The notes under the pieces were generated by a model. The model did not search any database, had not been told where the DNA came from, and was given only the letters and a program-made list of their open reading frames with translations. From an uncultured archaeon (GTDB taxonomy: Archaea > Altiarchaeota > Altiarchaeia > IMC4 > QMZM01): 64,000 nt of DNA. Numbering within the stretch: the first letter of the stretch is position 1; the number at the start of each line of letters is the position of its first letter. Of this stretch, positions 1 through 64,000 are shown in pieces. The DNA lies in NCBI GenBank assembly GCA_964549685.1, contig CAZJVE010000004.1, positions 1-64,000 of the forward strand, in the 5' to 3' direction. Made by a program: the position numbers and the translations under genes.

Positions 1-62
1 TTCTCAATCCTGGTTTCAATCTTTCCCATGTGGTCTTCCCACTCTGGCGCATGATGGGGCAT
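1..62 (-). CDS. 5' end of a gene running off the left edge (MPHHAPEWEDHMGKIETRIE...)
   Basis: ATG at 62 on minus strand, open to the window edge, divergent from cimA across an AT-rich promoter gap; too short to identify. Confidence 0.4.
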   Translation of the reverse strand, partial: MPHHAPEWEDHMGKIETRIE

Positions 63-118
63 TTTATACAGACTTATTAAAATATAGTCTAATATAGAAT
101 TTATAAGCTTTCCTGGAC

Positions 119-1597
119 ATGAAAACCCTAAAAATACTCGATACGACGCTTAGAGATGGAGAACAGACGCCTGGAGTGAGTCTTACTCCGGAGGAGAAGC
201 TTGAGATAGCGAGAGCCCTGGACGACTTCGGGGTTGATGTCATAGAGGCCGGCTCGGCAATGACAAGCCCCGGCGAGCAGGAGGGCATAAAGAGAGTGGC
301 CAATGAAGGCCTTAAGGCGGAGATTTCAAGCTACTGCAGGATTCTTCAGGCGGACATAGACACCGCCATGAAATGTGATGTTGATTCCATATTCCTGGTA
401 ACTCCCACCTCGAGGATGCACATAAAGTACAAGCTGGGCATTACAAGGGACGAGCTGCTCAAGAAGACTCTCGACTGCATAGACTACTGCAAGGACCATG
501 GCCTGATGGTCGATTTGTGTACAGAAGACGGCTCAAGGACGGAGCCGGAGTTCCTAGTCAAGCTCATGGAACAGGCAACCAAACACAAGATAGACCGGTA
601 CACGATAGCCGATACCGTCGGCACAGCAACACCTGAGAGGATGAGTGAGATATTCTTGAAGCTGAGCAAGAAGGCAAAGATTCCCCTGGGCGTTCACTGC
701 CATGACGACCTTGGCATGGCCACTGCCAATACCGTGGCATCGGTAAATGCAGGAGTATCCATGGTCAACGTTACGGTAAACGGCCTAGGCGAGAGGGCGG
801 GCAACGCCCCCCTGGAGGAGGTCATAATGGCCCTGAAGGAGGGTTACGGCTACAAGTTCAAGGTGAATACCAAGAAGATTTCAAAGCTGTCCAACCTTGT
901 TGAGAAGCTGTGCGGAATTCCTGTAGCTCCGAACAAGTCCATAGTCGGCGAGAATGCATTTACTCATGAGGCGGGAATCCACGTCGACGGAATACTCAAG
1001 AAGTCCGAGACTTACGAGGCAATAAACCCCGAATCGGTGGGGGCGAAGAGGCGGTTCGTCCTTGGAAAGCACGTCGGCATGAAATCCGTCAGAAAGCTGC
1101 TCGACGAGCAGGGAATCGAGGTCAATGACGGACAGGCGAAGGAGATATTCAAGCACATAAAGTTCATAGGCGACAAGGGCAAGAAGGTAACCAGCACGGA
1201 CCTGGAGGCGATAGCGAACTCCGTTAAGGGCGTCAAGGTCAAGAAGGCGATAGAGCTCGATGAACTGGTAGCAGTCGCGGGCAACAAATTCACACCGACA
1301 GCCTCGGTAAAGCTGAAGATTAACGGTAAGGAGGTTACGGAATCCTCGACAGGCACGGGGCCGGTGGATGCCGCGATAAAGGCCATAGAGCACGCAACGA
1401 GGGACTTCCCCTTCGAGCTTACTGAATACCACGTCGATTCCATCTCCGGCGGGACCGATGCACTGGTCCAGGTCATGGTCAAGCTCAAGTCCAGGGGCAG
1501 GATAATCACGGCCCAGGGTGCCGGAGCGGACATAGTCCTTGCCTCGGTTGATGCTCTTGTCAACGGAATCAACCTGATTATGAGAAAGACCGACTGA
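119..1597 (+). CDS. cimA: (R)-citramalate synthase (LeuA family)
   Basis: DTTLRDGEQ, HCHDD, GERAGN, HEAGIH motifs plus LeuA regulatory domain (GTGPVDA, GGTDAL); VDSIFLVTPTSRMHIKYKL resembles archaeal CimA rather than LeuA. Confidence 0.75.
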   Translation: MKTLKILDTTLRDGEQTPGVSLTPEEKLEIARALDDFGVDVIEAGSAMTSPGEQEGIKRVANEGLKAEISSYCRILQADIDTAMKCDVDSIFLVTPTSRMHIKYKLGITRDELLKKTLDCIDYCKDHGLMVDLCTEDGSRTEPEFLVKLMEQATKHKIDRYTIADTVGTATPERMSEIFLKLSKKAKIPLGVHCHDDLGMATANTVASVNAGVSMVNVTVNGLGERAGNAPLEEVIMALKEGYGYKFKVNTKKISKLSNLVEKLCGIPVAPNKSIVGENAFTHEAGIHVDGILKKSETYEAINPESVGAKRRFVLGKHVGMKSVRKLLDEQGIEVNDGQAKEIFKHIKFIGDKGKKVTSTDLEAIANSVKGVKVKKAIELDELVAVAGNKFTPTASVKLKINGKEVTESSTGTGPVDAAIKAIEHATRDFPFELTEYHVDSISGGTDALVQVMVKLKSRGRIITAQGAGADIVLASVDALVNGINLIMRKTD

Positions 1598-1598
1598 A

Positions 1599-2213
1599 AT
1601 GTCACTCGACAAAGCCAGTCAGGACCTCAAGTATCTTCTCGACAGGAATTACAAGAGGACTACTGCCCTCAATCTCGTTGTCAACAGGTACAAGCTCAGT
1701 GAAAAGAAACGCAATCTCCTCCACAGATATGTCTTTCCTGAAAAGGAAATCAGGGCGCACAGGAAGAAGCTGTGCCAGCCAGCCAAGATGCGGGGCAAAA
1801 AAGTTGTGGTCGACGGCTACAACGTCCTAATAACTGTTGAAGCAGTTCTGGAAGGCAAGGACACAGTCCTGGGCATGGACGGAATCCTCCGTGACGTAAA
1901 GGGAATTTTTTCCAAGTACAAGTTCGATAAAGACTCAAAGACTGCCATTGATGTAATCCTCAAGAAACTAAAGGAATACAACCCCTCCTCCGTTCTATTC
2001 ATCTTCGACTCCCAGATTTCCAGGAGCGGGGAGCTCGCTGCCTTCGTCCGGGAAAAACTGAGGGAGCACGGTCTGAAGGGAGACGCAACAACAAGCCCCC
2101 ACGCGGACAGGGATATAAAGAAGCACAACTGCATAACTCTGAGTTCTGATTCCATAATCATAGAAGCAGTGGACCGGATAATCGACCTCCCGTCAAAGAT
2201 ATCACGCCTTTAG
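1599..2213 (+). CDS. DUF434-family protein (PIN/NYN-like)
   Basis: DLKYLLDRNY...VNRYKL N-terminus, VDGYNVLIT, DGILRD, SRSGELA, SSDS motifs. Confidence 0.8.
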   Translation: MSLDKASQDLKYLLDRNYKRTTALNLVVNRYKLSEKKRNLLHRYVFPEKEIRAHRKKLCQPAKMRGKKVVVDGYNVLITVEAVLEGKDTVLGMDGILRDVKGIFSKYKFDKDSKTAIDVILKKLKEYNPSSVLFIFDSQISRSGELAAFVREKLREHGLKGDATTSPHADRDIKKHNCITLSSDSIIIEAVDRIIDLPSKISRL

Positions 2214-3293
2214 TATCCTCTGGAACCTTGCGACCTCGCTCAAATGCTCCGGCGTGATGTAGCCGATGACGTTCTTCCCGTCGACGACAAGAACGAATTC
2301 CTTTACCAGCAAATCTGTTACCGCGTCGTGCGCCAGAAGCTTTCCATCAATAACGTCTGGCTTCCTGGCAAATTTCTTTACGGGCTCGTCCAGGTTCTCC
2401 TGCCCCAATCCTCTTAAATCCTCCAGCCACAAGACGCTCACGATGGCCTTGTTGCCGTCAACAACAGGATAAAATTCCGCGCCCGGCTTGGCTGTCAGGG
2501 TCAGGAATTCTCTCAGAGTGAAATCTCCGTTTACATAGTACATGTGCGGGACCGCAATTTGTGCAACCGTAAGCCCTCCCAGCGAGTGCCTCAATCTAAC
2601 GACCTGGTACTCCTGCCCTCCGACGAGGAATATCAGCAGGCCAATGACCAGCAGCCACGGATTCCCGAAGAGACCAAGAACCACCATGGCAACAGCAATA
2701 ATTCTCCCGACATTCACAGCAATTCTCGTCGCCCTGGTGTAGTCTATGAACAGCGCAAGTATCGACCTGAATATCCTGCCGCCGTCCATCGGAAAAGCCG
2801 GGACAAGGTTGAAGAGACCGAGCATCATATTAATCCAGAGCAGCAGGACGAGGATTCCCTGGGTGCTGGAGACTAGCAGAGAGGGCTCCTCGAGGCCCTG
2901 CAGGATGGCCGGAATCTCCGCCAACGGAATCATGATGCTGAGCAGAAGAATGCAAAGGAAAGCAAGCATAAAATTGAAGAACGGCCCCGCAATCGACATC
3001 ATTAACTCGACAATCGGCTTCTCGGGAATCTCGATGCTGGCAACCCCACCTATGGGGAGGAGGATTATCCTCGTGACCTTTATCCCGCTCATAATTGCAA
3101 CAAGGGAGTGGGAGAGCTCGTGCATCACAACGACGGTGAAGATAAGGATGAAGAAAACAAGCGTCTGTATCCCTGAAACCAGGCCATCGCTCAGCCAGCC
3201 CCAGGCGAAGAAACCCGCGAGCAGAAGAAGAAACGTGATGTGCAGCTCAACAGATATACCAAAGACTTTCAGAATCTTGTAAGATGATTTCAT
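2202..3293 (-). CDS. Site-2 protease (peptidase M50) with C-terminal CBS domains
   Basis: HELSH zinc motif, AGP, FNLVPAFPMDGGR, multiple TM helices, CBS-like C-terminus. Confidence 0.9.
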   Translation of the reverse strand: MKSSYKILKVFGISVELHITFLLLLAGFFAWGWLSDGLVSGIQTLVFFILIFTVVVMHELSHSLVAIMSGIKVTRIILLPIGGVASIEIPEKPIVELMMSIAGPFFNFMLAFLCILLLSIMIPLAEIPAILQGLEEPSLLVSSTQGILVLLLWINMMLGLFNLVPAFPMDGGRIFRSILALFIDYTRATRIAVNVGRIIAVAMVVLGLFGNPWLLVIGLLIFLVGGQEYQVVRLRHSLGGLTVAQIAVPHMYYVNGDFTLREFLTLTAKPGAEFYPVVDGNKAIVSVLWLEDLRGLGQENLDEPVKKFARKPDVIDGKLLAHDAVTDLLVKEFVLVVDGKNVIGYITPEHLSEVARFQRILKA

Positions 3294-3296
3294 CTA

Positions 3297-3776
3297 TCAC
3301 CCTCTCTGCATGGCAGTAACCCCTGTCCTTGCTACTTCCTTTACTCCAACGTTCTTTACCAGCTGGATGAAGGCGTCAATCTTCTCCGAGCTTCCCGTAA
3401 CCTCAATAACCATCGAATCCGGGCTTACGTCAACCGCCCTGCCCCTGAAGACATCGGCATACTGAATGACCTGGGACTTGTCCTGCTCATTCGGCGTGTG
3501 CAGCTTTATCAGGCACAGTTCCCTGGATATGGCATCGTCCGTTGAGATGTCAGTGACCTTTATTACATTTACAAGTTTGTTCATCTGTTTCTCTATCTGC
3601 TCAAGCATCCTGTCATCGCCCTTCGTCAGGATGGTCATCCTCGCAATCTTCGGGTTGTCCGTAGGGCCGACGGTAATGCTCTCTATATTGAACTTCCTTC
3701 TCGTGAACATGGAAGCAACCCTCTGCAGAACTCCGGGTTTGTGCTCAACCAGCGCAGTGAAAATGTGCATTCTCAT
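3297..3776 (-). CDS. ilvN: Acetolactate synthase small (regulatory) subunit
   Basis: ACT domain VEHKPGVLQRV...RRKFNIESITVG, QIEKQMNKLVNV, EVARTG. Confidence 0.95.
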   Translation of the reverse strand: MRMHIFTALVEHKPGVLQRVASMFTRRKFNIESITVGPTDNPKIARMTILTKGDDRMLEQIEKQMNKLVNVIKVTDISTDDAISRELCLIKLHTPNEQDKSQVIQYADVFRGRAVDVSPDSMVIEVTGSSEKIDAFIQLVKNVGVKEVARTGVTAMQRG

Positions 3777-3815
3777 GGTATAACTTTATAGACAGGAGTT
3801 TTAAAATATGAGGGA

Positions 3816-3998
3816 TTAATCCTCACAGCCGGCAATCCTCTTTTTCCTCTCTAACACCCTTTTGAATTCCTCTATCTCTTTGTCATAGTATCTTTTAAGC
3901 TCTGGAGTTTTCGCCTTTGCACGCTTTTCCTCGTGCAGGGCAATCTGGTATTCAATGGATTCTATGCCCTTCCTTGCCCTCTTCTTTCGCTTTGCCAT
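3816..3998 (-). CDS. Small basic helical hypothetical protein (60 aa)
   Basis: Compact ORF overlapping the end of the upstream nucleotidyltransferase gene; charged helical composition. Confidence 0.65.
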   Translation of the reverse strand: MAKRKKRARKGIESIEYQIALHEEKRAKAKTPELKRYYDKEIEEFKRVLERKKRIAGCED

Positions 3999-4771
3999 TT
4001 TAGTTCTTTAGATACAATTTCATAAAGTAGCTCGACATCCTTTCTGGAGACATAATACTTCGGCATCTTCTTGTTGTCCCTGACTGCCCTATAGGTTGCA
4101 TAAATTCCTCTGTATCTACTCTGAAGAATTCCCTTACCCACAACGAAATCCTCGAATTTTGCATTTGAGTATCTCCTACCCTGCAGGTTGCACCTTATGA
4201 GATAGAGGCCCCTGAGTCTCAGTATCAAAGAGTACAGAATGGATGGGAAATCCTCCCTGCTTAAATCTTTTCTGTCCAGAAATTCCCCTACAATCGACAG
4301 CGCACTTATGGTGCTTTCATAGTATGTTTTAATACCCATCTCATTCGGTTTTATCCCTCTCAGTTCATTTAGGAGAACTCCGTTCATTATCGGAACAGCC
4401 TCCTTTACCATAGAATGGTAGCCCACCGGATCCTCGCTGACAAGCTCCTTTATCCTCTCATATTCAACAACCTCGATATCAAAACCATTCTCAGTAGACA
4501 GCTCTATCTTTCCATCTGTGACTAGAAGAACATCTATATCTGATTCCGGGGTTTCTTCCCCTCTCGCATAAGAGCCATATAGGTATATCCCCATAACCTT
4601 CTCCATATAGGGGGAAACCAACTGTAGGATGTTATCCTTTATGCTCAGCGGCCTGACTATGACTCTTTGACCAATCCAGTCTTTTGGGACATAGACGCTG
4701 CCTGAACCTCCCGATACCATCACCTTTTTCACAACTTGCTCATGACTTTCTAGATATTCTAAATTTTCCAT
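3962..4771 (-). CDS. DUF2080/AbrB-like domain + Pol-beta (MNT-type) nucleotidyltransferase + helical C-terminal domain
   Basis: N-terminal GGSGSVYVPKDWIGQRVIV; LYGSYARGE...SDIDVLLV nucleotidyltransferase signature. Confidence 0.8.
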   Translation of the reverse strand: MENLEYLESHEQVVKKVMVSGGSGSVYVPKDWIGQRVIVRPLSIKDNILQLVSPYMEKVMGIYLYGSYARGEETPESDIDVLLVTDGKIELSTENGFDIEVVEYERIKELVSEDPVGYHSMVKEAVPIMNGVLLNELRGIKPNEMGIKTYYESTISALSIVGEFLDRKDLSREDFPSILYSLILRLRGLYLIRCNLQGRRYSNAKFEDFVVGKGILQSRYRGIYATYRAVRDNKKMPKYYVSRKDVELLYEIVSKELKWQSERRGQGRA

Positions 4772-4829
4772 ATATTATATATATGTATTTTTAGTTTAAA
4801 AGGAGTTGGGTGCTGAGGAAGTCGTGCAG

Positions 4830-4845
4830 TGTAGTGCCTAACTTT
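4830..4845 (+). repeat. Motif TGTAGTGCCTAACTTT, copy 1 (forward)
   Basis: Exact reverse complement of 26967-26982; first 15 nt identical to 12301-12315. Confidence 0.9.
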
Positions 4846-4859
4846 CCCGAACTGGCTGG

Positions 4860-4879
4860 GAATTCTCGCTGCTTGGTGC
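4860..4879 (+). repeat. 20-bp element GAATTCTCGCTGCTTGGTGC
   Basis: 19/20 identical to 12266-12285. Confidence 0.9.
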
Positions 4880-4892
4880 TAGAGGCTTAATT

Positions 4893-4906
4893 TGTAGCGT
4901 CTAACT
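4893..4906 (+). repeat. Degenerate motif copy TGTAGCGTCTAACT
   Basis: 12/14 match to TGTAGTGCCTAACT. Confidence 0.75.
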
Positions 4907-4974
4907 ATCCACACGTATAGCTTCTGATTCATACCTGTTTTAAAGAAACGAATGTAATTCATTAGCGCGGTAGG

Positions 4975-4989
4975 GTAGTACCTGACTTT
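4975..4989 (+). repeat. Degenerate motif copy GTAGTACCTGACTTT
   Basis: 13/15 match to GTAGTGCCTAACTTT. Confidence 0.7.
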
Positions 4990-5032
4990 ATTAAATTTGT
5001 TCTACCCTGAAATTTCAGAAGAGGTGGTCTAA

Positions 5033-7207
5033 ATGAACAAAAAATCTATAACCTGGATATTGATATTTGCTTTAGTGGCTGTTGTTTTGTTTATGAACTT
5101 TGCATCTGCTCCCGCGCCGGTGAGCAAGGTCGAGATAAAGGACAAGCAGGACGAACACATCTTCGTCGTGCCTGGAACGCAGTTCTGCGTCGAGAGAACG
5201 CTGAGAAACAAAGATATAGATAATATAAGTCCTGTAATAGCGCCGTTATTCTCTGAAGGCGCTACGCTGGAGAGCATCGACGTGAAGAGAGTCACTGAAG
5301 AGCAATATATGGAAGACGTTGCTGACTGGGGGACATGCCAGCGGAAAGTCGATAAAGAATTCGATTATGGTGAAGCTGAGTGCGGTAGCCTTGGTTGCTC
5401 ATGGGTTACCGAGAATTTAACCTGCTTCTGCGAGGTTGATAATGATTATTCCTGCATCACAGGTTATCATCAGGAAGAAAAAGTTAGGGATATAGTAACC
5501 TACGAACCGGTCCTTGGAGGCCAATACAAGGACGGAGAAGACAGCAACGACGACGAATATACCGTCGAGATATTCAGAAGTGGTCTACCAGATGATGTAA
5601 GGGCTTTAGAAAACATCGGCTACTCGACCGAATTCGACCTGGAAGATGAAGCAACAATAAGAATGTGTTTCAGAGCGCCTCCGTGGGGTTCAGAGATTAA
5701 GTCAGGGAGAATCTCATATATGACCTTCTATGGGAATGGATATGACTATGAGAGTTCAACCTGGTTTGAGAACTATGCCTACCGGAGGAGCATAAATTGC
5801 GATAACATGACTGATGGGATCCTACTGATAATCAACGGCTCAAGTGGATTCCATAATCTCTCAGGAGACTGCGGCAACCAGTCGGTAATATCCTACTGCT
5901 CTGGAACGGGGACGGCGTTGTATTATAACGCTACTGTCAGTAATGAGTGCAAATATGTGGTGGCAAACGATGCTGGCGAACTATCCAGGCACGTATTCTT
6001 GGGTAACATGTCCGATTATACGCGTCAGAATGCTTATGACCAGATGAATACATCGGCAGCGTGGTATTTTACAAAAGTAGCCATAGATGATTCTACCGAC
6101 CACGGAGCAGACTGGATTGCTACTGACGGAGACCCATCCGTATCAGGTGATAGGGCAATTGGAAATGGCTCAATCCTATTTGATGGTGATGATAGGATAA
6201 ATGCGAGTAGTTCGACGAATATTTCAGCAATATCCGGGCGGCATTTTTCGATGGAATTATGGCTTAAACGCGGTTCGCAGATGGGGTTTATAGCAACCCA
6301 AGAAAGTGCCGACTATGCGTGTATTGGGGCCGTCTATCAGGTAAATGCTACAGCCATATGTTTCAGACGAGGTGATTGTTCTACAGCGGCTGCGGAAAAG
6401 ACAATATGCACAAGAATACCTGAGGGATGGTTTCACTTTGTGGCTGTTGATGATGGAACAAACTTCAAATTATATGTAAATGGAACATTGAATGCAACCT
6501 CAGCCGAAAGCCCAACTATTGCGAATAGTGGCCTGGGCTATGTATTTGGAATGGGGAGAGGCCACCCACAAGCGTATAATGGACATATCGGCATGGTAAG
6601 AATGTATGACTGGGTTCTAACAGCTGATCAGGTTAAGCAACTATATCAAAATATAGATGTAAACGGAACACCAGGTTACGGCGACCTGGGAGACGAGGAA
6701 ACCGCAGACCAGTCCCCCACCATATCGGCACCGACCATCCTGCCAGCAACAGTCTACACCGATAACAACGTGAATGCTTCTGCCACGCCGCTGGATGATG
6801 TAAATGATACTTTTATGGTGGAGTATAACTGGACGGTCAATAATGTCACTAAACTGCAGGGCAACGTTTCGGCGACCAACAATACAGCAGTGAATATCTC
6901 TGAGCTAGGGTATGGCAACTATTCCGTTGGAGATGTAATAAACTGCTCTGTCAGGGCCTTTGACGGGACGAACTGGGGCAATTGGAACTCCTCCGAGAAG
7001 ACGGTATCTGCTGTTCCAGCAGCAGACGACTTCGACAGCGGCGTAATAAGCACCGGGAACTTTACGATAAATCCCTTGGGCACCGTGCTGATAGTCGGGA
7101 ATTCAACGAATACTGTGAAGCTGCAGATGTACAGCTCCAACAGCAGCGTGTTCTGCTGCGGACCAGATAATGACGGAACGTGGAGCTGCAGTTCAGGCGC
7201 ATGTTGA
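5033..7207 (+). CDS. Secreted LamG/ConA-like lectin-domain surface protein
   Basis: Signal peptide; LamG pattern FSMELWLK...WFHFVAV.DG...KLYVNG...YNGHIGMVRMYDWVLT; Cys-rich ends; many N-x-S/T sequons. Confidence 0.8.
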   Translation: MNKKSITWILIFALVAVVLFMNFASAPAPVSKVEIKDKQDEHIFVVPGTQFCVERTLRNKDIDNISPVIAPLFSEGATLESIDVKRVTEEQYMEDVADWGTCQRKVDKEFDYGEAECGSLGCSWVTENLTCFCEVDNDYSCITGYHQEEKVRDIVTYEPVLGGQYKDGEDSNDDEYTVEIFRSGLPDDVRALENIGYSTEFDLEDEATIRMCFRAPPWGSEIKSGRISYMTFYGNGYDYESSTWFENYAYRRSINCDNMTDGILLIINGSSGFHNLSGDCGNQSVISYCSGTGTALYYNATVSNECKYVVANDAGELSRHVFLGNMSDYTRQNAYDQMNTSAAWYFTKVAIDDSTDHGADWIATDGDPSVSGDRAIGNGSILFDGDDRINASSSTNISAISGRHFSMELWLKRGSQMGFIATQESADYACIGAVYQVNATAICFRRGDCSTAAAEKTICTRIPEGWFHFVAVDDGTNFKLYVNGTLNATSAESPTIANSGLGYVFGMGRGHPQAYNGHIGMVRMYDWVLTADQVKQLYQNIDVNGTPGYGDLGDEETADQSPTISAPTILPATVYTDNNVNASATPLDDVNDTFMVEYNWTVNNVTKLQGNVSATNNTAVNISELGYGNYSVGDVINCSVRAFDGTNWGNWNSSEKTVSAVPAADDFDSGVISTGNFTINPLGTVLIVGNSTNTVKLQMYSSNSSVFCCGPDNDGTWSCSSGAC

Positions 7208-7371
7208 TGGGGTACCTAAATTGAGGACAATGACCACGAGAGCGATTTGGTTGGTTTGCATGCTAGTGGTATGTTTTATACATCCTGTTGACGTCGAGAT
7301 CAGGGATGAATTACTGACAATGGCTTTAATTTCAAATGGCTCTACGCAGGCCATAAATTTTTGATGGGAAG

Positions 7372-10300
7372 ATGAAAAAGATAATTATCTTGCTAGGGAT
7401 GCTGGCTCTGATTATGGGGGCAGAAGCTGTTAGCTATGAAACTGTGGGTTATGGAAAAACCATCCCACTCTGCGATGGATGCTCTTTCATTAGCGGAGGC
7501 GACTATTATTTCATGTATGTTGACAACGGTGGAGACGTTATTGTGAATAAAAGATTGGGCCCCGGTTCCTATGATCTGGTAAAGATGATGAAAAACATCG
7601 GGCACGTCAATAATACCATCAGAGCGGATATGTGGATTGAATCGGGGAGGTTTCATGTCTGTATAATGGACAATTCTTCCGGCACGTCTAGGCTATACTA
7701 TAGAGGTTATGAAACTGGAGTGAGTGATGTGGAGGTTGCGAATATCTCCTCTGAGATATGTAAGATTGTTGAGGGCCTAGATGGGCATCCTCATATTTTT
7801 GTGGGACAGACGGAATACAGATGGAACGGCAGCGCATGGGCTTCATCATCAGTCTTGAATAGAGGTATCGGAGACATCATAGTAAATGGTTCCCATTATC
7901 TAGCTTTAACTTCCTACAGTTCCGCGCCCACATACTCCTATGGAGAATTTGAATCCAGAACCTCTGATTCGGGGGCGTTTACCACAAAAATATCTCCTTC
8001 GTCAAGCGTAGGGGCAATGAGTTCGACTGTAAGGCAAATAGGAGCTACCATATATGCTTCAGGGGGCTTTTGTATAGGTGGGGCCGGATATTATAGCACA
8101 GCCATTTACAACAAATCTAACTGGATTAATTCAACCTATCTAGATATTTATGGTGGTGGAAGTAACTGCAATCTTCATATAGAGGATAATGCTTTAATCT
8201 TTGTGAATAACTCCTTCCATCTCTTTGCAAGCTATGTCTTGAGCGATGACATCAATGAGTCTATTACTCCAGATTACAATACTACCTTTACCGAGGCGAC
8301 GGCCGTCTCCTCTCCATACTCCAAATACTTTTCTGCCGATGGAGGGGCTTATGGTTATCTGCTTTATAACCATAACGAGAGCTTTTCCTCCGTAGTCGCA
8401 ATCAGGCTCCAAGCCTACACCTATAATCTTTCCGGCTACGTAAGGAACGTCTTCAGCAGCCAGGTAATAGCTAATGCAAACGTATCCCTAAACTTCAGTT
8501 CCGAAAACCACTCAACCATATCAGACAGCTCCGGCTACTACTTCTTCCAGGAACTGAGTGATATGTACAGCTACACGGTCTCAAAGGCAAACTACTCCAA
8601 CTCCACAGGAACCATCATCGTCACGGGCACGAGCCATGATTTCTATCTCACACCGCTCATCCCGGACCTGTTTATAAATTCATCCTATATTGCAGTCGGG
8701 CCCGAATTCCCCCTAGTAGAACAGAACATCACCATAAACTTCACGGTCAGGAACGTCGGAGCCAACGCGACGGGTGTGGTTCTCGAGGTCTTCGACAATA
8801 ATGTCTCTATCGAGAATTTAACCTTCGGAAATCTCTCGATGAACGAGTCGAAGACGATGAATATTACGAGGAATTACTCGGCGGTTGGATTTCATGAGAT
8901 TCTGGCGGTGGTTGATCCTGATGATGCTGTGAGTGAGGTGGATGAGACGAATAACAATGCCACAGCGTGGGTGAATGTTGGAGAGAGATACTGGAATTGT
9001 GAGTATAGGACCGAGCATTTCATAATCAACCATTGCAGTTATGAGTATTTTATCTTTCCTACTGGCACGACTGTGGACCCTACTGACGATAATAATAACA
9101 ATGTGCCTGATTTTGTGGAGAAGATGGGAGATTTTTTCGAGAAGGTTTATACTTATGAGGTTACTGAACTGGATTATTTGCCTGCAGGTGACTCATATGA
9201 CAACGAGATGTATGGCTATCACGTGCAACTAATGGATATAGGTTCAGATTATGGTTTTGTCCCCCCTGCTTTAGTCAAACTACCAGGAGTCACTGGTTCC
9301 ACTATACAAATAAATTCAGAACTATCATTTCATAATCTGCCGGACGCAGATACTAACGCTGATGGCATAATAGATGATACATTTCTTTTGAGCAATGCCG
9401 GCCACGAATATTATCATGGCATACAAATCAGATACTTGGATATACTATGTTTCAGTAACACATTAAGTAATAATGAAAACCTCTGGGTTATGGAAGGTTC
9501 TCCCGCTTGGATGGAGTATAAGATAGCTAGAAAATATTACCCCTCAATCGTCAAAGACGAAAGTGATGAACTGGTGTTTTTTTATAAAAGGATTGACCGG
9601 TTTATAGGGAATATATATGAAACTTTAAAGCAACAGAGCGATCATAGAAAGTATGATGCTGCTTTATTTTGGTGGTTTTTGGAAAACTATAAGGATTTAG
9701 ACACTGTTAAGTCATTTTGGAGCAGTTTAGACCAGACATGTGGTATTTGGCGACAAGGAGGGGATCCAATATCAGCAATAGAAGACGCAACGGGAGAGGA
9801 CTTCAACGACATCTTCAAGACATTTGCAAAGGCCAATTACTTTAGAGATAGTTGGTATCCTGATGATATTCAATATGCAAGAAACACGCCATTTACATCG
9901 ATAAATCTTGAAAATAATAACTCTCGAGAAATTCCTGTTACATCTGGTGGTATTGATGCTATGGGAGAATACGGAGCATTTTATTTCAAAATAACAGATA
10001 TTCCAGCTAACAGTAACACTAGCATAATCTTCGAGAGCACAACGCCGGGAGAGAACTACTTCATAAGCATCTTTCTGGCAGGTGTTGAAGATCAAGGCGA
10101 AACCCACAATGCTTCAGAGGGCTATTCAAAAATACTAAATTCCAGCGAAAGCGAAGGTACTGTCGTAATTGTGGGTCGGCTGGGTGATGACACGGGAGAT
10201 GGAGACTACAAAATAACTTTCAGAGACATAAGCCCTAATAACCCAGAAACAAATCCAGAGATAAAACCTAACGAAACTATAAACGATACTAAAACCATTG

Positions 10301-11709
10301 ACTCTACCGTGAAGCAAGCATACTTCAATATCGAGTGGGAAGACGGCGATCTTGATCAGATACTAATCGCACCGAATGGAACAGTCATAGATCCACAAAA
10401 GGCAGAGAGTGATCCCGATATAGATTACGTCGAAGGTTCAACTCTGGAATACTACCTCGTTAGAAACATAGAAGCTGGAGACTGGACATTGAACATAACT
10501 GCAAACGACACATCAGCGACCCAGAACGTCACCGTCTCTACGTCACTTAGCAGCAACATTACCTTGTATGCATCAACCGATAAAAACCTCTACGAGCCAA
10601 ACCAGACCATAAACATAACTGCGAACCTGACTCAGGAGGGCTTAGGCATGAACGACTCTACTGTGAAGGCCACAATCATAAAGCCAGGCTCGTCGGAGAA
10701 CATAAGTATGACTAACGAAGGTAACGGTATTTACAATGCCCTATACAATAACACCTCCACTGAAGGTTCTTACACGATAAAGGTTATCGCTAACGGTACG
10801 GTTGGGGGCACCAACTTCACGAGAGAAACTACTATGGGGGTTACAGTTCAGAGCCTTCCTGATTTTGAGGTTAACGTATCAGACATAATCTTCTCTAATT
10901 CAACGCCAAAAGCAGGAGAGAACATAACCATAAACGCCACTGTCTGGAATGTTGGCGACGCGGAAGCTAATGCCACTATCCTCATCTATGACAACACAAC
11001 CTTGGTAAACGATACCTCTGCCATACTAGAAGCGGGTGGAAACATAACATTCTCGACTCTTTGGGAAGTACCAACATCAGGCAATCATACGATAAAGGTT
11101 GGGGTTGATCCCACCCACCTTGTTACCGAGAGAAATGAAAGCAACAATGACGCAAACAAGTCATTAAACGTAAGTCCTGCGATGAAGTTGAGGATGGTTT
11201 GTTGGACTGACCAGGTAGACTACGAGCAGAACGATAATGTTAATATCAGTTGCGACCTTTACAATTATGATTGGACTAACATTTCTGTGGACTCTGTGCA
11301 AGCAGACATAAACGGAACCGAACTCGACCTGACCCAAGACCAGAACGCATCAAACAGGTATTCTGGACTGTTCACGCAGACAAGCCAAATAGGTATTTAC
11401 GTCATAAATATAACTGCCAGTAAAGCCGCTTATGTGAACTACACAACCATTCTGGCCTTCAAAATCATAGAAGCAACCTCAACAGCCAACTGCTCAGGTA
11501 GTGAACCAATCTTTTCTTTGGATTGGAACATTACCCAGTACACCGTTTGTGAGGATACTGACGTATCATTGGCTCAGAATAAGACAGTTAATTTTTTTAA
11601 TGAAACACTAATACTTAATAGTACAGAAGTTAATTTGAACTCCAGCAGAATGGACTTTGGAAGTGCGGGGGTGCTCACTATGGACAACTCAACAATATGG
11701 TTTTGGTGA
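7372..11709 (+). CDS. Large secreted protein with CARDB/Ig domains and a gluzincin-type metalloprotease domain
   Basis: Signal peptide; two CARDB domains (VDP...V.E..E.NN); HEYYHGIQ followed by WVMEG third-ligand motif. Confidence 0.8.
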   Translation: MKKIIILLGMLALIMGAEAVSYETVGYGKTIPLCDGCSFISGGDYYFMYVDNGGDVIVNKRLGPGSYDLVKMMKNIGHVNNTIRADMWIESGRFHVCIMDNSSGTSRLYYRGYETGVSDVEVANISSEICKIVEGLDGHPHIFVGQTEYRWNGSAWASSSVLNRGIGDIIVNGSHYLALTSYSSAPTYSYGEFESRTSDSGAFTTKISPSSSVGAMSSTVRQIGATIYASGGFCIGGAGYYSTAIYNKSNWINSTYLDIYGGGSNCNLHIEDNALIFVNNSFHLFASYVLSDDINESITPDYNTTFTEATAVSSPYSKYFSADGGAYGYLLYNHNESFSSVVAIRLQAYTYNLSGYVRNVFSSQVIANANVSLNFSSENHSTISDSSGYYFFQELSDMYSYTVSKANYSNSTGTIIVTGTSHDFYLTPLIPDLFINSSYIAVGPEFPLVEQNITINFTVRNVGANATGVVLEVFDNNVSIENLTFGNLSMNESKTMNITRNYSAVGFHEILAVVDPDDAVSEVDETNNNATAWVNVGERYWNCEYRTEHFIINHCSYEYFIFPTGTTVDPTDDNNNNVPDFVEKMGDFFEKVYTYEVTELDYLPAGDSYDNEMYGYHVQLMDIGSDYGFVPPALVKLPGVTGSTIQINSELSFHNLPDADTNADGIIDDTFLLSNAGHEYYHGIQIRYLDILCFSNTLSNNENLWVMEGSPAWMEYKIARKYYPSIVKDESDELVFFYKRIDRFIGNIYETLKQQSDHRKYDAALFWWFLENYKDLDTVKSFWSSLDQTCGIWRQGGDPISAIEDATGEDFNDIFKTFAKANYFRDSWYPDDIQYARNTPFTSINLENNNSREIPVTSGGIDAMGEYGAFYFKITDIPANSNTSIIFESTTPGENYFISIFLAGVEDQGETHNASEGYSKILNSSESEGTVVIVGRLGDDTGDGDYKITFRDISPNNPETNPEIKPNETINDTKTIDSTVKQAYFNIEWEDGDLDQILIAPNGTVIDPQKAESDPDIDYVEGSTLEYYLVRNIEAGDWTLNITANDTSATQNVTVSTSLSSNITLYASTDKNLYEPNQTINITANLTQEGLGMNDSTVKATIIKPGSSENISMTNEGNGIYNALYNNTSTEGSYTIKVIANGTVGGTNFTRETTMGVTVQSLPDFEVNVSDIIFSNSTPKAGENITINATVWNVGDAEANATILIYDNTTLVNDTSAILEAGGNITFSTLWEVPTSGNHTIKVGVDPTHLVTERNESNNDANKSLNVSPAMKLRMVCWTDQVDYEQNDNVNISCDLYNYDWTNISVDSVQADINGTELDLTQDQNASNRYSGLFTQTSQIGIYVINITASKAAYVNYTTILAFKIIEATSTANCSGSEPIFSLDWNITQYTVCEDTDVSLAQNKTVNFFNETLILNSTEVNLNSSRMDFGSAGVLTMDNSTIWFW

Positions 11710-11713
11710 CAAG

Positions 11714-12193
11714 TTGGATAAACGGATCAAAATCGGACTTAGTATAGCTACAATTTCCTTGTTTTTAGTCATACTTTGGCAATTGGGAATACTTGGTTAT
11801 GATCTAAGAACCTGTGACCCAGACCCTAGTGGTTTTGGTGGTTTCGGGTGGAGCGAAATGCTCGTTGATACTGATGGGACGTTTTATATTAAGGTTGTGG
11901 ACCTGCCAGGGCATCCAATGACTTTTACAAACATAACTATCAAATCGCGTAAACCCGGAAATATAGATTATATTGTTGAAACTCCCTCCCTGCCGTTTGT
12001 GGTAACAAATCAAAGGGAATTTTTAATAGCAGGAAGATATGAACCTGTGACAGGTATAAAAGAAGGCGAAAAATGTTGGTTTCATGTTGATATGTTTTTC
12101 ACTAAATCTGTGGCTGGAACTACAATAGAACATAAAGAATCTGCGATTATGTCTGGCAGATTTGGTATCGTAGAGTTACCGGAACCGTGTTGA
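11714..12193 (+). CDS. Pilin-like membrane-anchored protein lacking a class III signal motif
   Basis: TTG start at 11714 after GGTGA; ILWQLGILG hydrophobic segment and C-terminal strand pattern resemble the pilins at 62982 and 63452. Confidence 0.65.
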   Translation: MDKRIKIGLSIATISLFLVILWQLGILGYDLRTCDPDPSGFGGFGWSEMLVDTDGTFYIKVVDLPGHPMTFTNITIKSRKPGNIDYIVETPSLPFVVTNQREFLIAGRYEPVTGIKEGEKCWFHVDMFFTKSVAGTTIEHKESAIMSGRFGIVELPEPC

Positions 12194-12265
12194 AGGGACA
12201 CTTCTTAGCCTTCAGCAATCCAAATTCATACTCTTCCACGAATTCACTATCCCTCAAAGCACAGT

Positions 12266-12285
12266 GAATTCTCGCTGCTCGGTGC
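12266..12285 (+). repeat. 20-bp element GAATTCTCGCTGCTCGGTGC
   Basis: 19/20 identical to 4860-4879. Confidence 0.9.
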
Positions 12286-12300
12286 CATGGATTCGAATGG

Positions 12301-12329
12301 TGTAGTGCCTAACTTCCCCAACTTGTCTG
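12301..12329 (+). repeat. Motif copy TGTAGTGCCTAACTT with extended similarity to 4830-4858
   Basis: tgtagtgcctaacttccccaacttgtctg vs tgtagtgcctaactttcccgaactggctg. Confidence 0.9.
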
Positions 12330-12393
12330 AAAAATCCCGTCAAAACATGCATCATGCACGTTTTTATGTCTTCCATCAGCTATATTTAACAGG

Positions 12394-15300
12394 TTGGTTA
12401 ATACCATTGGTTACCGATGGGTTGTTCTAGTATTAGTATTATTCCTAGCAACAGGATTAGCATCAGCGAAGACGCTGTATGTCAATGCCAGCGGGGGTGC
12501 TGACTTCGCCACCATAGGGAGCGCGATAACTGCCGCCAACAGCAGCGACGAGATTATTGTTTATAATGGGACCTACTACGAAGCCCTGACCCTTAACAAG
12601 CAGATTACGCTGAGAGGAGTAGATAAACCCACTATAGATTCAAACAGCAGTTCGAGTACTATTAAGATTACTTCAGAGGGTTGTGTCGTCGAAGGTTTTC
12701 GGCTGACCGGCAACGGCTCCAATATTGGAATGGAGGTCGGATCCGACAGAAATCTGATTGCGAATAACTCAATCTACGGAAATAATAAGGGAGTATCTAT
12801 TGAAGGACCATTTCTTGGCTGGGTATGGGATAGATTTGAGTGGGACAGGCCGCAAAGCAACGTTGTTATCAATAATAATGTTTCAGACAACCATGATGGA
12901 CTTTATCTCGCTCAGTCCTACAACGGCACTTTCATCAATAATTCCCTAACCAATAACACCTATAACCTCGCGGTTCGTGGAAGTGGTCTATATGACGATT
13001 ACCTATATGACTACAACCAGAGCATAGACACTTCAAATACTGTAAACGGAAAGCCTATCTACTATCTATTCAAACACAGCGACGAGGTAATCGATTCCGC
13101 AACCAACGCGGGCTGCGTCTATGTGATAAACTCTACCAACATAACTGTCAGGGATCTGAATCTAAAAAACAATTATTATGGGATTCTATTTGAGAATGTG
13201 AGGAATTCCAAAGCAGTGAATCTGACTCTTAAGGATAATTACAAGGGAATTTATCTGGATGAATCATCAGAGAGTCTTGCGATAAACAATAATATTTCAA
13301 ACCATATGTGGGGTATAGAGGTCTATGAGTCCTCCAATAATAATCTCATAGGCAACAGAATCGAAAATTCGACCTACTACAGTATAGACCTCAGAACAGA
13401 TTCATTAGGAAATCTTGTACACCATAACAACCTTATAAACAACACCGGAAACGCACGTGATTTGACTGGTAGCAACAAATGGGACAACGGCTCCGCAGGG
13501 AATTACTGGAGCAATTATACAGGGACCGGTTCATACCCCATCCCAAGCAACTCGGAGGATAGGTACCCGCTAACCACAGAATACTCAAGCGACTGCACAC
13601 TCTCATCACTCTCAGTTACAATCCTTGCTCCCTCATCTGACTTTTCTATAACCCAAAAATGTCCAAATTCAATCAAAGCAATGATTCGGGATAACTGTGG
13701 TAATCTGCTGATAGGGGCAAAAGTAGATGCATTAATAGCCAATGAGGACTCAACTCTAACTCTCTACGATGACGGCAGCCATGGCGACGACACAAGCAAG
13801 GACGGAATATATGCTAACAACTGGACCCCCTCCAGCAACGGCTCCTATGTTATCAACGTAACAGCGAGCGGCCTTGCACTGAGCGATGGGGAAGCACAGC
13901 TCAGCGGCCTGGTAAAGAATTTCACAGGAATCATCGTGAATGCCAGCGCCACTGACGATTCTGGAAACTGCCTATGGAATTCAATCACAGAAGGAATAGC
14001 ATCTGCAGATTCCGGAGATGTTGTCTTGGTTTACAATGGAACCTACAATGGAGGCATAACTATCAGCAAGCAGGTGAATCTTACCGGTATTGATTACCCT
14101 CTGATAAATGCTAGCGGAAATGCTGTTGTAATCTCAGCTAATGGTGCTGTAGTGGACGGTTTTAGGATTGCAGGATCGAGCAATGGAGTTTATATACATG
14201 ACCAGAGCAGTAATCTTATCAGGAACAATCTCATTACGAAAGGAGGTATCTATATACTGGGGACGGCGACTTATGTTTATGGTTACTGTGGGAACGCTGC
14301 CCATGATAACCAGATTATAAATAATTCTATCCAAGGAAAGATATTCCTGTACTGTACATATCTTGAAGACATCATAAATAATTCCATTTCCGGTGGATAT
14401 GCTGGCGTAAATGCCCTTGAAGCGTATGGGACCTCTATCATTGATAATGTTATATCCAACAACGGTCATGGTATATTTCTACAAAGTTCACAGTTTGTAG
14501 AGCTCAACAATAATACACTCCTAGATAACAACTATAGTTTGGCTATACTTGGGCGTTCATCATATGACTATACTCATGAGATAAATGCATCAAACACAAT
14601 AAACGGAAAACCAACTCTATACCTGATGAGTAAGGATAACATTACGATAGACTCGGCAAATAATTCCGGTTTTATAGGGGTCATAAATTCCAGCAATATC
14701 ACGATAAGAAACCTGACGATAAGTAGTAGTTATCAGGGAATTCTTCTTGCTTATAGCGAATATTCCGATATTGAGAACGTTACACTTATGGATAACTATT
14801 ATGGGGTTTACCTGGATAACTCATCCAATGGCTCCATTAATAACAATTTCATTGATAACTCCACTTTTGGTATACGTCTTCATGAGTCTGATGGAAACCA
14901 CATCTTCGGCAACGAGGTCAGGAATTCAAGCAGCATATATAACACAAGCATATACCTCTCCAGCTCCTCAGGGAATCTTGTATATCACAACAACCTGATA
15001 AACAATTCTGGCCCGACAGGTTATGACAACTATGGCAGTAATGTCTGGGACACCGGCATTGAGGGGAACTACTGGAGCGATTACGCTGGCAATGATTCTA
15101 ATGGCGATGGGATAGGCGATTGGGCCTATAATATCTCAGGAAGCAGCGTAAAGGACCGCTACCCGTTGATGCAAAAATATAACATGAGCTGCAGAAGGCA
15201 CGGGATTTCAATTACTCTCCTGTCGCCTCCTTCAGTAACCGGGGATAGCAACGTATCCATTATAACAAGAGCCATTGACAATTGCAAGAACCTCGTTGCT

Positions 15301-18300
15301 GGTGCAGCAGCAACTGCAAAGATTGACGGGAATCCGATACCTCCCTTATATGAAGATGTAAATCATACCTATCGAAGAGACATATTCAACATTATCGATG
15401 GCTCTCACAGCCTTTACACCTGTGTCAATGACAGTTCAGGCGTCGGTAATTGCAGCAACACTTCCTTCAGGGTTGACCTGAAAACCCCATCCATCCTGAA
15501 TATCAGCTACGACAAGGGCACGGTTACTCCTTACGAGAATATCAATTTCACCGTTAATGTGAGTGATGTATCAGAGATTGAAAGCATAACTCTGAAAGGT
15601 GTGAATGAGTTCAATTTCACACTGAACGGAAGCATTGGTTATCTCATCATGAACATGTCGTCCCTTGGTTACGTCAATGACGGTAATCACTCACTTCTTG
15701 TTAACGCAACCGACATAGTAGGCAACTTCAACACAAGCAATTTCACGATAAGGATAAGGAACCCGGACCTGGTTGTCGGGAATCTGTCATGGAACCCACA
15801 AAGCCCTGATGACGGAGAAATAGTCAACTTCACAATTAGAATCGACAATCTGGGTGGAATAATAACCTCTGCATTCCTAACGTCCCTGGAAATCAACGGC
15901 TCTCTTGCTGCACTGGAGACAAAATACAATCTTTCCGCCAACTCCTCATTCTCATTCGATGAAAACTGGAGCGCGTTCCCAGGGAACAATACATTAAAGG
16001 TAAAAGCAGATTATGCCACCCAGATTAACGAATCCAACGAGACCAACAACGAACTCCAAAAAATACTGGAAGTGGGTTATCCTGATCTAGAGGTCGTCAA
16101 TATAACCTGTACCTCGGTAAACGTAACCGAAGGCGACCCGGTAAACATTACTGCAAGGATAAAGAATCTCGGCTCAAGCACAAGAAGAGAATTCTACTGC
16201 AAGATTCTGATTGACAATTCAACAATCCTTGAGGAATCCATCAACGGCTTGAATTCCAATATCATAGTGAATCTCTCCAAAGGCTGGAATTCAACCGGTA
16301 TAGGGCAGCACATAATAAAGGCAATAGCGGACAGCGGAAACAACGTCTCAGAGTCCAATGAAAGCAACAGTCTCTCCATCTCAATCCAGATTAATCCAAA
16401 TCCCCTACCGGACGTTCTTGTAAGGGTTATGAATGCCAGCGGCTCTGCACTGGAGGGCGCCTTGGTAGCTCTCATCAATACCACCAACATATTCAGCAAT
16501 CTTACCTCCGAGAATGGAAGCGCATTCTTCAAGGACATACCTGTAGGAAATTACAGGGTCCAAGCCTACAAATCCGGATACTGGCAAAGCTCAACCAGCG
16601 TGGATTTGGAGATGGGAGAAACGGAAGAGGTAAACCTCACCCTGACCTCAAACAGCATAATATTTGGTGTTGTTAATGATGCCCTCACAGGAGACCCAAT
16701 CCCAAATGCAAACATAACACTCTCCAATATCCTGGAGTATTCCACACTGACTAATTCAACCGGGGGTTATTCTCTTTCGGATGTAAAACCCTCTGATTAC
16801 CAGATTAAGGCATGGGCCAGAAACTATGAAAGCAATACAACAGAGGTAACAGCGTCCGCTGCCGGAGTAATCCAACTTGATTTCTCCCTGATACCCTTCG
16901 GAGAGATTCATGGCGAGATTCTCAATTCCACAGGCAAGGTTTCAAACACAACGGTAATCCTCTATCGTGGAGACTCCTTCTCCTACTTCGTGAATAAATC
17001 CACCGGCGACTTTTCATTCTTCAACATAAGCTCGGGCAATTACAGCTTGGAGTTCTCATCCACTGGATATAGGACAGATACGGTCGGAATAGAACTAACC
17101 CCTGGCCAGAACCTCTCAAGGAACATCACGCTGAAAAGGAAGCCCTTCCTGAAGGGAACCGTAAAGGACAATCTAGACCAGACAGTAAGCAATGCCACAA
17201 TTCTCATATCAAACGAAAACGCAGTCATAAGTTCCGGCAAGAGCGACGAGAACGGAAGCTATAGCATAATGCTCCCCCTCTCGGGCACCTTCACGGTAAG
17301 AGCATCAGCCCAGAACCACTACTCCAGCACGAACACAACGACCGTTGATTATGACGGAGAGAAAAGCCTAAACCTGACACTAAGAAAGCACGGCATTGTA
17401 ACCGGCTACGTTCTTGACTCCGTCTCCGATTTGAGAATAGAGAATGCAAACATCTACCTCGACGGCTCATTAAAGGTTACAGGAAACAACTACTCCATCA
17501 GCGCAGAGGAAGGGATTCATCTACTGTCGGCATCCGCCCCCGGCCATGTTTCGAATTATTCCTGGGTAAATTTCACCTCAGGAGAAAACATAAGCCTTAA
17601 CCTGTCCCTAAGTCCGGCAGGCAACCTCTCAGGCAATGTAACGAACTGGGATGGAGACCCGGTTGCAAACGCTTCGCTGACACTTGCAATGAATGGCCAG
17701 ATAAAATCAATTGCAACAACAAATGCAAACGGGACATACAAATTCACAGGTATAATATATGGGAATTACACCTTGGAGGCATCTGCCTACGGCCACACCC
17801 CGGAATTAGCAAATCCGAGGGTATTTCCCCACCAGGAAGCCAAGCAGAACTTCTCGCTCAGGATGGCAGGAATTTATCCACATATAGACATCCCATACCG
17901 AATCTATTCCATAGGCGAAACGATAACATTCAATATCACTGCTACAGACCCATGGGATAATGTCACTAACATAACTGACATTTCCATCTCTCTGAAGAAA
18001 GGGAACCAGAGTGTCCCAATCCCGGCAGTAAGAATAGACAAGGGCTTTACAGCCAACTACACCATCCCCTCCAACGCAACCCTGGGCCAGTGGGTTCTGG
18101 CAATAAATATAACTGCCCTTGCCAACCTGACCCAGGAACTGGAAATCTTCCAGTTTTTCAGCCCGTTCTTCATCCAGCTGAGAAGCAACAGCAGCTACCT
18201 ACAGAACAGCACCGCAATAATCCAGTCCAAGGTCTCCAGGTACAGCAACCTGAGCAGATTCCTAAACGACAGCGAGATAGACATAACTCTAACTGTCCTG

Positions 18301-21300
18301 AACCAGAGCAATCACACCGTTCTATTCAGAGCGCTGTCCTTCAACGAAACCCTGATTACATCAGACTTTATTCTGGATAATTTCAGTATCGGGAATTACA
18401 CAGTTTACATCGCAGTAACGGACAATGAAGGAAACGTAATGAACGCCAGCAAGACGTTCATGGTAATACAGAATTTCTCCATAACTGTAGATACTGGTAG
18501 GGAAATCTACAACCGGAGCGAAACTGTCACAATCTTCGGAAACGCTAACCTTTCCAATGGAACGCCAATGGTCAATGCATCGGTCCAGCTTATCATCATC
18601 CACAACAAGGGCTTCAGGAGAACGGTATACTCTAAAACCTTAAGCAATGGCTCATTCAACTACAACTTCACTCCCTTCTCAGCTGAGGCAGGAGTCTACC
18701 AGGTTGTGGCATCCATCTATTCGGCAACCATAAAAAAGCAGGCAGACGCAAACTTCACTATCCTCGGTCTTCTTGCACCTTCAGCCAACGTCGAGATGTC
18801 CAAGAATTCCGTCCATGACCTATCACTCCCAATCAAGAACGTAGGCAACATCTCTCTCTCCGGGATAAACATCACTATCCTGAATTCCTCCCTGGAAGGA
18901 ACGGCTCTAAGCATCCTGAACCAATCCGCTACGACAATACTCCCTGAGAAGGAGATTACAATGGGTTTAAAGATAAATTCCACACTGTACGCGAATTCCA
19001 CGACCTTCACCTTCAGAATAAGCAGCACCGAAGGAGCCGTGGACTACGGAAGAATCCACCTCAACCTGTACTCAGCAACCCCTGCAGCAAAAGTAGACCC
19101 GTCCGTTCTGGAGGTGGGCCTGAACCCCGGGAATTTCACAACCTATGAGATAAATCTGAGCAACATCGGCCACGCAACAATGAAGGATGTCCGTATCACA
19201 GATGCCAATAACTCTTGGATACTCGCATCACCAAGCAGTCTCGGCGATATCGAGTCCAAGAAGAGCAAAACGTTCGACATCAGAATCCATGCGCCCCAGA
19301 CACAGGGAATCTACGAGGATGAGATAAAGATACTGAGCAGCAACCACGAGCCGATTACAATCTATATGGCGATAACCGTTACCACCGCAAGAAACGGAAG
19401 TCTCTCAGCCCATGTCATGACCGAATGGGGCGAGGACATTTCAGGAGCATACCTCAGGCTGCAGAACCAGAAAGTTCCAACCCTGATAGAATCCTGCCTG
19501 ACAAACTCCAGCGGAAACTGTTTATTCTCAGGGATTCCCGCAGGCAAATATTCATATCTTGCAAGTAAGGACGGTTACTACAGCACTTATGGGACCGTGG
19601 AGATAGAACCTGGAAGGAGTAAGGCGCTGGACATCACTCTCTCAGCCAAGATGATGGAAGTCACCCTCTCCATGACTCCCGTGAAAATAGGGGACCGATA
19701 CTACATATACCTGAATATCACATATGACACGGAGATAGCACCACCTTATATCCTCCCCATCCCTGCGATTATGGACCACTACGTCGACAGAAACGATGTA
19801 CTTACCGAAGGATTGCAGCTGAATAAATCCTTCACCATATACAACCCAGGGCTGGTCTCAATTCACAATATAAGTCTAATGACAGAGCTCAATTCTTCAG
19901 GCTATTCCCTAACCTTCCCTCAGGGCACGATAGAGAAGATTGAAGCAGAGGGGTCAGAGTCAATCCCCTATACTCTCACCATAGAGAAAGGCACCAGAGT
20001 ATCAAACCTGACCAATAATTTTGCAGGCAAGATAAAAATCAACGGAAGTTTCATCCACTTCAAGGAGAATACGGACATAACTCTAAGAGGAAAAACAAGT
20101 GCTGAGGTCCATGTAAAGGTCTACGAAGCCGGCATCAGAGAACTTCTCGTCGAGCCCGACCCAGTATCAATCATAACAAACGAGAACTACAGCTTTTTTT
20201 CTGTAGAACCGAAAGGCCCGGAAGAAAACTTCATGCCCCCCATCAGCATAAAGAACGCCGGCAGTGGGGAGTGGGTATACGTCCTCAGCAAGGGCATCGG
20301 CGGAGCGGTGAAGTATGACCCTGCGGTTGCTATATTGGATGTTCTTGGAATTGGAGAGTTTATTAGAAGACTAATGCCTGGCGACAACTATGCCTTCTAC
20401 TTTCTGGATGCAACTATAACAGAAGAAAATCAGAGTGCTCCAGTATCTATCAGCAGCACGGTGCAGGACCTAAATCTCAAGGACAGCTCTGTACTCAGCC
20501 AGATTGCAGCCAGCTATTACACTAAGTTGCTGGATGACCCATGGGTGACTCTAACACAGGATGAAACCGCTACAATGGAGACTGAAATTTGGGAACTCGA
20601 TATTCCTGGCGAAGACGACATCTCCGACGTAATCTCCTTCAACCTCCCCGGGGTAGACCTGACACAGGGAATAATCACCTTTGCCTATCAATGGCGCTTC
20701 GATGAAAATCCAAGTCTGCATTCAATACCCCTAAACATAATCAACCTGAGATTTCCAGTCATCCAACTACCGGTTTCGTCAGGGACGACCAACACCACTA
20801 CTGAAGAGGAAACAAACCAGACCACATGGTATGTCTCCTACCAGAATATAAGTAATCATACATACACTCCGCCGGAAGTAGACGAATCCCCAGAAAAACC
20901 AGAACTCGATGGAATTAAACCCCATCCAGTAGAAAACATACACGAAAGAGTCAAGCTCTCCATCTCCCAGGAAGCAACATTAGAAATGGACGCATTTGAC
21001 GCCAAGCTGGACATGGAAAACAAGCTGGCTGACAAAACAATAACTAATGTAGTTTCAGAACTCAAGGTATTCGACGGCGGCGGACAGGAGAAGACCACAA
21101 ACTTCCACATTACGGAAGCCGAACTAAGTAACATAGATGATATCAATGGCTCCGGTTCGATAACCCAGGGAAGCACAGCAACCGTGCACTGGACCCTGAT
21201 ACCAAAATCTGATGCCGGTGGTATAAGTGAGGACGGCACAACCTATCTGGTTCAGGCCTTTATTACCTACAAGGTGGAAGGCACTCCATTTGGCATAAAT

Positions 21301-24300
21301 TCCACCGAGGAGAAGATTCTTGTCAGACCATCACCACAGATAACGCTGGACTATTACATCCCTCACAAAGTTGGAGCCAACAAAACCTTTAAGCTGGCAG
21401 TAAAGGCAACCAACGACGGCCATGGAACCGCAAGCAATTTTGCCATAGACTCCGCCCAGCCTCAAATCTACGACAACAAAGCAGAGCTGCTGATAGACTT
21501 TGAGATACTTGGCGATGAGTCACTAAAGGTGAGCTTCGGAGACATCCCTCCCGGCGAGAGCAGGATTACCTCATGGAGCATGAGCTCGTCCCTGAACGGA
21601 ACCTTTTCTGCCTTTACCGCTACTTACGCGCACGAGAATTCCTTTGGAGCCATGGAGACCTCCGTCATCAAGGATGTAAGGACTCACATAATCGAGCAGG
21701 AAATAAACACGAGCAAGGAGTATCTCGATTTCCTAATAGATTCTGATAACGACACCGTTCCCGACACACTGGTTGACCCGGTTAATGGAACTGCCACTAC
21801 TGTACTCTCTACAAACTACACTACTGTAGTTGAACTGCCATCCGGGGGCAGGGGGTTCACGATAGAGGTTAATGTAACAGACATCTTTAACTGGACCCTG
21901 ATTGTAGTAAACGATTCTTATCTGGGCGATGTACCAATAGACGAGATAGTGTACTGGAATGGCACGCAGGTCGAGTCCACAAACTACTGGCTTCTTAACA
22001 ACAAGATATACTTCGTGATTTACATAGTCAATAATACCCGATACAACATAACCTACGACGGCGCTGCCCCCCTACCAAAAGCAGAAATAGTAATAAACGA
22101 AATCATGTACGACCCGGACACCGATAAAACCGGGGAATTCATCGAGCTCTACAACTACGGCAATTATTCTGTGGATTTGAGCGGATGGGAGATATTCGAT
22201 GATTCCGGTTCTGATACTCTGGCAGGATTCAATGGCAGCTCCTCCATTGTTGCTCCAGGCGGCTACGTAGTTATTACAGACAATGACAGCAAAGTCAATG
22301 TATCTGATAACGCAACCCACCTAACGACAGGGGATACTACTGTCTGTCATCGCGGTCTGAAGAACTCGGGAGAGCTGCTAGTTCTCAAAGACAAATGGGG
22401 AGATATCAAAGACCAAATAGGCTATTCCTCACCTATGAAGAAGTGTGACGAGAATTTCTCCCTCGAGAGGATTAATCCGCTGGAGAATTCCTCTAACATA
22501 AGCAACTGGGACCAGAGCAATGTATCGGGAGGAACACCCGGAATGACAAACAGCATCTATGGAAGGGCAGCAATTACTACGACTACTACCAGTACCTCAA
22601 CCACTACAACAACTACAACATCCACTACAACTACATTGCTGCCGGCAAAGGCCCTGCAGTGTGGGGTCTACAATTCCTCCGAATGCACTGGTGGCAGAGG
22701 GAACCTAACCTGCATATTCTCACTATACAATGAAACCAACGCCCACGCCGGAAGCTGCGGCGAATACAGCAAGGCGGTCTGCTGCAACATCTCGAATGGA
22801 ACAGTAACCAGCACTGTAACGACAAGCAGTTGCCCTGCCGGGGATGGTAGGGTGATTTCCATGCATTCGACGACCAATTCTCATGTCGCAATTTACGGCG
22901 TTGATAATTACCAAAACAACGTATGTTTGGACATTGACATAGCAAACGTTACCTGTACCACAAACAACCTTAATTGTCCGTCAGGCTACTATGGCAAATT
23001 AGCCTCAATCTACAGACCAGGAAATGCCCATGTAGGGAACTTTTCGTACTACAACTTCAAGGTATGCTGCAATGCTACTGAGGTCTCAACCACAACTACA
23101 ACGACAACCACTACAATACCAACACTATCATCAGAAATTGTGATTAATGAGGTGATGTACGACCCAGGAGACGGCAACAAAGGAGAATTCGTCGAGCTAT
23201 ATAATGACGGAGATTATGCCGTAAACCTGGCGGGATGGAGAATCTCTGATTCAAGCTCGACTGATACTCTGGAAGGATTCAACGGAAGCTCGGCAGTAAT
23301 AGTGTCCAAGGGCTATGCAGTCATAACAGCTAATGATACATCAGCAACTCCGCTGGGGAGTTCAACCCACCTGAGCACTGGAGACAAGAGAATCGGAAAC
23401 GGCCTCAATAATGGTGGAGACATTGTTACTCTAATCAACACCTTGGGCAATGTCACGGACAGGATTAACTACTCACAGACGCCTTGGTGCGACGATAACC
23501 GCTCGCTGGAGAGGGTCAGTACCGATGAAGATTACTGGAATGAGAGTCTTGAAGATGGAGGAACCCCTGGATATGCTAACAGCGTTTCACAGGGCGGCCC
23601 ACGAGCAGTTCTTGATTATTACCTCCCATCAGAGGTGCTGGCCAACAAGGACTTCAAGATGGTGATAAAGGTCAACAACGAAGGCCAGGGAGCATTGAAA
23701 GACTTTGCCATAGCTTCTGCCCAGCCCAAGGTAAAAGGAAAATCCAAAGCCAACCTTAACTGCCAGGTATCCAATTCCTCCCTGGTGGGCAAGGGCAAGG
23801 GGAAATCCCTCATGATGAATTTCTCGGATATTCAACCAGGGAAGAGCAAGCTCGTCCACTGGACCATGAATACTGACGAGGACGGAAATTTCACAGAGTT
23901 CGAGGCCACCTTCCGCTATCAGAATCCTGCCGGGAAGGTGAAGAAACTTTCCACCGAGATAAGAATTCACTTATTGGAGAGGGAAATCTACACCAACAAG
24001 GAGGATTTTGACTTCCTTGTAGACTTCGATAATGACGGAATCCCCGACCAGATACTGGAATCCATCTACGGCAACACGACCAATGTCTCCAAGGTTAACT
24101 ATTCCATTCACACCCAACTTCCACCACAGGGGAAGGACTTTAGCATCGAGATTAACAAATCCGGCTGGATATACATCCCTGTTGAAGACCCCTACAACAA
24201 TACAGTATCCATAGAGAAGATAACCCTGGAGAACGGCACAGTTCTTCATTCACAAAATTACTGGCTGGATGATAATAAAATCTATATCCTAGATGACCCT

Positions 24301-25668
24301 TCGCAGACATACAATATAACCTACAACCTTTCTCAGGAAACCACAACGACAACTACAACAACGCCCCCAACAACCACGACCCCTGCACCGGAAACTACCA
24401 CTGTTCCAACATCAACTACCACGACTACTTCAACAACTACAACACTCCTGCCCGGCACTTATGGGGTAGTAATAAACGAAATCATGTACAATCCTAATCC
24501 ATGCAGCGATTCCTATTGCGAATGGATTGAAGTCTACAACCCAACGAGCCAGAGCATAGACCTGGGCGGCTGGTATCTCTGCGATGACAAATTGCTGGAG
24601 GGATATGTTGACTATCAGGACGGACTGGTCCATTCTGCCAACGGGATGTTAATTCCGTCTGATGGCCATGCCCTTATTACAGATGGTGGCTCTGGAACAC
24701 TTTTCTATGCCAATCTAAGCGTGAGTCCAAATCTTATAGCCCTGCACGTAAATGCAAGCAGCATGTGCGGAGGTCTTGATAACTCCGGAGAAGAGATTAC
24801 ACTCAGCAACGAAAGCATTACCATTGCTCTCTCATCCTCCTATTCAAAATCAGGACTGGGAGACTCGATAACCTACGACAGCTCATGGGGCGCGAACGGC
24901 AATGGCTATTCTCTGGAGAGGATAAATCCCTCTGCTGACCCGGCCGATGCAGCGAACTGGGGCCAGAGTCTTACGTTGGGTGGCTCCCCTGCTATCAAGA
25001 ACACGATATACTCGCCAGGGGCGAATGAATCCACAACGACCACCTTAACCTCCAGTTCCACAACAACCTCTACAAGCACGACATTGGTGACGACATCTAC
25101 GACTTCGACAACATCCACACTTACCACAACCAGCACATCTACCACCACACCCATCACAACCAGCACCACCTCTACTACATCCACGACCTCATCATCAACC
25201 AGTACAATAACATCAACAACGACCAGCACCACAAGCACAACGACATCTTCTTCAACCACAACCTCGACAACAATCCATGTAGATGATTTTGATTCTGCGA
25301 ATCCCTCCGCGAAAGAGGGCGAGATTATCTGCAAGCCGGACGGAAAGGAAAATTATAGAGAAACAGGAATTGATTGTGGCGGCCCCTGTGGACCATGTCC
25401 TGAGACGACTATTGCTACTGCATCTTTAATCACTACCATGCCCACAACGTCCGTTCCAACTACGACAACGTTATCGGCCACAGCACTACCAACTACAACA
25501 ACAATACCCTCTACCCCCGGAATCATCGGCAGCGTTATAGCGCTATCTCAGGACTGGGCCGGCGAGCTTTCAATCGTCGCGATACTCCTCCTCCTATCAG
25601 CAACAGGATATGCGATGAAGAAAGGCCGGGGCAAGAAAAAGGGACAGTATTCGCTCTCGATGGTCTGA
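12394..25668 (+). CDS. Giant (4424 aa) cell-surface protein: 2 NosD/parallel beta-helix blocks, CARDB, carboxypeptidase-regulatory-like Ig repeats, 3 lamin-tail domains, Thr-rich linkers, C-terminal TM anchor
   Basis: Signal peptide; GNYWS.Y and NTVNGKP NosD motifs; INE(I/V)MY.P...E(F/W)(I/V)E(L/V)YN three times; ETGIDCGGPCGPC; C-terminal TM followed by a basic tail. Confidence 0.9.
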   Translation: MVNTIGYRWVVLVLVLFLATGLASAKTLYVNASGGADFATIGSAITAANSSDEIIVYNGTYYEALTLNKQITLRGVDKPTIDSNSSSSTIKITSEGCVVEGFRLTGNGSNIGMEVGSDRNLIANNSIYGNNKGVSIEGPFLGWVWDRFEWDRPQSNVVINNNVSDNHDGLYLAQSYNGTFINNSLTNNTYNLAVRGSGLYDDYLYDYNQSIDTSNTVNGKPIYYLFKHSDEVIDSATNAGCVYVINSTNITVRDLNLKNNYYGILFENVRNSKAVNLTLKDNYKGIYLDESSESLAINNNISNHMWGIEVYESSNNNLIGNRIENSTYYSIDLRTDSLGNLVHHNNLINNTGNARDLTGSNKWDNGSAGNYWSNYTGTGSYPIPSNSEDRYPLTTEYSSDCTLSSLSVTILAPSSDFSITQKCPNSIKAMIRDNCGNLLIGAKVDALIANEDSTLTLYDDGSHGDDTSKDGIYANNWTPSSNGSYVINVTASGLALSDGEAQLSGLVKNFTGIIVNASATDDSGNCLWNSITEGIASADSGDVVLVYNGTYNGGITISKQVNLTGIDYPLINASGNAVVISANGAVVDGFRIAGSSNGVYIHDQSSNLIRNNLITKGGIYILGTATYVYGYCGNAAHDNQIINNSIQGKIFLYCTYLEDIINNSISGGYAGVNALEAYGTSIIDNVISNNGHGIFLQSSQFVELNNNTLLDNNYSLAILGRSSYDYTHEINASNTINGKPTLYLMSKDNITIDSANNSGFIGVINSSNITIRNLTISSSYQGILLAYSEYSDIENVTLMDNYYGVYLDNSSNGSINNNFIDNSTFGIRLHESDGNHIFGNEVRNSSSIYNTSIYLSSSSGNLVYHNNLINNSGPTGYDNYGSNVWDTGIEGNYWSDYAGNDSNGDGIGDWAYNISGSSVKDRYPLMQKYNMSCRRHGISITLLSPPSVTGDSNVSIITRAIDNCKNLVAGAAATAKIDGNPIPPLYEDVNHTYRRDIFNIIDGSHSLYTCVNDSSGVGNCSNTSFRVDLKTPSILNISYDKGTVTPYENINFTVNVSDVSEIESITLKGVNEFNFTLNGSIGYLIMNMSSLGYVNDGNHSLLVNATDIVGNFNTSNFTIRIRNPDLVVGNLSWNPQSPDDGEIVNFTIRIDNLGGIITSAFLTSLEINGSLAALETKYNLSANSSFSFDENWSAFPGNNTLKVKADYATQINESNETNNELQKILEVGYPDLEVVNITCTSVNVTEGDPVNITARIKNLGSSTRREFYCKILIDNSTILEESINGLNSNIIVNLSKGWNSTGIGQHIIKAIADSGNNVSESNESNSLSISIQINPNPLPDVLVRVMNASGSALEGALVALINTTNIFSNLTSENGSAFFKDIPVGNYRVQAYKSGYWQSSTSVDLEMGETEEVNLTLTSNSIIFGVVNDALTGDPIPNANITLSNILEYSTLTNSTGGYSLSDVKPSDYQIKAWARNYESNTTEVTASAAGVIQLDFSLIPFGEIHGEILNSTGKVSNTTVILYRGDSFSYFVNKSTGDFSFFNISSGNYSLEFSSTGYRTDTVGIELTPGQNLSRNITLKRKPFLKGTVKDNLDQTVSNATILISNENAVISSGKSDENGSYSIMLPLSGTFTVRASAQNHYSSTNTTTVDYDGEKSLNLTLRKHGIVTGYVLDSVSDLRIENANIYLDGSLKVTGNNYSISAEEGIHLLSASAPGHVSNYSWVNFTSGENISLNLSLSPAGNLSGNVTNWDGDPVANASLTLAMNGQIKSIATTNANGTYKFTGIIYGNYTLEASAYGHTPELANPRVFPHQEAKQNFSLRMAGIYPHIDIPYRIYSIGETITFNITATDPWDNVTNITDISISLKKGNQSVPIPAVRIDKGFTANYTIPSNATLGQWVLAINITALANLTQELEIFQFFSPFFIQLRSNSSYLQNSTAIIQSKVSRYSNLSRFLNDSEIDITLTVLNQSNHTVLFRALSFNETLITSDFILDNFSIGNYTVYIAVTDNEGNVMNASKTFMVIQNFSITVDTGREIYNRSETVTIFGNANLSNGTPMVNASVQLIIIHNKGFRRTVYSKTLSNGSFNYNFTPFSAEAGVYQVVASIYSATIKKQADANFTILGLLAPSANVEMSKNSVHDLSLPIKNVGNISLSGINITILNSSLEGTALSILNQSATTILPEKEITMGLKINSTLYANSTTFTFRISSTEGAVDYGRIHLNLYSATPAAKVDPSVLEVGLNPGNFTTYEINLSNIGHATMKDVRITDANNSWILASPSSLGDIESKKSKTFDIRIHAPQTQGIYEDEIKILSSNHEPITIYMAITVTTARNGSLSAHVMTEWGEDISGAYLRLQNQKVPTLIESCLTNSSGNCLFSGIPAGKYSYLASKDGYYSTYGTVEIEPGRSKALDITLSAKMMEVTLSMTPVKIGDRYYIYLNITYDTEIAPPYILPIPAIMDHYVDRNDVLTEGLQLNKSFTIYNPGLVSIHNISLMTELNSSGYSLTFPQGTIEKIEAEGSESIPYTLTIEKGTRVSNLTNNFAGKIKINGSFIHFKENTDITLRGKTSAEVHVKVYEAGIRELLVEPDPVSIITNENYSFFSVEPKGPEENFMPPISIKNAGSGEWVYVLSKGIGGAVKYDPAVAILDVLGIGEFIRRLMPGDNYAFYFLDATITEENQSAPVSISSTVQDLNLKDSSVLSQIAASYYTKLLDDPWVTLTQDETATMETEIWELDIPGEDDISDVISFNLPGVDLTQGIITFAYQWRFDENPSLHSIPLNIINLRFPVIQLPVSSGTTNTTTEEETNQTTWYVSYQNISNHTYTPPEVDESPEKPELDGIKPHPVENIHERVKLSISQEATLEMDAFDAKLDMENKLADKTITNVVSELKVFDGGGQEKTTNFHITEAELSNIDDINGSGSITQGSTATVHWTLIPKSDAGGISEDGTTYLVQAFITYKVEGTPFGINSTEEKILVRPSPQITLDYYIPHKVGANKTFKLAVKATNDGHGTASNFAIDSAQPQIYDNKAELLIDFEILGDESLKVSFGDIPPGESRITSWSMSSSLNGTFSAFTATYAHENSFGAMETSVIKDVRTHIIEQEINTSKEYLDFLIDSDNDTVPDTLVDPVNGTATTVLSTNYTTVVELPSGGRGFTIEVNVTDIFNWTLIVVNDSYLGDVPIDEIVYWNGTQVESTNYWLLNNKIYFVIYIVNNTRYNITYDGAAPLPKAEIVINEIMYDPDTDKTGEFIELYNYGNYSVDLSGWEIFDDSGSDTLAGFNGSSSIVAPGGYVVITDNDSKVNVSDNATHLTTGDTTVCHRGLKNSGELLVLKDKWGDIKDQIGYSSPMKKCDENFSLERINPLENSSNISNWDQSNVSGGTPGMTNSIYGRAAITTTTTSTSTTTTTTTSTTTTLLPAKALQCGVYNSSECTGGRGNLTCIFSLYNETNAHAGSCGEYSKAVCCNISNGTVTSTVTTSSCPAGDGRVISMHSTTNSHVAIYGVDNYQNNVCLDIDIANVTCTTNNLNCPSGYYGKLASIYRPGNAHVGNFSYYNFKVCCNATEVSTTTTTTTTTIPTLSSEIVINEVMYDPGDGNKGEFVELYNDGDYAVNLAGWRISDSSSTDTLEGFNGSSAVIVSKGYAVITANDTSATPLGSSTHLSTGDKRIGNGLNNGGDIVTLINTLGNVTDRINYSQTPWCDDNRSLERVSTDEDYWNESLEDGGTPGYANSVSQGGPRAVLDYYLPSEVLANKDFKMVIKVNNEGQGALKDFAIASAQPKVKGKSKANLNCQVSNSSLVGKGKGKSLMMNFSDIQPGKSKLVHWTMNTDEDGNFTEFEATFRYQNPAGKVKKLSTEIRIHLLEREIYTNKEDFDFLVDFDNDGIPDQILESIYGNTTNVSKVNYSIHTQLPPQGKDFSIEINKSGWIYIPVEDPYNNTVSIEKITLENGTVLHSQNYWLDDNKIYILDDPSQTYNITYNLSQETTTTTTTTPPTTTTPAPETTTVPTSTTTTTSTTTTLLPGTYGVVINEIMYNPNPCSDSYCEWIEVYNPTSQSIDLGGWYLCDDKLLEGYVDYQDGLVHSANGMLIPSDGHALITDGGSGTLFYANLSVSPNLIALHVNASSMCGGLDNSGEEITLSNESITIALSSSYSKSGLGDSITYDSSWGANGNGYSLERINPSADPADAANWGQSLTLGGSPAIKNTIYSPGANESTTTTLTSSSTTTSTSTTLVTTSTTSTTSTLTTTSTSTTTPITTSTTSTTSTTSSSTSTITSTTTSTTSTTTSSSTTTSTTIHVDDFDSANPSAKEGEIICKPDGKENYRETGIDCGGPCGPCPETTIATASLITTMPTTSVPTTTTLSATALPTTTTIPSTPGIIGSVIALSQDWAGELSIVAILLLLSATGYAMKKGRGKKKGQYSLSMV

Positions 25669-25685
25669 TAAACATTTATACAAGA

Positions 25686-26234
25686 ATGAGAAAAATAGTA
25701 TTTAGGATGGAGATGAGAGATTTTTTAATTGGTGGGTTTATTGTACTAATTTTATTCACAGGCTGTACTGATGGAGGAAACCCGCTCAGCACGGGCCCCA
25801 AAGAGGTCTCAGTGGACCTAAGCACTCCGGAAGGGGTGATTGAGGCTTATTGGAAGTATATTGATGTTGGGAAATATGATGAGGTGTATGATCTATTTTG
25901 TGATGATAGTTACTTCGATCAGATTAAAGGTGGTGGTGCTAGTAAAAACTATTACAGTAAGGAAAGTTTCATGGATCATATGGTAAGTGCTTACGGAGAA
26001 CAAGGCGAGAAATTAGATGCGAGTTCCCCAAAGATTACAGGGAAAAACTTACTAAGCAGCAGACGTGCTAGCATTTATGGGATAGGTACAGCGGCAGAGG
26101 AGGGCTACGGTATAGGTTGTGAAGCAGGTAAAGTATTGGCTAGTAGCCCCAGTGGACGGCGGGGTTGGGTAGATATCCGCGGTGGTGGAATAGTGGTCAA
26201 ACACAACGGTAGATGGTGCATCGCAAGCGAGTGA
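25686..26234 (+). CDS. Putative lipoprotein, possibly NTF2-like fold
   Basis: Lipobox-like ILFTGC; TPEGVIEAYWKYI...YDEVYDL helix pattern; AT-rich. Confidence 0.65.
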   Translation: MRKIVFRMEMRDFLIGGFIVLILFTGCTDGGNPLSTGPKEVSVDLSTPEGVIEAYWKYIDVGKYDEVYDLFCDDSYFDQIKGGGASKNYYSKESFMDHMVSAYGEQGEKLDASSPKITGKNLLSSRRASIYGIGTAAEEGYGIGCEAGKVLASSPSGRRGWVDIRGGGIVVKHNGRWCIASE

Positions 26235-26289
26235 TAATTCTAATGAATTCTCTTTCACAAGGATTTATTCTGGAAGACCAAATGATTAA

Positions 26290-26922
26290 TTGATGGAAAA
26301 ATTTCTCTTAGTTATCATTCTGGGTATCGTGCTCCTTTCAGGTTACTGGCTCTATTCGGGCCAGCAGGAAATGACTGGGACTCATACTTTAATATCATTA
26401 CCTAAAGAGATCGAAATCGTGCACCAGGGCTATAAAAGTAGATACGAGCACAAGGGAATCCCTATCGAATTTTCTGAAAATTCAATCAAATACAAAGAAA
26501 AGAAAGACATAGAAGATATCAAAGCGGCATTAACGCTGATCAAGGACAAATCACCTGAGGATTATCGAATGGTTGAAACATATGTAGATGAGATAACGAT
26601 TATTATTGTAGTAATGTATGGTGGCACAGGTGGACAATATACTAGGGGGACAAAGGATATTGATGTAATGCTGCAGATAATAAACCCTAAATGTGTCAAT
26701 TGCGATTTGACATCTGAGGATTACGAGAGGTTAGCAGGTGTAATCGTTCATGAGGCATGTCATTCTATGAGGTACAATACAGGCGTAGGGAGTGCCTTGG
26801 GGCTTGATGAAAATATTTCCCGTGAGGCCATTGAGGAAGAAGCTTGCATTGGAATGGGGAATGATTTCCTGGAAAGGATAAGGAGTGAGCACAGACAGGA
26901 GCCATATTCTGCTGAGGAGTGA
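26290..26922 (+). CDS. Membrane-anchored protein with HExxH (putative zinc metalloprotease)
   Basis: N-terminal TM; LAGVIVHEACH followed by EEEAC. Confidence 0.65.
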   Translation: MMEKFLLVIILGIVLLSGYWLYSGQQEMTGTHTLISLPKEIEIVHQGYKSRYEHKGIPIEFSENSIKYKEKKDIEDIKAALTLIKDKSPEDYRMVETYVDEITIIIVVMYGGTGGQYTRGTKDIDVMLQIINPKCVNCDLTSEDYERLAGVIVHEACHSMRYNTGVGSALGLDENISREAIEEEACIGMGNDFLERIRSEHRQEPYSAEE

Positions 26923-26945
26923 TTCGGTAGGATCGAATCCCCCGG

Positions 26946-26959
26946 AGTTAGGCACTACA
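26946..26959 (-). repeat. Inverted motif copy AGTTAGGCACTACA
   Basis: Exact reverse complement of TGTAGTGCCTAACT. Confidence 0.9.
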
Positions 26960-26966
26960 TCTTAGC

Positions 26967-26982
26967 AAAGTTAGGCACTACA
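26967..26982 (-). repeat. Inverted motif copy AAAGTTAGGCACTACA
   Basis: Exact reverse complement of 4830-4845; 23-bp period with the previous copy. Confidence 0.9.
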
Positions 26983-27025
26983 ATCAAGTTTAAATAACTC
27001 TAAACTAATCTATAACTGAACAAGG

Positions 27026-30000
27026 GTGGACCCCAGGATTTTATTTATGGGCTGCATGTTTTTTCTCATTCTAATCAGCTCTGCAGATGCAGCAATATAT
27101 AACTGCTCCAACTGTTCCAACTGCGAGTCAGCAATCTCAGATGCTTCGGCCGGGGACACGGTCAACCTTTTGGCTGATATAGCAAACCAGTCCTGGAACT
27201 GCATCGTCTGGGACAACAGCAACGTAACATTCGACTGCCAGCAGCACGGTATAGATGGTACTGACACCCTCTACGGAATTGTCATGGAGTACGACAAAGG
27301 AAACGTCATAAAAAACTGTGTGATTACTGACTTCATGATGGGGATATACCTCTATTATTCCGACAACAACCAGATTGGCGATAATACTATAGAGTCAAAC
27401 ACCGGCAATGGAATCAAGCTGAGTCATTCCGCTGGCAACCTGATATCCGGCAATACATTGAAATCAAACACGGAGGACGGGCTCTATGTCTTTGGTTCAG
27501 GGAGCCAGGACAACACCATTCTCAACAACCTCGCGAGCTCGAACAACTACAACGGAATCTACATCCGCGACTCCTCCAGCAATACCCTCACAAACAATAC
27601 TGCAAACTCCAACGACGACCACGGAATCCGCCTTCGCGAGTCCTTCAACAACACCCTCACAAGCAATACAGCAAACTCCAACACAATGGACGGAATCAGT
27701 TTGTATGATTCCTCCAACAACACCATTACAGGAAACACCGCAAACTCGAACAGCTATTATGGAATCTACATCGTCTATCCCTCGGGCAGCACGGTGAACT
27801 CGAACGAGGCGTGCTATAACGATGTAGATGATATCCACCTCTATAACAGCGAGGATAACTCAGGAGATGAGAACACCTGCGACACGACCTATGAGTGGAA
27901 CGATGAAGGAGCTACTGGATGCACCAATGCCTGCGGGGCTGCAACATCGACCAGCAGCACATCTACATCAACCTCGACAAGCACGACACCAAGCACGATA
28001 AATGTTACTACGTCTACATCCACATCGACCAGTACAATATCGACAACCAGCACTACCTCAACCTCGACAAGCACAAGCACAACAACCCTGCCCTTGGGGG
28101 AGACTACCTGCAGCAACTGCTCCGACTGCAGCAATAAACTGAACGGAAGCTACTCCACAGTCAGGCTTGATGCCGATATAACCGAACACAGCCACAACTG
28201 CATAGAATTCAATACAAATGGCACGGTGTTCGACTGCCAGGGCCATATCATTGATGGGAACTATACTTCCCTATCCGGCAGCGGAGTTTATATCTCAGAC
28301 AAGTCCTCCAACACAGTAAAGAACTGCATAATCACGGACTTCAACCGTGGAATCTACGTTTACTACTCGCCCAGCAATACTCTCATAAACAACTCCGTCT
28401 CGAGCAACATGTATGGCGTCCATCTCCACATGTCCAACTATAGCACTATCGACAGCAACACAGTGGAATCGAATCTGGATTTCGGCATTCTCCTGTCCTT
28501 TTCCAGCTACAGCTACATGGCGAATAACAGGTTTTGCTCACACGGAGTCCTGGATATATTCCTGGAATACGTTACAGGAAATTCCGGCGACGAGAACACC
28601 TGCGACAGCCCCGGAGGATGGAACGATACGGGAACAACCTACTGCACATATGGCTGCAGTGCAGTAACGACAACAACAACATCAACAACCTCCACAACCA
28701 CAATCCAGCCCCAGGTAATGCTGGCGAGAATTCTCCCTGATGAGGCCCTTCCGGGCGAGAATCTAACGGTCACACTTAGTCTGGACGTAAACGAATCGAA
28801 CACCCCGAACAGCATCGGTATAACTGAAACACCGCCGGCCGGCTGGGAGATATTGGAGACGTCAATAGACGGCAACCTTCAGTCAGCACCCGGCTCGATA
28901 GAGTGGCTTCTCTGGGACATGGGCACATCGGTGGAGGACATGAATATCACATACACCTTGCACGTGCCAGAGAATGCAAATGGAACCTATTACTTCAGTG
29001 GGGAGTTCATGTACTACCTGGGCGATACGCGCACGGATGACAACATATTCGGCGATGAGCTGATAATCGTCAATGGAACATCCGTCCTGAGGCCGCACCT
29101 TACGGTCTCAAGGGGCAACACAACAATAAACGAAAATTACATAGACCTCGAATTTATTGTAGAGAATGATGGCAATTCAACGGCAGAGAATATAAGCGTC
29201 TGGACCTGGCTTGCTGGGTTCATTCCTGCAAGGGAGACCACCTACAACTACAATTCCAGCAACTTCTCGTTGGAGAGCTATGGTTCTGCCGTAAAGCTCG
29301 TGCTGAACTCGCTGGGGTCTCAGACCTCCACCAGCATGCGCTTCACCGCAGTGCCTGTTCTTGCCGAGGATGATGTTGACTACGAGATTGATTCCACAGG
29401 CCATGTGGACGTAACCTACATTGACAGCGACGGGGTTGAATACTCCGAAACCTTCACGACATCTGCAAGCATCCAGGAGCAGGACGTCTACTCGGCAATC
29501 TCGGCCTCGGACTACCTTATAGTTACGAACCCTTCAAGGCTCTACTCCTACTACTCCAATGCCGATGTCCATAGCCTTCTCCTGGTAATGAGCAAACTGG
29601 CAAGGGAGGAGAACGGCGTTCTCGGCTTTGTTACGAACTATTCGGCAGAGTCCCTGGAGAGACTGATAGACAACGGATGGAACGGCAGGATGAATTCCCA
29701 GTGGAGGGACGACGGATTCCTGCTCCTTGTCGGAGAGACCGAGATAATCCCGTCCTGGGACATCAGCTTCGATTGCGAGGGCAGCCTCCCCCTATCCCTG
29801 ACGGCCACGAGCTCGGATAACGTCTATGCCGACATACTGGAGGGCGACTCCTATGCCCCCGAGCTGTATATCGGCAGAATCATAGGGAATTCCGCCAGCG
29901 ACCTGGAGAATTCCATCACGAACTCAATCGACGCCTCTCTGCAGAGGGACAATGCGCTGATTGCCAGTGGAAGCGGAAACGGGTGGGAGAGCTTCCTCAA

Positions 30001-31936
30001 CAACGCAATCGAGGCTGTAGACATACTGAGCGACTGGTTCAGCACAACCCGGCTCTACATGGGCAACTACAGCACGGACGGGGAGAAATTCAACGAGTTC
30101 AGCAGTTATACGAGCGATGCCGACCTGATATTCTGGAGGGACCACGGCTCCGAGCAGTCCTGGGGCACCGGCTTCATCGATACGGACAATGCAGCCAGCC
30201 TGGACTTGAGCTCCCTTCCATTAGTCTTCTCATCCGCATGCCTCACCGGGCATTATCAAAATACCTACAGCCTGGCCGAGGCCTTCCTTGCCAATGGCGC
30301 TGGAGTATTCATCGGCTCGACCGAGGTCAGCTACCGCACATTCAACAACGAATTCTCCAAGACGTTCTTCAATGAGTTCATGCACTCTACTGAGCGGCCG
30401 GTGGGCAAGTCACTGCGGGAGGCAAAGAGGGAGTTCAGGTCTGCAGGAACCGGCTCCTGCCAGATGAAGGCCCTGCTTGGCTATACGATAAACGAATACA
30501 ACCTCTATGGCAATCCGAAGCTCGGCTCCAGTTCGATACAGCAATCAGAGCTGATAGGAATACAGACCGTGGAAGGGCCGCTCTCCTCCCTCAATGTCAC
30601 GGTTCCGGACTACACTGTAACTGAGATGTTCAGCGAGCACTGGGTCGAGATTCCCAGCGGCAACATGCTCCTCGAGCCGGGCAACTGGCAGATACCCTAC
30701 TACAGGACAGCCATATCCTATCCTGCGGGCTATAAGGTACAGGGCGTTTCCATACTGGAAAGGGACGGTCTTATGCAGGCTACCGGGTTGATCATCCCTG
30801 AAGTGAGCATGGAGACGGGTGGAATTCCAACGGATAAGAGCCATGGCGTATTGCCGCAGAACCCCGGCTTCTATCCCAGCTCCGACTTCAGTTGGGAGAC
30901 GGTCGAATACCTTAACGGTACAACTATCCTCGTCATCTCGATGTACCCGTTCTACTACGATGCCAATACGACTGAGGTTCAGTTCTACAAGAACTACTCC
31001 TTCGGAATAAGCTACAGTCTATCTTTTGTGACTATGGGCCGGGTGCAAACGGACAAGGAAAACTACCTGATTGGAGAGCAGGTCAGCATAAGCTTTGACG
31101 CAAACAACACACAGATACCCATAAACGCCACCGTCAATGCAACGATAAGGTACTATGGCAACAACGAGATTGCAGACTCGATAGGCCCCCAGACAATCAG
31201 CGTGGATGCCGGCGTTACGGAGGGTCAGATATACTGGAATTCCACCGGCTTTGAGGCAGGGTATTATCTCGTCAGCGTGAAGCTGTCAGACCCCAACGGA
31301 TATGAGCTGGACTCAGCAACCGAGAGATTCAGACTTGGTTTAGTTTCCGGTGAGATGGCTGATTTCTCGGCGTCGCCCCAGAGAATACGGATAGGGGAGT
31401 ACGCGAACATTTCGCTAATATTCGATAACATCGGCACAGAGAACATCTCCGGTTCAGCCGCAATAAAAATCTACAATTCAAGTAGCTCTCTAGTGGGGGA
31501 GTTCAACCACAGTTTCACCAACCTGAACCCCCTGGACGCAGTTGACTTCTCATTCATATTCACTCCTTCGGCTGTCGATACGTACAAGATAATCGGCTTC
31601 ATCCTCTACGGGAGCGAATCCACAGAGCCGCAGGAGATTAACATGACTGTGGGGTGTGCCATGAGGGGAGATGCCCAACCCTGTGACTCCATAATCGAAG
31701 ACCTGGAGTTCCTGCTTTACCTGGACCTATGGGGCCAGGACGAGGTGGAGAATTCCCAGGTTCTTGAATCTGTTGAAAACTGGATAGATTATGGTAGCTG
31801 TGAGATAGAGGGGGACACCCCGCCATGCGGCGCTGTAGAGCTGGCTGAGGTGATAGATTTTATAACTGAGTGGGATGCAGGAAGTGCAGATTTGGAGGAC
31901 GTAATCGATTTGATAAACGAATGGGTGCCGGAGTGA
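27026..31936 (+). CDS. Secreted peptidase C25 (gingipain-family) protein with two beta-helix modules, cohesin-like domain and tandem C-terminal dockerin-like repeats
   Basis: SDNVYADI, ELYIGRI, WRDHGS (catalytic His), FSSACLTG (catalytic Cys), YNLYGNP; duplicated CSNCS...NSGDENTCD...WND module. Confidence 0.85.
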   Translation: MDPRILFMGCMFFLILISSADAAIYNCSNCSNCESAISDASAGDTVNLLADIANQSWNCIVWDNSNVTFDCQQHGIDGTDTLYGIVMEYDKGNVIKNCVITDFMMGIYLYYSDNNQIGDNTIESNTGNGIKLSHSAGNLISGNTLKSNTEDGLYVFGSGSQDNTILNNLASSNNYNGIYIRDSSSNTLTNNTANSNDDHGIRLRESFNNTLTSNTANSNTMDGISLYDSSNNTITGNTANSNSYYGIYIVYPSGSTVNSNEACYNDVDDIHLYNSEDNSGDENTCDTTYEWNDEGATGCTNACGAATSTSSTSTSTSTSTTPSTINVTTSTSTSTSTISTTSTTSTSTSTSTTTLPLGETTCSNCSDCSNKLNGSYSTVRLDADITEHSHNCIEFNTNGTVFDCQGHIIDGNYTSLSGSGVYISDKSSNTVKNCIITDFNRGIYVYYSPSNTLINNSVSSNMYGVHLHMSNYSTIDSNTVESNLDFGILLSFSSYSYMANNRFCSHGVLDIFLEYVTGNSGDENTCDSPGGWNDTGTTYCTYGCSAVTTTTTSTTSTTTIQPQVMLARILPDEALPGENLTVTLSLDVNESNTPNSIGITETPPAGWEILETSIDGNLQSAPGSIEWLLWDMGTSVEDMNITYTLHVPENANGTYYFSGEFMYYLGDTRTDDNIFGDELIIVNGTSVLRPHLTVSRGNTTINENYIDLEFIVENDGNSTAENISVWTWLAGFIPARETTYNYNSSNFSLESYGSAVKLVLNSLGSQTSTSMRFTAVPVLAEDDVDYEIDSTGHVDVTYIDSDGVEYSETFTTSASIQEQDVYSAISASDYLIVTNPSRLYSYYSNADVHSLLLVMSKLAREENGVLGFVTNYSAESLERLIDNGWNGRMNSQWRDDGFLLLVGETEIIPSWDISFDCEGSLPLSLTATSSDNVYADILEGDSYAPELYIGRIIGNSASDLENSITNSIDASLQRDNALIASGSGNGWESFLNNAIEAVDILSDWFSTTRLYMGNYSTDGEKFNEFSSYTSDADLIFWRDHGSEQSWGTGFIDTDNAASLDLSSLPLVFSSACLTGHYQNTYSLAEAFLANGAGVFIGSTEVSYRTFNNEFSKTFFNEFMHSTERPVGKSLREAKREFRSAGTGSCQMKALLGYTINEYNLYGNPKLGSSSIQQSELIGIQTVEGPLSSLNVTVPDYTVTEMFSEHWVEIPSGNMLLEPGNWQIPYYRTAISYPAGYKVQGVSILERDGLMQATGLIIPEVSMETGGIPTDKSHGVLPQNPGFYPSSDFSWETVEYLNGTTILVISMYPFYYDANTTEVQFYKNYSFGISYSLSFVTMGRVQTDKENYLIGEQVSISFDANNTQIPINATVNATIRYYGNNEIADSIGPQTISVDAGVTEGQIYWNSTGFEAGYYLVSVKLSDPNGYELDSATERFRLGLVSGEMADFSASPQRIRIGEYANISLIFDNIGTENISGSAAIKIYNSSSSLVGEFNHSFTNLNPLDAVDFSFIFTPSAVDTYKIIGFILYGSESTEPQEINMTVGCAMRGDAQPCDSIIEDLEFLLYLDLWGQDEVENSQVLESVENWIDYGSCEIEGDTPPCGAVELAEVIDFITEWDAGSADLEDVIDLINEWVPE

Positions 31937-32024
31937 AATGAGAAATTCGGACACCAAAGCAATTATATCCTATCCCATCTAATCTATAATTATACTTTTT
32001 TCAAAAGAAACTTATAGATTAAAG

Positions 32025-35000
32025 ATGAATTCGAAATTCATAACTCTTGTTGCCGTTTTAATCCTTGTTTCCACCGCATACGGGCAGGAAACAACCCCCT
32101 ATGCTGTTGTTGGTCGCGTCTATCAGCAGGATGGCGAAACACTCCAGGCCGATGCTGCCATCACCCTTATCTACCTACCGACCGGCGAGACCCTCACTCA
32201 GGATTCCTCGGCAAGCGGCGACTATCTCTTCGACATCTCGGACTTACCCGGCGGCTACGAGGTCGGGGAGCAGATACAGATTATTGCCGAATACAACAAT
32301 TCCGGGGCGAGCGTCATAGAGACGATAATCGAGGACGGCCCCATATTCGCCCAGAGCCTCGTTCTGGGCCCGCTGGCAGATAACGTCTCTGTCGTTCCGA
32401 ACTATCTCCAGGGCGGCGAGACTGCCGAGGTTACTGTAATAAGCCTCGTCGTAAACGCTGTCGTCAATGCAACAATAGAGGGGGCAACGACCTTCCTTAC
32501 CCAGGGGGAGCTGGGCACATATTCTGGCTATATTACTGCCCCCGACGATGACGGCGTCTATGTAGTTGATATACTGATGGAAAGCCCCGAGGGCACAACT
32601 GCACACTACCAGGAACTCCTGACGGTCGACAACCTCCCGCCCTCTCTCGTGATATACTATCCAACTAACGGCACCGCCACAACCAATCTGACAATACTGG
32701 TTGACGGAATTACTGAGCCGGATGCGACCGTAACCGTGGACGGAGTCGACGTGAACGTATCTGAACTGGGGAGATTCAACCACACTGTGACACTGGAAGC
32801 CGGCACCAACACCATCGTAGTTGATGCAGAGGACAGGGCAGGCAACATAAACCGGACGAGAGTTACCGTATTCCTCTACGCGCTCTACATCTCTGAGGTT
32901 TCGGCAGACTCGGTCCAGCTCGGCGAAGGGACCACAATCTACGCCGAGGTTATCTCAACCTTCGACATAGCCGGCGTAATAGCGCAGGTCCTCTCGCCTG
33001 ACGGAACTACCCTGAACTATCCGATGGTTGAGGCCGACGGCGGCTATGATGTTGACATCCCGGAATATGACATCGCCCAGATAGGCGACTATAACGTAAC
33101 AGTAACTGCAACGGATGTAAACGGAAACACAACCAACGGAACCGGATGGTTCGAGGTTTACGGCACGAGAAGGTTCTACGGAGATGTCCTGGATTCCGAG
33201 AGCAATCCCGTTTCCACCACATTCAGTCTCTACAGGCCCGGAACCGAATACCTCATCCATGAATTCATAACCGACGTCTTTGGTGAATATGATGTAACGA
33301 TTCACAGCAGGAATTACGACCCAATGCTTGAATTCTCGGACATGGAATTCAAGCTGAACAACATAAACTTCACCCCGCTCCATGACGACCCCATAGACGT
33401 AGACCTCCTGGAAGGCAATGAAGTCTATATTGCCACTACCGAACCCATCAAGGGCTTTGCGGTCGATACAAACATCACAGCGACCGGCATTGTGGAGATT
33501 ACCTACTCGCAACTGGAAATAAGCAACGAGGAGCTGATTGAGATTTATGGGTGCAACGACTGGGACTTTGGGAACAAGACATGCAGGGGCTTATGGACGG
33601 CCCTTGACAGCCAGGTGGACAAGTTCGCAAACACCGTAACAGCGGCAATAAGCAAGCCGCTGGAGTCAACCGCCTATATGGCTGTGGAGGCCTCAAAGTG
33701 CGGCGACGGGGAATGCATACTGGAATATGGGGAAACCTGCAGCACCTGTCCGATTGACTGTGGCACCTGTCCCACGGGAGGGGGAGCGACAGACGTTTCC
33801 GGGATAGAGGCAACACTTCTCATCCTGATAGAAAAGATAACCATTCTCGAGGAGAGACTTAATCTCACTCAGGAGCAGATAAACATAAACCTCGAAAGCC
33901 GGGAAGTGACAGAGTATCTGAGGGGCGCGATATACAACCAGACGCAGGACATGGCCCTCCTTCTTCTCGCGAAAAAGGTCGAGCTGGTTTCCGGCTACCA
34001 GGTCGTTTCGGCTGAATTATACCCTGGCGAGTTTACAAAAACGTCCATAAGAATCAAGAACCCGTCCAACAAGAGCACAACAATGGCCGTGAATATATCC
34101 GGAAAGGTCGTGGACTTCATAAGCTTCGAAGAAGAAGCAGTGGAGTTAACGCCCGGCGAGGAATCTGACCTCATAATAAACACCTTCATTCCCGAGGGAA
34201 CGACTGCCGGCAACTACTATGGTGAGTTAACCTTAACCATCGCAGATATAGCCTCGAATATACCTGTAAATATAAGGGTCCTCGAGAGGAGGGAGAGACT
34301 TCTTGACCTCAAGATTAACCCCCTTACGGACGTTATTGCCCCCGGAAGAACCCTCCGGGTTGATGTCAGTCTTTACAATCTTGGAACCAAGGATGTCAAT
34401 GTCGAATTCCTGCTCCAGCTTGTAGATTCCATAACTAACGACATAGTCGTCGAGAAATCGGAGAACATATCCATAGCTGCGGGGGCAAGCATCCCCCGGA
34501 TAGAGGACCTCAATATTTCCGAGGGCGTCAGGGAAGGAAAATACATAGTGAAAGGCATAGCCCGTTATCAAGGAGAGGGAGAGAGGGAGGTCGTTTCCAT
34601 ATCCTATGTTGACGTTAGTAAGTCATTCTTTGAGTTGCAAATCTTTGGCATACCGGTCTGGATAATCCTGCTTGTTTTCTTCATCGTAACTCTGAGCTAT
34701 GTAGCATTCCTCCTCTACAAGAGGGAGCAGTCGAGAAAGAAACGTTATCTCGAGCTGGTTGAACTCAGGAGCCTGCCACAGCCTGGACCGCGCTCAGGAG
34801 TCATCGGCAAACTGGCGGAGACCGCAATAAGGGCATTTATGCCGGTAGACCGGCTGCAGATGCATACTCTTATCGCAGGGGCAACCGGTTGTGGAAAGAC
34901 AGTTGCTGCCCAGGTTCTGGTTGAGGAAGCACTCCTGAAAGAAGCCGCGGTCCTCGTTTTCGACCCAACTGCCCAGTGGAGCGGATTCCTGAGAGCGAAC

Positions 35001-36410
35001 AAGGACGCGGGAATGTTCCGTCTCTATCCAGCATTCAAGATGAAGGACAGCGACGCGAGGGTCTTCAACGGCAACGTCTACACGATAACGGAACCCGGCC
35101 AGAGGATAGAAGTAGGAAAGCACATCAAACCTGGAGAGATTTCCGTGTTCTGCCTACATAAACTCGACCCCTCCCAGATTGATTCGATAGTCGAGAATAC
35201 GGTAAGGGAGGTCTTCCTTGCGAACCTTGAGGAGACACCAAAGCTAAGGGCCCTCTTCGTGTATGACGAGGTCCACCGCCTGCTGCCAAAATTCGGTGGC
35301 TCAGGAAAGGGTTTCACCCAGGTCGAGAGGGCAGTCAGGGAATTCAGAAAGTGGGGCATAGGTCTTGTTCTGATTTCGCAGGTTTTGTCGGACTTCGTGG
35401 GAGAGATTAAGGCAAACATAGGTACAGAGGTTCAGATGAGGTCCCGCTATGAGGGCGACCTAGAAAGGATTAAGATGAAGTACGGCGAAGACATCCTGCG
35501 CTCAGTTGTGAAGTCAGCTGTCGGAACCGGTATGGTGCAGAACGCGGAGTACAACAAAGGAAGGCCATACTTCGTCAGCTTTAGACCCCTGCTCCATAAT
35601 CCCCACAGACTTTCCGACGAAGAGCTTGACAACTATGACAAGTTCAACAAGGAGATAACCAAACTCAGGGATAAACTGGAAATTCTCAAGAAGGGTGGAA
35701 TTGACGTATTCGACCTGGAACTGGAGCTGAATCTGGCACTGGACAATGTGAAGAAGGGCTCATTTGACGTGGTCAAGATGTATCTGGAATCCCTGGGCCC
35801 AAGGATAGAGGACGAATTCTCCAAGATGGGCACCGGGGAGAGGGAGAAGGCCGAGGCCAAGGCAAAAGAGGAGGAAGAGAGTGCAAGAAGGGATGCTGAG
35901 AAAGATGCAAAGCACGGGGAGATGCTTGAGGGCCTTAAGGAGAGAAGGGAAGAGAGAAACGAGAAGTGGGAGCGCCTAAAGACGGAAAAGCCCGAGGAAA
36001 AGCCATCTCCTGAGAAAAAGGAACTGAGCTCCGATGAGAAAAAGGCGGGTGAGAGGGTAAGGGAGATAATACGCCGTGGCAGGGGGGGCGCTGAGGGGAA
36101 AAGAGCGCCGTCCAGACGCCCCCTAGGGGAAAAGCCAGCCGAGAAACCACCTGAAAAGCCACCGGCTCCTCCAGCAGGGGAAAAGCCACCAGAGAAACCA
36201 CCTGAGAGACCACCAGCTCCTCCAGCCAAGGAAAAGCCCGCTGGAGAGGACGAGGAGCTGAAGAATATGCGCAAGGAGGTGGAGGAGCTGAAGGAGCTTC
36301 AGGAAGAGCTAAAGAAGTCTGGAGGCAAGATAACCCCTGAGATGAGGAAGAAGATAGAGGAGAAACTGAGGGCGAAGAGGGAAAGGGAGAAGAAATCGTC
36401 AGGCACATAA
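32025..36410 (+). CDS. Single-pass surface protein with cytoplasmic HerA/FtsK/VirB4-like (DUF87-type) ATPase
   Basis: Signal peptide, Ig-like domains, CGDGEC...TCPIDC motif, TM (VWIILLVFFIVTLSYVAFLLY), Walker A GATGCGKT, FDP, Walker B FVYDEVHR, REFRKWG, LISQ. Confidence 0.85.
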   Translation: MNSKFITLVAVLILVSTAYGQETTPYAVVGRVYQQDGETLQADAAITLIYLPTGETLTQDSSASGDYLFDISDLPGGYEVGEQIQIIAEYNNSGASVIETIIEDGPIFAQSLVLGPLADNVSVVPNYLQGGETAEVTVISLVVNAVVNATIEGATTFLTQGELGTYSGYITAPDDDGVYVVDILMESPEGTTAHYQELLTVDNLPPSLVIYYPTNGTATTNLTILVDGITEPDATVTVDGVDVNVSELGRFNHTVTLEAGTNTIVVDAEDRAGNINRTRVTVFLYALYISEVSADSVQLGEGTTIYAEVISTFDIAGVIAQVLSPDGTTLNYPMVEADGGYDVDIPEYDIAQIGDYNVTVTATDVNGNTTNGTGWFEVYGTRRFYGDVLDSESNPVSTTFSLYRPGTEYLIHEFITDVFGEYDVTIHSRNYDPMLEFSDMEFKLNNINFTPLHDDPIDVDLLEGNEVYIATTEPIKGFAVDTNITATGIVEITYSQLEISNEELIEIYGCNDWDFGNKTCRGLWTALDSQVDKFANTVTAAISKPLESTAYMAVEASKCGDGECILEYGETCSTCPIDCGTCPTGGGATDVSGIEATLLILIEKITILEERLNLTQEQININLESREVTEYLRGAIYNQTQDMALLLLAKKVELVSGYQVVSAELYPGEFTKTSIRIKNPSNKSTTMAVNISGKVVDFISFEEEAVELTPGEESDLIINTFIPEGTTAGNYYGELTLTIADIASNIPVNIRVLERRERLLDLKINPLTDVIAPGRTLRVDVSLYNLGTKDVNVEFLLQLVDSITNDIVVEKSENISIAAGASIPRIEDLNISEGVREGKYIVKGIARYQGEGEREVVSISYVDVSKSFFELQIFGIPVWIILLVFFIVTLSYVAFLLYKREQSRKKRYLELVELRSLPQPGPRSGVIGKLAETAIRAFMPVDRLQMHTLIAGATGCGKTVAAQVLVEEALLKEAAVLVFDPTAQWSGFLRANKDAGMFRLYPAFKMKDSDARVFNGNVYTITEPGQRIEVGKHIKPGEISVFCLHKLDPSQIDSIVENTVREVFLANLEETPKLRALFVYDEVHRLLPKFGGSGKGFTQVERAVREFRKWGIGLVLISQVLSDFVGEIKANIGTEVQMRSRYEGDLERIKMKYGEDILRSVVKSAVGTGMVQNAEYNKGRPYFVSFRPLLHNPHRLSDEELDNYDKFNKEITKLRDKLEILKKGGIDVFDLELELNLALDNVKKGSFDVVKMYLESLGPRIEDEFSKMGTGEREKAEAKAKEEEESARRDAEKDAKHGEMLEGLKERREERNEKWERLKTEKPEEKPSPEKKELSSDEKKAGERVREIIRRGRGGAEGKRAPSRRPLGEKPAEKPPEKPPAPPAGEKPPEKPPERPPAPPAKEKPAGEDEELKNMRKEVEELKELQEELKKSGGKITPEMRKKIEEKLRAKREREKKSSGT
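36126..36227 (+). repeat. Intragenic 51-bp tandem repeat (GEKP.EKPPE.PPAPPA x2)
   Basis: Two near-identical 17-codon units starting at 36126 and 36177. Confidence 0.8.
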
Positions 36411-36497
36411 AAGCACCCGTCTCAAATCTACACTTTTTATCGTCTATTCTTAATATATTTCTATCTTATAGTATCATCCATTCTGTCCCCTTCCAAG

Positions 36498-37349
36498 ATG
36501 ATAAACCCCTTGCGCAAACTACTCAAAAAACTCGGTCTGGGCGCTCTTGCAACCAGGGAGAAACCCGCTGAGGAAGTTAAGGGTGCAAAGAAGAACAGGA
36601 TAATAGCGGTTGCGAACCAGAAAGGCGGCGTGGGGAAAACAACGACTGCTATTAACCTTGCGGCCTATCTCGCCATGATGGAGAACAAGGTCCTTCTCAT
36701 AGATATAGACCCCCAGGCCAACAGCACCATCGGACTCGGGATAGAGAAGGACAGCATATCCGATTCGATAGCCGATATACTCACCGACAAGGCAAAGGTA
36801 AAGGACGTAATTCTCCCGACAAAGGTTAAGGGACTTAGCATTATTCCTGCAAGCGTCCATCTGGCCGATGCCGAGATAAAACTGGTCGGGATGAATTTCC
36901 GCGAGACAATCCTGAAGAATTCCATTAATAACCTGACGAGGAACTACGATTTCGTCCTGGTAGACTGCCCTCCCTCCCTCGGTCTTTTGGCCCTGAATGC
37001 ATTAACGGCAGCAGATTCGGTCGTAATCCCTGTCCAGTGCGAGTATTTTGCTCTGGAAGGCCTGAACGAATTCATGAATGTCGTAAGCCTGATACAGGAG
37101 AGGGTAAACCCCGGGCTTGAGATAGACGGCATACTCCTTACGATGTACCAAAAGGATACAAAGCACGTGAATGAAATTCTCAAAGACATCCGGAAACTGT
37201 TCGGCGGGAACATCTATGCAACAGTCATCCCCCGGGATGAGAAATTCCCCGAGTCCTCAAGTTTCGGGAAACCCATCGGAGTCTATGATAAGAAGTCCGA
37301 CGGGGCCAAAGCGTATGAAGAATTAGCCCATGAATTTTTGGGTCAATAA
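36498..37349 (+). CDS. parA: ParA/Soj-family ATPase with N-terminal extension
   Basis: NQKGGVGKTTT deviant Walker A, DIDPQAN, DCPPSLG, PVQCEYFALEG. Confidence 0.9.
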   Translation: MINPLRKLLKKLGLGALATREKPAEEVKGAKKNRIIAVANQKGGVGKTTTAINLAAYLAMMENKVLLIDIDPQANSTIGLGIEKDSISDSIADILTDKAKVKDVILPTKVKGLSIIPASVHLADAEIKLVGMNFRETILKNSINNLTRNYDFVLVDCPPSLGLLALNALTAADSVVIPVQCEYFALEGLNEFMNVVSLIQERVNPGLEIDGILLTMYQKDTKHVNEILKDIRKLFGGNIYATVIPRDEKFPESSSFGKPIGVYDKKSDGAKAYEELAHEFLGQ

Positions 37350-37351
37350 AA

Positions 37352-39814
37352 ATGGCAAAGAAATCAAAATCTAAAGACTTAGAAGCGCTGATACCTGCTT
37401 CCAGAGCTAAGAAAACAAAAAAAGTCAAGGAGTCCGAAGTAAAGGATTACGGAAAAGTCGCTGACATTTTGGATATGACAAAGGACTATCTTGCAGAGGT
37501 AGAGACGGAAAAGCAGAAAGTAGGGGCGGAGATGAGGAAAATAATGAAGGAAAGAGGGGAACTGAGAGATGAATGGAAGAACATAAAAGAAACCAGGGAG
37601 GAGGTAGAAAAAGCCAAGGAAGATCTGGAGAATGTTCTGAAGACAAAGGCCAAGAAAGTGGCAAAGGCCCTGCCAAAGGCCGTGGCAAAAAGTCAGGCAT
37701 TGAGCACGCTTATTCCTGTAACTGGCCCCAAAGAAGGCAAAGGACCAAAGGGCGATGCTGGAAGCCTTCTGGGATTGGCCAAGACGTACCTTGCAGAGGT
37801 TGAGAAGGAAACCCGTGAGATAGAGGTCATGAGGGGGGAGGTGGAGAAGGAGGCTGCCAAGGTCGAAAAGGAGTGGGATAAAATACAGAAATCACGGGAA
37901 GATATAGAAAAGCTCTTAGAGAAGAAGGAGCAGGACGAGAAGGAGATAGACCGGCGCAGGATTGAGGTCGAGAAGGAATTCGCCAAGATAGCCAACGAAT
38001 GGGAGAAGATAGAGGGGATTCAAAATGATACGGATTCCCACCGCGACAAGCTCGACCAGGAATTCATCAAGGTTGGGAAGGAATGGACTGAAATCAGGAA
38101 GAACAAGGCTCACCTGGAGAAGGAGCTCCAGAAGAAGAACCTCGACATGGACGAGGTTGACAGGCAGAGGTCAGAAATCGACGGGGGCCTGAAAAAGATA
38201 GGCCACGAGTGGGGCAAGCTGGAGGAGACGAGGAATTCTATAGAGAAGCAATCAACCGAGCTGGATAGGGAATTCGGCAAGCTCAAGGAGGAATGGAGCA
38301 ATCTCAGGAAAAGCCAGGCTGAACTGAGCGAGGCAATGAAGAAGAGCGAGGTCGACCAGGAGAAGATAGCTCATCAGAGAGAGATAATCACGGAGGAGAT
38401 GAAGAAGATAAACGGAGAATGGAGCAAGATAGACGAGGCTAGGAAAGAGATGGAAGAGCACCGAACCAGCATTGCCCATGACTTGAAGAAGATAGATGAA
38501 GGCAAGGCGGAGCTTGAGGAGTACATGAAGAACAGAGAGGCCAGTAACAAGGAACTCGAAGAACAAAAATCCTCCCTAAAATCCGAACTCTCAAAAATCA
38601 CCGAAGAATGGTCGCAATTGCGCGAGAATCAGGCAAAGCTGGAAGAAACCCTCAGCAGCACTTCCGAATTCAACAAGAACGTTGAGGAGCAGAAGAGGCA
38701 CATAGAAAAAGAGCTGAGGAAGATAGACGACGAGTGGAGGAAGATAGACGAGATTAACAAGAGAAGAGAAATCGACAAGAGGGCAATCGAGCAGCAGAAT
38801 AAGGAGATAGAGGCCGGGCTGAGGAAGATGGGCGAGGAATGGAGCAGCATAGAGGAGCACAAGAAGAAGATTGAGGATGACCGGAAGACCGTTGACCTGG
38901 ATCTGGCCAAGGTAAGAATAGAATGGGACAAGCTGAAGGACGGAGAGAAAGAGTTCGATGAGAGAATGGCCCAAATCGAGGAGGAAGACAGAAAGAGGGG
39001 TTCCGAGAGGGACGAACTCGTCAAGCTCAGAAGGAAAATCGACGAAGACCTTGGCAGGATAAAGCTGGAGTGGGACAGGATAGAACTGACACAGAAGGAC
39101 ATACAAAGGGAAAGGGACGACATGACCGAGGAATTAAACAAGATAGAGTCCGAGTGGCAGAAGATTCAATCTGCAGAGGAGGACCTCAGCATAGAACTCG
39201 GCAAAGGAAAGATAGACCGGCAGATGGTAGAGAACATTATGAAGAAGATAGACCGGGAGTTCAAGAAGGTACACAAGGACCTGGCCAAGGCCAAGAAGGA
39301 CAAAACCAGGATAGACAAGCAGAGAAAGGCCATCACTGGCGAACTGAAGAAGATTGCCGAGATATGTGAAGGGGTCGCAGAGGAGGGCGAGAAGGCCATA
39401 AAAAGAATTCCCAGGGAGATAAAGATTCCGCTACAACCAAGCAGGGATATGGAGCTTCTTGAAAAAGAGAGGGGCAAGCTAAAGGCCGAGTGGGACAGGA
39501 TAGAGTCCGAGTGGGACAAGCTGGAGAGCGTCCTCTACGAGTCCGGCGTTGAGGAGATGATGCATGACGTGAAGCTCAAGCAGGCGGGGCTTGAGAAGGA
39601 GAAGAAGGAGATTCTTGCAAAGGAGGAGAGACTAAAGTCGTTCATCGAGGAGGACGAGTTCGAGATAGAGAAGAAAAAGAAGGAGCTTGAGCTACTGCTT
39701 CTGGAGGACGAAAAGAGGCTCAGGGAGAGGGAGAAGGAGTTGCTAAAGGAAGAAAAAAAGCTCAGGGGCAAATACTCGGACATGAGGCAACTCTTCAAAA
39801 AAGGAACAAGGTGA
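37352..39814 (+). CDS. Long coiled-coil protein (820 aa) with periodic EW repeats
   Basis: Continuous heptads rich in E/K; Trp spaced at multiples of 7; 2-bp gap after parA. Confidence 0.85.
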   Translation: MAKKSKSKDLEALIPASRAKKTKKVKESEVKDYGKVADILDMTKDYLAEVETEKQKVGAEMRKIMKERGELRDEWKNIKETREEVEKAKEDLENVLKTKAKKVAKALPKAVAKSQALSTLIPVTGPKEGKGPKGDAGSLLGLAKTYLAEVEKETREIEVMRGEVEKEAAKVEKEWDKIQKSREDIEKLLEKKEQDEKEIDRRRIEVEKEFAKIANEWEKIEGIQNDTDSHRDKLDQEFIKVGKEWTEIRKNKAHLEKELQKKNLDMDEVDRQRSEIDGGLKKIGHEWGKLEETRNSIEKQSTELDREFGKLKEEWSNLRKSQAELSEAMKKSEVDQEKIAHQREIITEEMKKINGEWSKIDEARKEMEEHRTSIAHDLKKIDEGKAELEEYMKNREASNKELEEQKSSLKSELSKITEEWSQLRENQAKLEETLSSTSEFNKNVEEQKRHIEKELRKIDDEWRKIDEINKRREIDKRAIEQQNKEIEAGLRKMGEEWSSIEEHKKKIEDDRKTVDLDLAKVRIEWDKLKDGEKEFDERMAQIEEEDRKRGSERDELVKLRRKIDEDLGRIKLEWDRIELTQKDIQRERDDMTEELNKIESEWQKIQSAEEDLSIELGKGKIDRQMVENIMKKIDREFKKVHKDLAKAKKDKTRIDKQRKAITGELKKIAEICEGVAEEGEKAIKRIPREIKIPLQPSRDMELLEKERGKLKAEWDRIESEWDKLESVLYESGVEEMMHDVKLKQAGLEKEKKEILAKEERLKSFIEEDEFEIEKKKKELELLLLEDEKRLREREKELLKEEKKLRGKYSDMRQLFKKGTR

Positions 39815-39815
39815 G

Positions 39816-40058
39816 ATGGTCGAAGAACTGAAGAAAAAAATCGATGAGACGAAGGCAGAGGTCCAGGAGAGCTGGAGGCGAATCGATGAGCTCGGGAAGG
39901 GAACACCGCAATCACTGCCAAAGCCCAAGGAGCAAAAGAAGCTCGAGGACAAGAGCAACGTAAGCCCGCTGAAGAGGGCGATGACAAAGGTGGGCCTCAA
40001 GAAAGACGGAGATAAGGAAGGCGGCGACTGGACCAGGGTGAAGAGTAACATTGACTGA
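39816..40058 (+). CDS. Small hypothetical protein (80 aa), coiled-coil N-terminus
   Basis: 1-bp gap after the coiled-coil gene, with GGTGA upstream; ESWRRIDE resembles the EW repeat. Confidence 0.7.
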   Translation: MVEELKKKIDETKAEVQESWRRIDELGKGTPQSLPKPKEQKKLEDKSNVSPLKRAMTKVGLKKDGDKEGGDWTRVKSNID

Positions 40059-40094
40059 TTGCTTTTTTACCCCCTAAATCTACTATCTAATCCT

Positions 40095-41218
<1,124 letters not shown>

Positions 41219-41245
41219 ATAAGCAATCGAATAAATAACTGCAAA

Positions 41246-41755
41246 ATGGAAAGAGTCAATCTAGGCATCGTTGCCTCAGAATTCAACTACGACATAACTT
41301 ATGCCATGGTGCAGCTTGCAATGGAGCACGCAAGGTTTCTCGGAGCAGAAGTCGTTAAGATAATAAAGGTTCCCGGCGTCTTTGACACGCCGCTCGCAGT
41401 CAAAAAGCTGATGCAGATGCCGGACATAGACTGCGCAGTCGTTCTCGGTGCAGTAATAGAAGGGCAGACAGAACACGACGAAATCGTTGCCCAGCACGCA
41501 TCCAGAAAGATTGCAGACCTCGCGCTTGACTACGGCAAGCCGGTCGGTCTCGGAATCTCAGGCCCTGGGATGAGCAGGCTCGAGGCACATAAGAGGGTGG
41601 AATACGCCCGGCGCGCAGTAGAAGCAGCGGTAAAGATGTGCAGGGCCCTCGGCGACAGCGAAACAGGAGAAACGCACCTCAGTAGCGTAGGCGGCTTTGA
41701 AGACTCCGATTCTGAGACAAGTTCCGTCTTCAAGGACTTTATGGAGATGGGCTAG
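41246..41755 (+). CDS. ribH: 6,7-dimethyl-8-ribityllumazine synthase
   Basis: SEFNYDIT, VPGVFDTP, GAVIEGQTEHD, GISGPG; acidic C-terminal extension. Confidence 0.95.
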   Translation: MERVNLGIVASEFNYDITYAMVQLAMEHARFLGAEVVKIIKVPGVFDTPLAVKKLMQMPDIDCAVVLGAVIEGQTEHDEIVAQHASRKIADLALDYGKPVGLGISGPGMSRLEAHKRVEYARRAVEAAVKMCRALGDSETGETHLSSVGGFEDSDSETSSVFKDFMEMG

Positions 41756-42090
41756 TAAAGCTTCAGCTCCCCAGTAACCTTATCTATTTCTTCCTCTGGA
41801 GCAGGACCTATCCCGACACAAGTCTTCGTCCCTGCCGGAATCTCCGTCTTCCCTTGATCCTGAATCAGATCGGTCGGCAGGCCCGAATCCTTCGCATCCA
41901 TAAAAACCTCAATCAGCTCCTTCTCGTTCTCCACCTTCAGCACGGACTTCTTCTGCCCCTGCCTGAGCCAGTCTTTTTTCCACTCACTCTTGTCTGCTGC
42001 AGAAACGGAGGCATGAGCCACCTGTGCAGACAGCTTCCCCTTGCTCAGATTCAAGTCCTTCCTTGCCACAATGACCTGCTTCAGCTCCAT
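41752..42090 (-). CDS. pth2: Peptidyl-tRNA hydrolase Pth2
   Basis: KQVIVARKDL..SKGK..AQVAHA, QDQGKTEI, GIGP, DKVTGELKL. Confidence 0.95.
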   Translation of the reverse strand: MELKQVIVARKDLNLSKGKLSAQVAHASVSAADKSEWKKDWLRQGQKKSVLKVENEKELIEVFMDAKDSGLPTDLIQDQGKTEIPAGTKTCVGIGPAPEEEIDKVTGELKLY

Positions 42091-42120
42091 TAGTTAAATA
42101 TTCCATTCCAATAGTTTAAT

Positions 42121-43080
42121 ATGTCGAAGGAGTTATGGGTGAGGGCAGACGGCACCGATTCCTGGGAGGAGAGAAAAGAACTCGTAAAGACGGCGCTGGA
42201 GAGCGGAGCCCAGGCAGTTCTTGTTAATGCAGGCGAGGAGAAGCTTGTAAGGGAACTGGGAAAGATAAAGGTAGTTTCAGATGGGGGAGATTCAGACATA
42301 TTTCTTACTAATGATATTAAAAAAATAAAAAAATCCACTGCGTTCTACTGTGAGATTAAGAGCAAGGAGGACGAGCGCCTCATAGCCGAGGCGGGCAAAG
42401 CCGCGGCTTATGTCATAATCAATGCCAAGGACTGGAAGGTCATTCCCCTCGAGAACCTGATTGCCGAGCTGAAGGGCAAGTGCAGTATTCTGGCCGAGGC
42501 AGGCACAGAAAACGAGGCCCGCCTGGCCCTGGAAACCCTTGAGATAGGCACCGATGGAGTTCTTGCCAGCGCAGATTTCCAGGAAGTCAGGAAGATAAAG
42601 AACCTCATAGACTCCCTTTCGGCTGAGAAGCTGCAGCTGAGGACAGTGAAGGTCACTGCCGCTGAGCCGTCGGGAGAGCACGACAGCGCGTCCATCGACA
42701 CCTGCTCAATCCTTAACCTCGGCGAAGGCCTTCTGGCAGATAACATCCTAGTCCACTCAGACACGGAGAAAATCCCCTGGATGGAACCGACGCCGTTCAG
42801 GATAAATTTAGGTATTAATTCGAAAATTAAAATTCCTGATGGAATTAAATCAGTGAAGGAATTAAAGCCAGGAGACGAAATTCTTTCTGCTAATTTCGAG
42901 GGCAGGACACGGAGGCTCGTAGTCAATGAAATAATCTCCTCAAAGAAGAAGATGCTGAAGGTCAGCGCCGATAAATCCGAGCTAGTTATCCCAGACGACT
43001 CGGCCCTTGTTGGAAGAAAAGGGAAAAAGATTCCCGCCGGAAAACTGAAGCCCGGAGATGAGATATCTATTTCTCAATAA
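42121..43080 (+). CDS. 3-dehydroquinate synthase II homolog, intact N-domain but degenerate C-domain
   Basis: DWKVIPLENLIA, ALETLEIGTDGV conserved; C-domain motifs eroded (HDSASIDT, PFRINLG; no LQNAETIRL, no RHFG). Confidence 0.8.
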   Translation: MSKELWVRADGTDSWEERKELVKTALESGAQAVLVNAGEEKLVRELGKIKVVSDGGDSDIFLTNDIKKIKKSTAFYCEIKSKEDERLIAEAGKAAAYVIINAKDWKVIPLENLIAELKGKCSILAEAGTENEARLALETLEIGTDGVLASADFQEVRKIKNLIDSLSAEKLQLRTVKVTAAEPSGEHDSASIDTCSILNLGEGLLADNILVHSDTEKIPWMEPTPFRINLGINSKIKIPDGIKSVKELKPGDEILSANFEGRTRRLVVNEIISSKKKMLKVSADKSELVIPDDSALVGRKGKKIPAGKLKPGDEISISQ

Positions 43081-43615
43081 TCGTCTCTTCGACGGCCATT
43101 CCGAAGTGCCGGCCCATTCCTTCTTTATCCACCAGGGCAAGAACCTTATCTCCAGATTTCAGATTGACCACCGAGACCGCTTTGCCATCCTCCGTCACGA
43201 GCCTGATTGTCTCGGCATTCTGCAGGAATGAATGGAATTCCACCTCCCCGCACTTCGCCTCAACAAGGAGAAACGGCCTCGTTTCTATCTTCGACCTGAC
43301 CACCTTCACCTCTCTTTCCTTCCCTTTGGAATCCACCGCGAGGAGGGGGTCGCCGCCCTTAAGCTCGACCAGGTAGCGCGTCTTCCCTCCTGGGACTAGG
43401 ACATAGGCAGATACAGGCCCTGCATTTACTCTGAATGGCCTAGTCTCAACATACGGATTCTCAACAGTTTCAGAATGAATGAGAAACATACCTCTCGACA
43501 GAGAGCCGATAAGCATACCCTCGCCCAGCTTCAGCTCGGTGTCGGTGTCTATACAGACCCTGTCCCCCGAGCCGACCTCTTCAATCTTCGTTATCTCAAC
43601 AAGAGAGAGTTCCAT
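43067..43615 (-). CDS. Stand-alone C-terminal domain of 3-dehydroquinate synthase II
   Basis: GDRVCIDT, GEGMLIGS, RPFRVNAG, LQNAETIRLV, GRHFGM..EETIIEK. Confidence 0.9.
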   Translation of the reverse strand: MELSLVEITKIEEVGSGDRVCIDTDTELKLGEGMLIGSLSRGMFLIHSETVENPYVETRPFRVNAGPVSAYVLVPGGKTRYLVELKGGDPLLAVDSKGKEREVKVVRSKIETRPFLLVEAKCGEVEFHSFLQNAETIRLVTEDGKAVSVVNLKSGDKVLALVDKEGMGRHFGMAVEETIIEK

Positions 43616-43618
43616 ACT

Positions 43619-44488
43619 TTATCCTCTGGAAACGTAGTAGATTCCAGACAGGGTGACGATGACAACCAAGATGAGACCAATCCATAGCGTGGAATCATCT
43701 CCTGCTGCCTGCGGTACGGTCGTCCCTGTCCCAGACACGGTCGTCTCCGTCCCAGGCACTGTTGTAATTTCCTCGCCACCTTCATAACCTGATAGCGTGT
43801 CCCTCAGACCCTCGACCTCGCCAAGGGCGCCGCCGGACGGGTCCGAGTCTGTAAGCCTCATATCAAGGTCCGAGAGCATCCACTCTATCTTCTGGATGGA
43901 CGCATCCAGTGCATCAGAATCCTCCGTGCTGTTCTTCAGGTTCGAGAATTCCTCCTTGAGTTTGTCGAATTCCTCCTTGAGGGACTCCCTGCTTCTCCCT
44001 GACTGGTTCAGCTTCTTACCTATGCTGTTCAGCTTTGTTATAACGTCCCTTATCTCATCGGAGCACTCTGTTATTGCACCGCCGTAATCAGAACTTTTCA
44101 CGCAGCCCACTTCTGCTTCCCACTCCATGCCTATGGGGCAAACGCACGCTGAATCATCCTTCACCCACTCACCCTCTTTTATTCTGCACCAGTTCGTGCA
44201 GCCCTCGTCTCCCTCACCAAGGCAGTCGCAGCCAAGGCCTTCCCATATCTCTTCCTCAGCAGAATATCGCAGGCACGCCCACTGACAAACAGTTCTGTTC
44301 TCCTCCGCAAGGCCGACCATGTACCAGGTGCCGTTGGGCATCGGGTTTCGATGTCTGTCATCCCCTGCAAAGTAGTACTTACACTCCCCTGTTTCAGGGC
44401 TTGCTATGTGTGTTGGAGGCAGGTATCCGGCAGCAGCCCCCATAACTATAAACATCCCAACAATAACCAAAATATTTTTAGTTTTCAT
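43619..44488 (-). CDS. Secreted Cys-rich/coiled-coil protein with C-terminal TM anchor
   Basis: Signal peptide, Cys-rich segment, ETTV repeats, terminal TM helix. Confidence 0.7.
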   Translation of the reverse strand: MKTKNILVIVGMFIVMGAAAGYLPPTHIASPETGECKYYFAGDDRHRNPMPNGTWYMVGLAEENRTVCQWACLRYSAEEEIWEGLGCDCLGEGDEGCTNWCRIKEGEWVKDDSACVCPIGMEWEAEVGCVKSSDYGGAITECSDEIRDVITKLNSIGKKLNQSGRSRESLKEEFDKLKEEFSNLKNSTEDSDALDASIQKIEWMLSDLDMRLTDSDPSGGALGEVEGLRDTLSGYEGGEEITTVPGTETTVSGTGTTVPQAAGDDSTLWIGLILVVIVTLSGIYYVSRG

Positions 44489-44579
44489 TTTAACTATAAC
44501 TATTAGGATTAAGCTTTTTTATTTATTTAACAGGATTAAGCCCTTATTTATTTAACCTGAATCCATTATAGAGACTAAT

Positions 44580-44936
44580 ATGTTTAGAGGCAAAACAAAG
44601 AAGTCCAGGAACTGGAGAAGGTACGAGGCAGGCAGAGTGTCTTCCGACACCACTGTAGGGGAGAGGAAGGCAAAGAACATAAGGGTCAGGGGGGGGAAGG
44701 AGAAGGTAAGACTCGTTGCCGATAATTATGCTCATGTAATCATCGACAAGAAGCCCGTGAAATGCGAAATTCTGTCGGTTGCCGAGAATTCTGCCAACAA
44801 GGACTTCACTCGGAGGAACATAATCACGAAGGGAGCAATTCTGAAGGCAAAGACACCTGAAGGGAAGGAGATTCAGATAAAGGTCACCTCGAGGCCGGGA
44901 CAGGACGGCCTGCTAAACGCAGTTTCTCTTTTGTGA
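44580..44936 (+). CDS. rps8e: 30S ribosomal protein S8e
   Basis: RVRGG, ENSANKDFTRRNIITKGAI, VTSRPGQDG. Confidence 0.95.
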   Translation: MFRGKTKKSRNWRRYEAGRVSSDTTVGERKAKNIRVRGGKEKVRLVADNYAHVIIDKKPVKCEILSVAENSANKDFTRRNIITKGAILKAKTPEGKEIQIKVTSRPGQDGLLNAVSLL

Positions 44937-44938
44937 GC

Positions 44939-44966
44939 GTCTGGTTAGCATATGCTAAAGCCAGAC
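44939..44966. promoter_or_regulatory. Inverted repeat GTCTGG-TTAGCATATGCTAA-AG-CCAGAC between rps8e and leuA
   Basis: Perfect 14-bp palindrome (44945-44958) inside 6-bp outer arms; terminator or operator not distinguishable. Confidence 0.5.
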
Positions 44967-45015
44967 CAATAGTTAACTAATACTAAATTTATTACGCTAA
45001 CAACCTTACACGAAA

Positions 45016-46503
45016 ATGGCGAGGAAAATAAAGGTATTCGACACGACGCTGAGGGACGGAGAACAAACTCCCGGAGTGGCACTGACCATAGACAACAAGA
45101 TTCAGATAGCCCAGGCCCTGGCCGAAATGGGAGTCGACATAATCGAGGCCGGCTTTCCCATGAACTCGGAGCTTGAATTTCAAGCTGTCAAGAAAATTGC
45201 AAAGGAAATCGACACGACGGTATGCGGGCTTGCAAGAGCGCTGCAGTCTGACATAGACTCGTGCATTAAAGCCGATGTAAATCTTGTCCATACATTCATC
45301 TCAACCTCGCCGCAGCATCTGAAGTATCAGATGAACAAAAGTGAGGATGAAGTCTATGAAATGGCGGTAAAGGCAGTGGAATATGTCGTCGACCACGGCC
45401 TGCCGTGCCTTTTCTCTCCGATGGATGCAAGCAGAAGCGACCTCCCCTACCTGATAAGGGTATGCAAGGGCGTGGAAGAAGCAGGAGCGGAGGTAATAAA
45501 CGTTCCCGATACCGTGGGAGTGATGTATCCTTCCCAAATGAAGGAATTCATTGCGAAGATTCGCAAGGAAATCAAAATCGACCTGGACGTCCACTGCCAC
45601 AACGACTTCGGGATGGCGGTGGCCAACACCCTTGCAGCAGTCGAGGCGGGCTGTAACCAGGTTCAAGTCGCAGTAAACGGCCTCGGGGAGAGGGCAGGAA
45701 ACGCGGACCTAGAGCAAGTCATTATGGCACTGGAGGTTCTCTACAAGACAAAGACCAACATAAAGACCGGGAACATATACCGGACGAGCAAGCTTGTTGA
45801 AAGGCTGACTGGCGTGAGAGTGATGCCCAACTTCCCGATAGTCGGGGAGAACGCATTTGCCCATGAGTCAGGAATTCATGTTCATGCAATCCTGAAGAAG
45901 GCCGAGACCTTTGAGCCCCTGAAGCCAGAGATGGTCGGCGCAAGGAGAAGGTTCGTCATTGGAAAGCACGTTGGAGTCCATGGTATAGACGCGAAGCTGA
46001 AGGAGATTAACCTGGAGGTCAACAAGGAGCAGCTGAAGGACATAACTCAGAAGGTCAAAGATTTGGGCAGCATGGGCAAGAAGGTATTCGAAGAGGACCT
46101 TGTTGCAATAGCGGAGGATGTCATAGGCAAGGTCCCGGACAAGGACGTCATAGTCGAGCTGAAGGACATGAAGCTGAGCGCAGAACTCGGAAAGGAGCCC
46201 GTAGCAACGGTGGTACTCAGTGTAAGGGGCAAGGAGAAGAAGGCCACCGAGGAGGGCGTAGGCCCTGTAGATGCAACCCTGAGCGCAATCAGAAGTGCAG
46301 TCGGCGAGAAGAACATAACTCTGGATGAATTCCACCTTGACGCAATCACGGGGGGTTCTGACGCCCTTGCTGATGTGACTATAAAGGTATCCGACGGAAA
46401 GAAGACGACCATGGCGAGAGGAGTCCATGAAGACGTGGTCATGGCCGCGGTCATAGCCTTCATAAACGGCCTGAACAGGATTCTGAGACTAGAATCTAAA
46501 TAG
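45016..46503 (+). CDS. leuA: 2-isopropylmalate synthase
   Basis: DTTLRDGEQ, VHTFISTS, PDTVG, HCHNDFG, HESGIH, regulatory domain GVGPVDA/GGSDALA. Confidence 0.85.
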   Translation: MARKIKVFDTTLRDGEQTPGVALTIDNKIQIAQALAEMGVDIIEAGFPMNSELEFQAVKKIAKEIDTTVCGLARALQSDIDSCIKADVNLVHTFISTSPQHLKYQMNKSEDEVYEMAVKAVEYVVDHGLPCLFSPMDASRSDLPYLIRVCKGVEEAGAEVINVPDTVGVMYPSQMKEFIAKIRKEIKIDLDVHCHNDFGMAVANTLAAVEAGCNQVQVAVNGLGERAGNADLEQVIMALEVLYKTKTNIKTGNIYRTSKLVERLTGVRVMPNFPIVGENAFAHESGIHVHAILKKAETFEPLKPEMVGARRRFVIGKHVGVHGIDAKLKEINLEVNKEQLKDITQKVKDLGSMGKKVFEEDLVAIAEDVIGKVPDKDVIVELKDMKLSAELGKEPVATVVLSVRGKEKKATEEGVGPVDATLSAIRSAVGEKNITLDEFHLDAITGGSDALADVTIKVSDGKKTTMARGVHEDVVMAAVIAFINGLNRILRLESK

Positions 46504-46550
46504 TATATATAGTCCCCCGATTTATAACTTCTTATCTATATCGATAAGAG

Positions 46551-47633
46551 TTGGACACCAAAAATATACAAAAAGTTCTGCTGCTCTTCCTCCTTGTTTA
46601 TGTATTTCTTGTCAGCATAAAGCTGATGGGCGCATCCTTCCAGCTATTTGGCAAGGACTTCGCCGAATTTCTCATTGCAACCACCTCAGACCCGCTAACC
46701 GGCCTGCTTATCGGCATTGCTGCAACCTCGATAATCCAGAGTTCCTCTACTACGACATCAATCGTCGTCGGGTTGGTTGCAGGGGGAGGCCTTCCACTGA
46801 GTGGTGCAATCCCCATCATAATGGGCGCCAACATCGGGACAACGGTAACCAACATAATCGTCTCCATGATGCACGTCACAAGAAAGCAAGAGTTCGAGAG
46901 GGCATTCTCCGGAGCGGTTGTCCACGACTTCTTCAATGTCTTTGCGGTAATACTCCTCTTCCCACTCGAGATGGCTACCCACATCCTGGAGAATTCCGCA
47001 ACATTCCTTTCGAATGCATTTGTTGGGGTGGGCGGGATGACCTTTATGGGGCCGCTGGACTATCTTGTGAAGCCCGTTGTTGAATCCATAGAGGACCTGA
47101 CAGGCAGTTCACCCGATATAATGCTTGTCCTGTCTCTAATCATGCTATTCCTCGCCCTGAAGTTTATGGTCGATACATCCCGCTCCCTGATGATGACCAA
47201 GTTCGAGGTGCTGATTGACCAGTACCTCTTCAGGAATGCCTCCACGGCGTTCGTTCTTGGGATAATTCTCACTGCCCTGGTGCAAAGCAGTTCCGTAACC
47301 ACATCGATAATAATCCCTCTCGTAGGGGCCGGGCTTCTCACCGTCAGGAAGATATTCCCCTACACCCTCGGAGCAAACATAGGGACTACGATAACTGCCA
47401 TACTGGCTGCTCTTATCACCATGAACCCCATAGCCATCACGGTCGCCTTCAGCCACCTCCTCTTTAACATATTTGGAATAGTGCTAATCTATCCCCTTAG
47501 GGAGATACCCATACGACTCGCTATTGGTTTTGCAAAAATAGTAGCAAAGTCAAAGAAACACGCAATCCTCGTCTTGGCCATATACTTTTCACTTTTCGCT
47601 ATCCCCTTGATTTTTATCCTTGCATTTAAATAA
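46551..47633 (+). CDS. Na+/Pi cotransporter (NptA/SLC34 family)
   Basis: Two QSSS...GANIGTT repeats, multiple TMs. Confidence 0.9.
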   Translation: MDTKNIQKVLLLFLLVYVFLVSIKLMGASFQLFGKDFAEFLIATTSDPLTGLLIGIAATSIIQSSSTTTSIVVGLVAGGGLPLSGAIPIIMGANIGTTVTNIIVSMMHVTRKQEFERAFSGAVVHDFFNVFAVILLFPLEMATHILENSATFLSNAFVGVGGMTFMGPLDYLVKPVVESIEDLTGSSPDIMLVLSLIMLFLALKFMVDTSRSLMMTKFEVLIDQYLFRNASTAFVLGIILTALVQSSSVTTSIIIPLVGAGLLTVRKIFPYTLGANIGTTITAILAALITMNPIAITVAFSHLLFNIFGIVLIYPLREIPIRLAIGFAKIVAKSKKHAILVLAIYFSLFAIPLIFILAFK

Positions 47634-47651
47634 ATATGTTGCGTGGTGTAA

Positions 47652-48317
47652 ATGTTTAACGATATATTTGGCATGTGGAAGAAGCAGGGCCTTATGAGCC
47701 AGGCACTCAAGAACCTGGAGGAGATGTTCAAAGACAGCCGCTGTATGTTTGAGAAGTCAACAAAGGCACTCTTCAATAACGATAAGATAGACGTTGACAT
47801 ATACAAGGCAGACAAGAACCTGAACAAGCTGGAGATGGAGACGAGAAGAAAGATACTCGAGCATCTGTCAATAAACCCGCAGCAGGACATAATCGCATCA
47901 TTTATCTTTGTCGATGTTGTCAGAGACTTAGAACGGATAGGGGACGTCTCCAAGGCAATAATGAAACTGAACGAGGACTACCCCAAGAAGTTTGAGCCGG
48001 GCGAATACACGGACGTTATCACATCCTCCAAGGAGAGGATAGACACCATGTTCGACCTGACTCCAAAGGCCTTTATGGAGGCCGACAGGGATTCTGCCGG
48101 CAAGGTGGAAACAATCTATGAAGACGAGGTAAGGGTAAAGCTTGACAAGCTGGTCAGGAAGATAATGGACGACAAGGAAATAGATGTAAAGAAGGCCATA
48201 GCATATACTCTGGCGGCAAGGTATCTCAGGAGGATAAGCGGCCATCTCGCTAACATAAGCAGCACCGTCGTGAGCCCGTTTGACAGGGTAAGGCACGACA
48301 AGGTGGATATAGATTAA
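47652..48317 (+). CDS. PhoU-family phosphate regulator
   Basis: DLERIGD and YLRRISGH PhoU repeats; adjacent to the Na/Pi transporter. Confidence 0.85.
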
Positions 48318-48319
48318 AG

Positions 48320-49963
48320 ATGAGGTCCGACAGAATCAAAAAAGGACTGGGGAGGGCCCCTCACAGGGCGCTACTCTATGCAACGGGAATCTCGAAGGAA
48401 CAGATGGACAAGCCGTTCATCGGAGTTGCGACATCCTTCAGCGACGTCGTCCCGGGGCACATAGAAATGCGAACCCAGGAGAGATTCATCGAGAAGGGAG
48501 TCCATTCCGGAGGGGGCCACTCGTTCTTCTTCGGCGTTCCAGGAATCTGTGACGGGATTGCAATGGGTCATGAGGGAATGAATTATTCTCTCCCTTCCAG
48601 GGAACTGATTGCAGACATCATAGAGTCAATGGCCATGGCCCACGCCTTCGACGGCCTTGTTCTATTGACAAACTGCGATAAAATCACTCCGGGTATGCTG
48701 ATGGGTGCTGCAAGGACCGACATCCCCTCGATAGTCGTTACGGCCGGCCCCATGCTATCCGGTAGATACAAGGGAAGAAAACTCTCGTTAGTCAGGGACA
48801 CATTCGAAGCGCTTGCAAAGTGCCAGGCCGGAGAGCTTCCGGAGGAGGAGGTCCATGCCATGGAAGAGTGCGCATGCCCCGGCGTTGGCTCCTGCCAGGG
48901 CCTCTACACCGCCAATACAATGGCCTGTGTTACCGAAGCACTGGGAATGTCCCTGGAGGGCTGTGGAACGGCCCTCGCAGTATCAGCCAAGAAGAGGAGA
49001 ATCGCATTCAATTCCGGCACGAGAATTGTCTCATTAGTCAAGGAAAATATCACTCCAAGAAAGATTCTGACAAAGAACGCCTTCGAGAACGCCATAAGAG
49101 TAGACATGGCCATGGGCGGCTCTACAAATACGGCATTACATATCCCTGCCATCGCCAATGACGCTGGCATTAAAATCGAGCTGGACCTGTTCGACAAAAT
49201 CAGCAGGGAGACCCCGCACATAACCAACATAAGGCCGGGCGGTGAATTCTTTATGGAAGATGTTGAATTCGCGGGAGGAATCCCCGCTGTTCTGAATATC
49301 ATCAAGGACATGCTGAAGGACAACCCAACCGTCACTGGAAAGGCGATAAAGAAGATTGCTTCCGATGCCGAGGTATCTGACTCAGAGGTCCTGAGGCCCC
49401 TGGACAACCCGTTCCACAAGGAGGGAGGCATCGCGGTCCTGAAGGGAAGCCTTGCCCCCAACGGCTCCGTAATAAAGCAGAGCGCGGTAAACCCGGACAT
49501 GCTCAGGCACGAGGGCCCGGCAAGGGTCTTCGACTCAGAAGATGATGCAATAAAGGCAATCTTCGGCAAGAAGATTAATGAAGGGGACGTAGTCATCATC
49601 CGCTACGAGGGCCCAAAGGGCGGCCCCGGCATGAGGGAGATGCTCTCTCCCACATCAGCAATCTCAGGTATGGGCTACAAGAAGGTCGCGCTCATCACTG
49701 ACGGCAGGTTCTCAGGAGGAACAAGGGGACCGTGCATCGGCCACGTTTCTCCAGAGGCAATGGAGGGCGGCCCTATGGCCATAGTGAAGGAAGGAGATGC
49801 GATAGAAATCGACATCCCCGGCAGGAAGCTGAACCTCAAGCTCTCGGACAAGGAAATAAAGGAAAGGCTCAAGAACTGGAAAAAGCCCAAGAAGAAACTA
49901 ACCGGGCTCCTTGCCCGCTATTCTAAGCTTGTCAGTTCTGCAGACAGGGGCGCAGTATTCTAA
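48320..49963 (+). CDS. ilvD: Dihydroxy-acid dehydratase
   Basis: [42 protein letters not shown]. Confidence 0.97.
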
Positions 49964-50817
49964 TCTTCTATAATCTCTACCCTCTTCATCGCACCGGCAA
50001 CGACCTCATTGTCATAGATGATTCCATCGAATTCTCCGCTGTAAAGCAGCTTGGCATTTATCCCGTAAAGTCCGGCGTCGATGGTGAGGTTGTCCTCTAG
50101 AGCAGGTATCATATACTCATAATCGAATGAACTCTCCCCGGCCGGGATTTTCACTCTCTGGGAGTTGTCAATCCTGTCACAGCCGGAGCGAATCCCTTCA
50201 ACCTTCAGCGTTGCCATTCCGATGTCCCTTTCACTGCCGACCCTGACGAGAACCTTCACCGTTTCCTCAAGTTTATATTCCTCCTTTTCAGTCTCCACCG
50301 AGATGTTCAGTGTGTCCTCCAGCTCGGGTAGCCTTCTTCTCTCCAGTTCGAACTCGTTGGAGTAGTATGTCTCATTCCTCTCGCAGCCGGATACCTCGCT
50401 GTCAGGGCAGCCGAAATACAGGTCGAACCTCTCTCTGTATGTCCCCGGGTCCAGGTAGTTGTTTGCCGACCGCCTCGTCTCAAGGGAGAATTCCTTGCTC
50501 TCGCCGGGAGCCAGGCTGTGGGTAATCTTGTTTTTCTTGCACCTCTTTTCCGATGATGGCCCCCATTTGTTCCAGACCTCCTTTTCGAGAACAAGGTAAT
50601 CGCAGGATGCAAAATGAGCATCCCTATCGAGGCCGTTCTTGACGGTTATGGTGATGGTCTCAGCCTGAACATACTCTTCTTTATCAGTCTTTATCGTAAG
50701 CTCCCCTGCCTGGGGAACGGTCGTTTCCGTCCCTTCCTGTTTCAATCCCTGTTCCGCTTCCTGATGGACACAGCCAGCGAAGAGCAGAAGCACAACCAAA
50801 AACATAATTCCTTTCAT
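49960..50817 (-). CDS. Putative lipoprotein with two Ig-like domains
   Basis: LLFAGC lipobox; T(D/E)KEEY...E domain starts twice. Confidence 0.7.
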
Positions 50818-51869
50818 TTTTTGAATTCCTCAACGGCTCCGAGAATTGCTTCAATGAAATCATCTGCCGTTGCGCCAATTAATTGCACGTCGTTCTCGGA
50901 GAAATAATCATTGACCGTCTGCTCAATAGCAGCCCTCTCGGATTCAACTCCTGAAAGGGCCTTCTCAAGCCCCGTAAAGTCTATGTCGTTTACCTGCATG
51001 AAGTCCCCCGTAATTCCAATGGCCCTTATGCTGTCCCCCTCAAGATAGGCGGCAACCCTTATGATGCCCTTTTCGGCGGGATGTATGTAACTGACATTGG
51101 AAACGCTGCAGTGCCCTGGCCTGAATATGAATTTCAGGTCTCTGAACTGCCCTATTTTCTCCTCCCATATCTTTCTCTCCTCGTCATTGAGCGGCTTCTT
51201 CTCCAGTTTCAGGCCGAGGGATTCTTCGAATCCCTGCAATAGATACTGCCTTAATTCGGCGGGCGGAATCTTCCTGCCCAATTCAGCAGTCAGTGTGGTG
51301 ATTCTCTTTTGCGCCGAGGGGACGCCCTTCTTCTCCAGCTTATGGGCCGGAATCTTCGCAATCTGCTTGTAGGTCTCAAAATCCAGGTCCCAGATGACGC
51401 TGCCGTAGACAAGGACGGCATCGCTCTTGCTCATGGCCGTCATCCCTCCAATTTTCTTATCGTCTATATTTATGTCATTAACTGGGGTGAAATTAGCGTT
51501 CAGGCCGAGCTTTTTCAGCCCGATTACCACTCCTTCGGAAAATCTTTTGAAGTTCTCCATCATATCGCTCGAGGCATCTTCCCTGCTGACGCAGACGCCC
51601 CAGGCAGTATTTCCCGGGACCATGAATCCCGCCCCGCCCCCGGTCTCTCTCCTCTCCAGCTTTATACCCAGGCGATTACAGGCATCCAGGTCACATTCCT
51701 CCTCAGCGCACTGGTTCCTGCCGAGAGAGAGAACATTACTTGGACACTCTTCAAGAAAAACGGTATTCGGACTGACTCCCTTATTCATCCCGTCAAGAAG
51801 GGTCGAGTGGATGGCATTGCACTTGAACACCTCGTCCTCCCTTACCTCAAGATAACGCCACAACATCAT
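50814..51869 (-). CDS. lplA: Lipoate-protein ligase A family protein with C-terminal LplB-like domain
   Basis: LGRNQ, RRETGGGA, NDI....KKIGG, ITGDF. Confidence 0.85.
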   Translation of the reverse strand: MMLWRYLEVREDEVFKCNAIHSTLLDGMNKGVSPNTVFLEECPSNVLSLGRNQCAEEECDLDACNRLGIKLERRETGGGAGFMVPGNTAWGVCVSREDASSDMMENFKRFSEGVVIGLKKLGLNANFTPVNDINIDDKKIGGMTAMSKSDAVLVYGSVIWDLDFETYKQIAKIPAHKLEKKGVPSAQKRITTLTAELGRKIPPAELRQYLLQGFEESLGLKLEKKPLNDEERKIWEEKIGQFRDLKFIFRPGHCSVSNVSYIHPAEKGIIRVAAYLEGDSIRAIGITGDFMQVNDIDFTGLEKALSGVESERAAIEQTVNDYFSENDVQLIGATADDFIEAILGAVEEFKK

Positions 51870-51914
51870 GAATCTTAAATTATAGCTATTACAGAAATAA
51901 AAACAGTCAGCGGA

Positions 51915-53879
51915 TTATTCCTCTTCCCCTTCAGGAATCTCTTTGGCCTCTTTTTTTGCCTCCTGAATGACACTCTTGATTTCCTCCTCCATGCTCTCCC
52001 CGGCATCCGGCTTCTCTACGGGTTCCTTTTCCTTGACCGCGGCCTTCTCCCCTGCCGGCAGAGTTTCCCCCTTCACAATCTCTCTCTCCCTCTCGACCAT
52101 GCCCTCACGGCCCCTTCGCGTGTCCTCAAATTCCTGCCTTGCAGTCTCTTTTTCTCTAATCTCCTCTTCGACCCGGTGTCTCTCCTCTATCTCCCTCTTC
52201 TCCTTCTCGGAGCGCCACTTCATAATCACAAATATTATCATAATTATGACTACCACGGCTATACCTACGTTGAATATGTCGCTCAACCTCTCCGTCTCCC
52301 CCAACATCTTTTTATTCGAGGAAATCAAATCCTCCGACTTCGAGATTCCGCTGGAATGGTTAATCTCCTTGTAAAGACCGTTTGCCCTTATCGAATAATC
52401 CTTGGAAACCTCGTAGTTGTTAAGCTCGAAGTACCTCTGGGCTTCAGCATAATAGTTGTTCGCCTCCACCTCCTTTACAATCCCCGCCTGGATGGATGAA
52501 TTCAGCTCCTGCAATTTTTTGTATTCACTGTAACAGCACATACTCTCTTCATCACATTCCATCCCCCTAAGGGTGTCGCTTCCGTTCTTCACATCCGCGG
52601 TTGCCAGCCCATAATCTGCCGACCTGTAGTATCCCTCTGCTGATATGTATCTCAGATTCACATCGTCCATATACCTCAGGCTCTCCTCTATCTTCTCCTT
52701 CAGGACTATACACTTCGACATACCTGCAGAGTAATCTATGGAATCAAAGAGCCCATAGGCATTTTCAACCCTCTCGCTGGCATTCTCGAAGCATCCGGAG
52801 CCGAAGAGGACATAGGCCCTGTCATAATGGTATTCCGCGTCATCCTTGACACTCATCTTCCCCCAGTCCACCCTTATTCTGTCCTGGAGATCCTCGACCA
52901 CGCCAACCTTATCTGAATAGGCCTTCATCTTGACACTGTCATCTGTGCTCCTTGCCAGGTCGAAGAACGTCTGGTATATGTCGTGCGCCATTGCGGCAGT
53001 AGTATTCGCATTAGCATAATCCCCCGTCAGGTAGTAGGTCCTTGCTTCCCTGTAATATCCTTCTGCCTTTTTGTTCTGCTCCGTCTCGTAGATTGACATC
53101 TCGCTATAGATGACGTCCACCAGTTCCTGGGCCTTTGCAGCCCCCACCTCATCATCTATCTTCAGGTAAAGCCTCTTCGCTTCCCCGACATATTCCAAAG
53201 CAGTGTTATAGTTCCCGTAACCCCCCATCCCGTAATACTCCTGCGCCCTGCCGTAGTTTATGTTCGCCATCTCCTCTATCTCGGTTATCTTCTCATCAAC
53301 AGTGCTCAGGAAATTTGTGCATTTTTCAACTCCTACGGTGTCGCTTATCTCCGCATATACTTCAGAGGCGTTCTCGGCATACTCTCTTGCGGTTATGTAA
53401 TTCTCTGATATGAAGAAATCCTCCGCCTGATAGTACAGGCTGTCAGCATATGCCTTTCTACTCGCTTCCACCTTCTCATTAATCTTTGCAATAAGCACGT
53501 CACAGTTGTCGATTCCCTGCTGATAGGGGATTAGGGAATACAGTTCCCTTGACCTGCTCACAAAGTCGGTCGCATCCGCATAATTGCCCTGGTTGTAATA
53601 TTCGAAAGCCTGATAGTAGTAATTGTAGGCCTGGTTCCTAAGACACGTGTTAATCTCGATAATCAACGCAGCTGCGTTGTCCTTACCTTCAGTGTAATGT
53701 GCCCTGTCATAGTAATTCAGGGCAAGCTCTGCAAGTGGGCTGGCGTTCTTGCAGTTGGTATTATCATACTCGTCAAGGGCCTGCTGATAATACATGTCGG
53801 CCAACTCCCTGTCGGAAATGGCATTTACTGTCCCGATTATCAGAATCAAGGCCAGCGCGGTGATGAGTTTAGCTTTCAT
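51915..53879 (-). CDS. Extracellular TPR-repeat protein with C-terminal TM and charged cytoplasmic tail
   Basis: Signal peptide; repeated A..YY..A..YY...NY..A helices; TM IGIAVVVIIMIIFVIM. Confidence 0.8.
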   Translation of the reverse strand: MKAKLITALALILIIGTVNAISDRELADMYYQQALDEYDNTNCKNASPLAELALNYYDRAHYTEGKDNAAALIIEINTCLRNQAYNYYYQAFEYYNQGNYADATDFVSRSRELYSLIPYQQGIDNCDVLIAKINEKVEASRKAYADSLYYQAEDFFISENYITAREYAENASEVYAEISDTVGVEKCTNFLSTVDEKITEIEEMANINYGRAQEYYGMGGYGNYNTALEYVGEAKRLYLKIDDEVGAAKAQELVDVIYSEMSIYETEQNKKAEGYYREARTYYLTGDYANANTTAAMAHDIYQTFFDLARSTDDSVKMKAYSDKVGVVEDLQDRIRVDWGKMSVKDDAEYHYDRAYVLFGSGCFENASERVENAYGLFDSIDYSAGMSKCIVLKEKIEESLRYMDDVNLRYISAEGYYRSADYGLATADVKNGSDTLRGMECDEESMCCYSEYKKLQELNSSIQAGIVKEVEANNYYAEAQRYFELNNYEVSKDYSIRANGLYKEINHSSGISKSEDLISSNKKMLGETERLSDIFNVGIAVVVIIMIIFVIMKWRSEKEKREIEERHRVEEEIREKETARQEFEDTRRGREGMVEREREIVKGETLPAGEKAAVKEKEPVEKPDAGESMEEEIKSVIQEAKKEAKEIPEGEEE

Positions 53880-55863
53880 TATTTATTTCTTCACTATCCT
53901 CTTTTGTTATCTTTTCAATCTCCTCCTCTATTTCTTTACTAATCCCCTCATCTATTTCCCCACCCTTATCCTCTATCTCTGCACTCTCCTCCTTTATTCC
54001 TACACTCTCCTCCTTTACTCCTTCAATCCCTCCCTCCTTTATTCCTTCACCCTCTATCTCTTTACTCTCCTCCTCCTTTACCTCTTCCTTCTCCGTTCCT
54101 TTACTCCCCTCCGTCTTTGTTCCTTTACTCCCTTCCTTTCCCTTTTCTTCACCCCCCTTCTTCGTCTGCTTCACCCCTCTCTTCCTAATAAATATTATCG
54201 CGAGCACTATTATTAATACTGCCGCCATACCTGGAAGCTTGCCTGCGATATCCCCCAGGGCATTGTCCTCGACAGGAATTGTTGTCGGAATCGTCGTGGG
54301 AATCGTCGTTTCCAGCTGAACCGAAGTCGTTGACTCGGGGAGAGAAGTGCTCGTCGTAATCGTGGCCTCCTTTATCCTTCTCGATAACGTATTGCACTTT
54401 GCAATGCCCTCGCCGTCCCTCAATCCTATATACTCCCTTGTCGCGTTCATAATGTAAATACTGGCATTTTCATAGAGGGAGTTGTTGTAGTAATACTCTG
54501 CAAGTTGATAATAGCTCTCGGCAAGCGCTTTCTTCTCATCCCTAACACCTGCTGCAATCTTGGCGATAATTATCGAACACTTGAGCATATTCTCGTTATC
54601 ACCCAATTCCACATATGCTGCCTTTGCCATATTGATATACCGGCTGGAATTGTCATAGTCCTTGATTGTGAAATATCCCTCTGCAATCCTGTAGTACTCG
54701 TCCGCATTATCTCTCTTGACCTGAGTCCAGTTTATGTTGAAGACATAAATTCCATCCGCCGAGGCTATTACGAACTCCTTTTCACCATCGTTTTCGAAGT
54801 CATCGATGACTACGTCGTTTATACTGTATTCAAGGCCGGGGTCATAGATGTGCTCCAGTTCCCCGTCCCTGCTAATCGCATGCAAATGGCTGTCGCTGAG
54901 AAGCAGAATGCTGTCGTTCACCATACCCTCCGCTATTATGCCCCAGATATACTCCCCCGCATCATACTCCCAGATTGCTTCATTGTTTACATCGCGGGCA
55001 TAGGCAACATTCCCCGAGATAAGAAGAATCTCATCGTAATCATCGTCATCAAGATTCAGGGGAATTGCATCGAAATCCCCCTCAGTTATGTTGATTTCCA
55101 CCTCCAGCTCCCCCTCGGTGTTCAGGACGTATATGCTGTCCTCCAGGGAAACGACGAATATCTCCTCACCGGCCCTCGGATAGAAATCGGCGAGATATAT
55201 GCTGCTGACCCCATTGGACAGGCTGTAGTTCCACTCAACAGAGCCCTCAAAGTCCATGATATATATCGAATAGTCGGAATTTGCCAGGATCCATCCCCTC
55301 AGTTCAGTCGACATCGACTCTATGCTGTCGTTGAGAGAATTGTACCAGAGGTATTCATTATAGTTATCAGCAAGTGTTGCCACCCCCTGTCTCGTTCCAC
55401 CCAGTATCTCTTTGTAGCCGTTATCGTCCATGTCAACGGCTTTGATTTCACGCATTATCTTGTTTGATTTAACCTTGCCGGAGGGGAACACCCACCTCAG
55501 CTTGCCGCTGTTCTCAAATATCCATATATTGCCCCTGGCAATGTTCTCGATGCTCTTACCGGAGCTTATGACAATCTCTTTCTTGTTGTCCCACTCAAGG
55601 TCTGATATGCAGATGGATACGAGATTGTTTATGTCATTTTTCCATAAAAGCCCGCCGTCATTTCCGATGACGTAGACTGTATCGCCGCTCACAACAACGA
55701 GCTCACTGACACCGTCGGGGCCCAGGTCCTCGACGTTGATATACCTGCCCTTGCCTCCGATGGCATAATCCCATCTCAGGTCCATGTTTTCTGCTTGAAC
55801 AACATTGAGCAGCATAGAAGCCAGTGCGAGCAGAAGCAATATTTTTTTGGACATCTTATTCAT
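53869..55863 (-). CDS. Secreted beta-propeller (FG-GAP/PQQ-like) + TPR protein with TM and E/K/G-rich tail
   Basis: D.D.DG..E repeats with G.L.W motifs; TPR helices; TM; start at MNKMSKK preferred over the track start at 55929. Confidence 0.75.
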   Translation of the reverse strand: MNKMSKKILLLLALASMLLNVVQAENMDLRWDYAIGGKGRYINVEDLGPDGVSELVVVSGDTVYVIGNDGGLLWKNDINNLVSICISDLEWDNKKEIVISSGKSIENIARGNIWIFENSGKLRWVFPSGKVKSNKIMREIKAVDMDDNGYKEILGGTRQGVATLADNYNEYLWYNSLNDSIESMSTELRGWILANSDYSIYIMDFEGSVEWNYSLSNGVSSIYLADFYPRAGEEIFVVSLEDSIYVLNTEGELEVEINITEGDFDAIPLNLDDDDYDEILLISGNVAYARDVNNEAIWEYDAGEYIWGIIAEGMVNDSILLLSDSHLHAISRDGELEHIYDPGLEYSINDVVIDDFENDGEKEFVIASADGIYVFNINWTQVKRDNADEYYRIAEGYFTIKDYDNSSRYINMAKAAYVELGDNENMLKCSIIIAKIAAGVRDEKKALAESYYQLAEYYYNNSLYENASIYIMNATREYIGLRDGEGIAKCNTLSRRIKEATITTSTSLPESTTSVQLETTIPTTIPTTIPVEDNALGDIAGKLPGMAAVLIIVLAIIFIRKRGVKQTKKGGEEKGKEGSKGTKTEGSKGTEKEEVKEEESKEIEGEGIKEGGIEGVKEESVGIKEESAEIEDKGGEIDEGISKEIEEEIEKITKEDSEEINNES

Positions 55864-55888
55864 AATTTCGAAGGCGGCGATAAATACT

Positions 55889-56782
55889 TTACTTTCCGCC
55901 GATTTCGCCCCTATAATGTTCGGCAGCAACCTCAGGCGGCATCGTATTTATGACAATGCCCGTGCCGAACTCAAAGCCGGCAAACCTCGAGAGCCGGGGC
56001 AGCAGTTCAAGATGGAGATGTAAATCTTTCCCTTCTGGAGCATAATGGATAACGAAGTTATACGGCGGATAATTCAGCGAGGAATTCAGTGCGGATAAAA
56101 TCTTCTTCAGCGCCCCCGCAAAGGACTCTGTCTCTTTTTTATCCATCTCATCCAGGTTTCCAAGATGCCTCTTCGGCATCACCCATGCCTCGAACGGGAA
56201 CCTGGACGCAAATGGCGCAAATGCGGCAGTATATTTGTCCTCATAGACGAGCCTGTCGCTCTTAACCTCGTCCTTCCATGTCCTGCATAGGGGACAACCC
56301 TTACTTGAGGCTCTCACCTCGTTCCTAATCAGTGGTGGAACCATCGTAAGGCCAATAAGCTGCGTATGTGAATGGGGCAGGGAAGCCCCTCCCATCTTCC
56401 CGCTGTTCTTGAAGATTGAGACGTACTTCACTCCAGACTTCTTCTTGATTGCCCTCTGCCTTTCCGAATACATCTTAAGGACCTTGGCTATGTGCCCAAC
56501 GCTCAGGTCGCCAAGATGCTCCCCGTGATTCGGCGTCTCCACAACGACCTCGTGCCATTTCGTTGCTGGAAACTTGTTCGGAAAGGTCCGGATAATCCAC
56601 CTGCCCTTTTCCTCGACCCGTGCTATCTCCGAGGGAGTGGTATTCTCGTTCCCGGGGCAGAAGAAGCAGAGCTTCTCCTTAACCTTACCTGGCTTCTGCA
56701 CGAAGTGCTGGGGCCTCTTCCCCCGACCCTTTGCGATTATCACCCACCTGTCAAGGATGTAGTCCTTCCTCAGTTCGTTCAT
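55889..56782 (-). CDS. galT: Galactose-1-phosphate uridylyltransferase (HIT family)
   Basis: ELRKD...WVIIA..RGKRP, CFFCPGNE, NKFPA, GASLPHSHTQ. Confidence 0.9.
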   Translation of the reverse strand: MNELRKDYILDRWVIIAKGRGKRPQHFVQKPGKVKEKLCFFCPGNENTTPSEIARVEEKGRWIIRTFPNKFPATKWHEVVVETPNHGEHLGDLSVGHIAKVLKMYSERQRAIKKKSGVKYVSIFKNSGKMGGASLPHSHTQLIGLTMVPPLIRNEVRASSKGCPLCRTWKDEVKSDRLVYEDKYTAAFAPFASRFPFEAWVMPKRHLGNLDEMDKKETESFAGALKKILSALNSSLNYPPYNFVIHYAPEGKDLHLHLELLPRLSRFAGFEFGTGIVINTMPPEVAAEHYRGEIGGK

Positions 56783-57792
56783 TTTATGACCTCTGTCTCA
56801 GTTGCAAGATTCTCGGCCTCTTTTTCATCGAGGCCGTCCCTCAGGACGGTGTACCTGTCCCTTATCGAACTGGCCATCACCAGCGCCTTTACTATGTCAT
56901 CGCCGGCAATCCCCAGCCCATCGGCATCCGTCGGAGCCCCTGCCCTCTTCAGAGCGTCCTTCACCCCCTCCCAGTCCGCTTCATGGAGGCGGGCCATCAT
57001 TATCGTTCCAACGCCGCACTGCTCCCCGTGCAATGCTTGTTTTTTACATATCGCATCCAGCGCATGGCTGAACTGATGCTCGGCCCCGGAACAGGGCCTT
57101 GACGAGCCGGCTATTCCGATGGCGACCCCGCTGCTGATAAGCGCCTCAACCAAGATGCTGACATCGTCCTTAATCTTATCCGCAGTTTTCATGACTATCT
57201 CGGCACTGAGCATTGACAGGGAGGCGGCATAATGCCCATAGTACTCGTCCTTCTCATCCCTGCCGAGCTTCCAGTCAAGAACAGCAGTATAGTTCGAGAT
57301 TGCATCCGCACAGCCAGAAGCAATCAGCCTTGGTGGAGAATTCCCTATTATCCTGGTGTCCGCTATAATGCAAACAGGGCTATGAACTCCGACCGAGTAG
57401 GGCTTTTGGCCCTTCAGGGAAACCCTGGGAGAAATAATGCCGTCATGAGATGCAGAGGTTGGTACGGAAAGGAAGGGAATTCCCGCATTATAGGCAAGAA
57501 ATTTACCGGCATCTATGACGTGACCTCCCCCCACGCCGGCTATGTAGGAGACGCCATTCTTTATCATATCCAGGTTCTTCTCAACTACCTGCTTCGCAGA
57601 GCCCTCGATAATCAGGATTTCGGCGTCAAGCTCTTTGGCAACTGCTTCGCCTGCGACCTTCAGCGTATTTTCATCAGCAACAACAAGCGCACTGCCTCTG
57701 AGACCTAGTTCCTTAACAACATCGCCAGTCTTCTCAATAGCCCCCTTGCCTATAACGACTCTCCAGGGAAGCTCTATGTGCTTGACCGCCAT
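56779..57792 (-). CDS. egsA: NAD(P)-dependent glycerol-1-phosphate dehydrogenase
   Basis: GVGGG..ID, PTSASHDG, SRPCSGAEHQFSHALD, LHGEQCG, RDRYTVL. Confidence 0.95.
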   Translation of the reverse strand: MAVKHIELPWRVVIGKGAIEKTGDVVKELGLRGSALVVADENTLKVAGEAVAKELDAEILIIEGSAKQVVEKNLDMIKNGVSYIAGVGGGHVIDAGKFLAYNAGIPFLSVPTSASHDGIISPRVSLKGQKPYSVGVHSPVCIIADTRIIGNSPPRLIASGCADAISNYTAVLDWKLGRDEKDEYYGHYAASLSMLSAEIVMKTADKIKDDVSILVEALISSGVAIGIAGSSRPCSGAEHQFSHALDAICKKQALHGEQCGVGTIMMARLHEADWEGVKDALKRAGAPTDADGLGIAGDDIVKALVMASSIRDRYTVLRDGLDEKEAENLATETEVIK

Positions 57793-57834
57793 ATTACTTT
57801 AGAATATGGTTTTTCCTACGTTAAATAAACCCAT

Positions 57835-58131
57835 TCAGATTATGTTGACCGTCTGTGCGTGTTTTACACCGGATATCTCCATTACGCAATCCTCATCAAC
57901 AAACCCAAGCTCAACGGCCTTCTCAACCACCTCGTTGCCGATAAGATTTGCGATGGTGGCTTCGGCCATAAGCCCGGCCAATTCTTCGATATCTACAAGC
58001 ATGTCCTCATAGAATCCCTCATCAACTTTCAGGCAGAATTCACCGTCCGTCAGAGTATTACCCAGAACCTCTTTGTCGCAGGCCGCAAGAAGAATATCAT
58101 CCTCCCTTCTGTGAATCTTGACGCATATCAT
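57835..58131 (-). CDS. DUF424-family protein
   Basis: LLAACDKEVLG, FYE, ATIANLIG; start MICVKIH at 58131 directly after aIF-2beta. Confidence 0.85.
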   Translation of the reverse strand: MICVKIHRREDDILLAACDKEVLGNTLTDGEFCLKVDEGFYEDMLVDIEELAGLMAEATIANLIGNEVVEKAVELGFVDEDCVMEISGVKHAQTVNII

Positions 58132-58133
58132 CT

Positions 58134-58547
58134 CTACTTGATTTTCCTTAGTGGCCACCAGCCGCCGCATGCGGTGCACTTTATTATCCTCTCGCCGCTG
58201 AGCTCTGTAATCTTCGTGTCGGGTCGGCCGCATTCATGGCACAGTACGAACACCTTGGCGTAGTCCTCAATCTTCTTTGCTATCATGTTCTTCTTCAGGA
58301 CCCTCTGCACTATGGCCCGCTTGCCGTCAAAGGTTGCGGGAGCAGCAAGCTCTTTCGAGAGAAACGTCAATAAATGTTGCGGCTTTCTTCTAAGAACGTC
58401 AACAATCTCATTAAAGTTGGTTATTATGGTCTGGTTGCCCTCAATCAGAGTATCAAGCTCGGGCATCTGGAACCTTGAGTGGTTCTGGAGCTCCTCCGGG
58501 AGGTTCGCCCATGCCCTGTCCAATAAGCTCGCGTAGTCGTAATTCAT
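58134..58547 (-). CDS. eif2b: Translation initiation factor aIF-2 beta subunit
   Basis: YASLLDRA, RFQMP, GNQTIITNF, C-terminal zinc ribbon CHECGRPDT...CTACG. Confidence 0.95.
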   Translation of the reverse strand: MNYDYASLLDRAWANLPEELQNHSRFQMPELDTLIEGNQTIITNFNEIVDVLRRKPQHLLTFLSKELAAPATFDGKRAIVQRVLKKNMIAKKIEDYAKVFVLCHECGRPDTKITELSGERIIKCTACGGWWPLRKIK

Positions 58548-59035
58548 TCGCCTTCGGATTCCTCATCCTCGAGAGTGGCCTGTGTCGTTGGCGGTCCGGG
58601 ATAGGTGATGAATTTCCTGTCGACGTCCCTTATCAGCGAGTCGCAGTCCTGCTTTATTTTCTCAAGGGTTGCCACTATTCTATGCCTCTCCCCCTCCACG
58701 TCGTCTATCATCTCGAAGGGCTCGATGGCAGTCTTGAAATCGTCGGTTTCAACCATCGTATACTCGGAGCGGTTCATGATGTTGGATATCTTCCTGCAGA
58801 CCTTCTCCAGCCACAGGTTCATCTCCACCTTCACCCTGCTCCGAATCATCTTGTCGTTGTCGAGCTCCTCTTTCATAATCCTCACAACCGGAGCCATCGC
58901 AAAGGCGAACTCTCGCCCCCCTGTCTCTTCCATTCCCTCCATGGATTCGTCTTCCGCTCCCTCCACAGGTTCCTCTTTTGCTGCTTCCACAGCGTCTTCC
59001 TCTTCCTTCTCAGTAGGTTCTTTTTCTTCTGTCAT
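58544..59035 (-). CDS. Histone-fold protein with acidic N- and C-terminal extensions
   Basis: FAMAPVVRIMK...KMIRSRVKVEMNLWLEKVC...TMVETDDFKTAI matches the histone-fold helix pattern. Confidence 0.65.
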   Translation of the reverse strand: MTEEKEPTEKEEEDAVEAAKEEPVEGAEDESMEGMEETGGREFAFAMAPVVRIMKEELDNDKMIRSRVKVEMNLWLEKVCRKISNIMNRSEYTMVETDDFKTAIEPFEMIDDVEGERHRIVATLEKIKQDCDSLIRDVDRKFITYPGPPTTQATLEDEESEGE

Positions 59036-59229
59036 TTTGCTGTCATAACTTAAGATTCAGCGCTAAAAAGCCGCCCTTTTAAGTTTTTAATAGAGTATAT
59101 TATCTACCCGTTATGGCAGTTCTCACGTTCGAATTCGCCGGGGAATTCTCCTGGAAATTCAAGTGTCATCGAGCCTGTTCTAAGACTAGGGCGAAGATGG
59201 CACCCGCGTGTGAACGGAGCGAGCCGTTC

Positions 59230-59303
59230 GCAGGGGTGGTCTAGCCTGGTAAGGCAGTCGGCTGCAAACCGACGTATCGAGGGTTCAAATCCCTCCCCCT
59301 GCT
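59230..59303 (+). tRNA. tRNA-Cys(GCA), intron-less, CCA not encoded
   Basis: Acceptor GCAGGGG/CCCCTGC, anticodon stem GTCGG/CCGAC with loop CTGCAAA, T arm GAGGG-TTCAAAT-CCCTC, discriminator U. Confidence 0.95.
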
Positions 59304-59402
59304 TCCTTGATTTCTCTCAAAAACCCGATTTCTGCAAATATTTATACTTCCGCGTGAAATTTCTTATTGTTACTTAGCAAGTAAATTGCCGCAACCCGAA
59401 AG

Positions 59403-60272
59403 ATGCCTTCACTCTTCGAATCTAACCAGCTCCTGAAATCATCGGAGCCGCTCAAACCCGCTGCCCACCAGCTCTCTCTGATGTTCCCCCAGCTTGAATG
59501 GGACCTCAAGAAAGCCGGCTACACAATCGATGTCGGGCAGTTCCTCTCCATCGTGATATTCTCGACGCTCGCCGTCTTCTTCATCGCCATGTCCTTCACA
59601 AGCACGTCGCTCGTTATAGCCCAGGGGATAGTTGGCTCATATGGCGCGCTTGGCATATCGCTCGTCGCCTCCGCCCTTACCTTCTCCTATCTCATGTTCG
59701 TTCCGAGATTCAAGATTCTAAGCAGGGGAAAACTGGTTGATAAGCACTTGGAGTATATGCTGAAGGACATGCAGATTCAGCTAACTGCAGGGATTCCCAT
59801 ATTCGACGCAATGGCGAACGTGGCAAAGGGAGGCTATGGTGAATGCTCAGTGGTAATGAACGAGATAGTTCAGGAGGTCCAGTCGGGAGAGTCAATGACG
59901 TCCGCGCTTGATAATTACGGTATGCTGTCCCCGTCGGAATACCTGAGGAGGGTTTTCTGGCAGATAGTGAATGCCGTAAAGACGGGATCCGATGTTACTC
60001 TTGCATTGAAGGCAATATCCAGCGACCTTAGGATGGAGAAGGAGAACAAGATAAAGATGTACGGCCAGGAGCTTAACCTGTGGGGGCTCATATACATGAT
60101 GGCCGTCGTTGTTGCTCCATCAATGGGAGTAACCCTTTTGGTTATTCTGTCCAGCTTTATTGGAAGCACCCAGATTAATGAACGGCTGTTCTGGATAATC
60201 CTCTTCGGACTCGTCCTTTTCCAGATAGTATTAATATCAATCATAAGGAACAAGAGACCGGATGTCGGCTAA
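59403..60272 (+). CDS. Type IV pilus/T2SS-F platform membrane protein (TadB/TadC-like)
   Basis: AGIPIFDAM...YGE.S...IVQEVQSG, WQIVNAVKTGSD, TM helices. Confidence 0.85.
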   Translation: MPSLFESNQLLKSSEPLKPAAHQLSLMFPQLEWDLKKAGYTIDVGQFLSIVIFSTLAVFFIAMSFTSTSLVIAQGIVGSYGALGISLVASALTFSYLMFVPRFKILSRGKLVDKHLEYMLKDMQIQLTAGIPIFDAMANVAKGGYGECSVVMNEIVQEVQSGESMTSALDNYGMLSPSEYLRRVFWQIVNAVKTGSDVTLALKAISSDLRMEKENKIKMYGQELNLWGLIYMMAVVVAPSMGVTLLVILSSFIGSTQINERLFWIILFGLVLFQIVLISIIRNKRPDVG

Positions 60273-61464
60273 AATGGCGGAACCACCTGAAGAAAAACCG
60301 AGGCCGAAGGGCCCAGGGGGGATAATAGCGCATTTGATACTTGACGTAATCGTAGGCAATCTGATAAAGGCCATCTCCCACCTATTCATAGCCATCGGAA
60401 ATATTGCGATACGGATTGTTACTCTCATAGTCGCCATGATGCGGCCGATTGCTAGGTTCTTCACCAATTTCATCACCTCTCTCCATGAAAGACTTGGCTC
60501 GTATTTCCCTACCGACGTTAGGGGGAAGCTGGAGCAGAACATAATATATGCGGGTGTTCCCAGGAATCCCGAGGAAACGCTGGGCACTACACTGATGTAT
60601 TCTATGATTCTGCCATTACTAACTGCAGCACTAGCGATTACACTGGGCGCGTCACTGCTCATTATCCTAGCCACAATTGTCGTCTCGTTCTTTGTAGTAT
60701 GGACCACGATGTACGTCCTCCTAACGCTGCTGATAGAGAGGAGGACGGAGAGCATAGAGAACGTACTGCCGGACGTCTTGTCCATGATAAGTCAGAACAT
60801 GATTGCAGGGATGACGCCATACAATGCCCTATGGACTGCTGCAAGGCCGGAGTTCGGACCGCTAGCTCTTGAGATTCAGAAGGTTGCAAGGGACACTCTC
60901 GCAGGGGTTTCGCTCGAGGAAGCGCTCCTGGACATGGCTTTCAGGGTAAAGTCCACGAAGCTGGACAGGGCCGTGAAGCTGATGATTCAGGGAATGAAGT
61001 CCGGAGGCGAGCTCCCAACGGTCCTGCAGGAGATTGCAACGGACATAAGAACCGAGCAGAACCTGATGAATAGAATGCGCGCTGAAACGGCGGCACAGGC
61101 AATGTTCATAGTGTTTGCAATCCTGGTCGGCGCCCCCCTCTTGTTTGCTTCGTCGATACAGTTCATAACCATATTCTCAAAGATTTACGGCAGGATAGAC
61201 TCCAACGTCCTGTCGCAGCAGGCGCAGTCCGGCCTGATGACACTCACGGGACTTTCAATCACCCCTGACTTCTATTTTATGTATGCCGTAATAACCCTGG
61301 CAGTATCCGCCTTCTTTGCATCGCTCCTTGTCGGTCTAATCAGGACAGGAAAGATAAGCTCCGGCATGTCGTCCATCCCCATCCTGATAGCACTTGCGGT
61401 AGGAATCTTCATTGGCCTGAACTACGGCCTTGGTTCGTTCTTCCAGGGAATGATATCCATGTGA
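60262..61464 (+). CDS. Type IV pilus/T2SS-F platform membrane protein (second paralog)
   Basis: LPDVL..ISQN..AGMT...AL...ARPEFGPL, SGGEL..VL. Confidence 0.85.
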   Translation: MSAKMAEPPEEKPRPKGPGGIIAHLILDVIVGNLIKAISHLFIAIGNIAIRIVTLIVAMMRPIARFFTNFITSLHERLGSYFPTDVRGKLEQNIIYAGVPRNPEETLGTTLMYSMILPLLTAALAITLGASLLIILATIVVSFFVVWTTMYVLLTLLIERRTESIENVLPDVLSMISQNMIAGMTPYNALWTAARPEFGPLALEIQKVARDTLAGVSLEEALLDMAFRVKSTKLDRAVKLMIQGMKSGGELPTVLQEIATDIRTEQNLMNRMRAETAAQAMFIVFAILVGAPLLFASSIQFITIFSKIYGRIDSNVLSQQAQSGLMTLTGLSITPDFYFMYAVITLAVSAFFASLLVGLIRTGKISSGMSSIPILIALAVGIFIGLNYGLGSFFQGMISM

Positions 61465-61472
61465 CGGGGTCC

Positions 61473-62204
61473 CTATTTTGCATACCTCAGGATTACATCC
61501 CCCATCCTCTTAATCTCCTCATCAGAAAAACGGGTTTCTGACTCCACCTGGGATATGAAGTCGGAAAGCTCCTCGACCCTGAGTACGTTTACGGTGGGTT
61601 TCTTGATAATCAGGTCGGCGTTCTCGTTCGTGAATACGACAATTACATTGACCCAGATGTGCGGGTCCCTTCCCTTGAAAATCTCATCCTTGCGCTCAAG
61701 GATGAAATCCTTCAGCACCTTTGCGTTTCTCTTCACCTGGTTGCTGGGGCTCCCTATCCAGAGCTTATACGGCTTCCCTCGTTTACTCACCTTCTGCCTG
61801 CTCCATGAGTCCCCCTCGCATTTTATCTCCCCGCCGTAGTTCTTGGATTCGATGACGAAGATGCCGTTGGGCCCGAGAGTGATGTGGTCCGTATCGCCTC
61901 TGTTCGGAGGGATAACGACTCCATCAATCTGATAGTAGTAGTCGCTCAGGTCACTCAGACTCCTACTTACTACGTCCTCTCCCCTGATACCGCTGCCCCA
62001 CGTCATATACTTGCTGTAGCTGTAAATGCCGAACACATAGGCGAGGGGAATCAGAATTATCCCGACCGATGAATAGGGATACTGGTCCATGATAAAGAGC
62101 GCAGTGGCAAAAACAAACAGTGCTGAGAAAAGCAGGAGCCTGCTCCTCGTTAGCTGGATGTTCCTCCACAGGTAGAGATCTATCCCTTTTTTAAGAATCT
62201 GCAT
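61473..62204 (-). CDS. Membrane-anchored NERD (PD-(D/E)XK) nuclease-related protein
   Basis: Two N-terminal TMs; GIRGE, DTDHI..GPNGIFVIESKNYGG, SPSNQV.RN. Confidence 0.85.
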   Translation of the reverse strand: MQILKKGIDLYLWRNIQLTRSRLLLFSALFVFATALFIMDQYPYSSVGIILIPLAYVFGIYSYSKYMTWGSGIRGEDVVSRSLSDLSDYYYQIDGVVIPPNRGDTDHITLGPNGIFVIESKNYGGEIKCEGDSWSRQKVSKRGKPYKLWIGSPSNQVKRNAKVLKDFILERKDEIFKGRDPHIWVNVIVVFTNENADLIIKKPTVNVLRVEELSDFISQVESETRFSDEEIKRMGDVILRYAK

Positions 62205-62239
62205 AATTTATATTTATTGGTTATATTATAGAAAACACA

Positions 62240-62932
62240 ATGAAGGAGAATCCCTGGAGCAACTGGAGGCACATAACGAAGCTGGACCCGGACAAACCCC
62301 TGTCCGACGATGATGTACGGGCAGTGGCTGAGAGCGGGACCGATGCAATAATGATTTCCGGGACCCAGAACGTCACTCTAGAGGAGGTAAACCGCTTGGT
62401 TTCCCTGCTGAAGGACTACGAAATCCCAAAGGTCCTTGAGCCCTCCGGCCCGGAGCACGTAATCTATGAGGGAATTGACCATGTCTTTGTGCCATCTGTC
62501 ATAAACGCCCAGGACCTGAACTGGGTCACTGGCAAGCACATTCACTGGATAAAGGACTCCGCCGTCGAATGGGAAAAGGTCGTTCCCGAGGCCTACATAG
62601 TCCTGAACCCCGACTCCGCCGTTGGCATGGTAACCAAATCAAAAACAGAGCTGGACACGGACGAAATCATAGCCTATGCGAAGCTGGCCGACCGCTACTT
62701 CGGATTCCCCATCTTTTACATCGAATACAGCGGCACCTATGGAAATCCCGATGTGGTGAAGGCAGTAAAGGAAAACCTGGAGAATTCAACCCTCTTCTAC
62801 GGCGGGGGCATAACCGACGGGGAAAAGGCCAGGGAGATGTCAGCGCACGCAGACACGATAATAGTCGGAAACGTCCTATATGAGCAGGGCATAGGAAAGC
62901 TAAAGGAAACAATAGATGCCATCAGGCGCTAG
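62240..62932 (+). CDS. Geranylgeranylglyceryl phosphate synthase (PcrB-like, group I)
   Basis: HITKLDPDK, EAYIVLNPDS, FYIEYSG, FYGGGI, ADTIIVGN. Confidence 0.9.
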   Translation: MKENPWSNWRHITKLDPDKPLSDDDVRAVAESGTDAIMISGTQNVTLEEVNRLVSLLKDYEIPKVLEPSGPEHVIYEGIDHVFVPSVINAQDLNWVTGKHIHWIKDSAVEWEKVVPEAYIVLNPDSAVGMVTKSKTELDTDEIIAYAKLADRYFGFPIFYIEYSGTYGNPDVVKAVKENLENSTLFYGGGITDGEKAREMSAHADTIIVGNVLYEQGIGKLKETIDAIRR

Positions 62933-62981
62933 AAAAGGAAAGGTATTTATTTAAACAAGGGAAAATTAGATATGATACACG

Positions 62982-63446
62982 ATGAAATTATTGAGCAGAA
63001 AAGGACAGGGCGCTCTCGAATACATGCAGACTTATGGCTGGGCAATTCTTGTTGTCCTAGTTGTCGGCATAGTCCTCTGGCAATTCGGCGTTTTCGGCCA
63101 GCACAGCGGGGCGAACAGGGCAACCGGCCTTGGAAAAATCAAGGTCCTTGACCAGAGCATAAAGTACGATTCGACAGCAGACGAACTCACCTTTGACGTA
63201 ATAAACGGCGAGAGCATGCACATACGTGTTCTGGGGAATAAAAGTGAGGGTGACTGTAACATCATAAACATTGATGATGTAGGGCTAGATGGCGGAGAAA
63301 CCGCCACAATAACCTGCACAAACTGCACGAATTTAGATGCCGGCGAGGCCTTCGACGTGTCTATAACAATCAATTACAGGATAAAGGTAGCCGCTGACAT
63401 AATCTACCGCAACGATACGGGTCGTATCACAGGCCTTGCAGAATAG
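62982..63446 (+). CDS. Archaeal type IV pilin (class III signal peptide)
   Basis: RKG/QGALEYMQTYGWAILVVLVVGIVLWQFG. Confidence 0.85.
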   Translation: MKLLSRKGQGALEYMQTYGWAILVVLVVGIVLWQFGVFGQHSGANRATGLGKIKVLDQSIKYDSTADELTFDVINGESMHIRVLGNKSEGDCNIINIDDVGLDGGETATITCTNCTNLDAGEAFDVSITINYRIKVAADIIYRNDTGRITGLAE

Positions 63447-63451
63447 AGGAA

Positions 63452-64000
63452 ATGAAATTCCCGCGCGGAAAAGGGCAGGGTGCTCTTGAATATCTACAGA
63501 CCTACGCTTGGGCAATTCTCGTGGTTCTCATAGTAGGCGTTGTCCTCTGGCAGCTTGGCATATTTGGCCCGCACAGAGGCCCTAACACCTCGAGCGGCTT
63601 CGCAGCCATGAAGATTCTCAACCCCTCGATTACTTATAGAGAAACTACTGAGGACAACGCATTCAACTTCAGCTTCGTAAACGCCGTGGGAATTCGCGCG
63701 AGGAGCACATATGTTCTCAAGAACGTAAGTGGTGATTGCTCGGTCATACTGCTCGATTATTCTGAATTAACTCTATCCGAGGCTGTTTGCAACGCTCTTC
63801 CAGACCCGAATTATGGCGTATTCATACCCCCTGATACCTGTTGGGTAAACCAACCAGTATCCATCGAAGCAGGGGATACTGCCAAGCCAGTATATACGAG
63901 ATGCAATTCCCTTGACGCAGGGGAAACATTTATTGTCTATATAACCTTCCAGTACAGTGAGAGGGTCGGTTCGGGAGAGCCAACGACCCGCCTGGACAGC
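63452..64000 (+). CDS. Second archaeal type IV pilin, truncated by window edge (not in ORF track)
   Basis: Manual translation MKFPRGKG/QGALEYLQTYAWAILVVLIVGVVLWQLGIFG..., open frame to 64000. Confidence 0.85.
   Translation, partial: MKFPRGKGQGALEYLQTYAWAILVVLIVGVVLWQLGIFGPHRGPNTSSGFAAMKILNPSITYRETTEDNAFNFSFVNAVGIRARSTYVLKNVSGDCSVILLDYSELTLSEAVCNALPDPNYGVFIPPDTCWVNQPVSIEAGDTAKPVYTRCNSLDAGETFIVYITFQYSERVGSGEPTTRLDS

Follow-up and report, generated by a model that had tools for sequence, protein, structure and literature searches.

A 14-nucleotide word at the joints of a surface-protein island is a genome-wide, proposed recognition word of an archaeal order

Introduction

The uptake sequences (DUS/USS) of the Neisseriaceae and Pasteurellaceae are among the described systems closest to the word reported here and, like the Chi sequence of enterobacteria, spread through a genome wherever they are tolerated; we know of no uptake sequence in archaea. 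Integron recombination sites obey the core rule RYYYAAC/GTTRRRY. In the available part of an archaeal-integron paper, the Altiarchaeota are named once, as the root of a tree (PMC9668308). The SegB sites of the Sulfolobales are described, in the accessible part of their report, as a 13-bp motif with 39-49 copies per genome, about 83% of them intragenic, that is clustered near segAB and kept across genera (PMC12284271).

The window analyzed here is a 64,000-nt stretch of DNA from an uncultured archaeon (GCA_964549685.1 CAZJVE010000004.1:1-64000) whose genome (G000; 1.17 Mb) is 85% complete. A sequence-only reading of the window had noticed a motif bracketing a 22-kb block of surface-protein genes, and had proposed a cassette-insertion system that shuffles such genes with a recombinase supplied in trans or, alternatively, the operator of a surface-protein regulon. 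The motif, TGTAGTGCCTAACT, is a genome-wide, putative recognition word of an archaeal order and not the end of a local element.

Results

Exact copies of TGTAGTGCCTAACT stand at 4830-4843 and 12301-12314 on the plus strand and at 26946-26959 and 26969-26982 on the minus strand, all as first reported; none is expected by chance, and none of 100 shuffled windows held a match. The segments 4830-4845 and 26967-26982 form an exact 16-nt inverted match. At up to three mismatches, 11 sites were seen in the window where 3.74 were expected, and every copy with at most two mismatches is intergenic, as had been claimed. Two of the degenerate copies noticed earlier are present: TGTAGCGTCTAACT at 4893-4906 (+; two mismatches, 12/14), which reads TGTAGTGCCTAACC at the equivalent position of G001 and past which G000/G001 homology stops, and a three-mismatch copy at 4974-4987 (+; 11/14 as a 14-mer, 13/15 in the earlier register from 4975), which alone is at chance level and is counted by its context. 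The candidate TGGGGTACCTAAATT at 7208-7222 (+; 11/15) was rejected as not above chance.

The copy at 4830 marks the left border of the island, is kept in G001:C112, and lies 58 nt from the start of a minus-strand nucleotidyltransferase gene, on its upstream side. Between it and the next copy stands a 20-nt box, GAATTCTCGCTGCTTGGTGC (4860-4879, +), also found in G001; at up to two mismatches it occurs in just one other place in G000 (12266-12285, +). There the box and the exact copy together span 12266-12314, between an ORF at 11657-12193 and the gene of a 4424-aa protein. The two minus-strand copies, 23 nt apart (26946-26982), begin 23 nt past the stop of the ORF at 26290-26922, and position 26982 is 6 nt ahead of the TATA-like tttaaata that precedes the gene at 27026.

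These sites belong to a strain-specific block of 28 kb (3810-31962). G002 lacks this block entirely: its contig C43 fuses the homologues of window positions 3809 and 31963 through a 124-nt spacer holding only a decayed copy of the word (10/14). Both borders are present in G001 with different content between them. The motif was correctly seen to bracket a variable block; the block is larger than the 22 kb first given, and it is a patchwork whose ends are not simple inverted termini. No target duplication was seen at the island, in the G001/G002 comparison as in the window. The Pfam scan identified a 269-aa nucleotidyltransferase-domain gene (3962-4771, -) and a 724-aa Laminin_G_3 protein (5033-7207, +) that shares 34% identity over 666 aa with a 1375-aa protein of the virus-like contig G049. 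The genes that follow (7372-26922, +) encode a 1445-aa CARDB/MG2 protein, a 178-aa ORF, the 4424-aa NosD/beta-helix/LTD/CARDB protein, and ORFs of 182 and 210 aa that match no Pfam family; a 1636-aa NosD/beta-helix/CHAT protein was found by the same scan at 27026-31936 (+). Segment 3810-4809 is missing in G001, and the upstream region of the ilvN-like gene there leads directly into the word. G001:C16 lacks segment 26983 to about 31962; there the homologue of the sequence from 31962 on starts within about 110 nt after the double word. The word stands at the borders and inner joints of an island that G002 does not have. Neither a transposase nor IntI was found by Pfam among the eight main ORFs in 3962-31936.

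In the whole genome (1,166 kb), TGTAGTGCCTAACT has 27 exact, 14 one-mismatch and 5 two-mismatch copies. It shows the strongest over-representation of all 12- to 14-mers, and its core GTAGTGCCTAAC is the top 12-mer (35 copies). The word is sharp: flanks differ from copy to copy, with only a weak Y/T preference at positions +15/+16. Its density is about one copy per 28 kb (41 copies at up to one mismatch), and 12 of the 41 are packed into 22 kb (C1, 152.5-174.2 kb), adjoining a MinD-type ATPase, DnaG and other genes; orc1/cdc6 is on a different contig with no copy close by. Neighboring copies are direct repeats, often in arrays, and the closest opposite-strand pair is 774 nt apart. The intergenic direct arrays change fast. 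Apart from the symmetric TAG-N3-CTA, the word is not palindromic, and six folds at copies were no better than those of shuffles (z -1.2 to +2.1). It is absent from the 22 tRNA genes checked at up to four mismatches; no Rfam family beside tRNAs was found, and no conserved RNA gene complementary to the word was found.

About 40% of copies are intragenic, in housekeeping genes as well (17 of 41 in G000, in ORFs of at least 129 aa), so the earlier statement that housekeeping regions are free of the motif is true of the window and not of the genome. Word-bearing genes include NadX, TiaS, an AcnX-like gene and a UDP-glucuronate-decarboxylase-like gene. Nearly all intragenic copies read (K/E)LGTT, from the antisense strand. 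In an eight-genome alignment, NadX has ELGTT where other genomes have SLGVD or TLGVD, which indicates origin by substitution, and the NadX of another genus has an independent copy in a different place. Inside genes, 38 copies are antisense and 3 are sense (P=9e-5, tested against one third); the frame is LGTT in 36 uses against VRHY, also antisense, in 2; this orientation bias may be a coding effect alone. Between co-directional genes the form that is sense in the mRNA dominates (14 against 2), while the intergenic polarity for the host only (6 against 2) is not significant.

The intergenic copies favor 3'-3' gene junctions and positions upstream of promoters. Of the 19 loci in G000, 9 lie in convergent spacers, against a baseline of 18% (P=0.003); with relatives included, the count is 16 of 31. 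Many copies lie 0-110 nt past a stop codon. Others abut a TATA-like box, as at window position 26982 and at a histone gene on C1, among others, or lie upstream of one or between divergent genes (4830; C11 11777/11803). No TATA box at a constant distance from copies was found and the sites flank unrelated genes, upstream or downstream, on which grounds the operator of a surface-protein regulon was rejected. An intrinsic archaeal (oligo-T) terminator was also rejected, as a run of at least five T follows, by eye, no more than about 3-4 of the 26 intergenic copies.

Of 41 related genomes sampled from the order, 31 hold the exact word, among them all 21 that belong to the same family; a control scan with the pattern reversed gave one match in total. 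Exact copies range from 1 to 45 per genome, some relatives having only 1-4. Site positions are kept across genera: a small OB-fold gene is preceded, at 52-229 nt, by a copy in nine genomes of five genera, with AGTTAGG always facing the gene, and arrays follow the stops of AAA+, SerB, NadX and TctA. The OB-SerB segment, between inverted arrays, is itself inverted in two of seven genomes. Apparent clade 'dialects' of the word proved to be IS copies. The word is also found on IS and cassette DNA and on the virus-like contig (45 kb), which has 20 copies, 12 of them intragenic, at about 13 times the host density; all are on one strand, antisense to its one-direction gene set. Two ParB_N+HTH_ParB proteins are encoded on this contig.

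Sister-genome homology breaks at edges of the word several times. Three of the breaks, between G000 and G001, fall exactly at the CACTACA edge, one of them at window position 26982; another of the three is intragenic, the C-terminal half of the gene being swapped. Among the 14 insertions or deletions that were placed, seven touch a copy; the baseline is 5-15% (P was computed for at least six). A 498-aa accessory gene on C2 lies between two direct copies; neither congener was found to carry it, and no empty site for it was seen. The block in the window is instead bracketed by copies in inverted orientation, and no element with two direct flanking copies and an empty site in a relative was seen.

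A survey of 49 genomes gave 24 tyrosine-integrase homologues. The three mutually closest (100, 54 and 47% identity) have the word 164-750 nt downstream, always in the TGTAG sense; a broken fourth, after TctA, is 38 nt from a copy, and a fifth has a copy 1.7 kb downstream in the same arrangement. On G008:C67 three copies, separated by 2 kb and then 1.6 kb, lead up to an integrase, all on a single strand. For 21 of the 24 homologues no copy was present in the flank covered, and array spacers had no match to the mobile DNA compared. PF00589 had no match in the word-rich genomes G000 (27 exact copies), G003 (30), G039 (16) and G020 (12), which are 69-88% complete, and no recombinase was seen in G000. 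Upkeep of the word therefore appears to need no tyrosine recombinase.

The scan of the genome and its relatives placed matches at homology breaks, beside tyrosine integrases in relatives, and in genes, housekeeping genes among them. Cassette insertion, as first proposed, is in keeping with the island borders and joints, the homology breaks and the integrases beside the word in relatives. A system for shuffling surface-protein genes is too narrow for a genome- and order-wide word that has been substituted into housekeeping genes. A recombinase supplied in trans is not supported by the word-rich genomes (12-30 exact copies), in which no tyrosine recombinase was found.

Discussion

Our preferred, still tentative, explanation (probability about 0.35) is that the word is the docking site of a putative host factor at transcription-unit borders, and secondarily a joint for incoming DNA. 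A conserved, sequence-specific host protein would read TGTAGTGCCTAACT (core GTAGTGCCTAAC, weak Y at 15-16), and its first role would be on the DNA between convergent genes, just past stops and just upstream of promoters, as a boundary, insulator or roadblock-type element. Inside genes, the word would persist only where its orientation and frame are compatible with coding. The word would serve as a joint for foreign DNA because it is the sole long exact repeat common to the chromosome, virus, IS elements and integrative elements; one integrase subfamily lies directly beside it, and sister homology breaks at its CACTACA edge. Joining at the word would have produced the 28-kb island.

The sharpness of the word, its presence across the order, its kept positions across genera, the 3'-3' enrichment, the TATA-abutting copies, the origin by substitution, the orientation following that of genes and the upkeep without a tyrosine recombinase were counted for the docking site. 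Against it were counted that no candidate reader protein was found, the possibly coding-only intragenic orientation, the few T-runs, the inconstant TATA distance and the span of 1-45 exact copies per genome. Site orientations around operons also fit no single insulating logic, as the OB-SerB sites would contain transcripts and the window-island sites would exclude them. The density and 12 intragenic copies of the virus-like contig look more like a drive or mobile-DNA function than a host boundary element.

The breaks and integrases could instead mean that the word is primarily a recombination site: integrative elements of one family, with a tyrosine integrase of about 400-430 aa, would use it as their core for attachment or crossover, and arrays, cassettes and island borders would record rounds of integration, excision and decay. 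The sequence-only reading had a similar idea; here the recombinase would arrive and leave with the elements. The one orientation of the word beside the three closest integrases, the similar placing of the fragment and the fifth enzyme, the same-strand series on G008:C67, the exact breaks, the insertions and deletions at copies, the 498-aa gene and the flipped OB-SerB segment all accord with it. We consider it rather unlikely, given that copies in housekeeping genes come from about seven substitutions and no insertion, that mutually active sites would cause a virus carrying 20 of them in direct orientation to delete itself, and that the word-rich genomes without PF00589, the 21 integrases without a copy, the unmatched array spacers and the missing two-copy element with an empty site all speak against it. 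Substitution into tolerant loops of genes, gained independently more than once in a single gene and mostly in one frame, would be expected of an uptake-type word kept by molecular drive, which a conserved DNA-import, recombination or nuclease system that prefers word-bearing DNA would spread to all tolerant places in genes, mobile DNA and viruses. The excess of exact over near-copies, the enrichment at 3' gene ends, the copies on virus, IS and cassette DNA, and the order-wide conservation with a wide spread of copy number agree. DUS/USS occur about once per kb, against once per 28 kb in G000 and 1-4 exact copies in some relatives; ComEC was not found and a DprA-like match was weak and partial, true clade dialects are lacking, conserved positions better fit selected sites, and the one-strand bias of the virus is unexpected for uptake, so this explanation too seems improbable. 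A wider proposal, doubtful but possible, is that the order writes a 14-letter 'self' word into its chromosome, viruses and mobile genes, to be read by a putative DNA-exchange or DNA-end-processing machinery. It would be an archaeal counterpart of uptake sequences or Chi, used by integrative elements as a safe landing site; if true, it would be the first of its kind in Archaea and a handle on surface-protein gene exchange among uncultured cells.

Very unlikely, in our judgment, is a centromere-like or nucleoid-anchoring word for chromosome organization or segregation, comparable to SegB or parS/KorB sites, which the virus would carry either to exploit the segregation machinery of the host or to serve ParB-like proteins of its own. 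The 41 sites with 17 intragenic, the cluster of 12 near the MinD-type ATPase and DnaG, a TAG-N3-CTA core common (by eye) to the word and the SegB motif, and the two ParB-like proteins beside 20 viral copies are compatible with such a role. Yet the word is not palindromic, ParB_N has no match in G000 and matches in only 3 of 41 relatives (one above cut-off), the ParA-like gene is an archaeal MinD with no SegA chain among its PDB hits, the spread of 1-45 copies is too wide for an essential organizer, and no copy is near orc1/cdc6. Similarly low odds attach to an RNA-level element, AGUUAGGCACUACA in coding regions or UTRs, on which an RNA-binding protein or else a complementary small RNA would act, with 3' UTR arrays as multi-site targets or sponges. 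The word is mRNA-sense in 38 of 41 intragenic, 14 of 16 co-directional intergenic and 20 of 20 viral copies, and the many copies shortly after stops would suit such targets; the frame effect may account for the intragenic part, copies such as 4830 and C11 11777/11803 need no transcription in that sense, and neither a significant fold, an Rfam family beside tRNAs nor a conserved complementary RNA gene was found.

Compared with the SegB sites, as far as the accessible part of their report goes (PMC12284271), the word is alike in length (13-14 bp), in some 30-50 sites per genome with many intragenic, in a local cluster plus scatter and in conservation across genera. The SegB motif is palindromic and accompanied by a segAB operon, whereas the word is asymmetric, with no SegA/ParB found, 1-45 copies, direct arrays at gene ends and a dense set on a virus. 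It resembles DUS/USS in the dominance of exact copies, in-gene substitution in a preferred frame, 3'-end enrichment, presence on mobile DNA and conservation at family or order level; it is 30-1000 times sparser, forms no inverted terminator-hairpin pairs, has no true dialects, and no competence genes were found. The att sites of archaeal integrative elements in tRNA genes likewise pair a short conserved sequence with an intact integrase, accessory genes on one side and piled repeated cores, but none of the tRNA genes checked contains the word, its copies number in the tens with many in protein genes, and most of them have no element alongside.

The likeness to integrons noted earlier holds for the core, as GCCTAAC/GTTAGGC obeys the rule of attC/attI, for the toxin-antitoxin and other single-gene cassettes adjoining copies, and for the same-strand series that ends at an integrase in one relative. 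It does not extend to paired inverted cores or hairpins or to IntI in G000, copies occur in housekeeping genes, and the three exact breaks are at the ACA edge, 11 nt from the integron crossover between G and TT of GTTRRRY. An integron was rejected on the lack of PF00589 in G000, of an integrase among the island ORFs and of an attC hairpin pair 50-150 nt apart. The resemblance to Mu/Tn7 ends lies in the TGT...ACA polarity and in spaced sites left and two close sites right of the block. That assignment did not survive: the island has no transposase, it is a patchwork with other content in G001, and the copies are direct arrays, elsewhere facing outward, or single in 17 genes. A Mu/Tn7-type transposon was rejected, with no DDE transposase (MuA/TnsB) among the eight main ORFs, no presence or absence as a unit and no duplication. 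REP/RAYT was rejected on the lack of a stable fold, no PF01797 match in G000 and TnpA counts in relatives that bear no relation to those of the word (in G017, 17 TnpA copies against one exact word). Unlike REP/BIME and TTF-I/Reb1 sites, the word has no palindrome and no Y1 transposase in G000, and has intragenic copies; like REP/BIME with RAYT and roadblock terminators, it forms 3'-end and convergent arrays, lies downstream of genes and just upstream of promoters, and marks insertion hot spots.

The word in the window and across the order

The 14-nucleotide word TGTAGTGCCTAACT was present in the window as the sequence-only reading had claimed, with exact copies at 4830 and 12301 on the forward strand and at 26946 and 26969 on the reverse strand; none of 100 shuffled sequences contained a match. 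The degenerate copies claimed for the left end were also found, at 4893 (two mismatches) and 4974 (three mismatches), and the one claimed at 7208 was discarded, its 11 of 15 matching positions not being above chance. A 20-nucleotide box, GAATTCTCGCTGCTYGGTGC, lies beside the word at 4860 and 12266, and is also found in a sister genome.

The word had been taken for a local system of the surface-protein block in the window. A scan of the genome that holds the window on its contig C4 (G000; 1.17 Mb in 27 contigs, 85% complete) and of its relatives showed it to be genome-wide instead. G000 contains 27 exact copies and 14 with one mismatch, with only five more at two mismatches, and the reversed control pattern gave none; the core GTAGTGCCTAAC, with 35 copies, is the commonest 12-mer of this genome. 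The edges of the word are sharp, with a weak preference for C or T at the following two positions, and the flanks of the copies are unrelated (median identity 33%), the one related pair coming from paralogous IS240-type transposase genes. On contig C1, twelve of the 41 copies are packed within 22 kb. Of 41 sampled genomes of the order, all of them incomplete bins and the related ones non-independent, 31 contain the exact 14-mer, and the reversed control matched once overall. It occurs in all 21 genomes of the same family, in the single genome of family f4 and in 8 of 13 of family f7, and in none of the five from families f2, f3, f5 and f6; exact copies range from 1 to 45 per genome.

Apparent dialects of the word were seen in families f3 and f6; the two forms, TGTAGTGCTTGACY in genome G026 and TGTAGTGTCTGACT in genome G023, were withdrawn as IS copies. 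Five of six copies of the former fall within Y1-transposase genes, in which these letters spell V-K-H-Y, including the catalytic tyrosine. All five copies of the latter are 100% identical over at least 130 nt and lie at contig ends, and therefore represent one IS. As these dialects were false, an earlier count of 43 of 49 genomes was inflated, and 31 of 41 is used in its place. IS200/IS605 TnpA genes are numerous in G026 (10 matches on its contig C1) and in genome G017 (17 matches); the codons of their catalytic V-K/R-H-Y motif imitate the word at two mismatches and gave rise to the false dialects.

Other repeated words were seen in G000. An unrelated over-represented word, GCYGGGGAATTC, has 33 exact copies (for example at window 59137-59148), mostly within genes, where it reads AGEF or EFPS; some copies are extended to the palindrome GGGGAATTCCCC. 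ATAGACCTGATAAAC and neighbouring words recur about seven times and might represent a family of repeats or a CRISPR repeat.

Copies between genes

The claim that the copies are intergenic was upheld for the window (all copies with at most two mismatches) but not genome-wide, as 17 of the 41 copies in G000 lie within ORFs of at least 129 aa. Nineteen intergenic or gene-end loci were classified in G000: 17 outside ORFs, C1 152523, where two convergent genes overlap, and the two-mismatch copy at C10 10951. Convergent spacers account for nine of these, against a baseline of 18% (P=0.003), and for 16 of 31 when the 12 classifiable loci of relatives are included. Many intergenic copies begin 0-110 nt past a stop codon; others precede a start codon by 34-82 nt, with the AGTTAGGCACTACA orientation facing the gene. 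A TATA-like box immediately follows several start-upstream copies, as at window 26982, before tttaaata, and at an archaeal histone gene. The copies showed no fixed spacing to a TATA box and no regular T-run.

The positions of the word are conserved between genera. Arrays of the word follow the genes for AAA+, SerB, NadX and TctA proteins; their units are directly repeated at uneven intervals, mostly of 23-35 nt and at most of 73. In two congeners that share 87-90% identity, arrays occupy corresponding sites but have 4 versus 3 and 4 versus 6 copies, with shuffled spacers; when the spacers were searched as scars of known elements, they matched only their orthologues in G001, a sister genome. 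A small gene for an OB-fold (SSB-like) protein is preceded by the word, at a distance of 52-229 nt, in nine genomes of five genera. This protein was considered as the reader of the word and rejected, the gene being present in 41 of 41 genomes, including those that lack the word. The segment carrying the OB-fold and SerB genes between inverted word arrays is inverted in relatives from two genera, G004 and G003 (stretches L006 and L008), compared with five other genomes (L003, L004, L005, L007 and L009); SerB is absent from this place in G000 (C1 161436-162035) and in G001. Replication-origin (ORB) boxes were also rejected, as the gene of about 400 aa between the arrays encodes SerB and not orc1. 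The orc1/cdc6 gene is on contig C3, with no copy of the word nearby.

Copies within genes

The intragenic copies of G000 comprise 15 antisense (13 encoding LGTT and two VRHY) and two sense copies (VVPN), as classified on crude ORF sets, with several classifications and some gene names made by eye from translations. The genes that carry them include aspartate dehydrogenase NadX, TiaS, AcnX-like, UDP-glucuronate-decarboxylase-like, TnpB and IS240-type transposase genes. Three relatives contributed 25 further loci; of the 12 copies there that lie within genes, 11 encode (K/E)LGTT. Overall, 38 intragenic copies are antisense and three sense (P=9e-5, with one third expected from open frames); because LGTT outnumbers VRHY 36 to 2, coding tolerance may explain much of this orientation bias.

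An alignment of NadX from eight genomes placed ELGTT where others have SLGVD, TLGVD or SLGSE, with the length unchanged, and the NadX of another genus has an independent copy elsewhere, reading AVRHYG against AVKEYG in the others. The word therefore arises by substitution at tolerant spots and not by insertion.

In the TnpB (OrfB_IS605) genes of the clade, the word lies in the linker directly before the RuvC-I GxDLN motif (...KLGTT(K/G)KAIGLDLN). Such genes are found at G000 C27 2512-3738 and at G001 C27 28203-29393 (stretch L222, 204-1394), with further word-bearing copies probable on contigs C5 and C6 of G001.

The surface-protein island and rearrangements at the word

The block at window 3810-31962 was compared with both sister genomes. 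In G002, contig C43 links the homologues of window 3809 and 31963 by 124 nt with only a decayed copy of the word (10/14), and the whole 28-kb block is therefore strain-specific. Both of its borders are present in G001. At the left, an ilvN-like gene is followed by a word pair, an MNT/HepT toxin-antitoxin pair and the contig end; at the right, a contig starts with the tail of the homologue of 26290-26922, followed by a double word and the homologue of 31962 onward. Neither the nucleotidyltransferase gene (3810-4809) nor the gene for a 1636-aa protein (26983 to about 31962) is present in G001. The island ORFs encode large NosD, beta-helix, CARDB, LTD and Laminin_G proteins, and no recombinase was found among them; the first island gene, 5033-7207, encodes a product that shares 34% identity, over 666 aa, with a protein from a virus-like contig.

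The likeness to Mu/Tn7-type ends that had been proposed was abandoned, since the block has no transposase and is not a single unit. The proposed integron core likewise failed: IntI is absent, the cores do not form inverted pairs, and the edge at which homology breaks is the wrong one. In the part of the archaeal integron paper that was available (PMC9668308), Altiarchaeota are named only as the root of a tree.

Two smaller features lie near the right border. The 210-aa ORF at 26290-26922, without a Pfam family, has a HEACH (HExxH-like) motif, and its homologue in G001 occupies the corresponding island border. The 11-mer CTAATCTATAA occurs at 27004-27014 and at about 31980-31990, at both ends of the strain-specific 1636-aa gene segment; it could represent a duplicated part of a promoter or mark the joint left by an insertion of that segment.

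Synteny breaks at the word, which the sequence-only reading had proposed to look for, were seen in three places between G000 and G001, homology stopping in each precisely at the ...CACTACA edge. One is window 26982. The second is C1 46053, where an additional 237-aa gene of G001 abuts the word, and the third lies inside the gene at C1 100789-101355. The product of this last gene is about 88% identical to G001 in its N-terminal half and unrelated in everything after ELGTT, so that a module was swapped inside the gene. The protein, of 188 aa, is secreted and rich in threonine and has a zinc-binding tail of the Ada type (L071, 12789-13355).

On contig C11, a HepT/MNT pair with two copies of the word is present in G000 and absent in G001. 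A TnpB element inserted in G001 has the word in its tnpB gene, immediately ahead of the RuvC-I motif, as does the TnpB of G000, and a 498-aa gene on contig C2 of G000, between two direct copies, was not found in either congener. Fourteen insertions, deletions or replacements were placed within single contigs, in regions picked because copies of the word lie there; seven touch a copy and seven do not. Against a baseline of 5-15%, six or more contacts have P≤0.012, and contact by chance is unlikely. Alternative joints were sought in Logan contigs from four runs over window 3001-23000 and none was found, contigs of other samples spanning 4830 and 12301 in the same arrangement; as Logan contigs drop rare variants and the right border lies outside the interval compared, this neither supports nor excludes rearrangement.

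A virus-like contig and integrases

In the virus database IMG/VR, at least 123 stretches contain the 14-mer, mostly as single matches in unrelated contigs, as chance predicts. Among the matches listed, only IMGVR_UViG_3300009320_000030 has several copies: 13 exact, six with one mismatch and one with two. All 20 copies of this contig (45,496 bp, with a 119-bp terminal repeat) are on one strand, antisense to 48 of its 56 ORFs. The 12 within genes all read (K/E/R)LGTT and include two tandem pairs with a 15-nt period. Portal and terminase matches for the contig were weak; it further encodes a tyrosine integrase, two ParB_N+HTH_ParB proteins, a methylase and a LAGLIDADG protein. Its 1374-aa protein (29577-33701), in which PAPS-reductase and ATP-dependent DNA ligase domains are fused, carries seven copies, including two KLGTTELGTT tandems.

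The sequence-only reading had proposed to check whether the word lies beside a tyrosine recombinase. In 49 genomes, one integrase has 24 homologues, and in the three that are mutually closest the word follows the gene at 164-750 nt, always in one orientation; the remaining 21 have none in the flank examined, which is shorter than 900 nt for seven of them. PF00589 gave no match in G000, nor in genomes G003, G039 and G020 (12-30 exact copies in each of the four). In genome G009, 38 nt separate a broken integrase from the copy that comes after TctA; a further integrase is followed by a copy at a distance of 1.7 kb. Contig C67 of genome G008 (L234, 326-5356) carries on the same strand a copy with one mismatch, 2 kb, a second copy, 1.6 kb, a third copy and an integrase. 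The genes between these copies have no Pfam family or only weak HTH matches, and the series resembles a cassette array that ends at its own recombinase.

Possible roles of the word

Several known systems were considered and rejected. REP/RAYT elements do not fit, as the word has no palindrome and G000 no Y1 gene, nor does an origin from tRNA fragments, as none of 22 tRNA genes contains the word. ParB_N, sought as a host reader, had no match in G000 and matches in 3 of 41 relatives; the ParA-like gene considered as a SegA is of MinD type, and a DUF192 neighbour yielded nothing. Replication polarity was dismissed, since copies a few kb apart, both on C1 and in the window, differ in orientation. 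An RNA gene or known RNA family was also rejected, as Rfam matched only tRNAs and folds were not significant.

The word is long and exact, is common to the order and the virus, and is found at the points of entry of surface-protein genes, toxin-antitoxin pairs and integrase elements. Its distribution and conservation, its origin by substitution, its enrichment between the 3' ends of genes, and its association with insertions, deletions and integrases are observed; a protein that reads it, and its role, are inferred. We tentatively propose, with a probability of roughly one in three, that it is a docking site for a predicted host factor, which would bind at the borders of transcription units; being a dispersed exact repeat, it would secondarily be used as a crossover and landing site for DNA. 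The high density in the virus and the variable copy number weigh against this. A primary role as an attachment or recombination site, to which the synteny breaks and the adjacent integrases could point, is unlikely, given that some word-rich genomes showed no recombinase and that the word arose by substitution in housekeeping genes. It is similarly doubtful that the word is an uptake-type or self word kept by drive: its density is low for such a role. A SegB/ParB-like organiser site seems improbable; an element acting at the RNA level, which copies just past stop codons might suggest, is equally a long shot.

The word could be used as bait in pull-downs, as a marker for assigning viruses to hosts in Altiarchaeota metagenomes, and as a candidate landing site for archaeal integrases. 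If it does mark DNA exchange or self-recognition, it would be the first such case for the domain; as merely the site of a regulator it would be of moderate interest.

Neither the 12-mer core nor its complement was found in the literature searched, and a search for Altiarchaeota motifs gave only unrelated papers. Uptake sequences, Chi, parS and SegB sites each led to machinery that reads the whole chromosome. To our knowledge, and in the literature searched, SegB sites are the only genome-wide recognition words described in Archaea. Judged from the portion of the source available (PMC12284271), the SegB site is the nearest described archaeal case to the word.

Follow-up and report, generated by a model that had tools for sequence, protein, structure and literature searches.

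The locus lies at positions 32025-40058 of a 64,000-nucleotide stretch of DNA (hereafter the window) from an uncultivated marine archaeon, whose genome (G000) is 85% complete. It comprises four open reading frames on the + strand, i.e. genes A (32025-36410, 1461 aa), B (36498-37349, 283 aa), C (37352-39814, 820 aa) and D (39816-40058, 80 aa), separated by 87, 2 and 1 nt, respectively, values identical to those given for four co-oriented genes in a first-pass annotation of the DNA. The A/B, B/C and C/D/ribB junctions are each spanned by contigs from another run (X5 records 1, 3 and 8), and the same gene order is found on a single contig of a second species (locus L070). The remark in that annotation that ParB/SegB, NurA, Mre11 and Rad50 do not occur nearby was borne out, in that ParB_N (PF02195) has no match anywhere in the 85%-complete genome, whilst NurA, Mre11 and Rad50 domains are absent from the scanned window ORFs. 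PADLOC returned only weak HerA-type and SMC-arm-type matches and no known defence system.

The product of gene A opens with a signal peptide (aa 1-21) and an Ig-like/adhesin-like ectodomain; one transmembrane (TM) helix then leads to a HerA-fold ATPase, and the protein ends in a coiled-coil tail that is charged and rich in proline. The single TM helix (aa 878-896; 34656-34712, + strand; Kyte-Doolittle 2.74) gives way to KREQSRKKR on the side predicted to be cytoplasmic, and all 20 N-x-S/T sequons are located N-terminal to it, with none thereafter. The P-loop ATPase domain (approximately aa 930-1250; 34812-35774, + strand) contains Walker A (GATGCGKT) and Walker B (VYDEVH) motifs and scores above cut-off against both Pfam DUF87 (37.8 bits, cut-off 23.2) and HerA_C (28.5 bits, cut-off 22). 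A Foldseek search with an AF2 model of the ATPase (pLDDT 93.2 for aa 895-1275) identified S. solfataricus HerA as the top PDB match (4d2i, E 8.5e-13), and the initial description of A as a transmembrane HerA-type ATPase thus stands. The cytoplasmic tail (aa 1261-1461; 35805-36407, + strand) is 54% charged and 11% proline, and includes a W motif, NEKWERLKT, at 35958-35984. By sequence as well as by fold, the ATPase domain of A has its best matches in the HerA-NurA end-resection complex and in HerA-based defence systems, and on another contig (C2) of the same genome a paralogue of A (TM-HerA2) is directly followed on its 3' side by a NurA-domain gene. However, no HAS-barrel match was found in A, and the place that this barrel takes in HerA is held by the TM helix, some 55 residues ahead of Walker A; unlike in HerA-based systems, none of NurA, Mre11, Rad50, SIR2 and DUF4297 is found next to A.

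SPEARE-type giant adhesin-motors are common in DPANN archaea, and A is a compact member of this published family (DPANN, Altiarchaeota) on comparison with listed proteins other than the type member NAR1_1133. The protein is mostly extracytoplasmic, with its TM helix near the C-terminus and a conserved intracellular ATPase region. The ATPase domain shares 45-62% identity with the C-termini of DPANN proteins of 2558-5000 aa (120 among the matches listed); 175 proteins in this size range were retrieved at E <=1e-20, and four listed proteins labelled Nanohaloarchaea or Nanosalina are 46-59% identical (Nanohaloarchaea 59% and 46%; Nanosalina 52%). Like the SPEARE-type giants (Hamm et al. 2019, PMC6642349; PMC10266531), A combines a secreted adhesin-like ectodomain and a TM helix near the C-terminus with a conserved ATPase in the cytoplasm and a coiled coil at its C-terminal end; unlike them it is only 1461 aa long, and the name-giving domains were not found, i.e. 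Pfam gave no protease or laminin-G match and ResIII reached only E 0.00059, below the cut-off. Altiarchaeales homologues were mentioned by Hamm et al. (2019, PMC6642349), and the endonuclease reading was rejected by a 2023 re-analysis (PMC10266531). Elsewhere the recurrent neighbours of the family are giant surface proteins, the 'p340' family, KaiC, DUF835 and NurA, but not ParA; here, unlike at other SPEARE-type loci, no p340-type gene lies 3' of A, and ParA, C and D stand in its place. A literature search, limited in scope, retrieved no paper on DUF835-KaiC-HerA-NurA clusters.

Gene B encodes a Soj-type ParA, with AAA_31 as a strong profile match (E 2.3e-67; 226.8 bits, cut-off 27) and CbiA also matched (96.6 bits). 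The deviant Walker A (NQKGGVGKTT), DxD (DIDPQ) and DCPPS motifs of the ParA/Soj family are all present. It was at first termed an atypical ParA, a description that holds for a 33-aa N-terminal extension, opening with an amphipathic stretch, but not for the core, which is canonical, i.e. 49% identical to B. thuringiensis Soj and around 50% identical to bacterial chromosomal Soj proteins. At the positions aligned to Soj R189 and R218, which we take to be basic residues for non-specific DNA binding, B has D (with K beside it) and K, respectively; because of the D aligned to R189, nucleoid binding by B is uncertain. B is the sole close Soj-type ParA in its genome (next match E 9e-15), and ParA homologues at E <=1e-30 are present in 15 of the 49 genomes of the order. 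In the ParA tree the proteins of the host genus (g1) and of a second genus (g10) form a clade (100/99), the sister of which is not placed at the 95/80 level. The ParAs of another family, f7, show 37-49% identity and are located in type IV pilus loci.

Gene C begins with a predicted ParA-activating module, fused to a long coiled-coil rod. The rod (approximately aa 148-665; 37793-39346, + strand) maintains one heptad phase over some 517 residues, i.e. about 74 uninterrupted heptads, with hydrophobic residues at 87% of d positions and no proline between aa 133 and 686. An EWxK(I/L) motif recurs along it at 28- to 63-residue spacings, and the 11 W-to-W spacings from W175 to W602 are without exception multiples of 7, in agreement with the periodic coiled coil noted earlier. 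Beyond the rod a Pro hinge (aa 686-697) leads into C-terminal helices (39407-39811, + strand for hinge and helices), and all 32 columns that are invariant in the alignment between genera fall within the last ~95 residues, the best conserved between genera. The predicted fold of this C-terminal part is all helical (pTM 0.36), with no globular domain. The ORF is complete, and its start and end are conserved in three species.

The N-terminal module of C (aa 1-60) contains a ParB-like ParA-binding motif, DLEALIP (aa 9-15; 37376-37396, + strand), preceded by a basic run. In this species only, a second copy of the module is present (aa 113-165; 37688-37846, + strand), reading ALSTLIP ... LLGLAKTYLAEVE. 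In all four genomes with C, the protein opens with a basic run and then (G/D)L(E/D)xLIP. The N-terminal motif of C, K(G/D)LE(A/T)LIP, aligns with the N-terminus of Spo0J, KGLGRGINVFFP, and with the 59-70-aa proteins encoded after ParA in 7/7 loci of family f7, which open with KG(L/I/V)xA(L/F). The motif is short, and only M1 is invariant across the 11-row alignment. This resemblance to Spo0J and to the f7 small proteins favours, at the level of sequence, the earlier proposal that ParA works with a coiled-coil adaptor encoded just downstream, and C is likely to represent a new, very long coiled-coil rod as ParA partner. It is found in 4 of the 61 genomes of the phylum, in two genera only. A search of 1.84 billion protein representatives yielded 145 matches at E <=0.001; five were inspected, of which P0006 and P0081 are true C fragments, the former bearing also on the C-terminal part, and P0010, P0013 and P0015 are coiled-coil or repeat proteins with no relation to C. 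Two coiled-coil ORFs of g6 (356 and 310 aa) that match the C profile at E ~1e-11 were treated as unrelated because they lie beside secreted or membrane proteins and have no adjoining ParA, the G019 ORF also having a hydrophobic leader. Two metagenome contig scans gave no relative of C, a homologous-protein search gave none at E <=1e-5 among 7997 candidates, and a literature search of limited scope found no paper on a ParA and coiled-coil module in Altiarchaeota.

Gene D contains one C-like motif, QESWRRIDEL, followed by a basic tail that is probably disordered. It is conserved within genus g1 (E 4e-27), and has no significant similarity (E 2.3) to the 123-aa ORF found at the same place in the genus g10 genome (G011). 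In the A/B intergenic region (36411-36497, + strand) a T5 run (36434-36438) precedes a TATA-like stretch, with TTAATATA at 36450-36457 and CTTATAGTA at 36465-36473, all ahead of the ParA ATG; when two species are compared, the gap is near-invariant from the T-run onward, and the bases before the T-run differ. The gap has the appearance of a terminator followed by a separate promoter for B-C-D, and probably serves as such, and a T6 run directly after the D stop codon (40063-40068, + strand) is a putative second terminator. Since a conserved T-run and TATA-like block lie 5' of B and a T-run lies 3' of D, B-C-D is probably an operon of its own, tightly coupled through its gaps of 2 and 1 nt, and its gene order is repeated in G001 and G002; in G011, as in g1, C follows ParA.

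Taken as a whole, the region looks like two adjacent units, i.e. gene A and the operon B-C-D, rather than one conserved four-gene system. The first-pass annotation had put forward an undescribed system of four genes, a claim that we do not retain, A belonging to the published SPEARE-type family and B-C-D having its own upstream region and flanking T-runs. A and B-C-D are adjacent in all three g1 genomes (in G001 divided by a contig end), but among 30 fetched loci of A's family (TM-HerA), several on contigs of 3-6 kb and therefore with incomplete flanks, ParA stands beside A-family genes only in g1. The order A-ParA-C-D of the host is replaced in G011 by ParA-C-123aa-DUF835-KaiC-TM-HerA2-NurA, so that the ParA-C-small protein module stands first in the operon that contains the other paralogue, TM-HerA2. 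As C is known from two genera, co-occurrence rests on two observations, and the tie between A and B-C-D is suggestive only.

A possible lead to the cargo of C is provided by a W-x-[KR]-[ILMV] motif, common to C and to the tails of A's family. In its strict form, [ED]W..[IML][DEQ], the motif, which was defined after inspection of the tails, occurs in 6 of 1250 ORFs of the host genome, with at least two copies only in C (10) and TM-HerA2 (2), and in 12/38 TM-HerA ORFs versus 7/319 other non-C ORFs (Fisher test, the kinship of the genomes being ignored). It is absent from the seven DPANN family members examined (7/7), and BLASTP comparison of C with TM-HerA tails gave nothing significant (E >=0.4). 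We tentatively suggest that ParA-driven C might organise SPEARE-type motors, its 10-15 copies of the W motif that closes the TM-HerA tails co-assembling with these tails or binding a partner shared with them, and its duplicated ParB-like peptides allowing the envelope-spanning adhesin-ATPase machines to be spaced, clustered or partitioned by ParA over the length of the cell. Because f7 relatives of B sit in type IV pilus loci, the cargo of C may instead be pilus-related.

The reading that we favour, with moderate confidence, is accordingly one of two units: a SPEARE-type protein A, and a ParA positioning operon, B-C-D, in which C is the activating scaffold partner of ParA and TM-HerA tails are the best cargo candidate. 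In such a scheme A crosses the membrane with a single helix, which links the adhesin-like ectodomain to a HerA-fold ring ATPase and its charged tail in the cytoplasm, and C would be the cognate ATPase-activating partner of the Soj-like B. PMC12462528 and PMC7993993 indicate that N-terminal aliphatic and basic peptides suffice for activating ParA-type ATPases, and that PomX is such an activating peptide plus a filament-forming coiled coil. The two ParB-like N-terminal peptides of C may dock onto the ParA dimer in its ATP-bound state and set off hydrolysis, whilst its rod of ~517 residues, roughly 75 nm, could form a scaffold by dimerising or bundling, in the manner of PomX with PomZ; D, with one C-type motif, would probably join or cap the C coil. 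ParA would be seated on the nucleoid or, by means of its amphipathic N-terminus, perhaps on the membrane, and would move or space the C scaffold by a bind-hydrolyse-release ratchet, the cytoplasmic tails of TM-HerA (SPEARE-type) proteins being the best candidates for what the scaffold carries.

Should the four genes instead, as the first-pass annotation inferred, form one machine, in which ParA and a C filament place the translocase of A in the membrane, the adjacency in 3/3 g1 genomes would be explained, as would the position of the ParA-C module in G011 at the head of the operon of A's paralogue. The W motif common to C, D and the family tails points in the same direction, and so does the tail of A in g1, which extends ~145 residues beyond its W motif where the G011 orthologue stops just after it. 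Against this, the 87-nt A/B gap contains a T-run and a conserved TATA-like block; giant surface proteins, p340, KaiC, DUF835 and NurA are what recurs beside the family; on the 8-kb contig that carries the G011 orthologue of A (76% identity), ParA does not occur nearby; and C shows no relationship to the coiled-coil protein usually encoded next to SPEARE-type genes (hhalign probability 1%). We regard a single machine as possible, though doubtful. Continued service of the module to a type IV pilus-like machine, as in f7, its place beside A being incidental, appears unlikely. It draws on the 7/7 f7 genomes with a ParA match, in which ParA and a 59-70-aa motif protein lie among pilin-like genes and precede a 730-1086-aa ORF and PilC-like genes (Pfam T2SSE and T2SSF having been tested in G031 only), and on a homologous pilus locus that the host genome keeps without ParA (C2:1-2471); some archaeal type 4 filament systems, moreover, co-occur with MinD-like ATPases (PMC13705601). 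Yet in g1 and g10 the module is not beside any T2SSE or T2SSF gene, C lacks the C-terminal motif of the small adaptor (FxKSKxYxLY), and the tree does not place the g1 and g10 ParAs inside the f7 group with strong support.

Chromosome or replicon segregation without ParB, with C replacing ParB as activator and bridging DNA directly or via the basic tail of D, is in our estimation improbable. That B is the only close Soj-type ParA of the genome and about half identical to bacterial chromosomal Soj, that ParB_N was not found, and that D ends in a basic tail are each consistent with such a role; however, C and D contain no recognisable DNA-binding domain, the R189 equivalent is not conserved in B, and the distribution of ParA (15/49) and C (4/61) means that a core segregation function would be lineage-limited. 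The least probable reading by far takes C to be a fragment or relative of SMC/Rad50-type proteins, or else a structural coiled coil of a generic kind, unconnected with ParA. C does show weak matches to the arms of SMC, Rad50, JetC and LmuB, and its Protein Atlas neighbours are generic coiled coils (scores <=0.81), but the matches are confined to arm regions and far below the cut-offs (<=66.7 bits versus >=567), and C has neither head nor hinge domain, which excludes the SMC-type fragment envisaged at the outset; the complete ORF, with start and end conserved in three species, argues against it also, and the ParB-like N-terminal motif and 2-nt coupling argue for a tie to ParA.

Among known systems, the favoured ParA positioning operon is closest in architecture to PomX/PomZ of the Myxococcus xanthus PomXYZ division-site positioning system, likewise a ParA/MinD-family ATPase with a partner made up of an N-terminal basic activating peptide and a coiled-coil scaffold, and in which the activator is itself part of the cargo (PMC7993993). 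Unlike PomX, C is archaeal, twice as long, and has ~74 uninterrupted heptads and a periodic EW motif; unlike in PomXYZ, the peptide module is duplicated (in this species), there is no PomY-like gene and the ParA is Soj-like. With chromosomal ParABS (Soj-Spo0J) the pair B-C shares the 49% ParA identity, a partner gene directly downstream and an N-terminus resembling the ParA-binding motif of Spo0J (PMC12462528). However, C has no ParB match in Pfam or NCBIfam and thus no ParB_N/Srx, HTH or dimerisation domain, its remainder being coiled coil, and no parS is known. Archaeal type 4 filament loci with MinD/ParA-like ATPases (PMC13705601, citing Makarova et al. 2016) provide the third likeness, in that a small protein bearing the N-terminal motif of C is encoded just after the f7 ParAs. 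Unlike in those loci, the module in the window is separate from pilus genes, and an 820-aa rod together with D takes the place of the small adaptor.

ParA-type ATPases position many kinds of cargo, and to our knowledge few of their partners are known in archaea. Every further ParA activator illustrates the grafting of a short peptide onto a different scaffold; in this case the putative activating peptide is carried by a stutter-free archaeal coiled coil of roughly 75 nm, whilst in a sister family the same peptide is found on a 60-aa pilus-locus protein, so that the two would form a natural before-and-after pair for adaptor evolution. If the link to SPEARE is true, it offers the first testable idea on the organisation of giant adhesin-motors, and the organiser reading, if true, would for the first time open a widespread archaeal protein family to study at the level of cell biology; if the link fails, B-C-D amounts to a ParA system confined to one lineage, and its neighbour to a gene that has been described before. 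At the downstream edge of the locus, the in-frame ATG at 40095 is more likely to be the start of ribB than the TTG at 40059.

The ORF listing of the window confirms four co-oriented genes with gaps of 87, 2 and 1 nt, lying within a long stretch of same-strand genes: A (32025-36410, +, 1461 aa), a transmembrane HerA-type ATPase; B (36498-37349, +, 283 aa), a ParA; C (37352-39814, +, 820 aa), a long coiled-coil protein; and D (39816-40058, +, 80 aa). The genome (G000) comprises 1.17 Mb in 27 contigs and is 85% complete; contigs from another run span all three junctions between the genes. The first-pass annotation had proposed a single undescribed four-gene machine for membrane positioning or segregation, with A the more weakly linked. 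The proposal holds as far as a ParA with a coiled-coil partner just downstream (an N-terminal module, 2-nt gap) is concerned; as one undescribed four-gene machine it is not supported, since A belongs to a published SPEARE-type family, next to which a ParA was found only in G002, of the same genus, across 30 loci (phmmer, E 0.001 or better; several contigs are just 3-6 kb, making absence weak evidence). The most fitting reading of B-C-D is a ParA operon whose second gene encodes a novel predicted coiled-coil activator-scaffold of PomX-like design; this likely rod partner of the ParA is new, the family of A already published.

B is a canonical Soj-type ParA, matching AAA_31 (2.3e-67) with the motifs NQKGGVGKTT, DIDPQ and DCPPS all present; it shares 49% identity with Soj of B. 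thuringiensis and about 50-53% with thousands of Soj sequences from bacteria. G000 has no other close homologue of Soj. Its sole unusual trait is a 33-aa N-terminal extension that opens with an amphipathic stretch, and the ParAs of a sister family (f7), encoded in pilus loci, carry a homologous extension. In alignment the counterpart of Soj R189 is D, with K adjacent, and that of R218 is K; B may accordingly ride on DNA or else on the membrane. A 40-row tree places the ParAs of genera g1 (that of the window) and g10 in one clade (100/99); support for its sister group falls short of 95/80.

No family matches C above cut-off. The possibility that C is a fragment of an SMC-type protein, which the first-pass annotation had set against its own proposal, is rejected because similarity to SMC and Rad50 is confined to the arms and lies far under cut-off. 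In all four genomes having C the protein starts with a basic run, after which come (G/D)L(E/D)xLIP and, further on, LLxMAxxYLAE(V/L)E, and the window's C carries this N-module in two copies (aa 1-60 and 113-165). A related start, KG(L/I/V)xA(L/F), opens the ORF of 59-70 aa that follows ParA in 7/7 f7 genomes with a ParA match, and Spo0J of B. thuringiensis begins with KGLGRGINVFFP. Passages of PMC7993993 describe PomX as such an N-terminal peptide joined to a filament-forming coiled coil, and stress the modularity of activators; it is to this peptide-plus-coiled-coil design that we liken the activator-scaffold predicted for C. Along the rod (about aa 148 to 665) the heptad phase never shifts, one core position being 87% and the other 49% hydrophobic, and proline is absent between aa 133 and aa 686; the 11 W-to-W spacings from W175 to W602 are all multiples of 7, and 10 of the 15 tryptophans stand in the context EWx[KR][IL][DEQK]. 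A proline hinge (aa 686-697) lies ahead of the C-terminal helices, a region modelled as helices only; conservation between genera is greatest over the last ~95 residues, where all 32 columns that are invariant in a five-row alignment fall. Another very long coiled coil of the genome (contig C2:18609-23624, -, 1671 aa) is 50% charged and has neither tryptophan nor the W motif.

C has a very narrow distribution, having been found in 4 of 61 genomes of the phylum, namely G000, G001 and G002 of g1 and G011 of g10; two weaker profile matches, in g6, are coiled-coil ORFs beside secreted or membrane proteins with no ParA adjoining. Against 1.84 billion representatives the C profile gave 145 matches at E 0.001 or better, of which only one, a C-terminal fragment of 97 aa, reached E 1e-30; the others inspected (five of the 145 in all) were an N-terminal fragment of 49 aa and three unrelated proteins. 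Neither a word-based search nor two metagenome scans found relatives. D carries a single C-type motif, QESWRRIDEL, and a basic tail, and is conserved within the genus (E 4e-27); the 123-aa ORF at its position in G011 has no detectable similarity to it.

The spacer between A and B contains a T5 run, then TTAATATA and CTTATAGTA, before the ATG of B; between G000 and G002 it is near-invariant from the T-run onward, whilst the bases immediately before that run differ. A T6 run follows the stop codon of D. Because of this conserved block, and of the T-runs before B and after D, we infer that B-C-D would form a transcription unit of its own. Directly 3' of D lie riboflavin genes (DHBP synthase, two DMRL-synthase-like), for which the in-frame ATG at 40095 is the more likely ribB start, and a DHQS-II gene (42121-43080, +, 319 aa, profile positions 1-324 of 344). 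Convergent with the latter is a 182-aa ORF (43067-43615, -) that covers only the C-terminal half of the DHQS-II family (positions 166-344, E 6.6e-82) and may be a second, split or divergent copy; a 289-aa ORF without Pfam match precedes it. The window also holds a pair of LeuA/homocitrate-synthase-like paralogues (119-1597, +, 492 aa; 45016-46503, +, 495 aa).

A has a hydrophobic leader, an ectodomain with Ig-like domains and a single strong TM helix (aa 878-896), with KREQSRKKR next to it on the C-terminal side; the 20 N-x-S/T sequons are without exception N-terminal to the helix. Directly after the helix Pfam places DUF87 (37.8 bits against a cut-off of 23.2) and HerA_C (28.5 bits against 22), with ResIII under cut-off; over the final 200 residues, charged side chains make up 54% and proline 11%. 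A model of aa 895-1275 from a 17-sequence alignment (pLDDT 93.2) has as its best PDB fold matches S. solfataricus HerA (4d2i, E 8.5e-13), SIR2-HerA and HerA-NurA, with FtsK and TcpA ranking below the HerA proteins; sequence matches in the PDB are likewise HerA proteins (E 8e-6 and weaker). Conservation of the ATPase domain is strong: of the order's 49 genomes, 21 have matches at E 1e-80 or better, in many cases two to four each (ORFs of 400-1650 aa); the second copy in G000 is on contig C2. Beyond the phylum, aa 900-1270 find 175 matching proteins of 2558-5000 aa (E 1e-20 or better); among the 120 listed, identity is 45-62%, and the labels are Woesearchaeota, Micrarchaeota, Aenigmatarchaeota, Nanohaloarchaea, Nanosalina, Nanoarchaeota and Hadarchaeales. 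Passages of Hamm et al. 2019 (PMC6642349) describe SPEARE-type proteins as mostly extracytoplasmic, with a TM helix close to the C-terminus, the intracellular part most conserved and relatives in several DPANN groups and Altiarchaeales; a 2023 Frontiers paper (PMC10266531) re-reads that intracellular part as an ATPase like VirB4/TraG with a coiled coil after it. Since its architecture and conserved intracellular ATPase agree with these descriptions, A is a small member of the SPEARE-type family. Upstream, and ending at A, is a 27-kb co-oriented array of secreted giant proteins (5033-31936, +; 724, 1445, 178, 4424, 182, 210 and 1636 aa) with laminin-G, CARDB, NosD/beta-helix, LTD (lamin-tail) and CarboxypepD_reg domains and a weak CHAT match.

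The family's neighbours were surveyed, four genes each side and clustered, in the 30 loci. Of the 32 strong matches beyond the window, these loci cover 31, all but G028:C96. Recurrent were large surface proteins upstream (13 ORFs), the p340 family of 330-390 aa (13), KaiC-like ATPases (11), DUF835 membrane proteins (7) and a 110-aa membrane protein (5). Around the G000 paralogue of A (C2:38977-44947, locus L060, outside the window) the order is DUF835-KaiC-TM-HerA-NurA (Pfam; KaiC 1.1e-56, DUF835 7.9e-41, NurA 3.1e-11), TM-HerA being the membrane-anchored HerA-fold family; it recurs in G001, G002 and G011, and G010 is similar with the place of NurA unconfirmed. In the literature searched, no account was found of a HerA that is anchored in the membrane and accompanied by its own NurA and by a KaiC-like ATPase. 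In 7 of 8 DPANN loci a p340-family gene lies directly downstream of the giant gene. This p340/p414 family (330-630 aa; loci L046, L049, L059, L060 and L102-L108) has a conserved helical core of ~250 aa without Pfam match, and its genes follow or lie near TM-HerA genes in Altiarchaeota.

Whether A works with B-C-D can be weighed from gene order and from its C-terminal tail. Two contigs of G011, C138 and C4, share exactly 127 nt of gene C at their overlap and, joined, read decarboxylase (divergent), then ParA-C-123aa-DUF835-KaiC-TM-HerA2-NurA, TM-HerA2 being the paralogue of A; the C2 locus of G000 matches it in the decarboxylase and in the run DUF835-KaiC-TM-HerA2-NurA, but lacks the ParA module. 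The module thus lies beside a TM-HerA gene in both genera, but a different paralogue and on the other side, and no ParA lies near the G011 orthologue of A on its 8-kb contig. Many family tails end in a C-like motif (e.g. EDEWERLREEISK and EEDDWKRLQDE; the orthologue of A in G011 has KDKWEKLKEELKEEK, and the paralogue in G000 has MEEEWKKMDDLR), A's own copy being NEKWERLKT (aa 1312-1320). With the motif defined after looking at the tails, its strict form, [ED]W..[IML][DEQ], was found in 6 of the 1250 ORFs of G000, with two or more copies only in C (10) and the paralogue (2), and in the fetched loci in 12/38 family ORFs vs 7/319 others (two C proteins excluded; Fisher p 1e-8, kinship ignored). 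BLASTP of C against the tails was not significant, the W motif is absent from all 7 DPANN members examined, and between C and p340, the usual neighbour of the family, there is no relationship. On this sequence evidence a functional tie between A and B-C-D would be possible, if rather doubtful.

ParA genes of a different setting occur in the f7 loci (L089-L095), which are type IV pilus-like: a ParA with an N-terminal extension of ~80 aa that resembles a winged helix is followed by the 59-70-aa protein with its ParB-like start, behind which comes a pilus ATPase lengthened at its N-terminus by ~470 aa. In the window, two T2SSF (PilC-like) genes, with no secretion ATPase gene beside them, are followed by pilin-like ORFs (together 59403-61464, +, and 62982-63446, +), and G000 retains a pilus locus homologous to those of f7, without ParA, at C2:1-2471.
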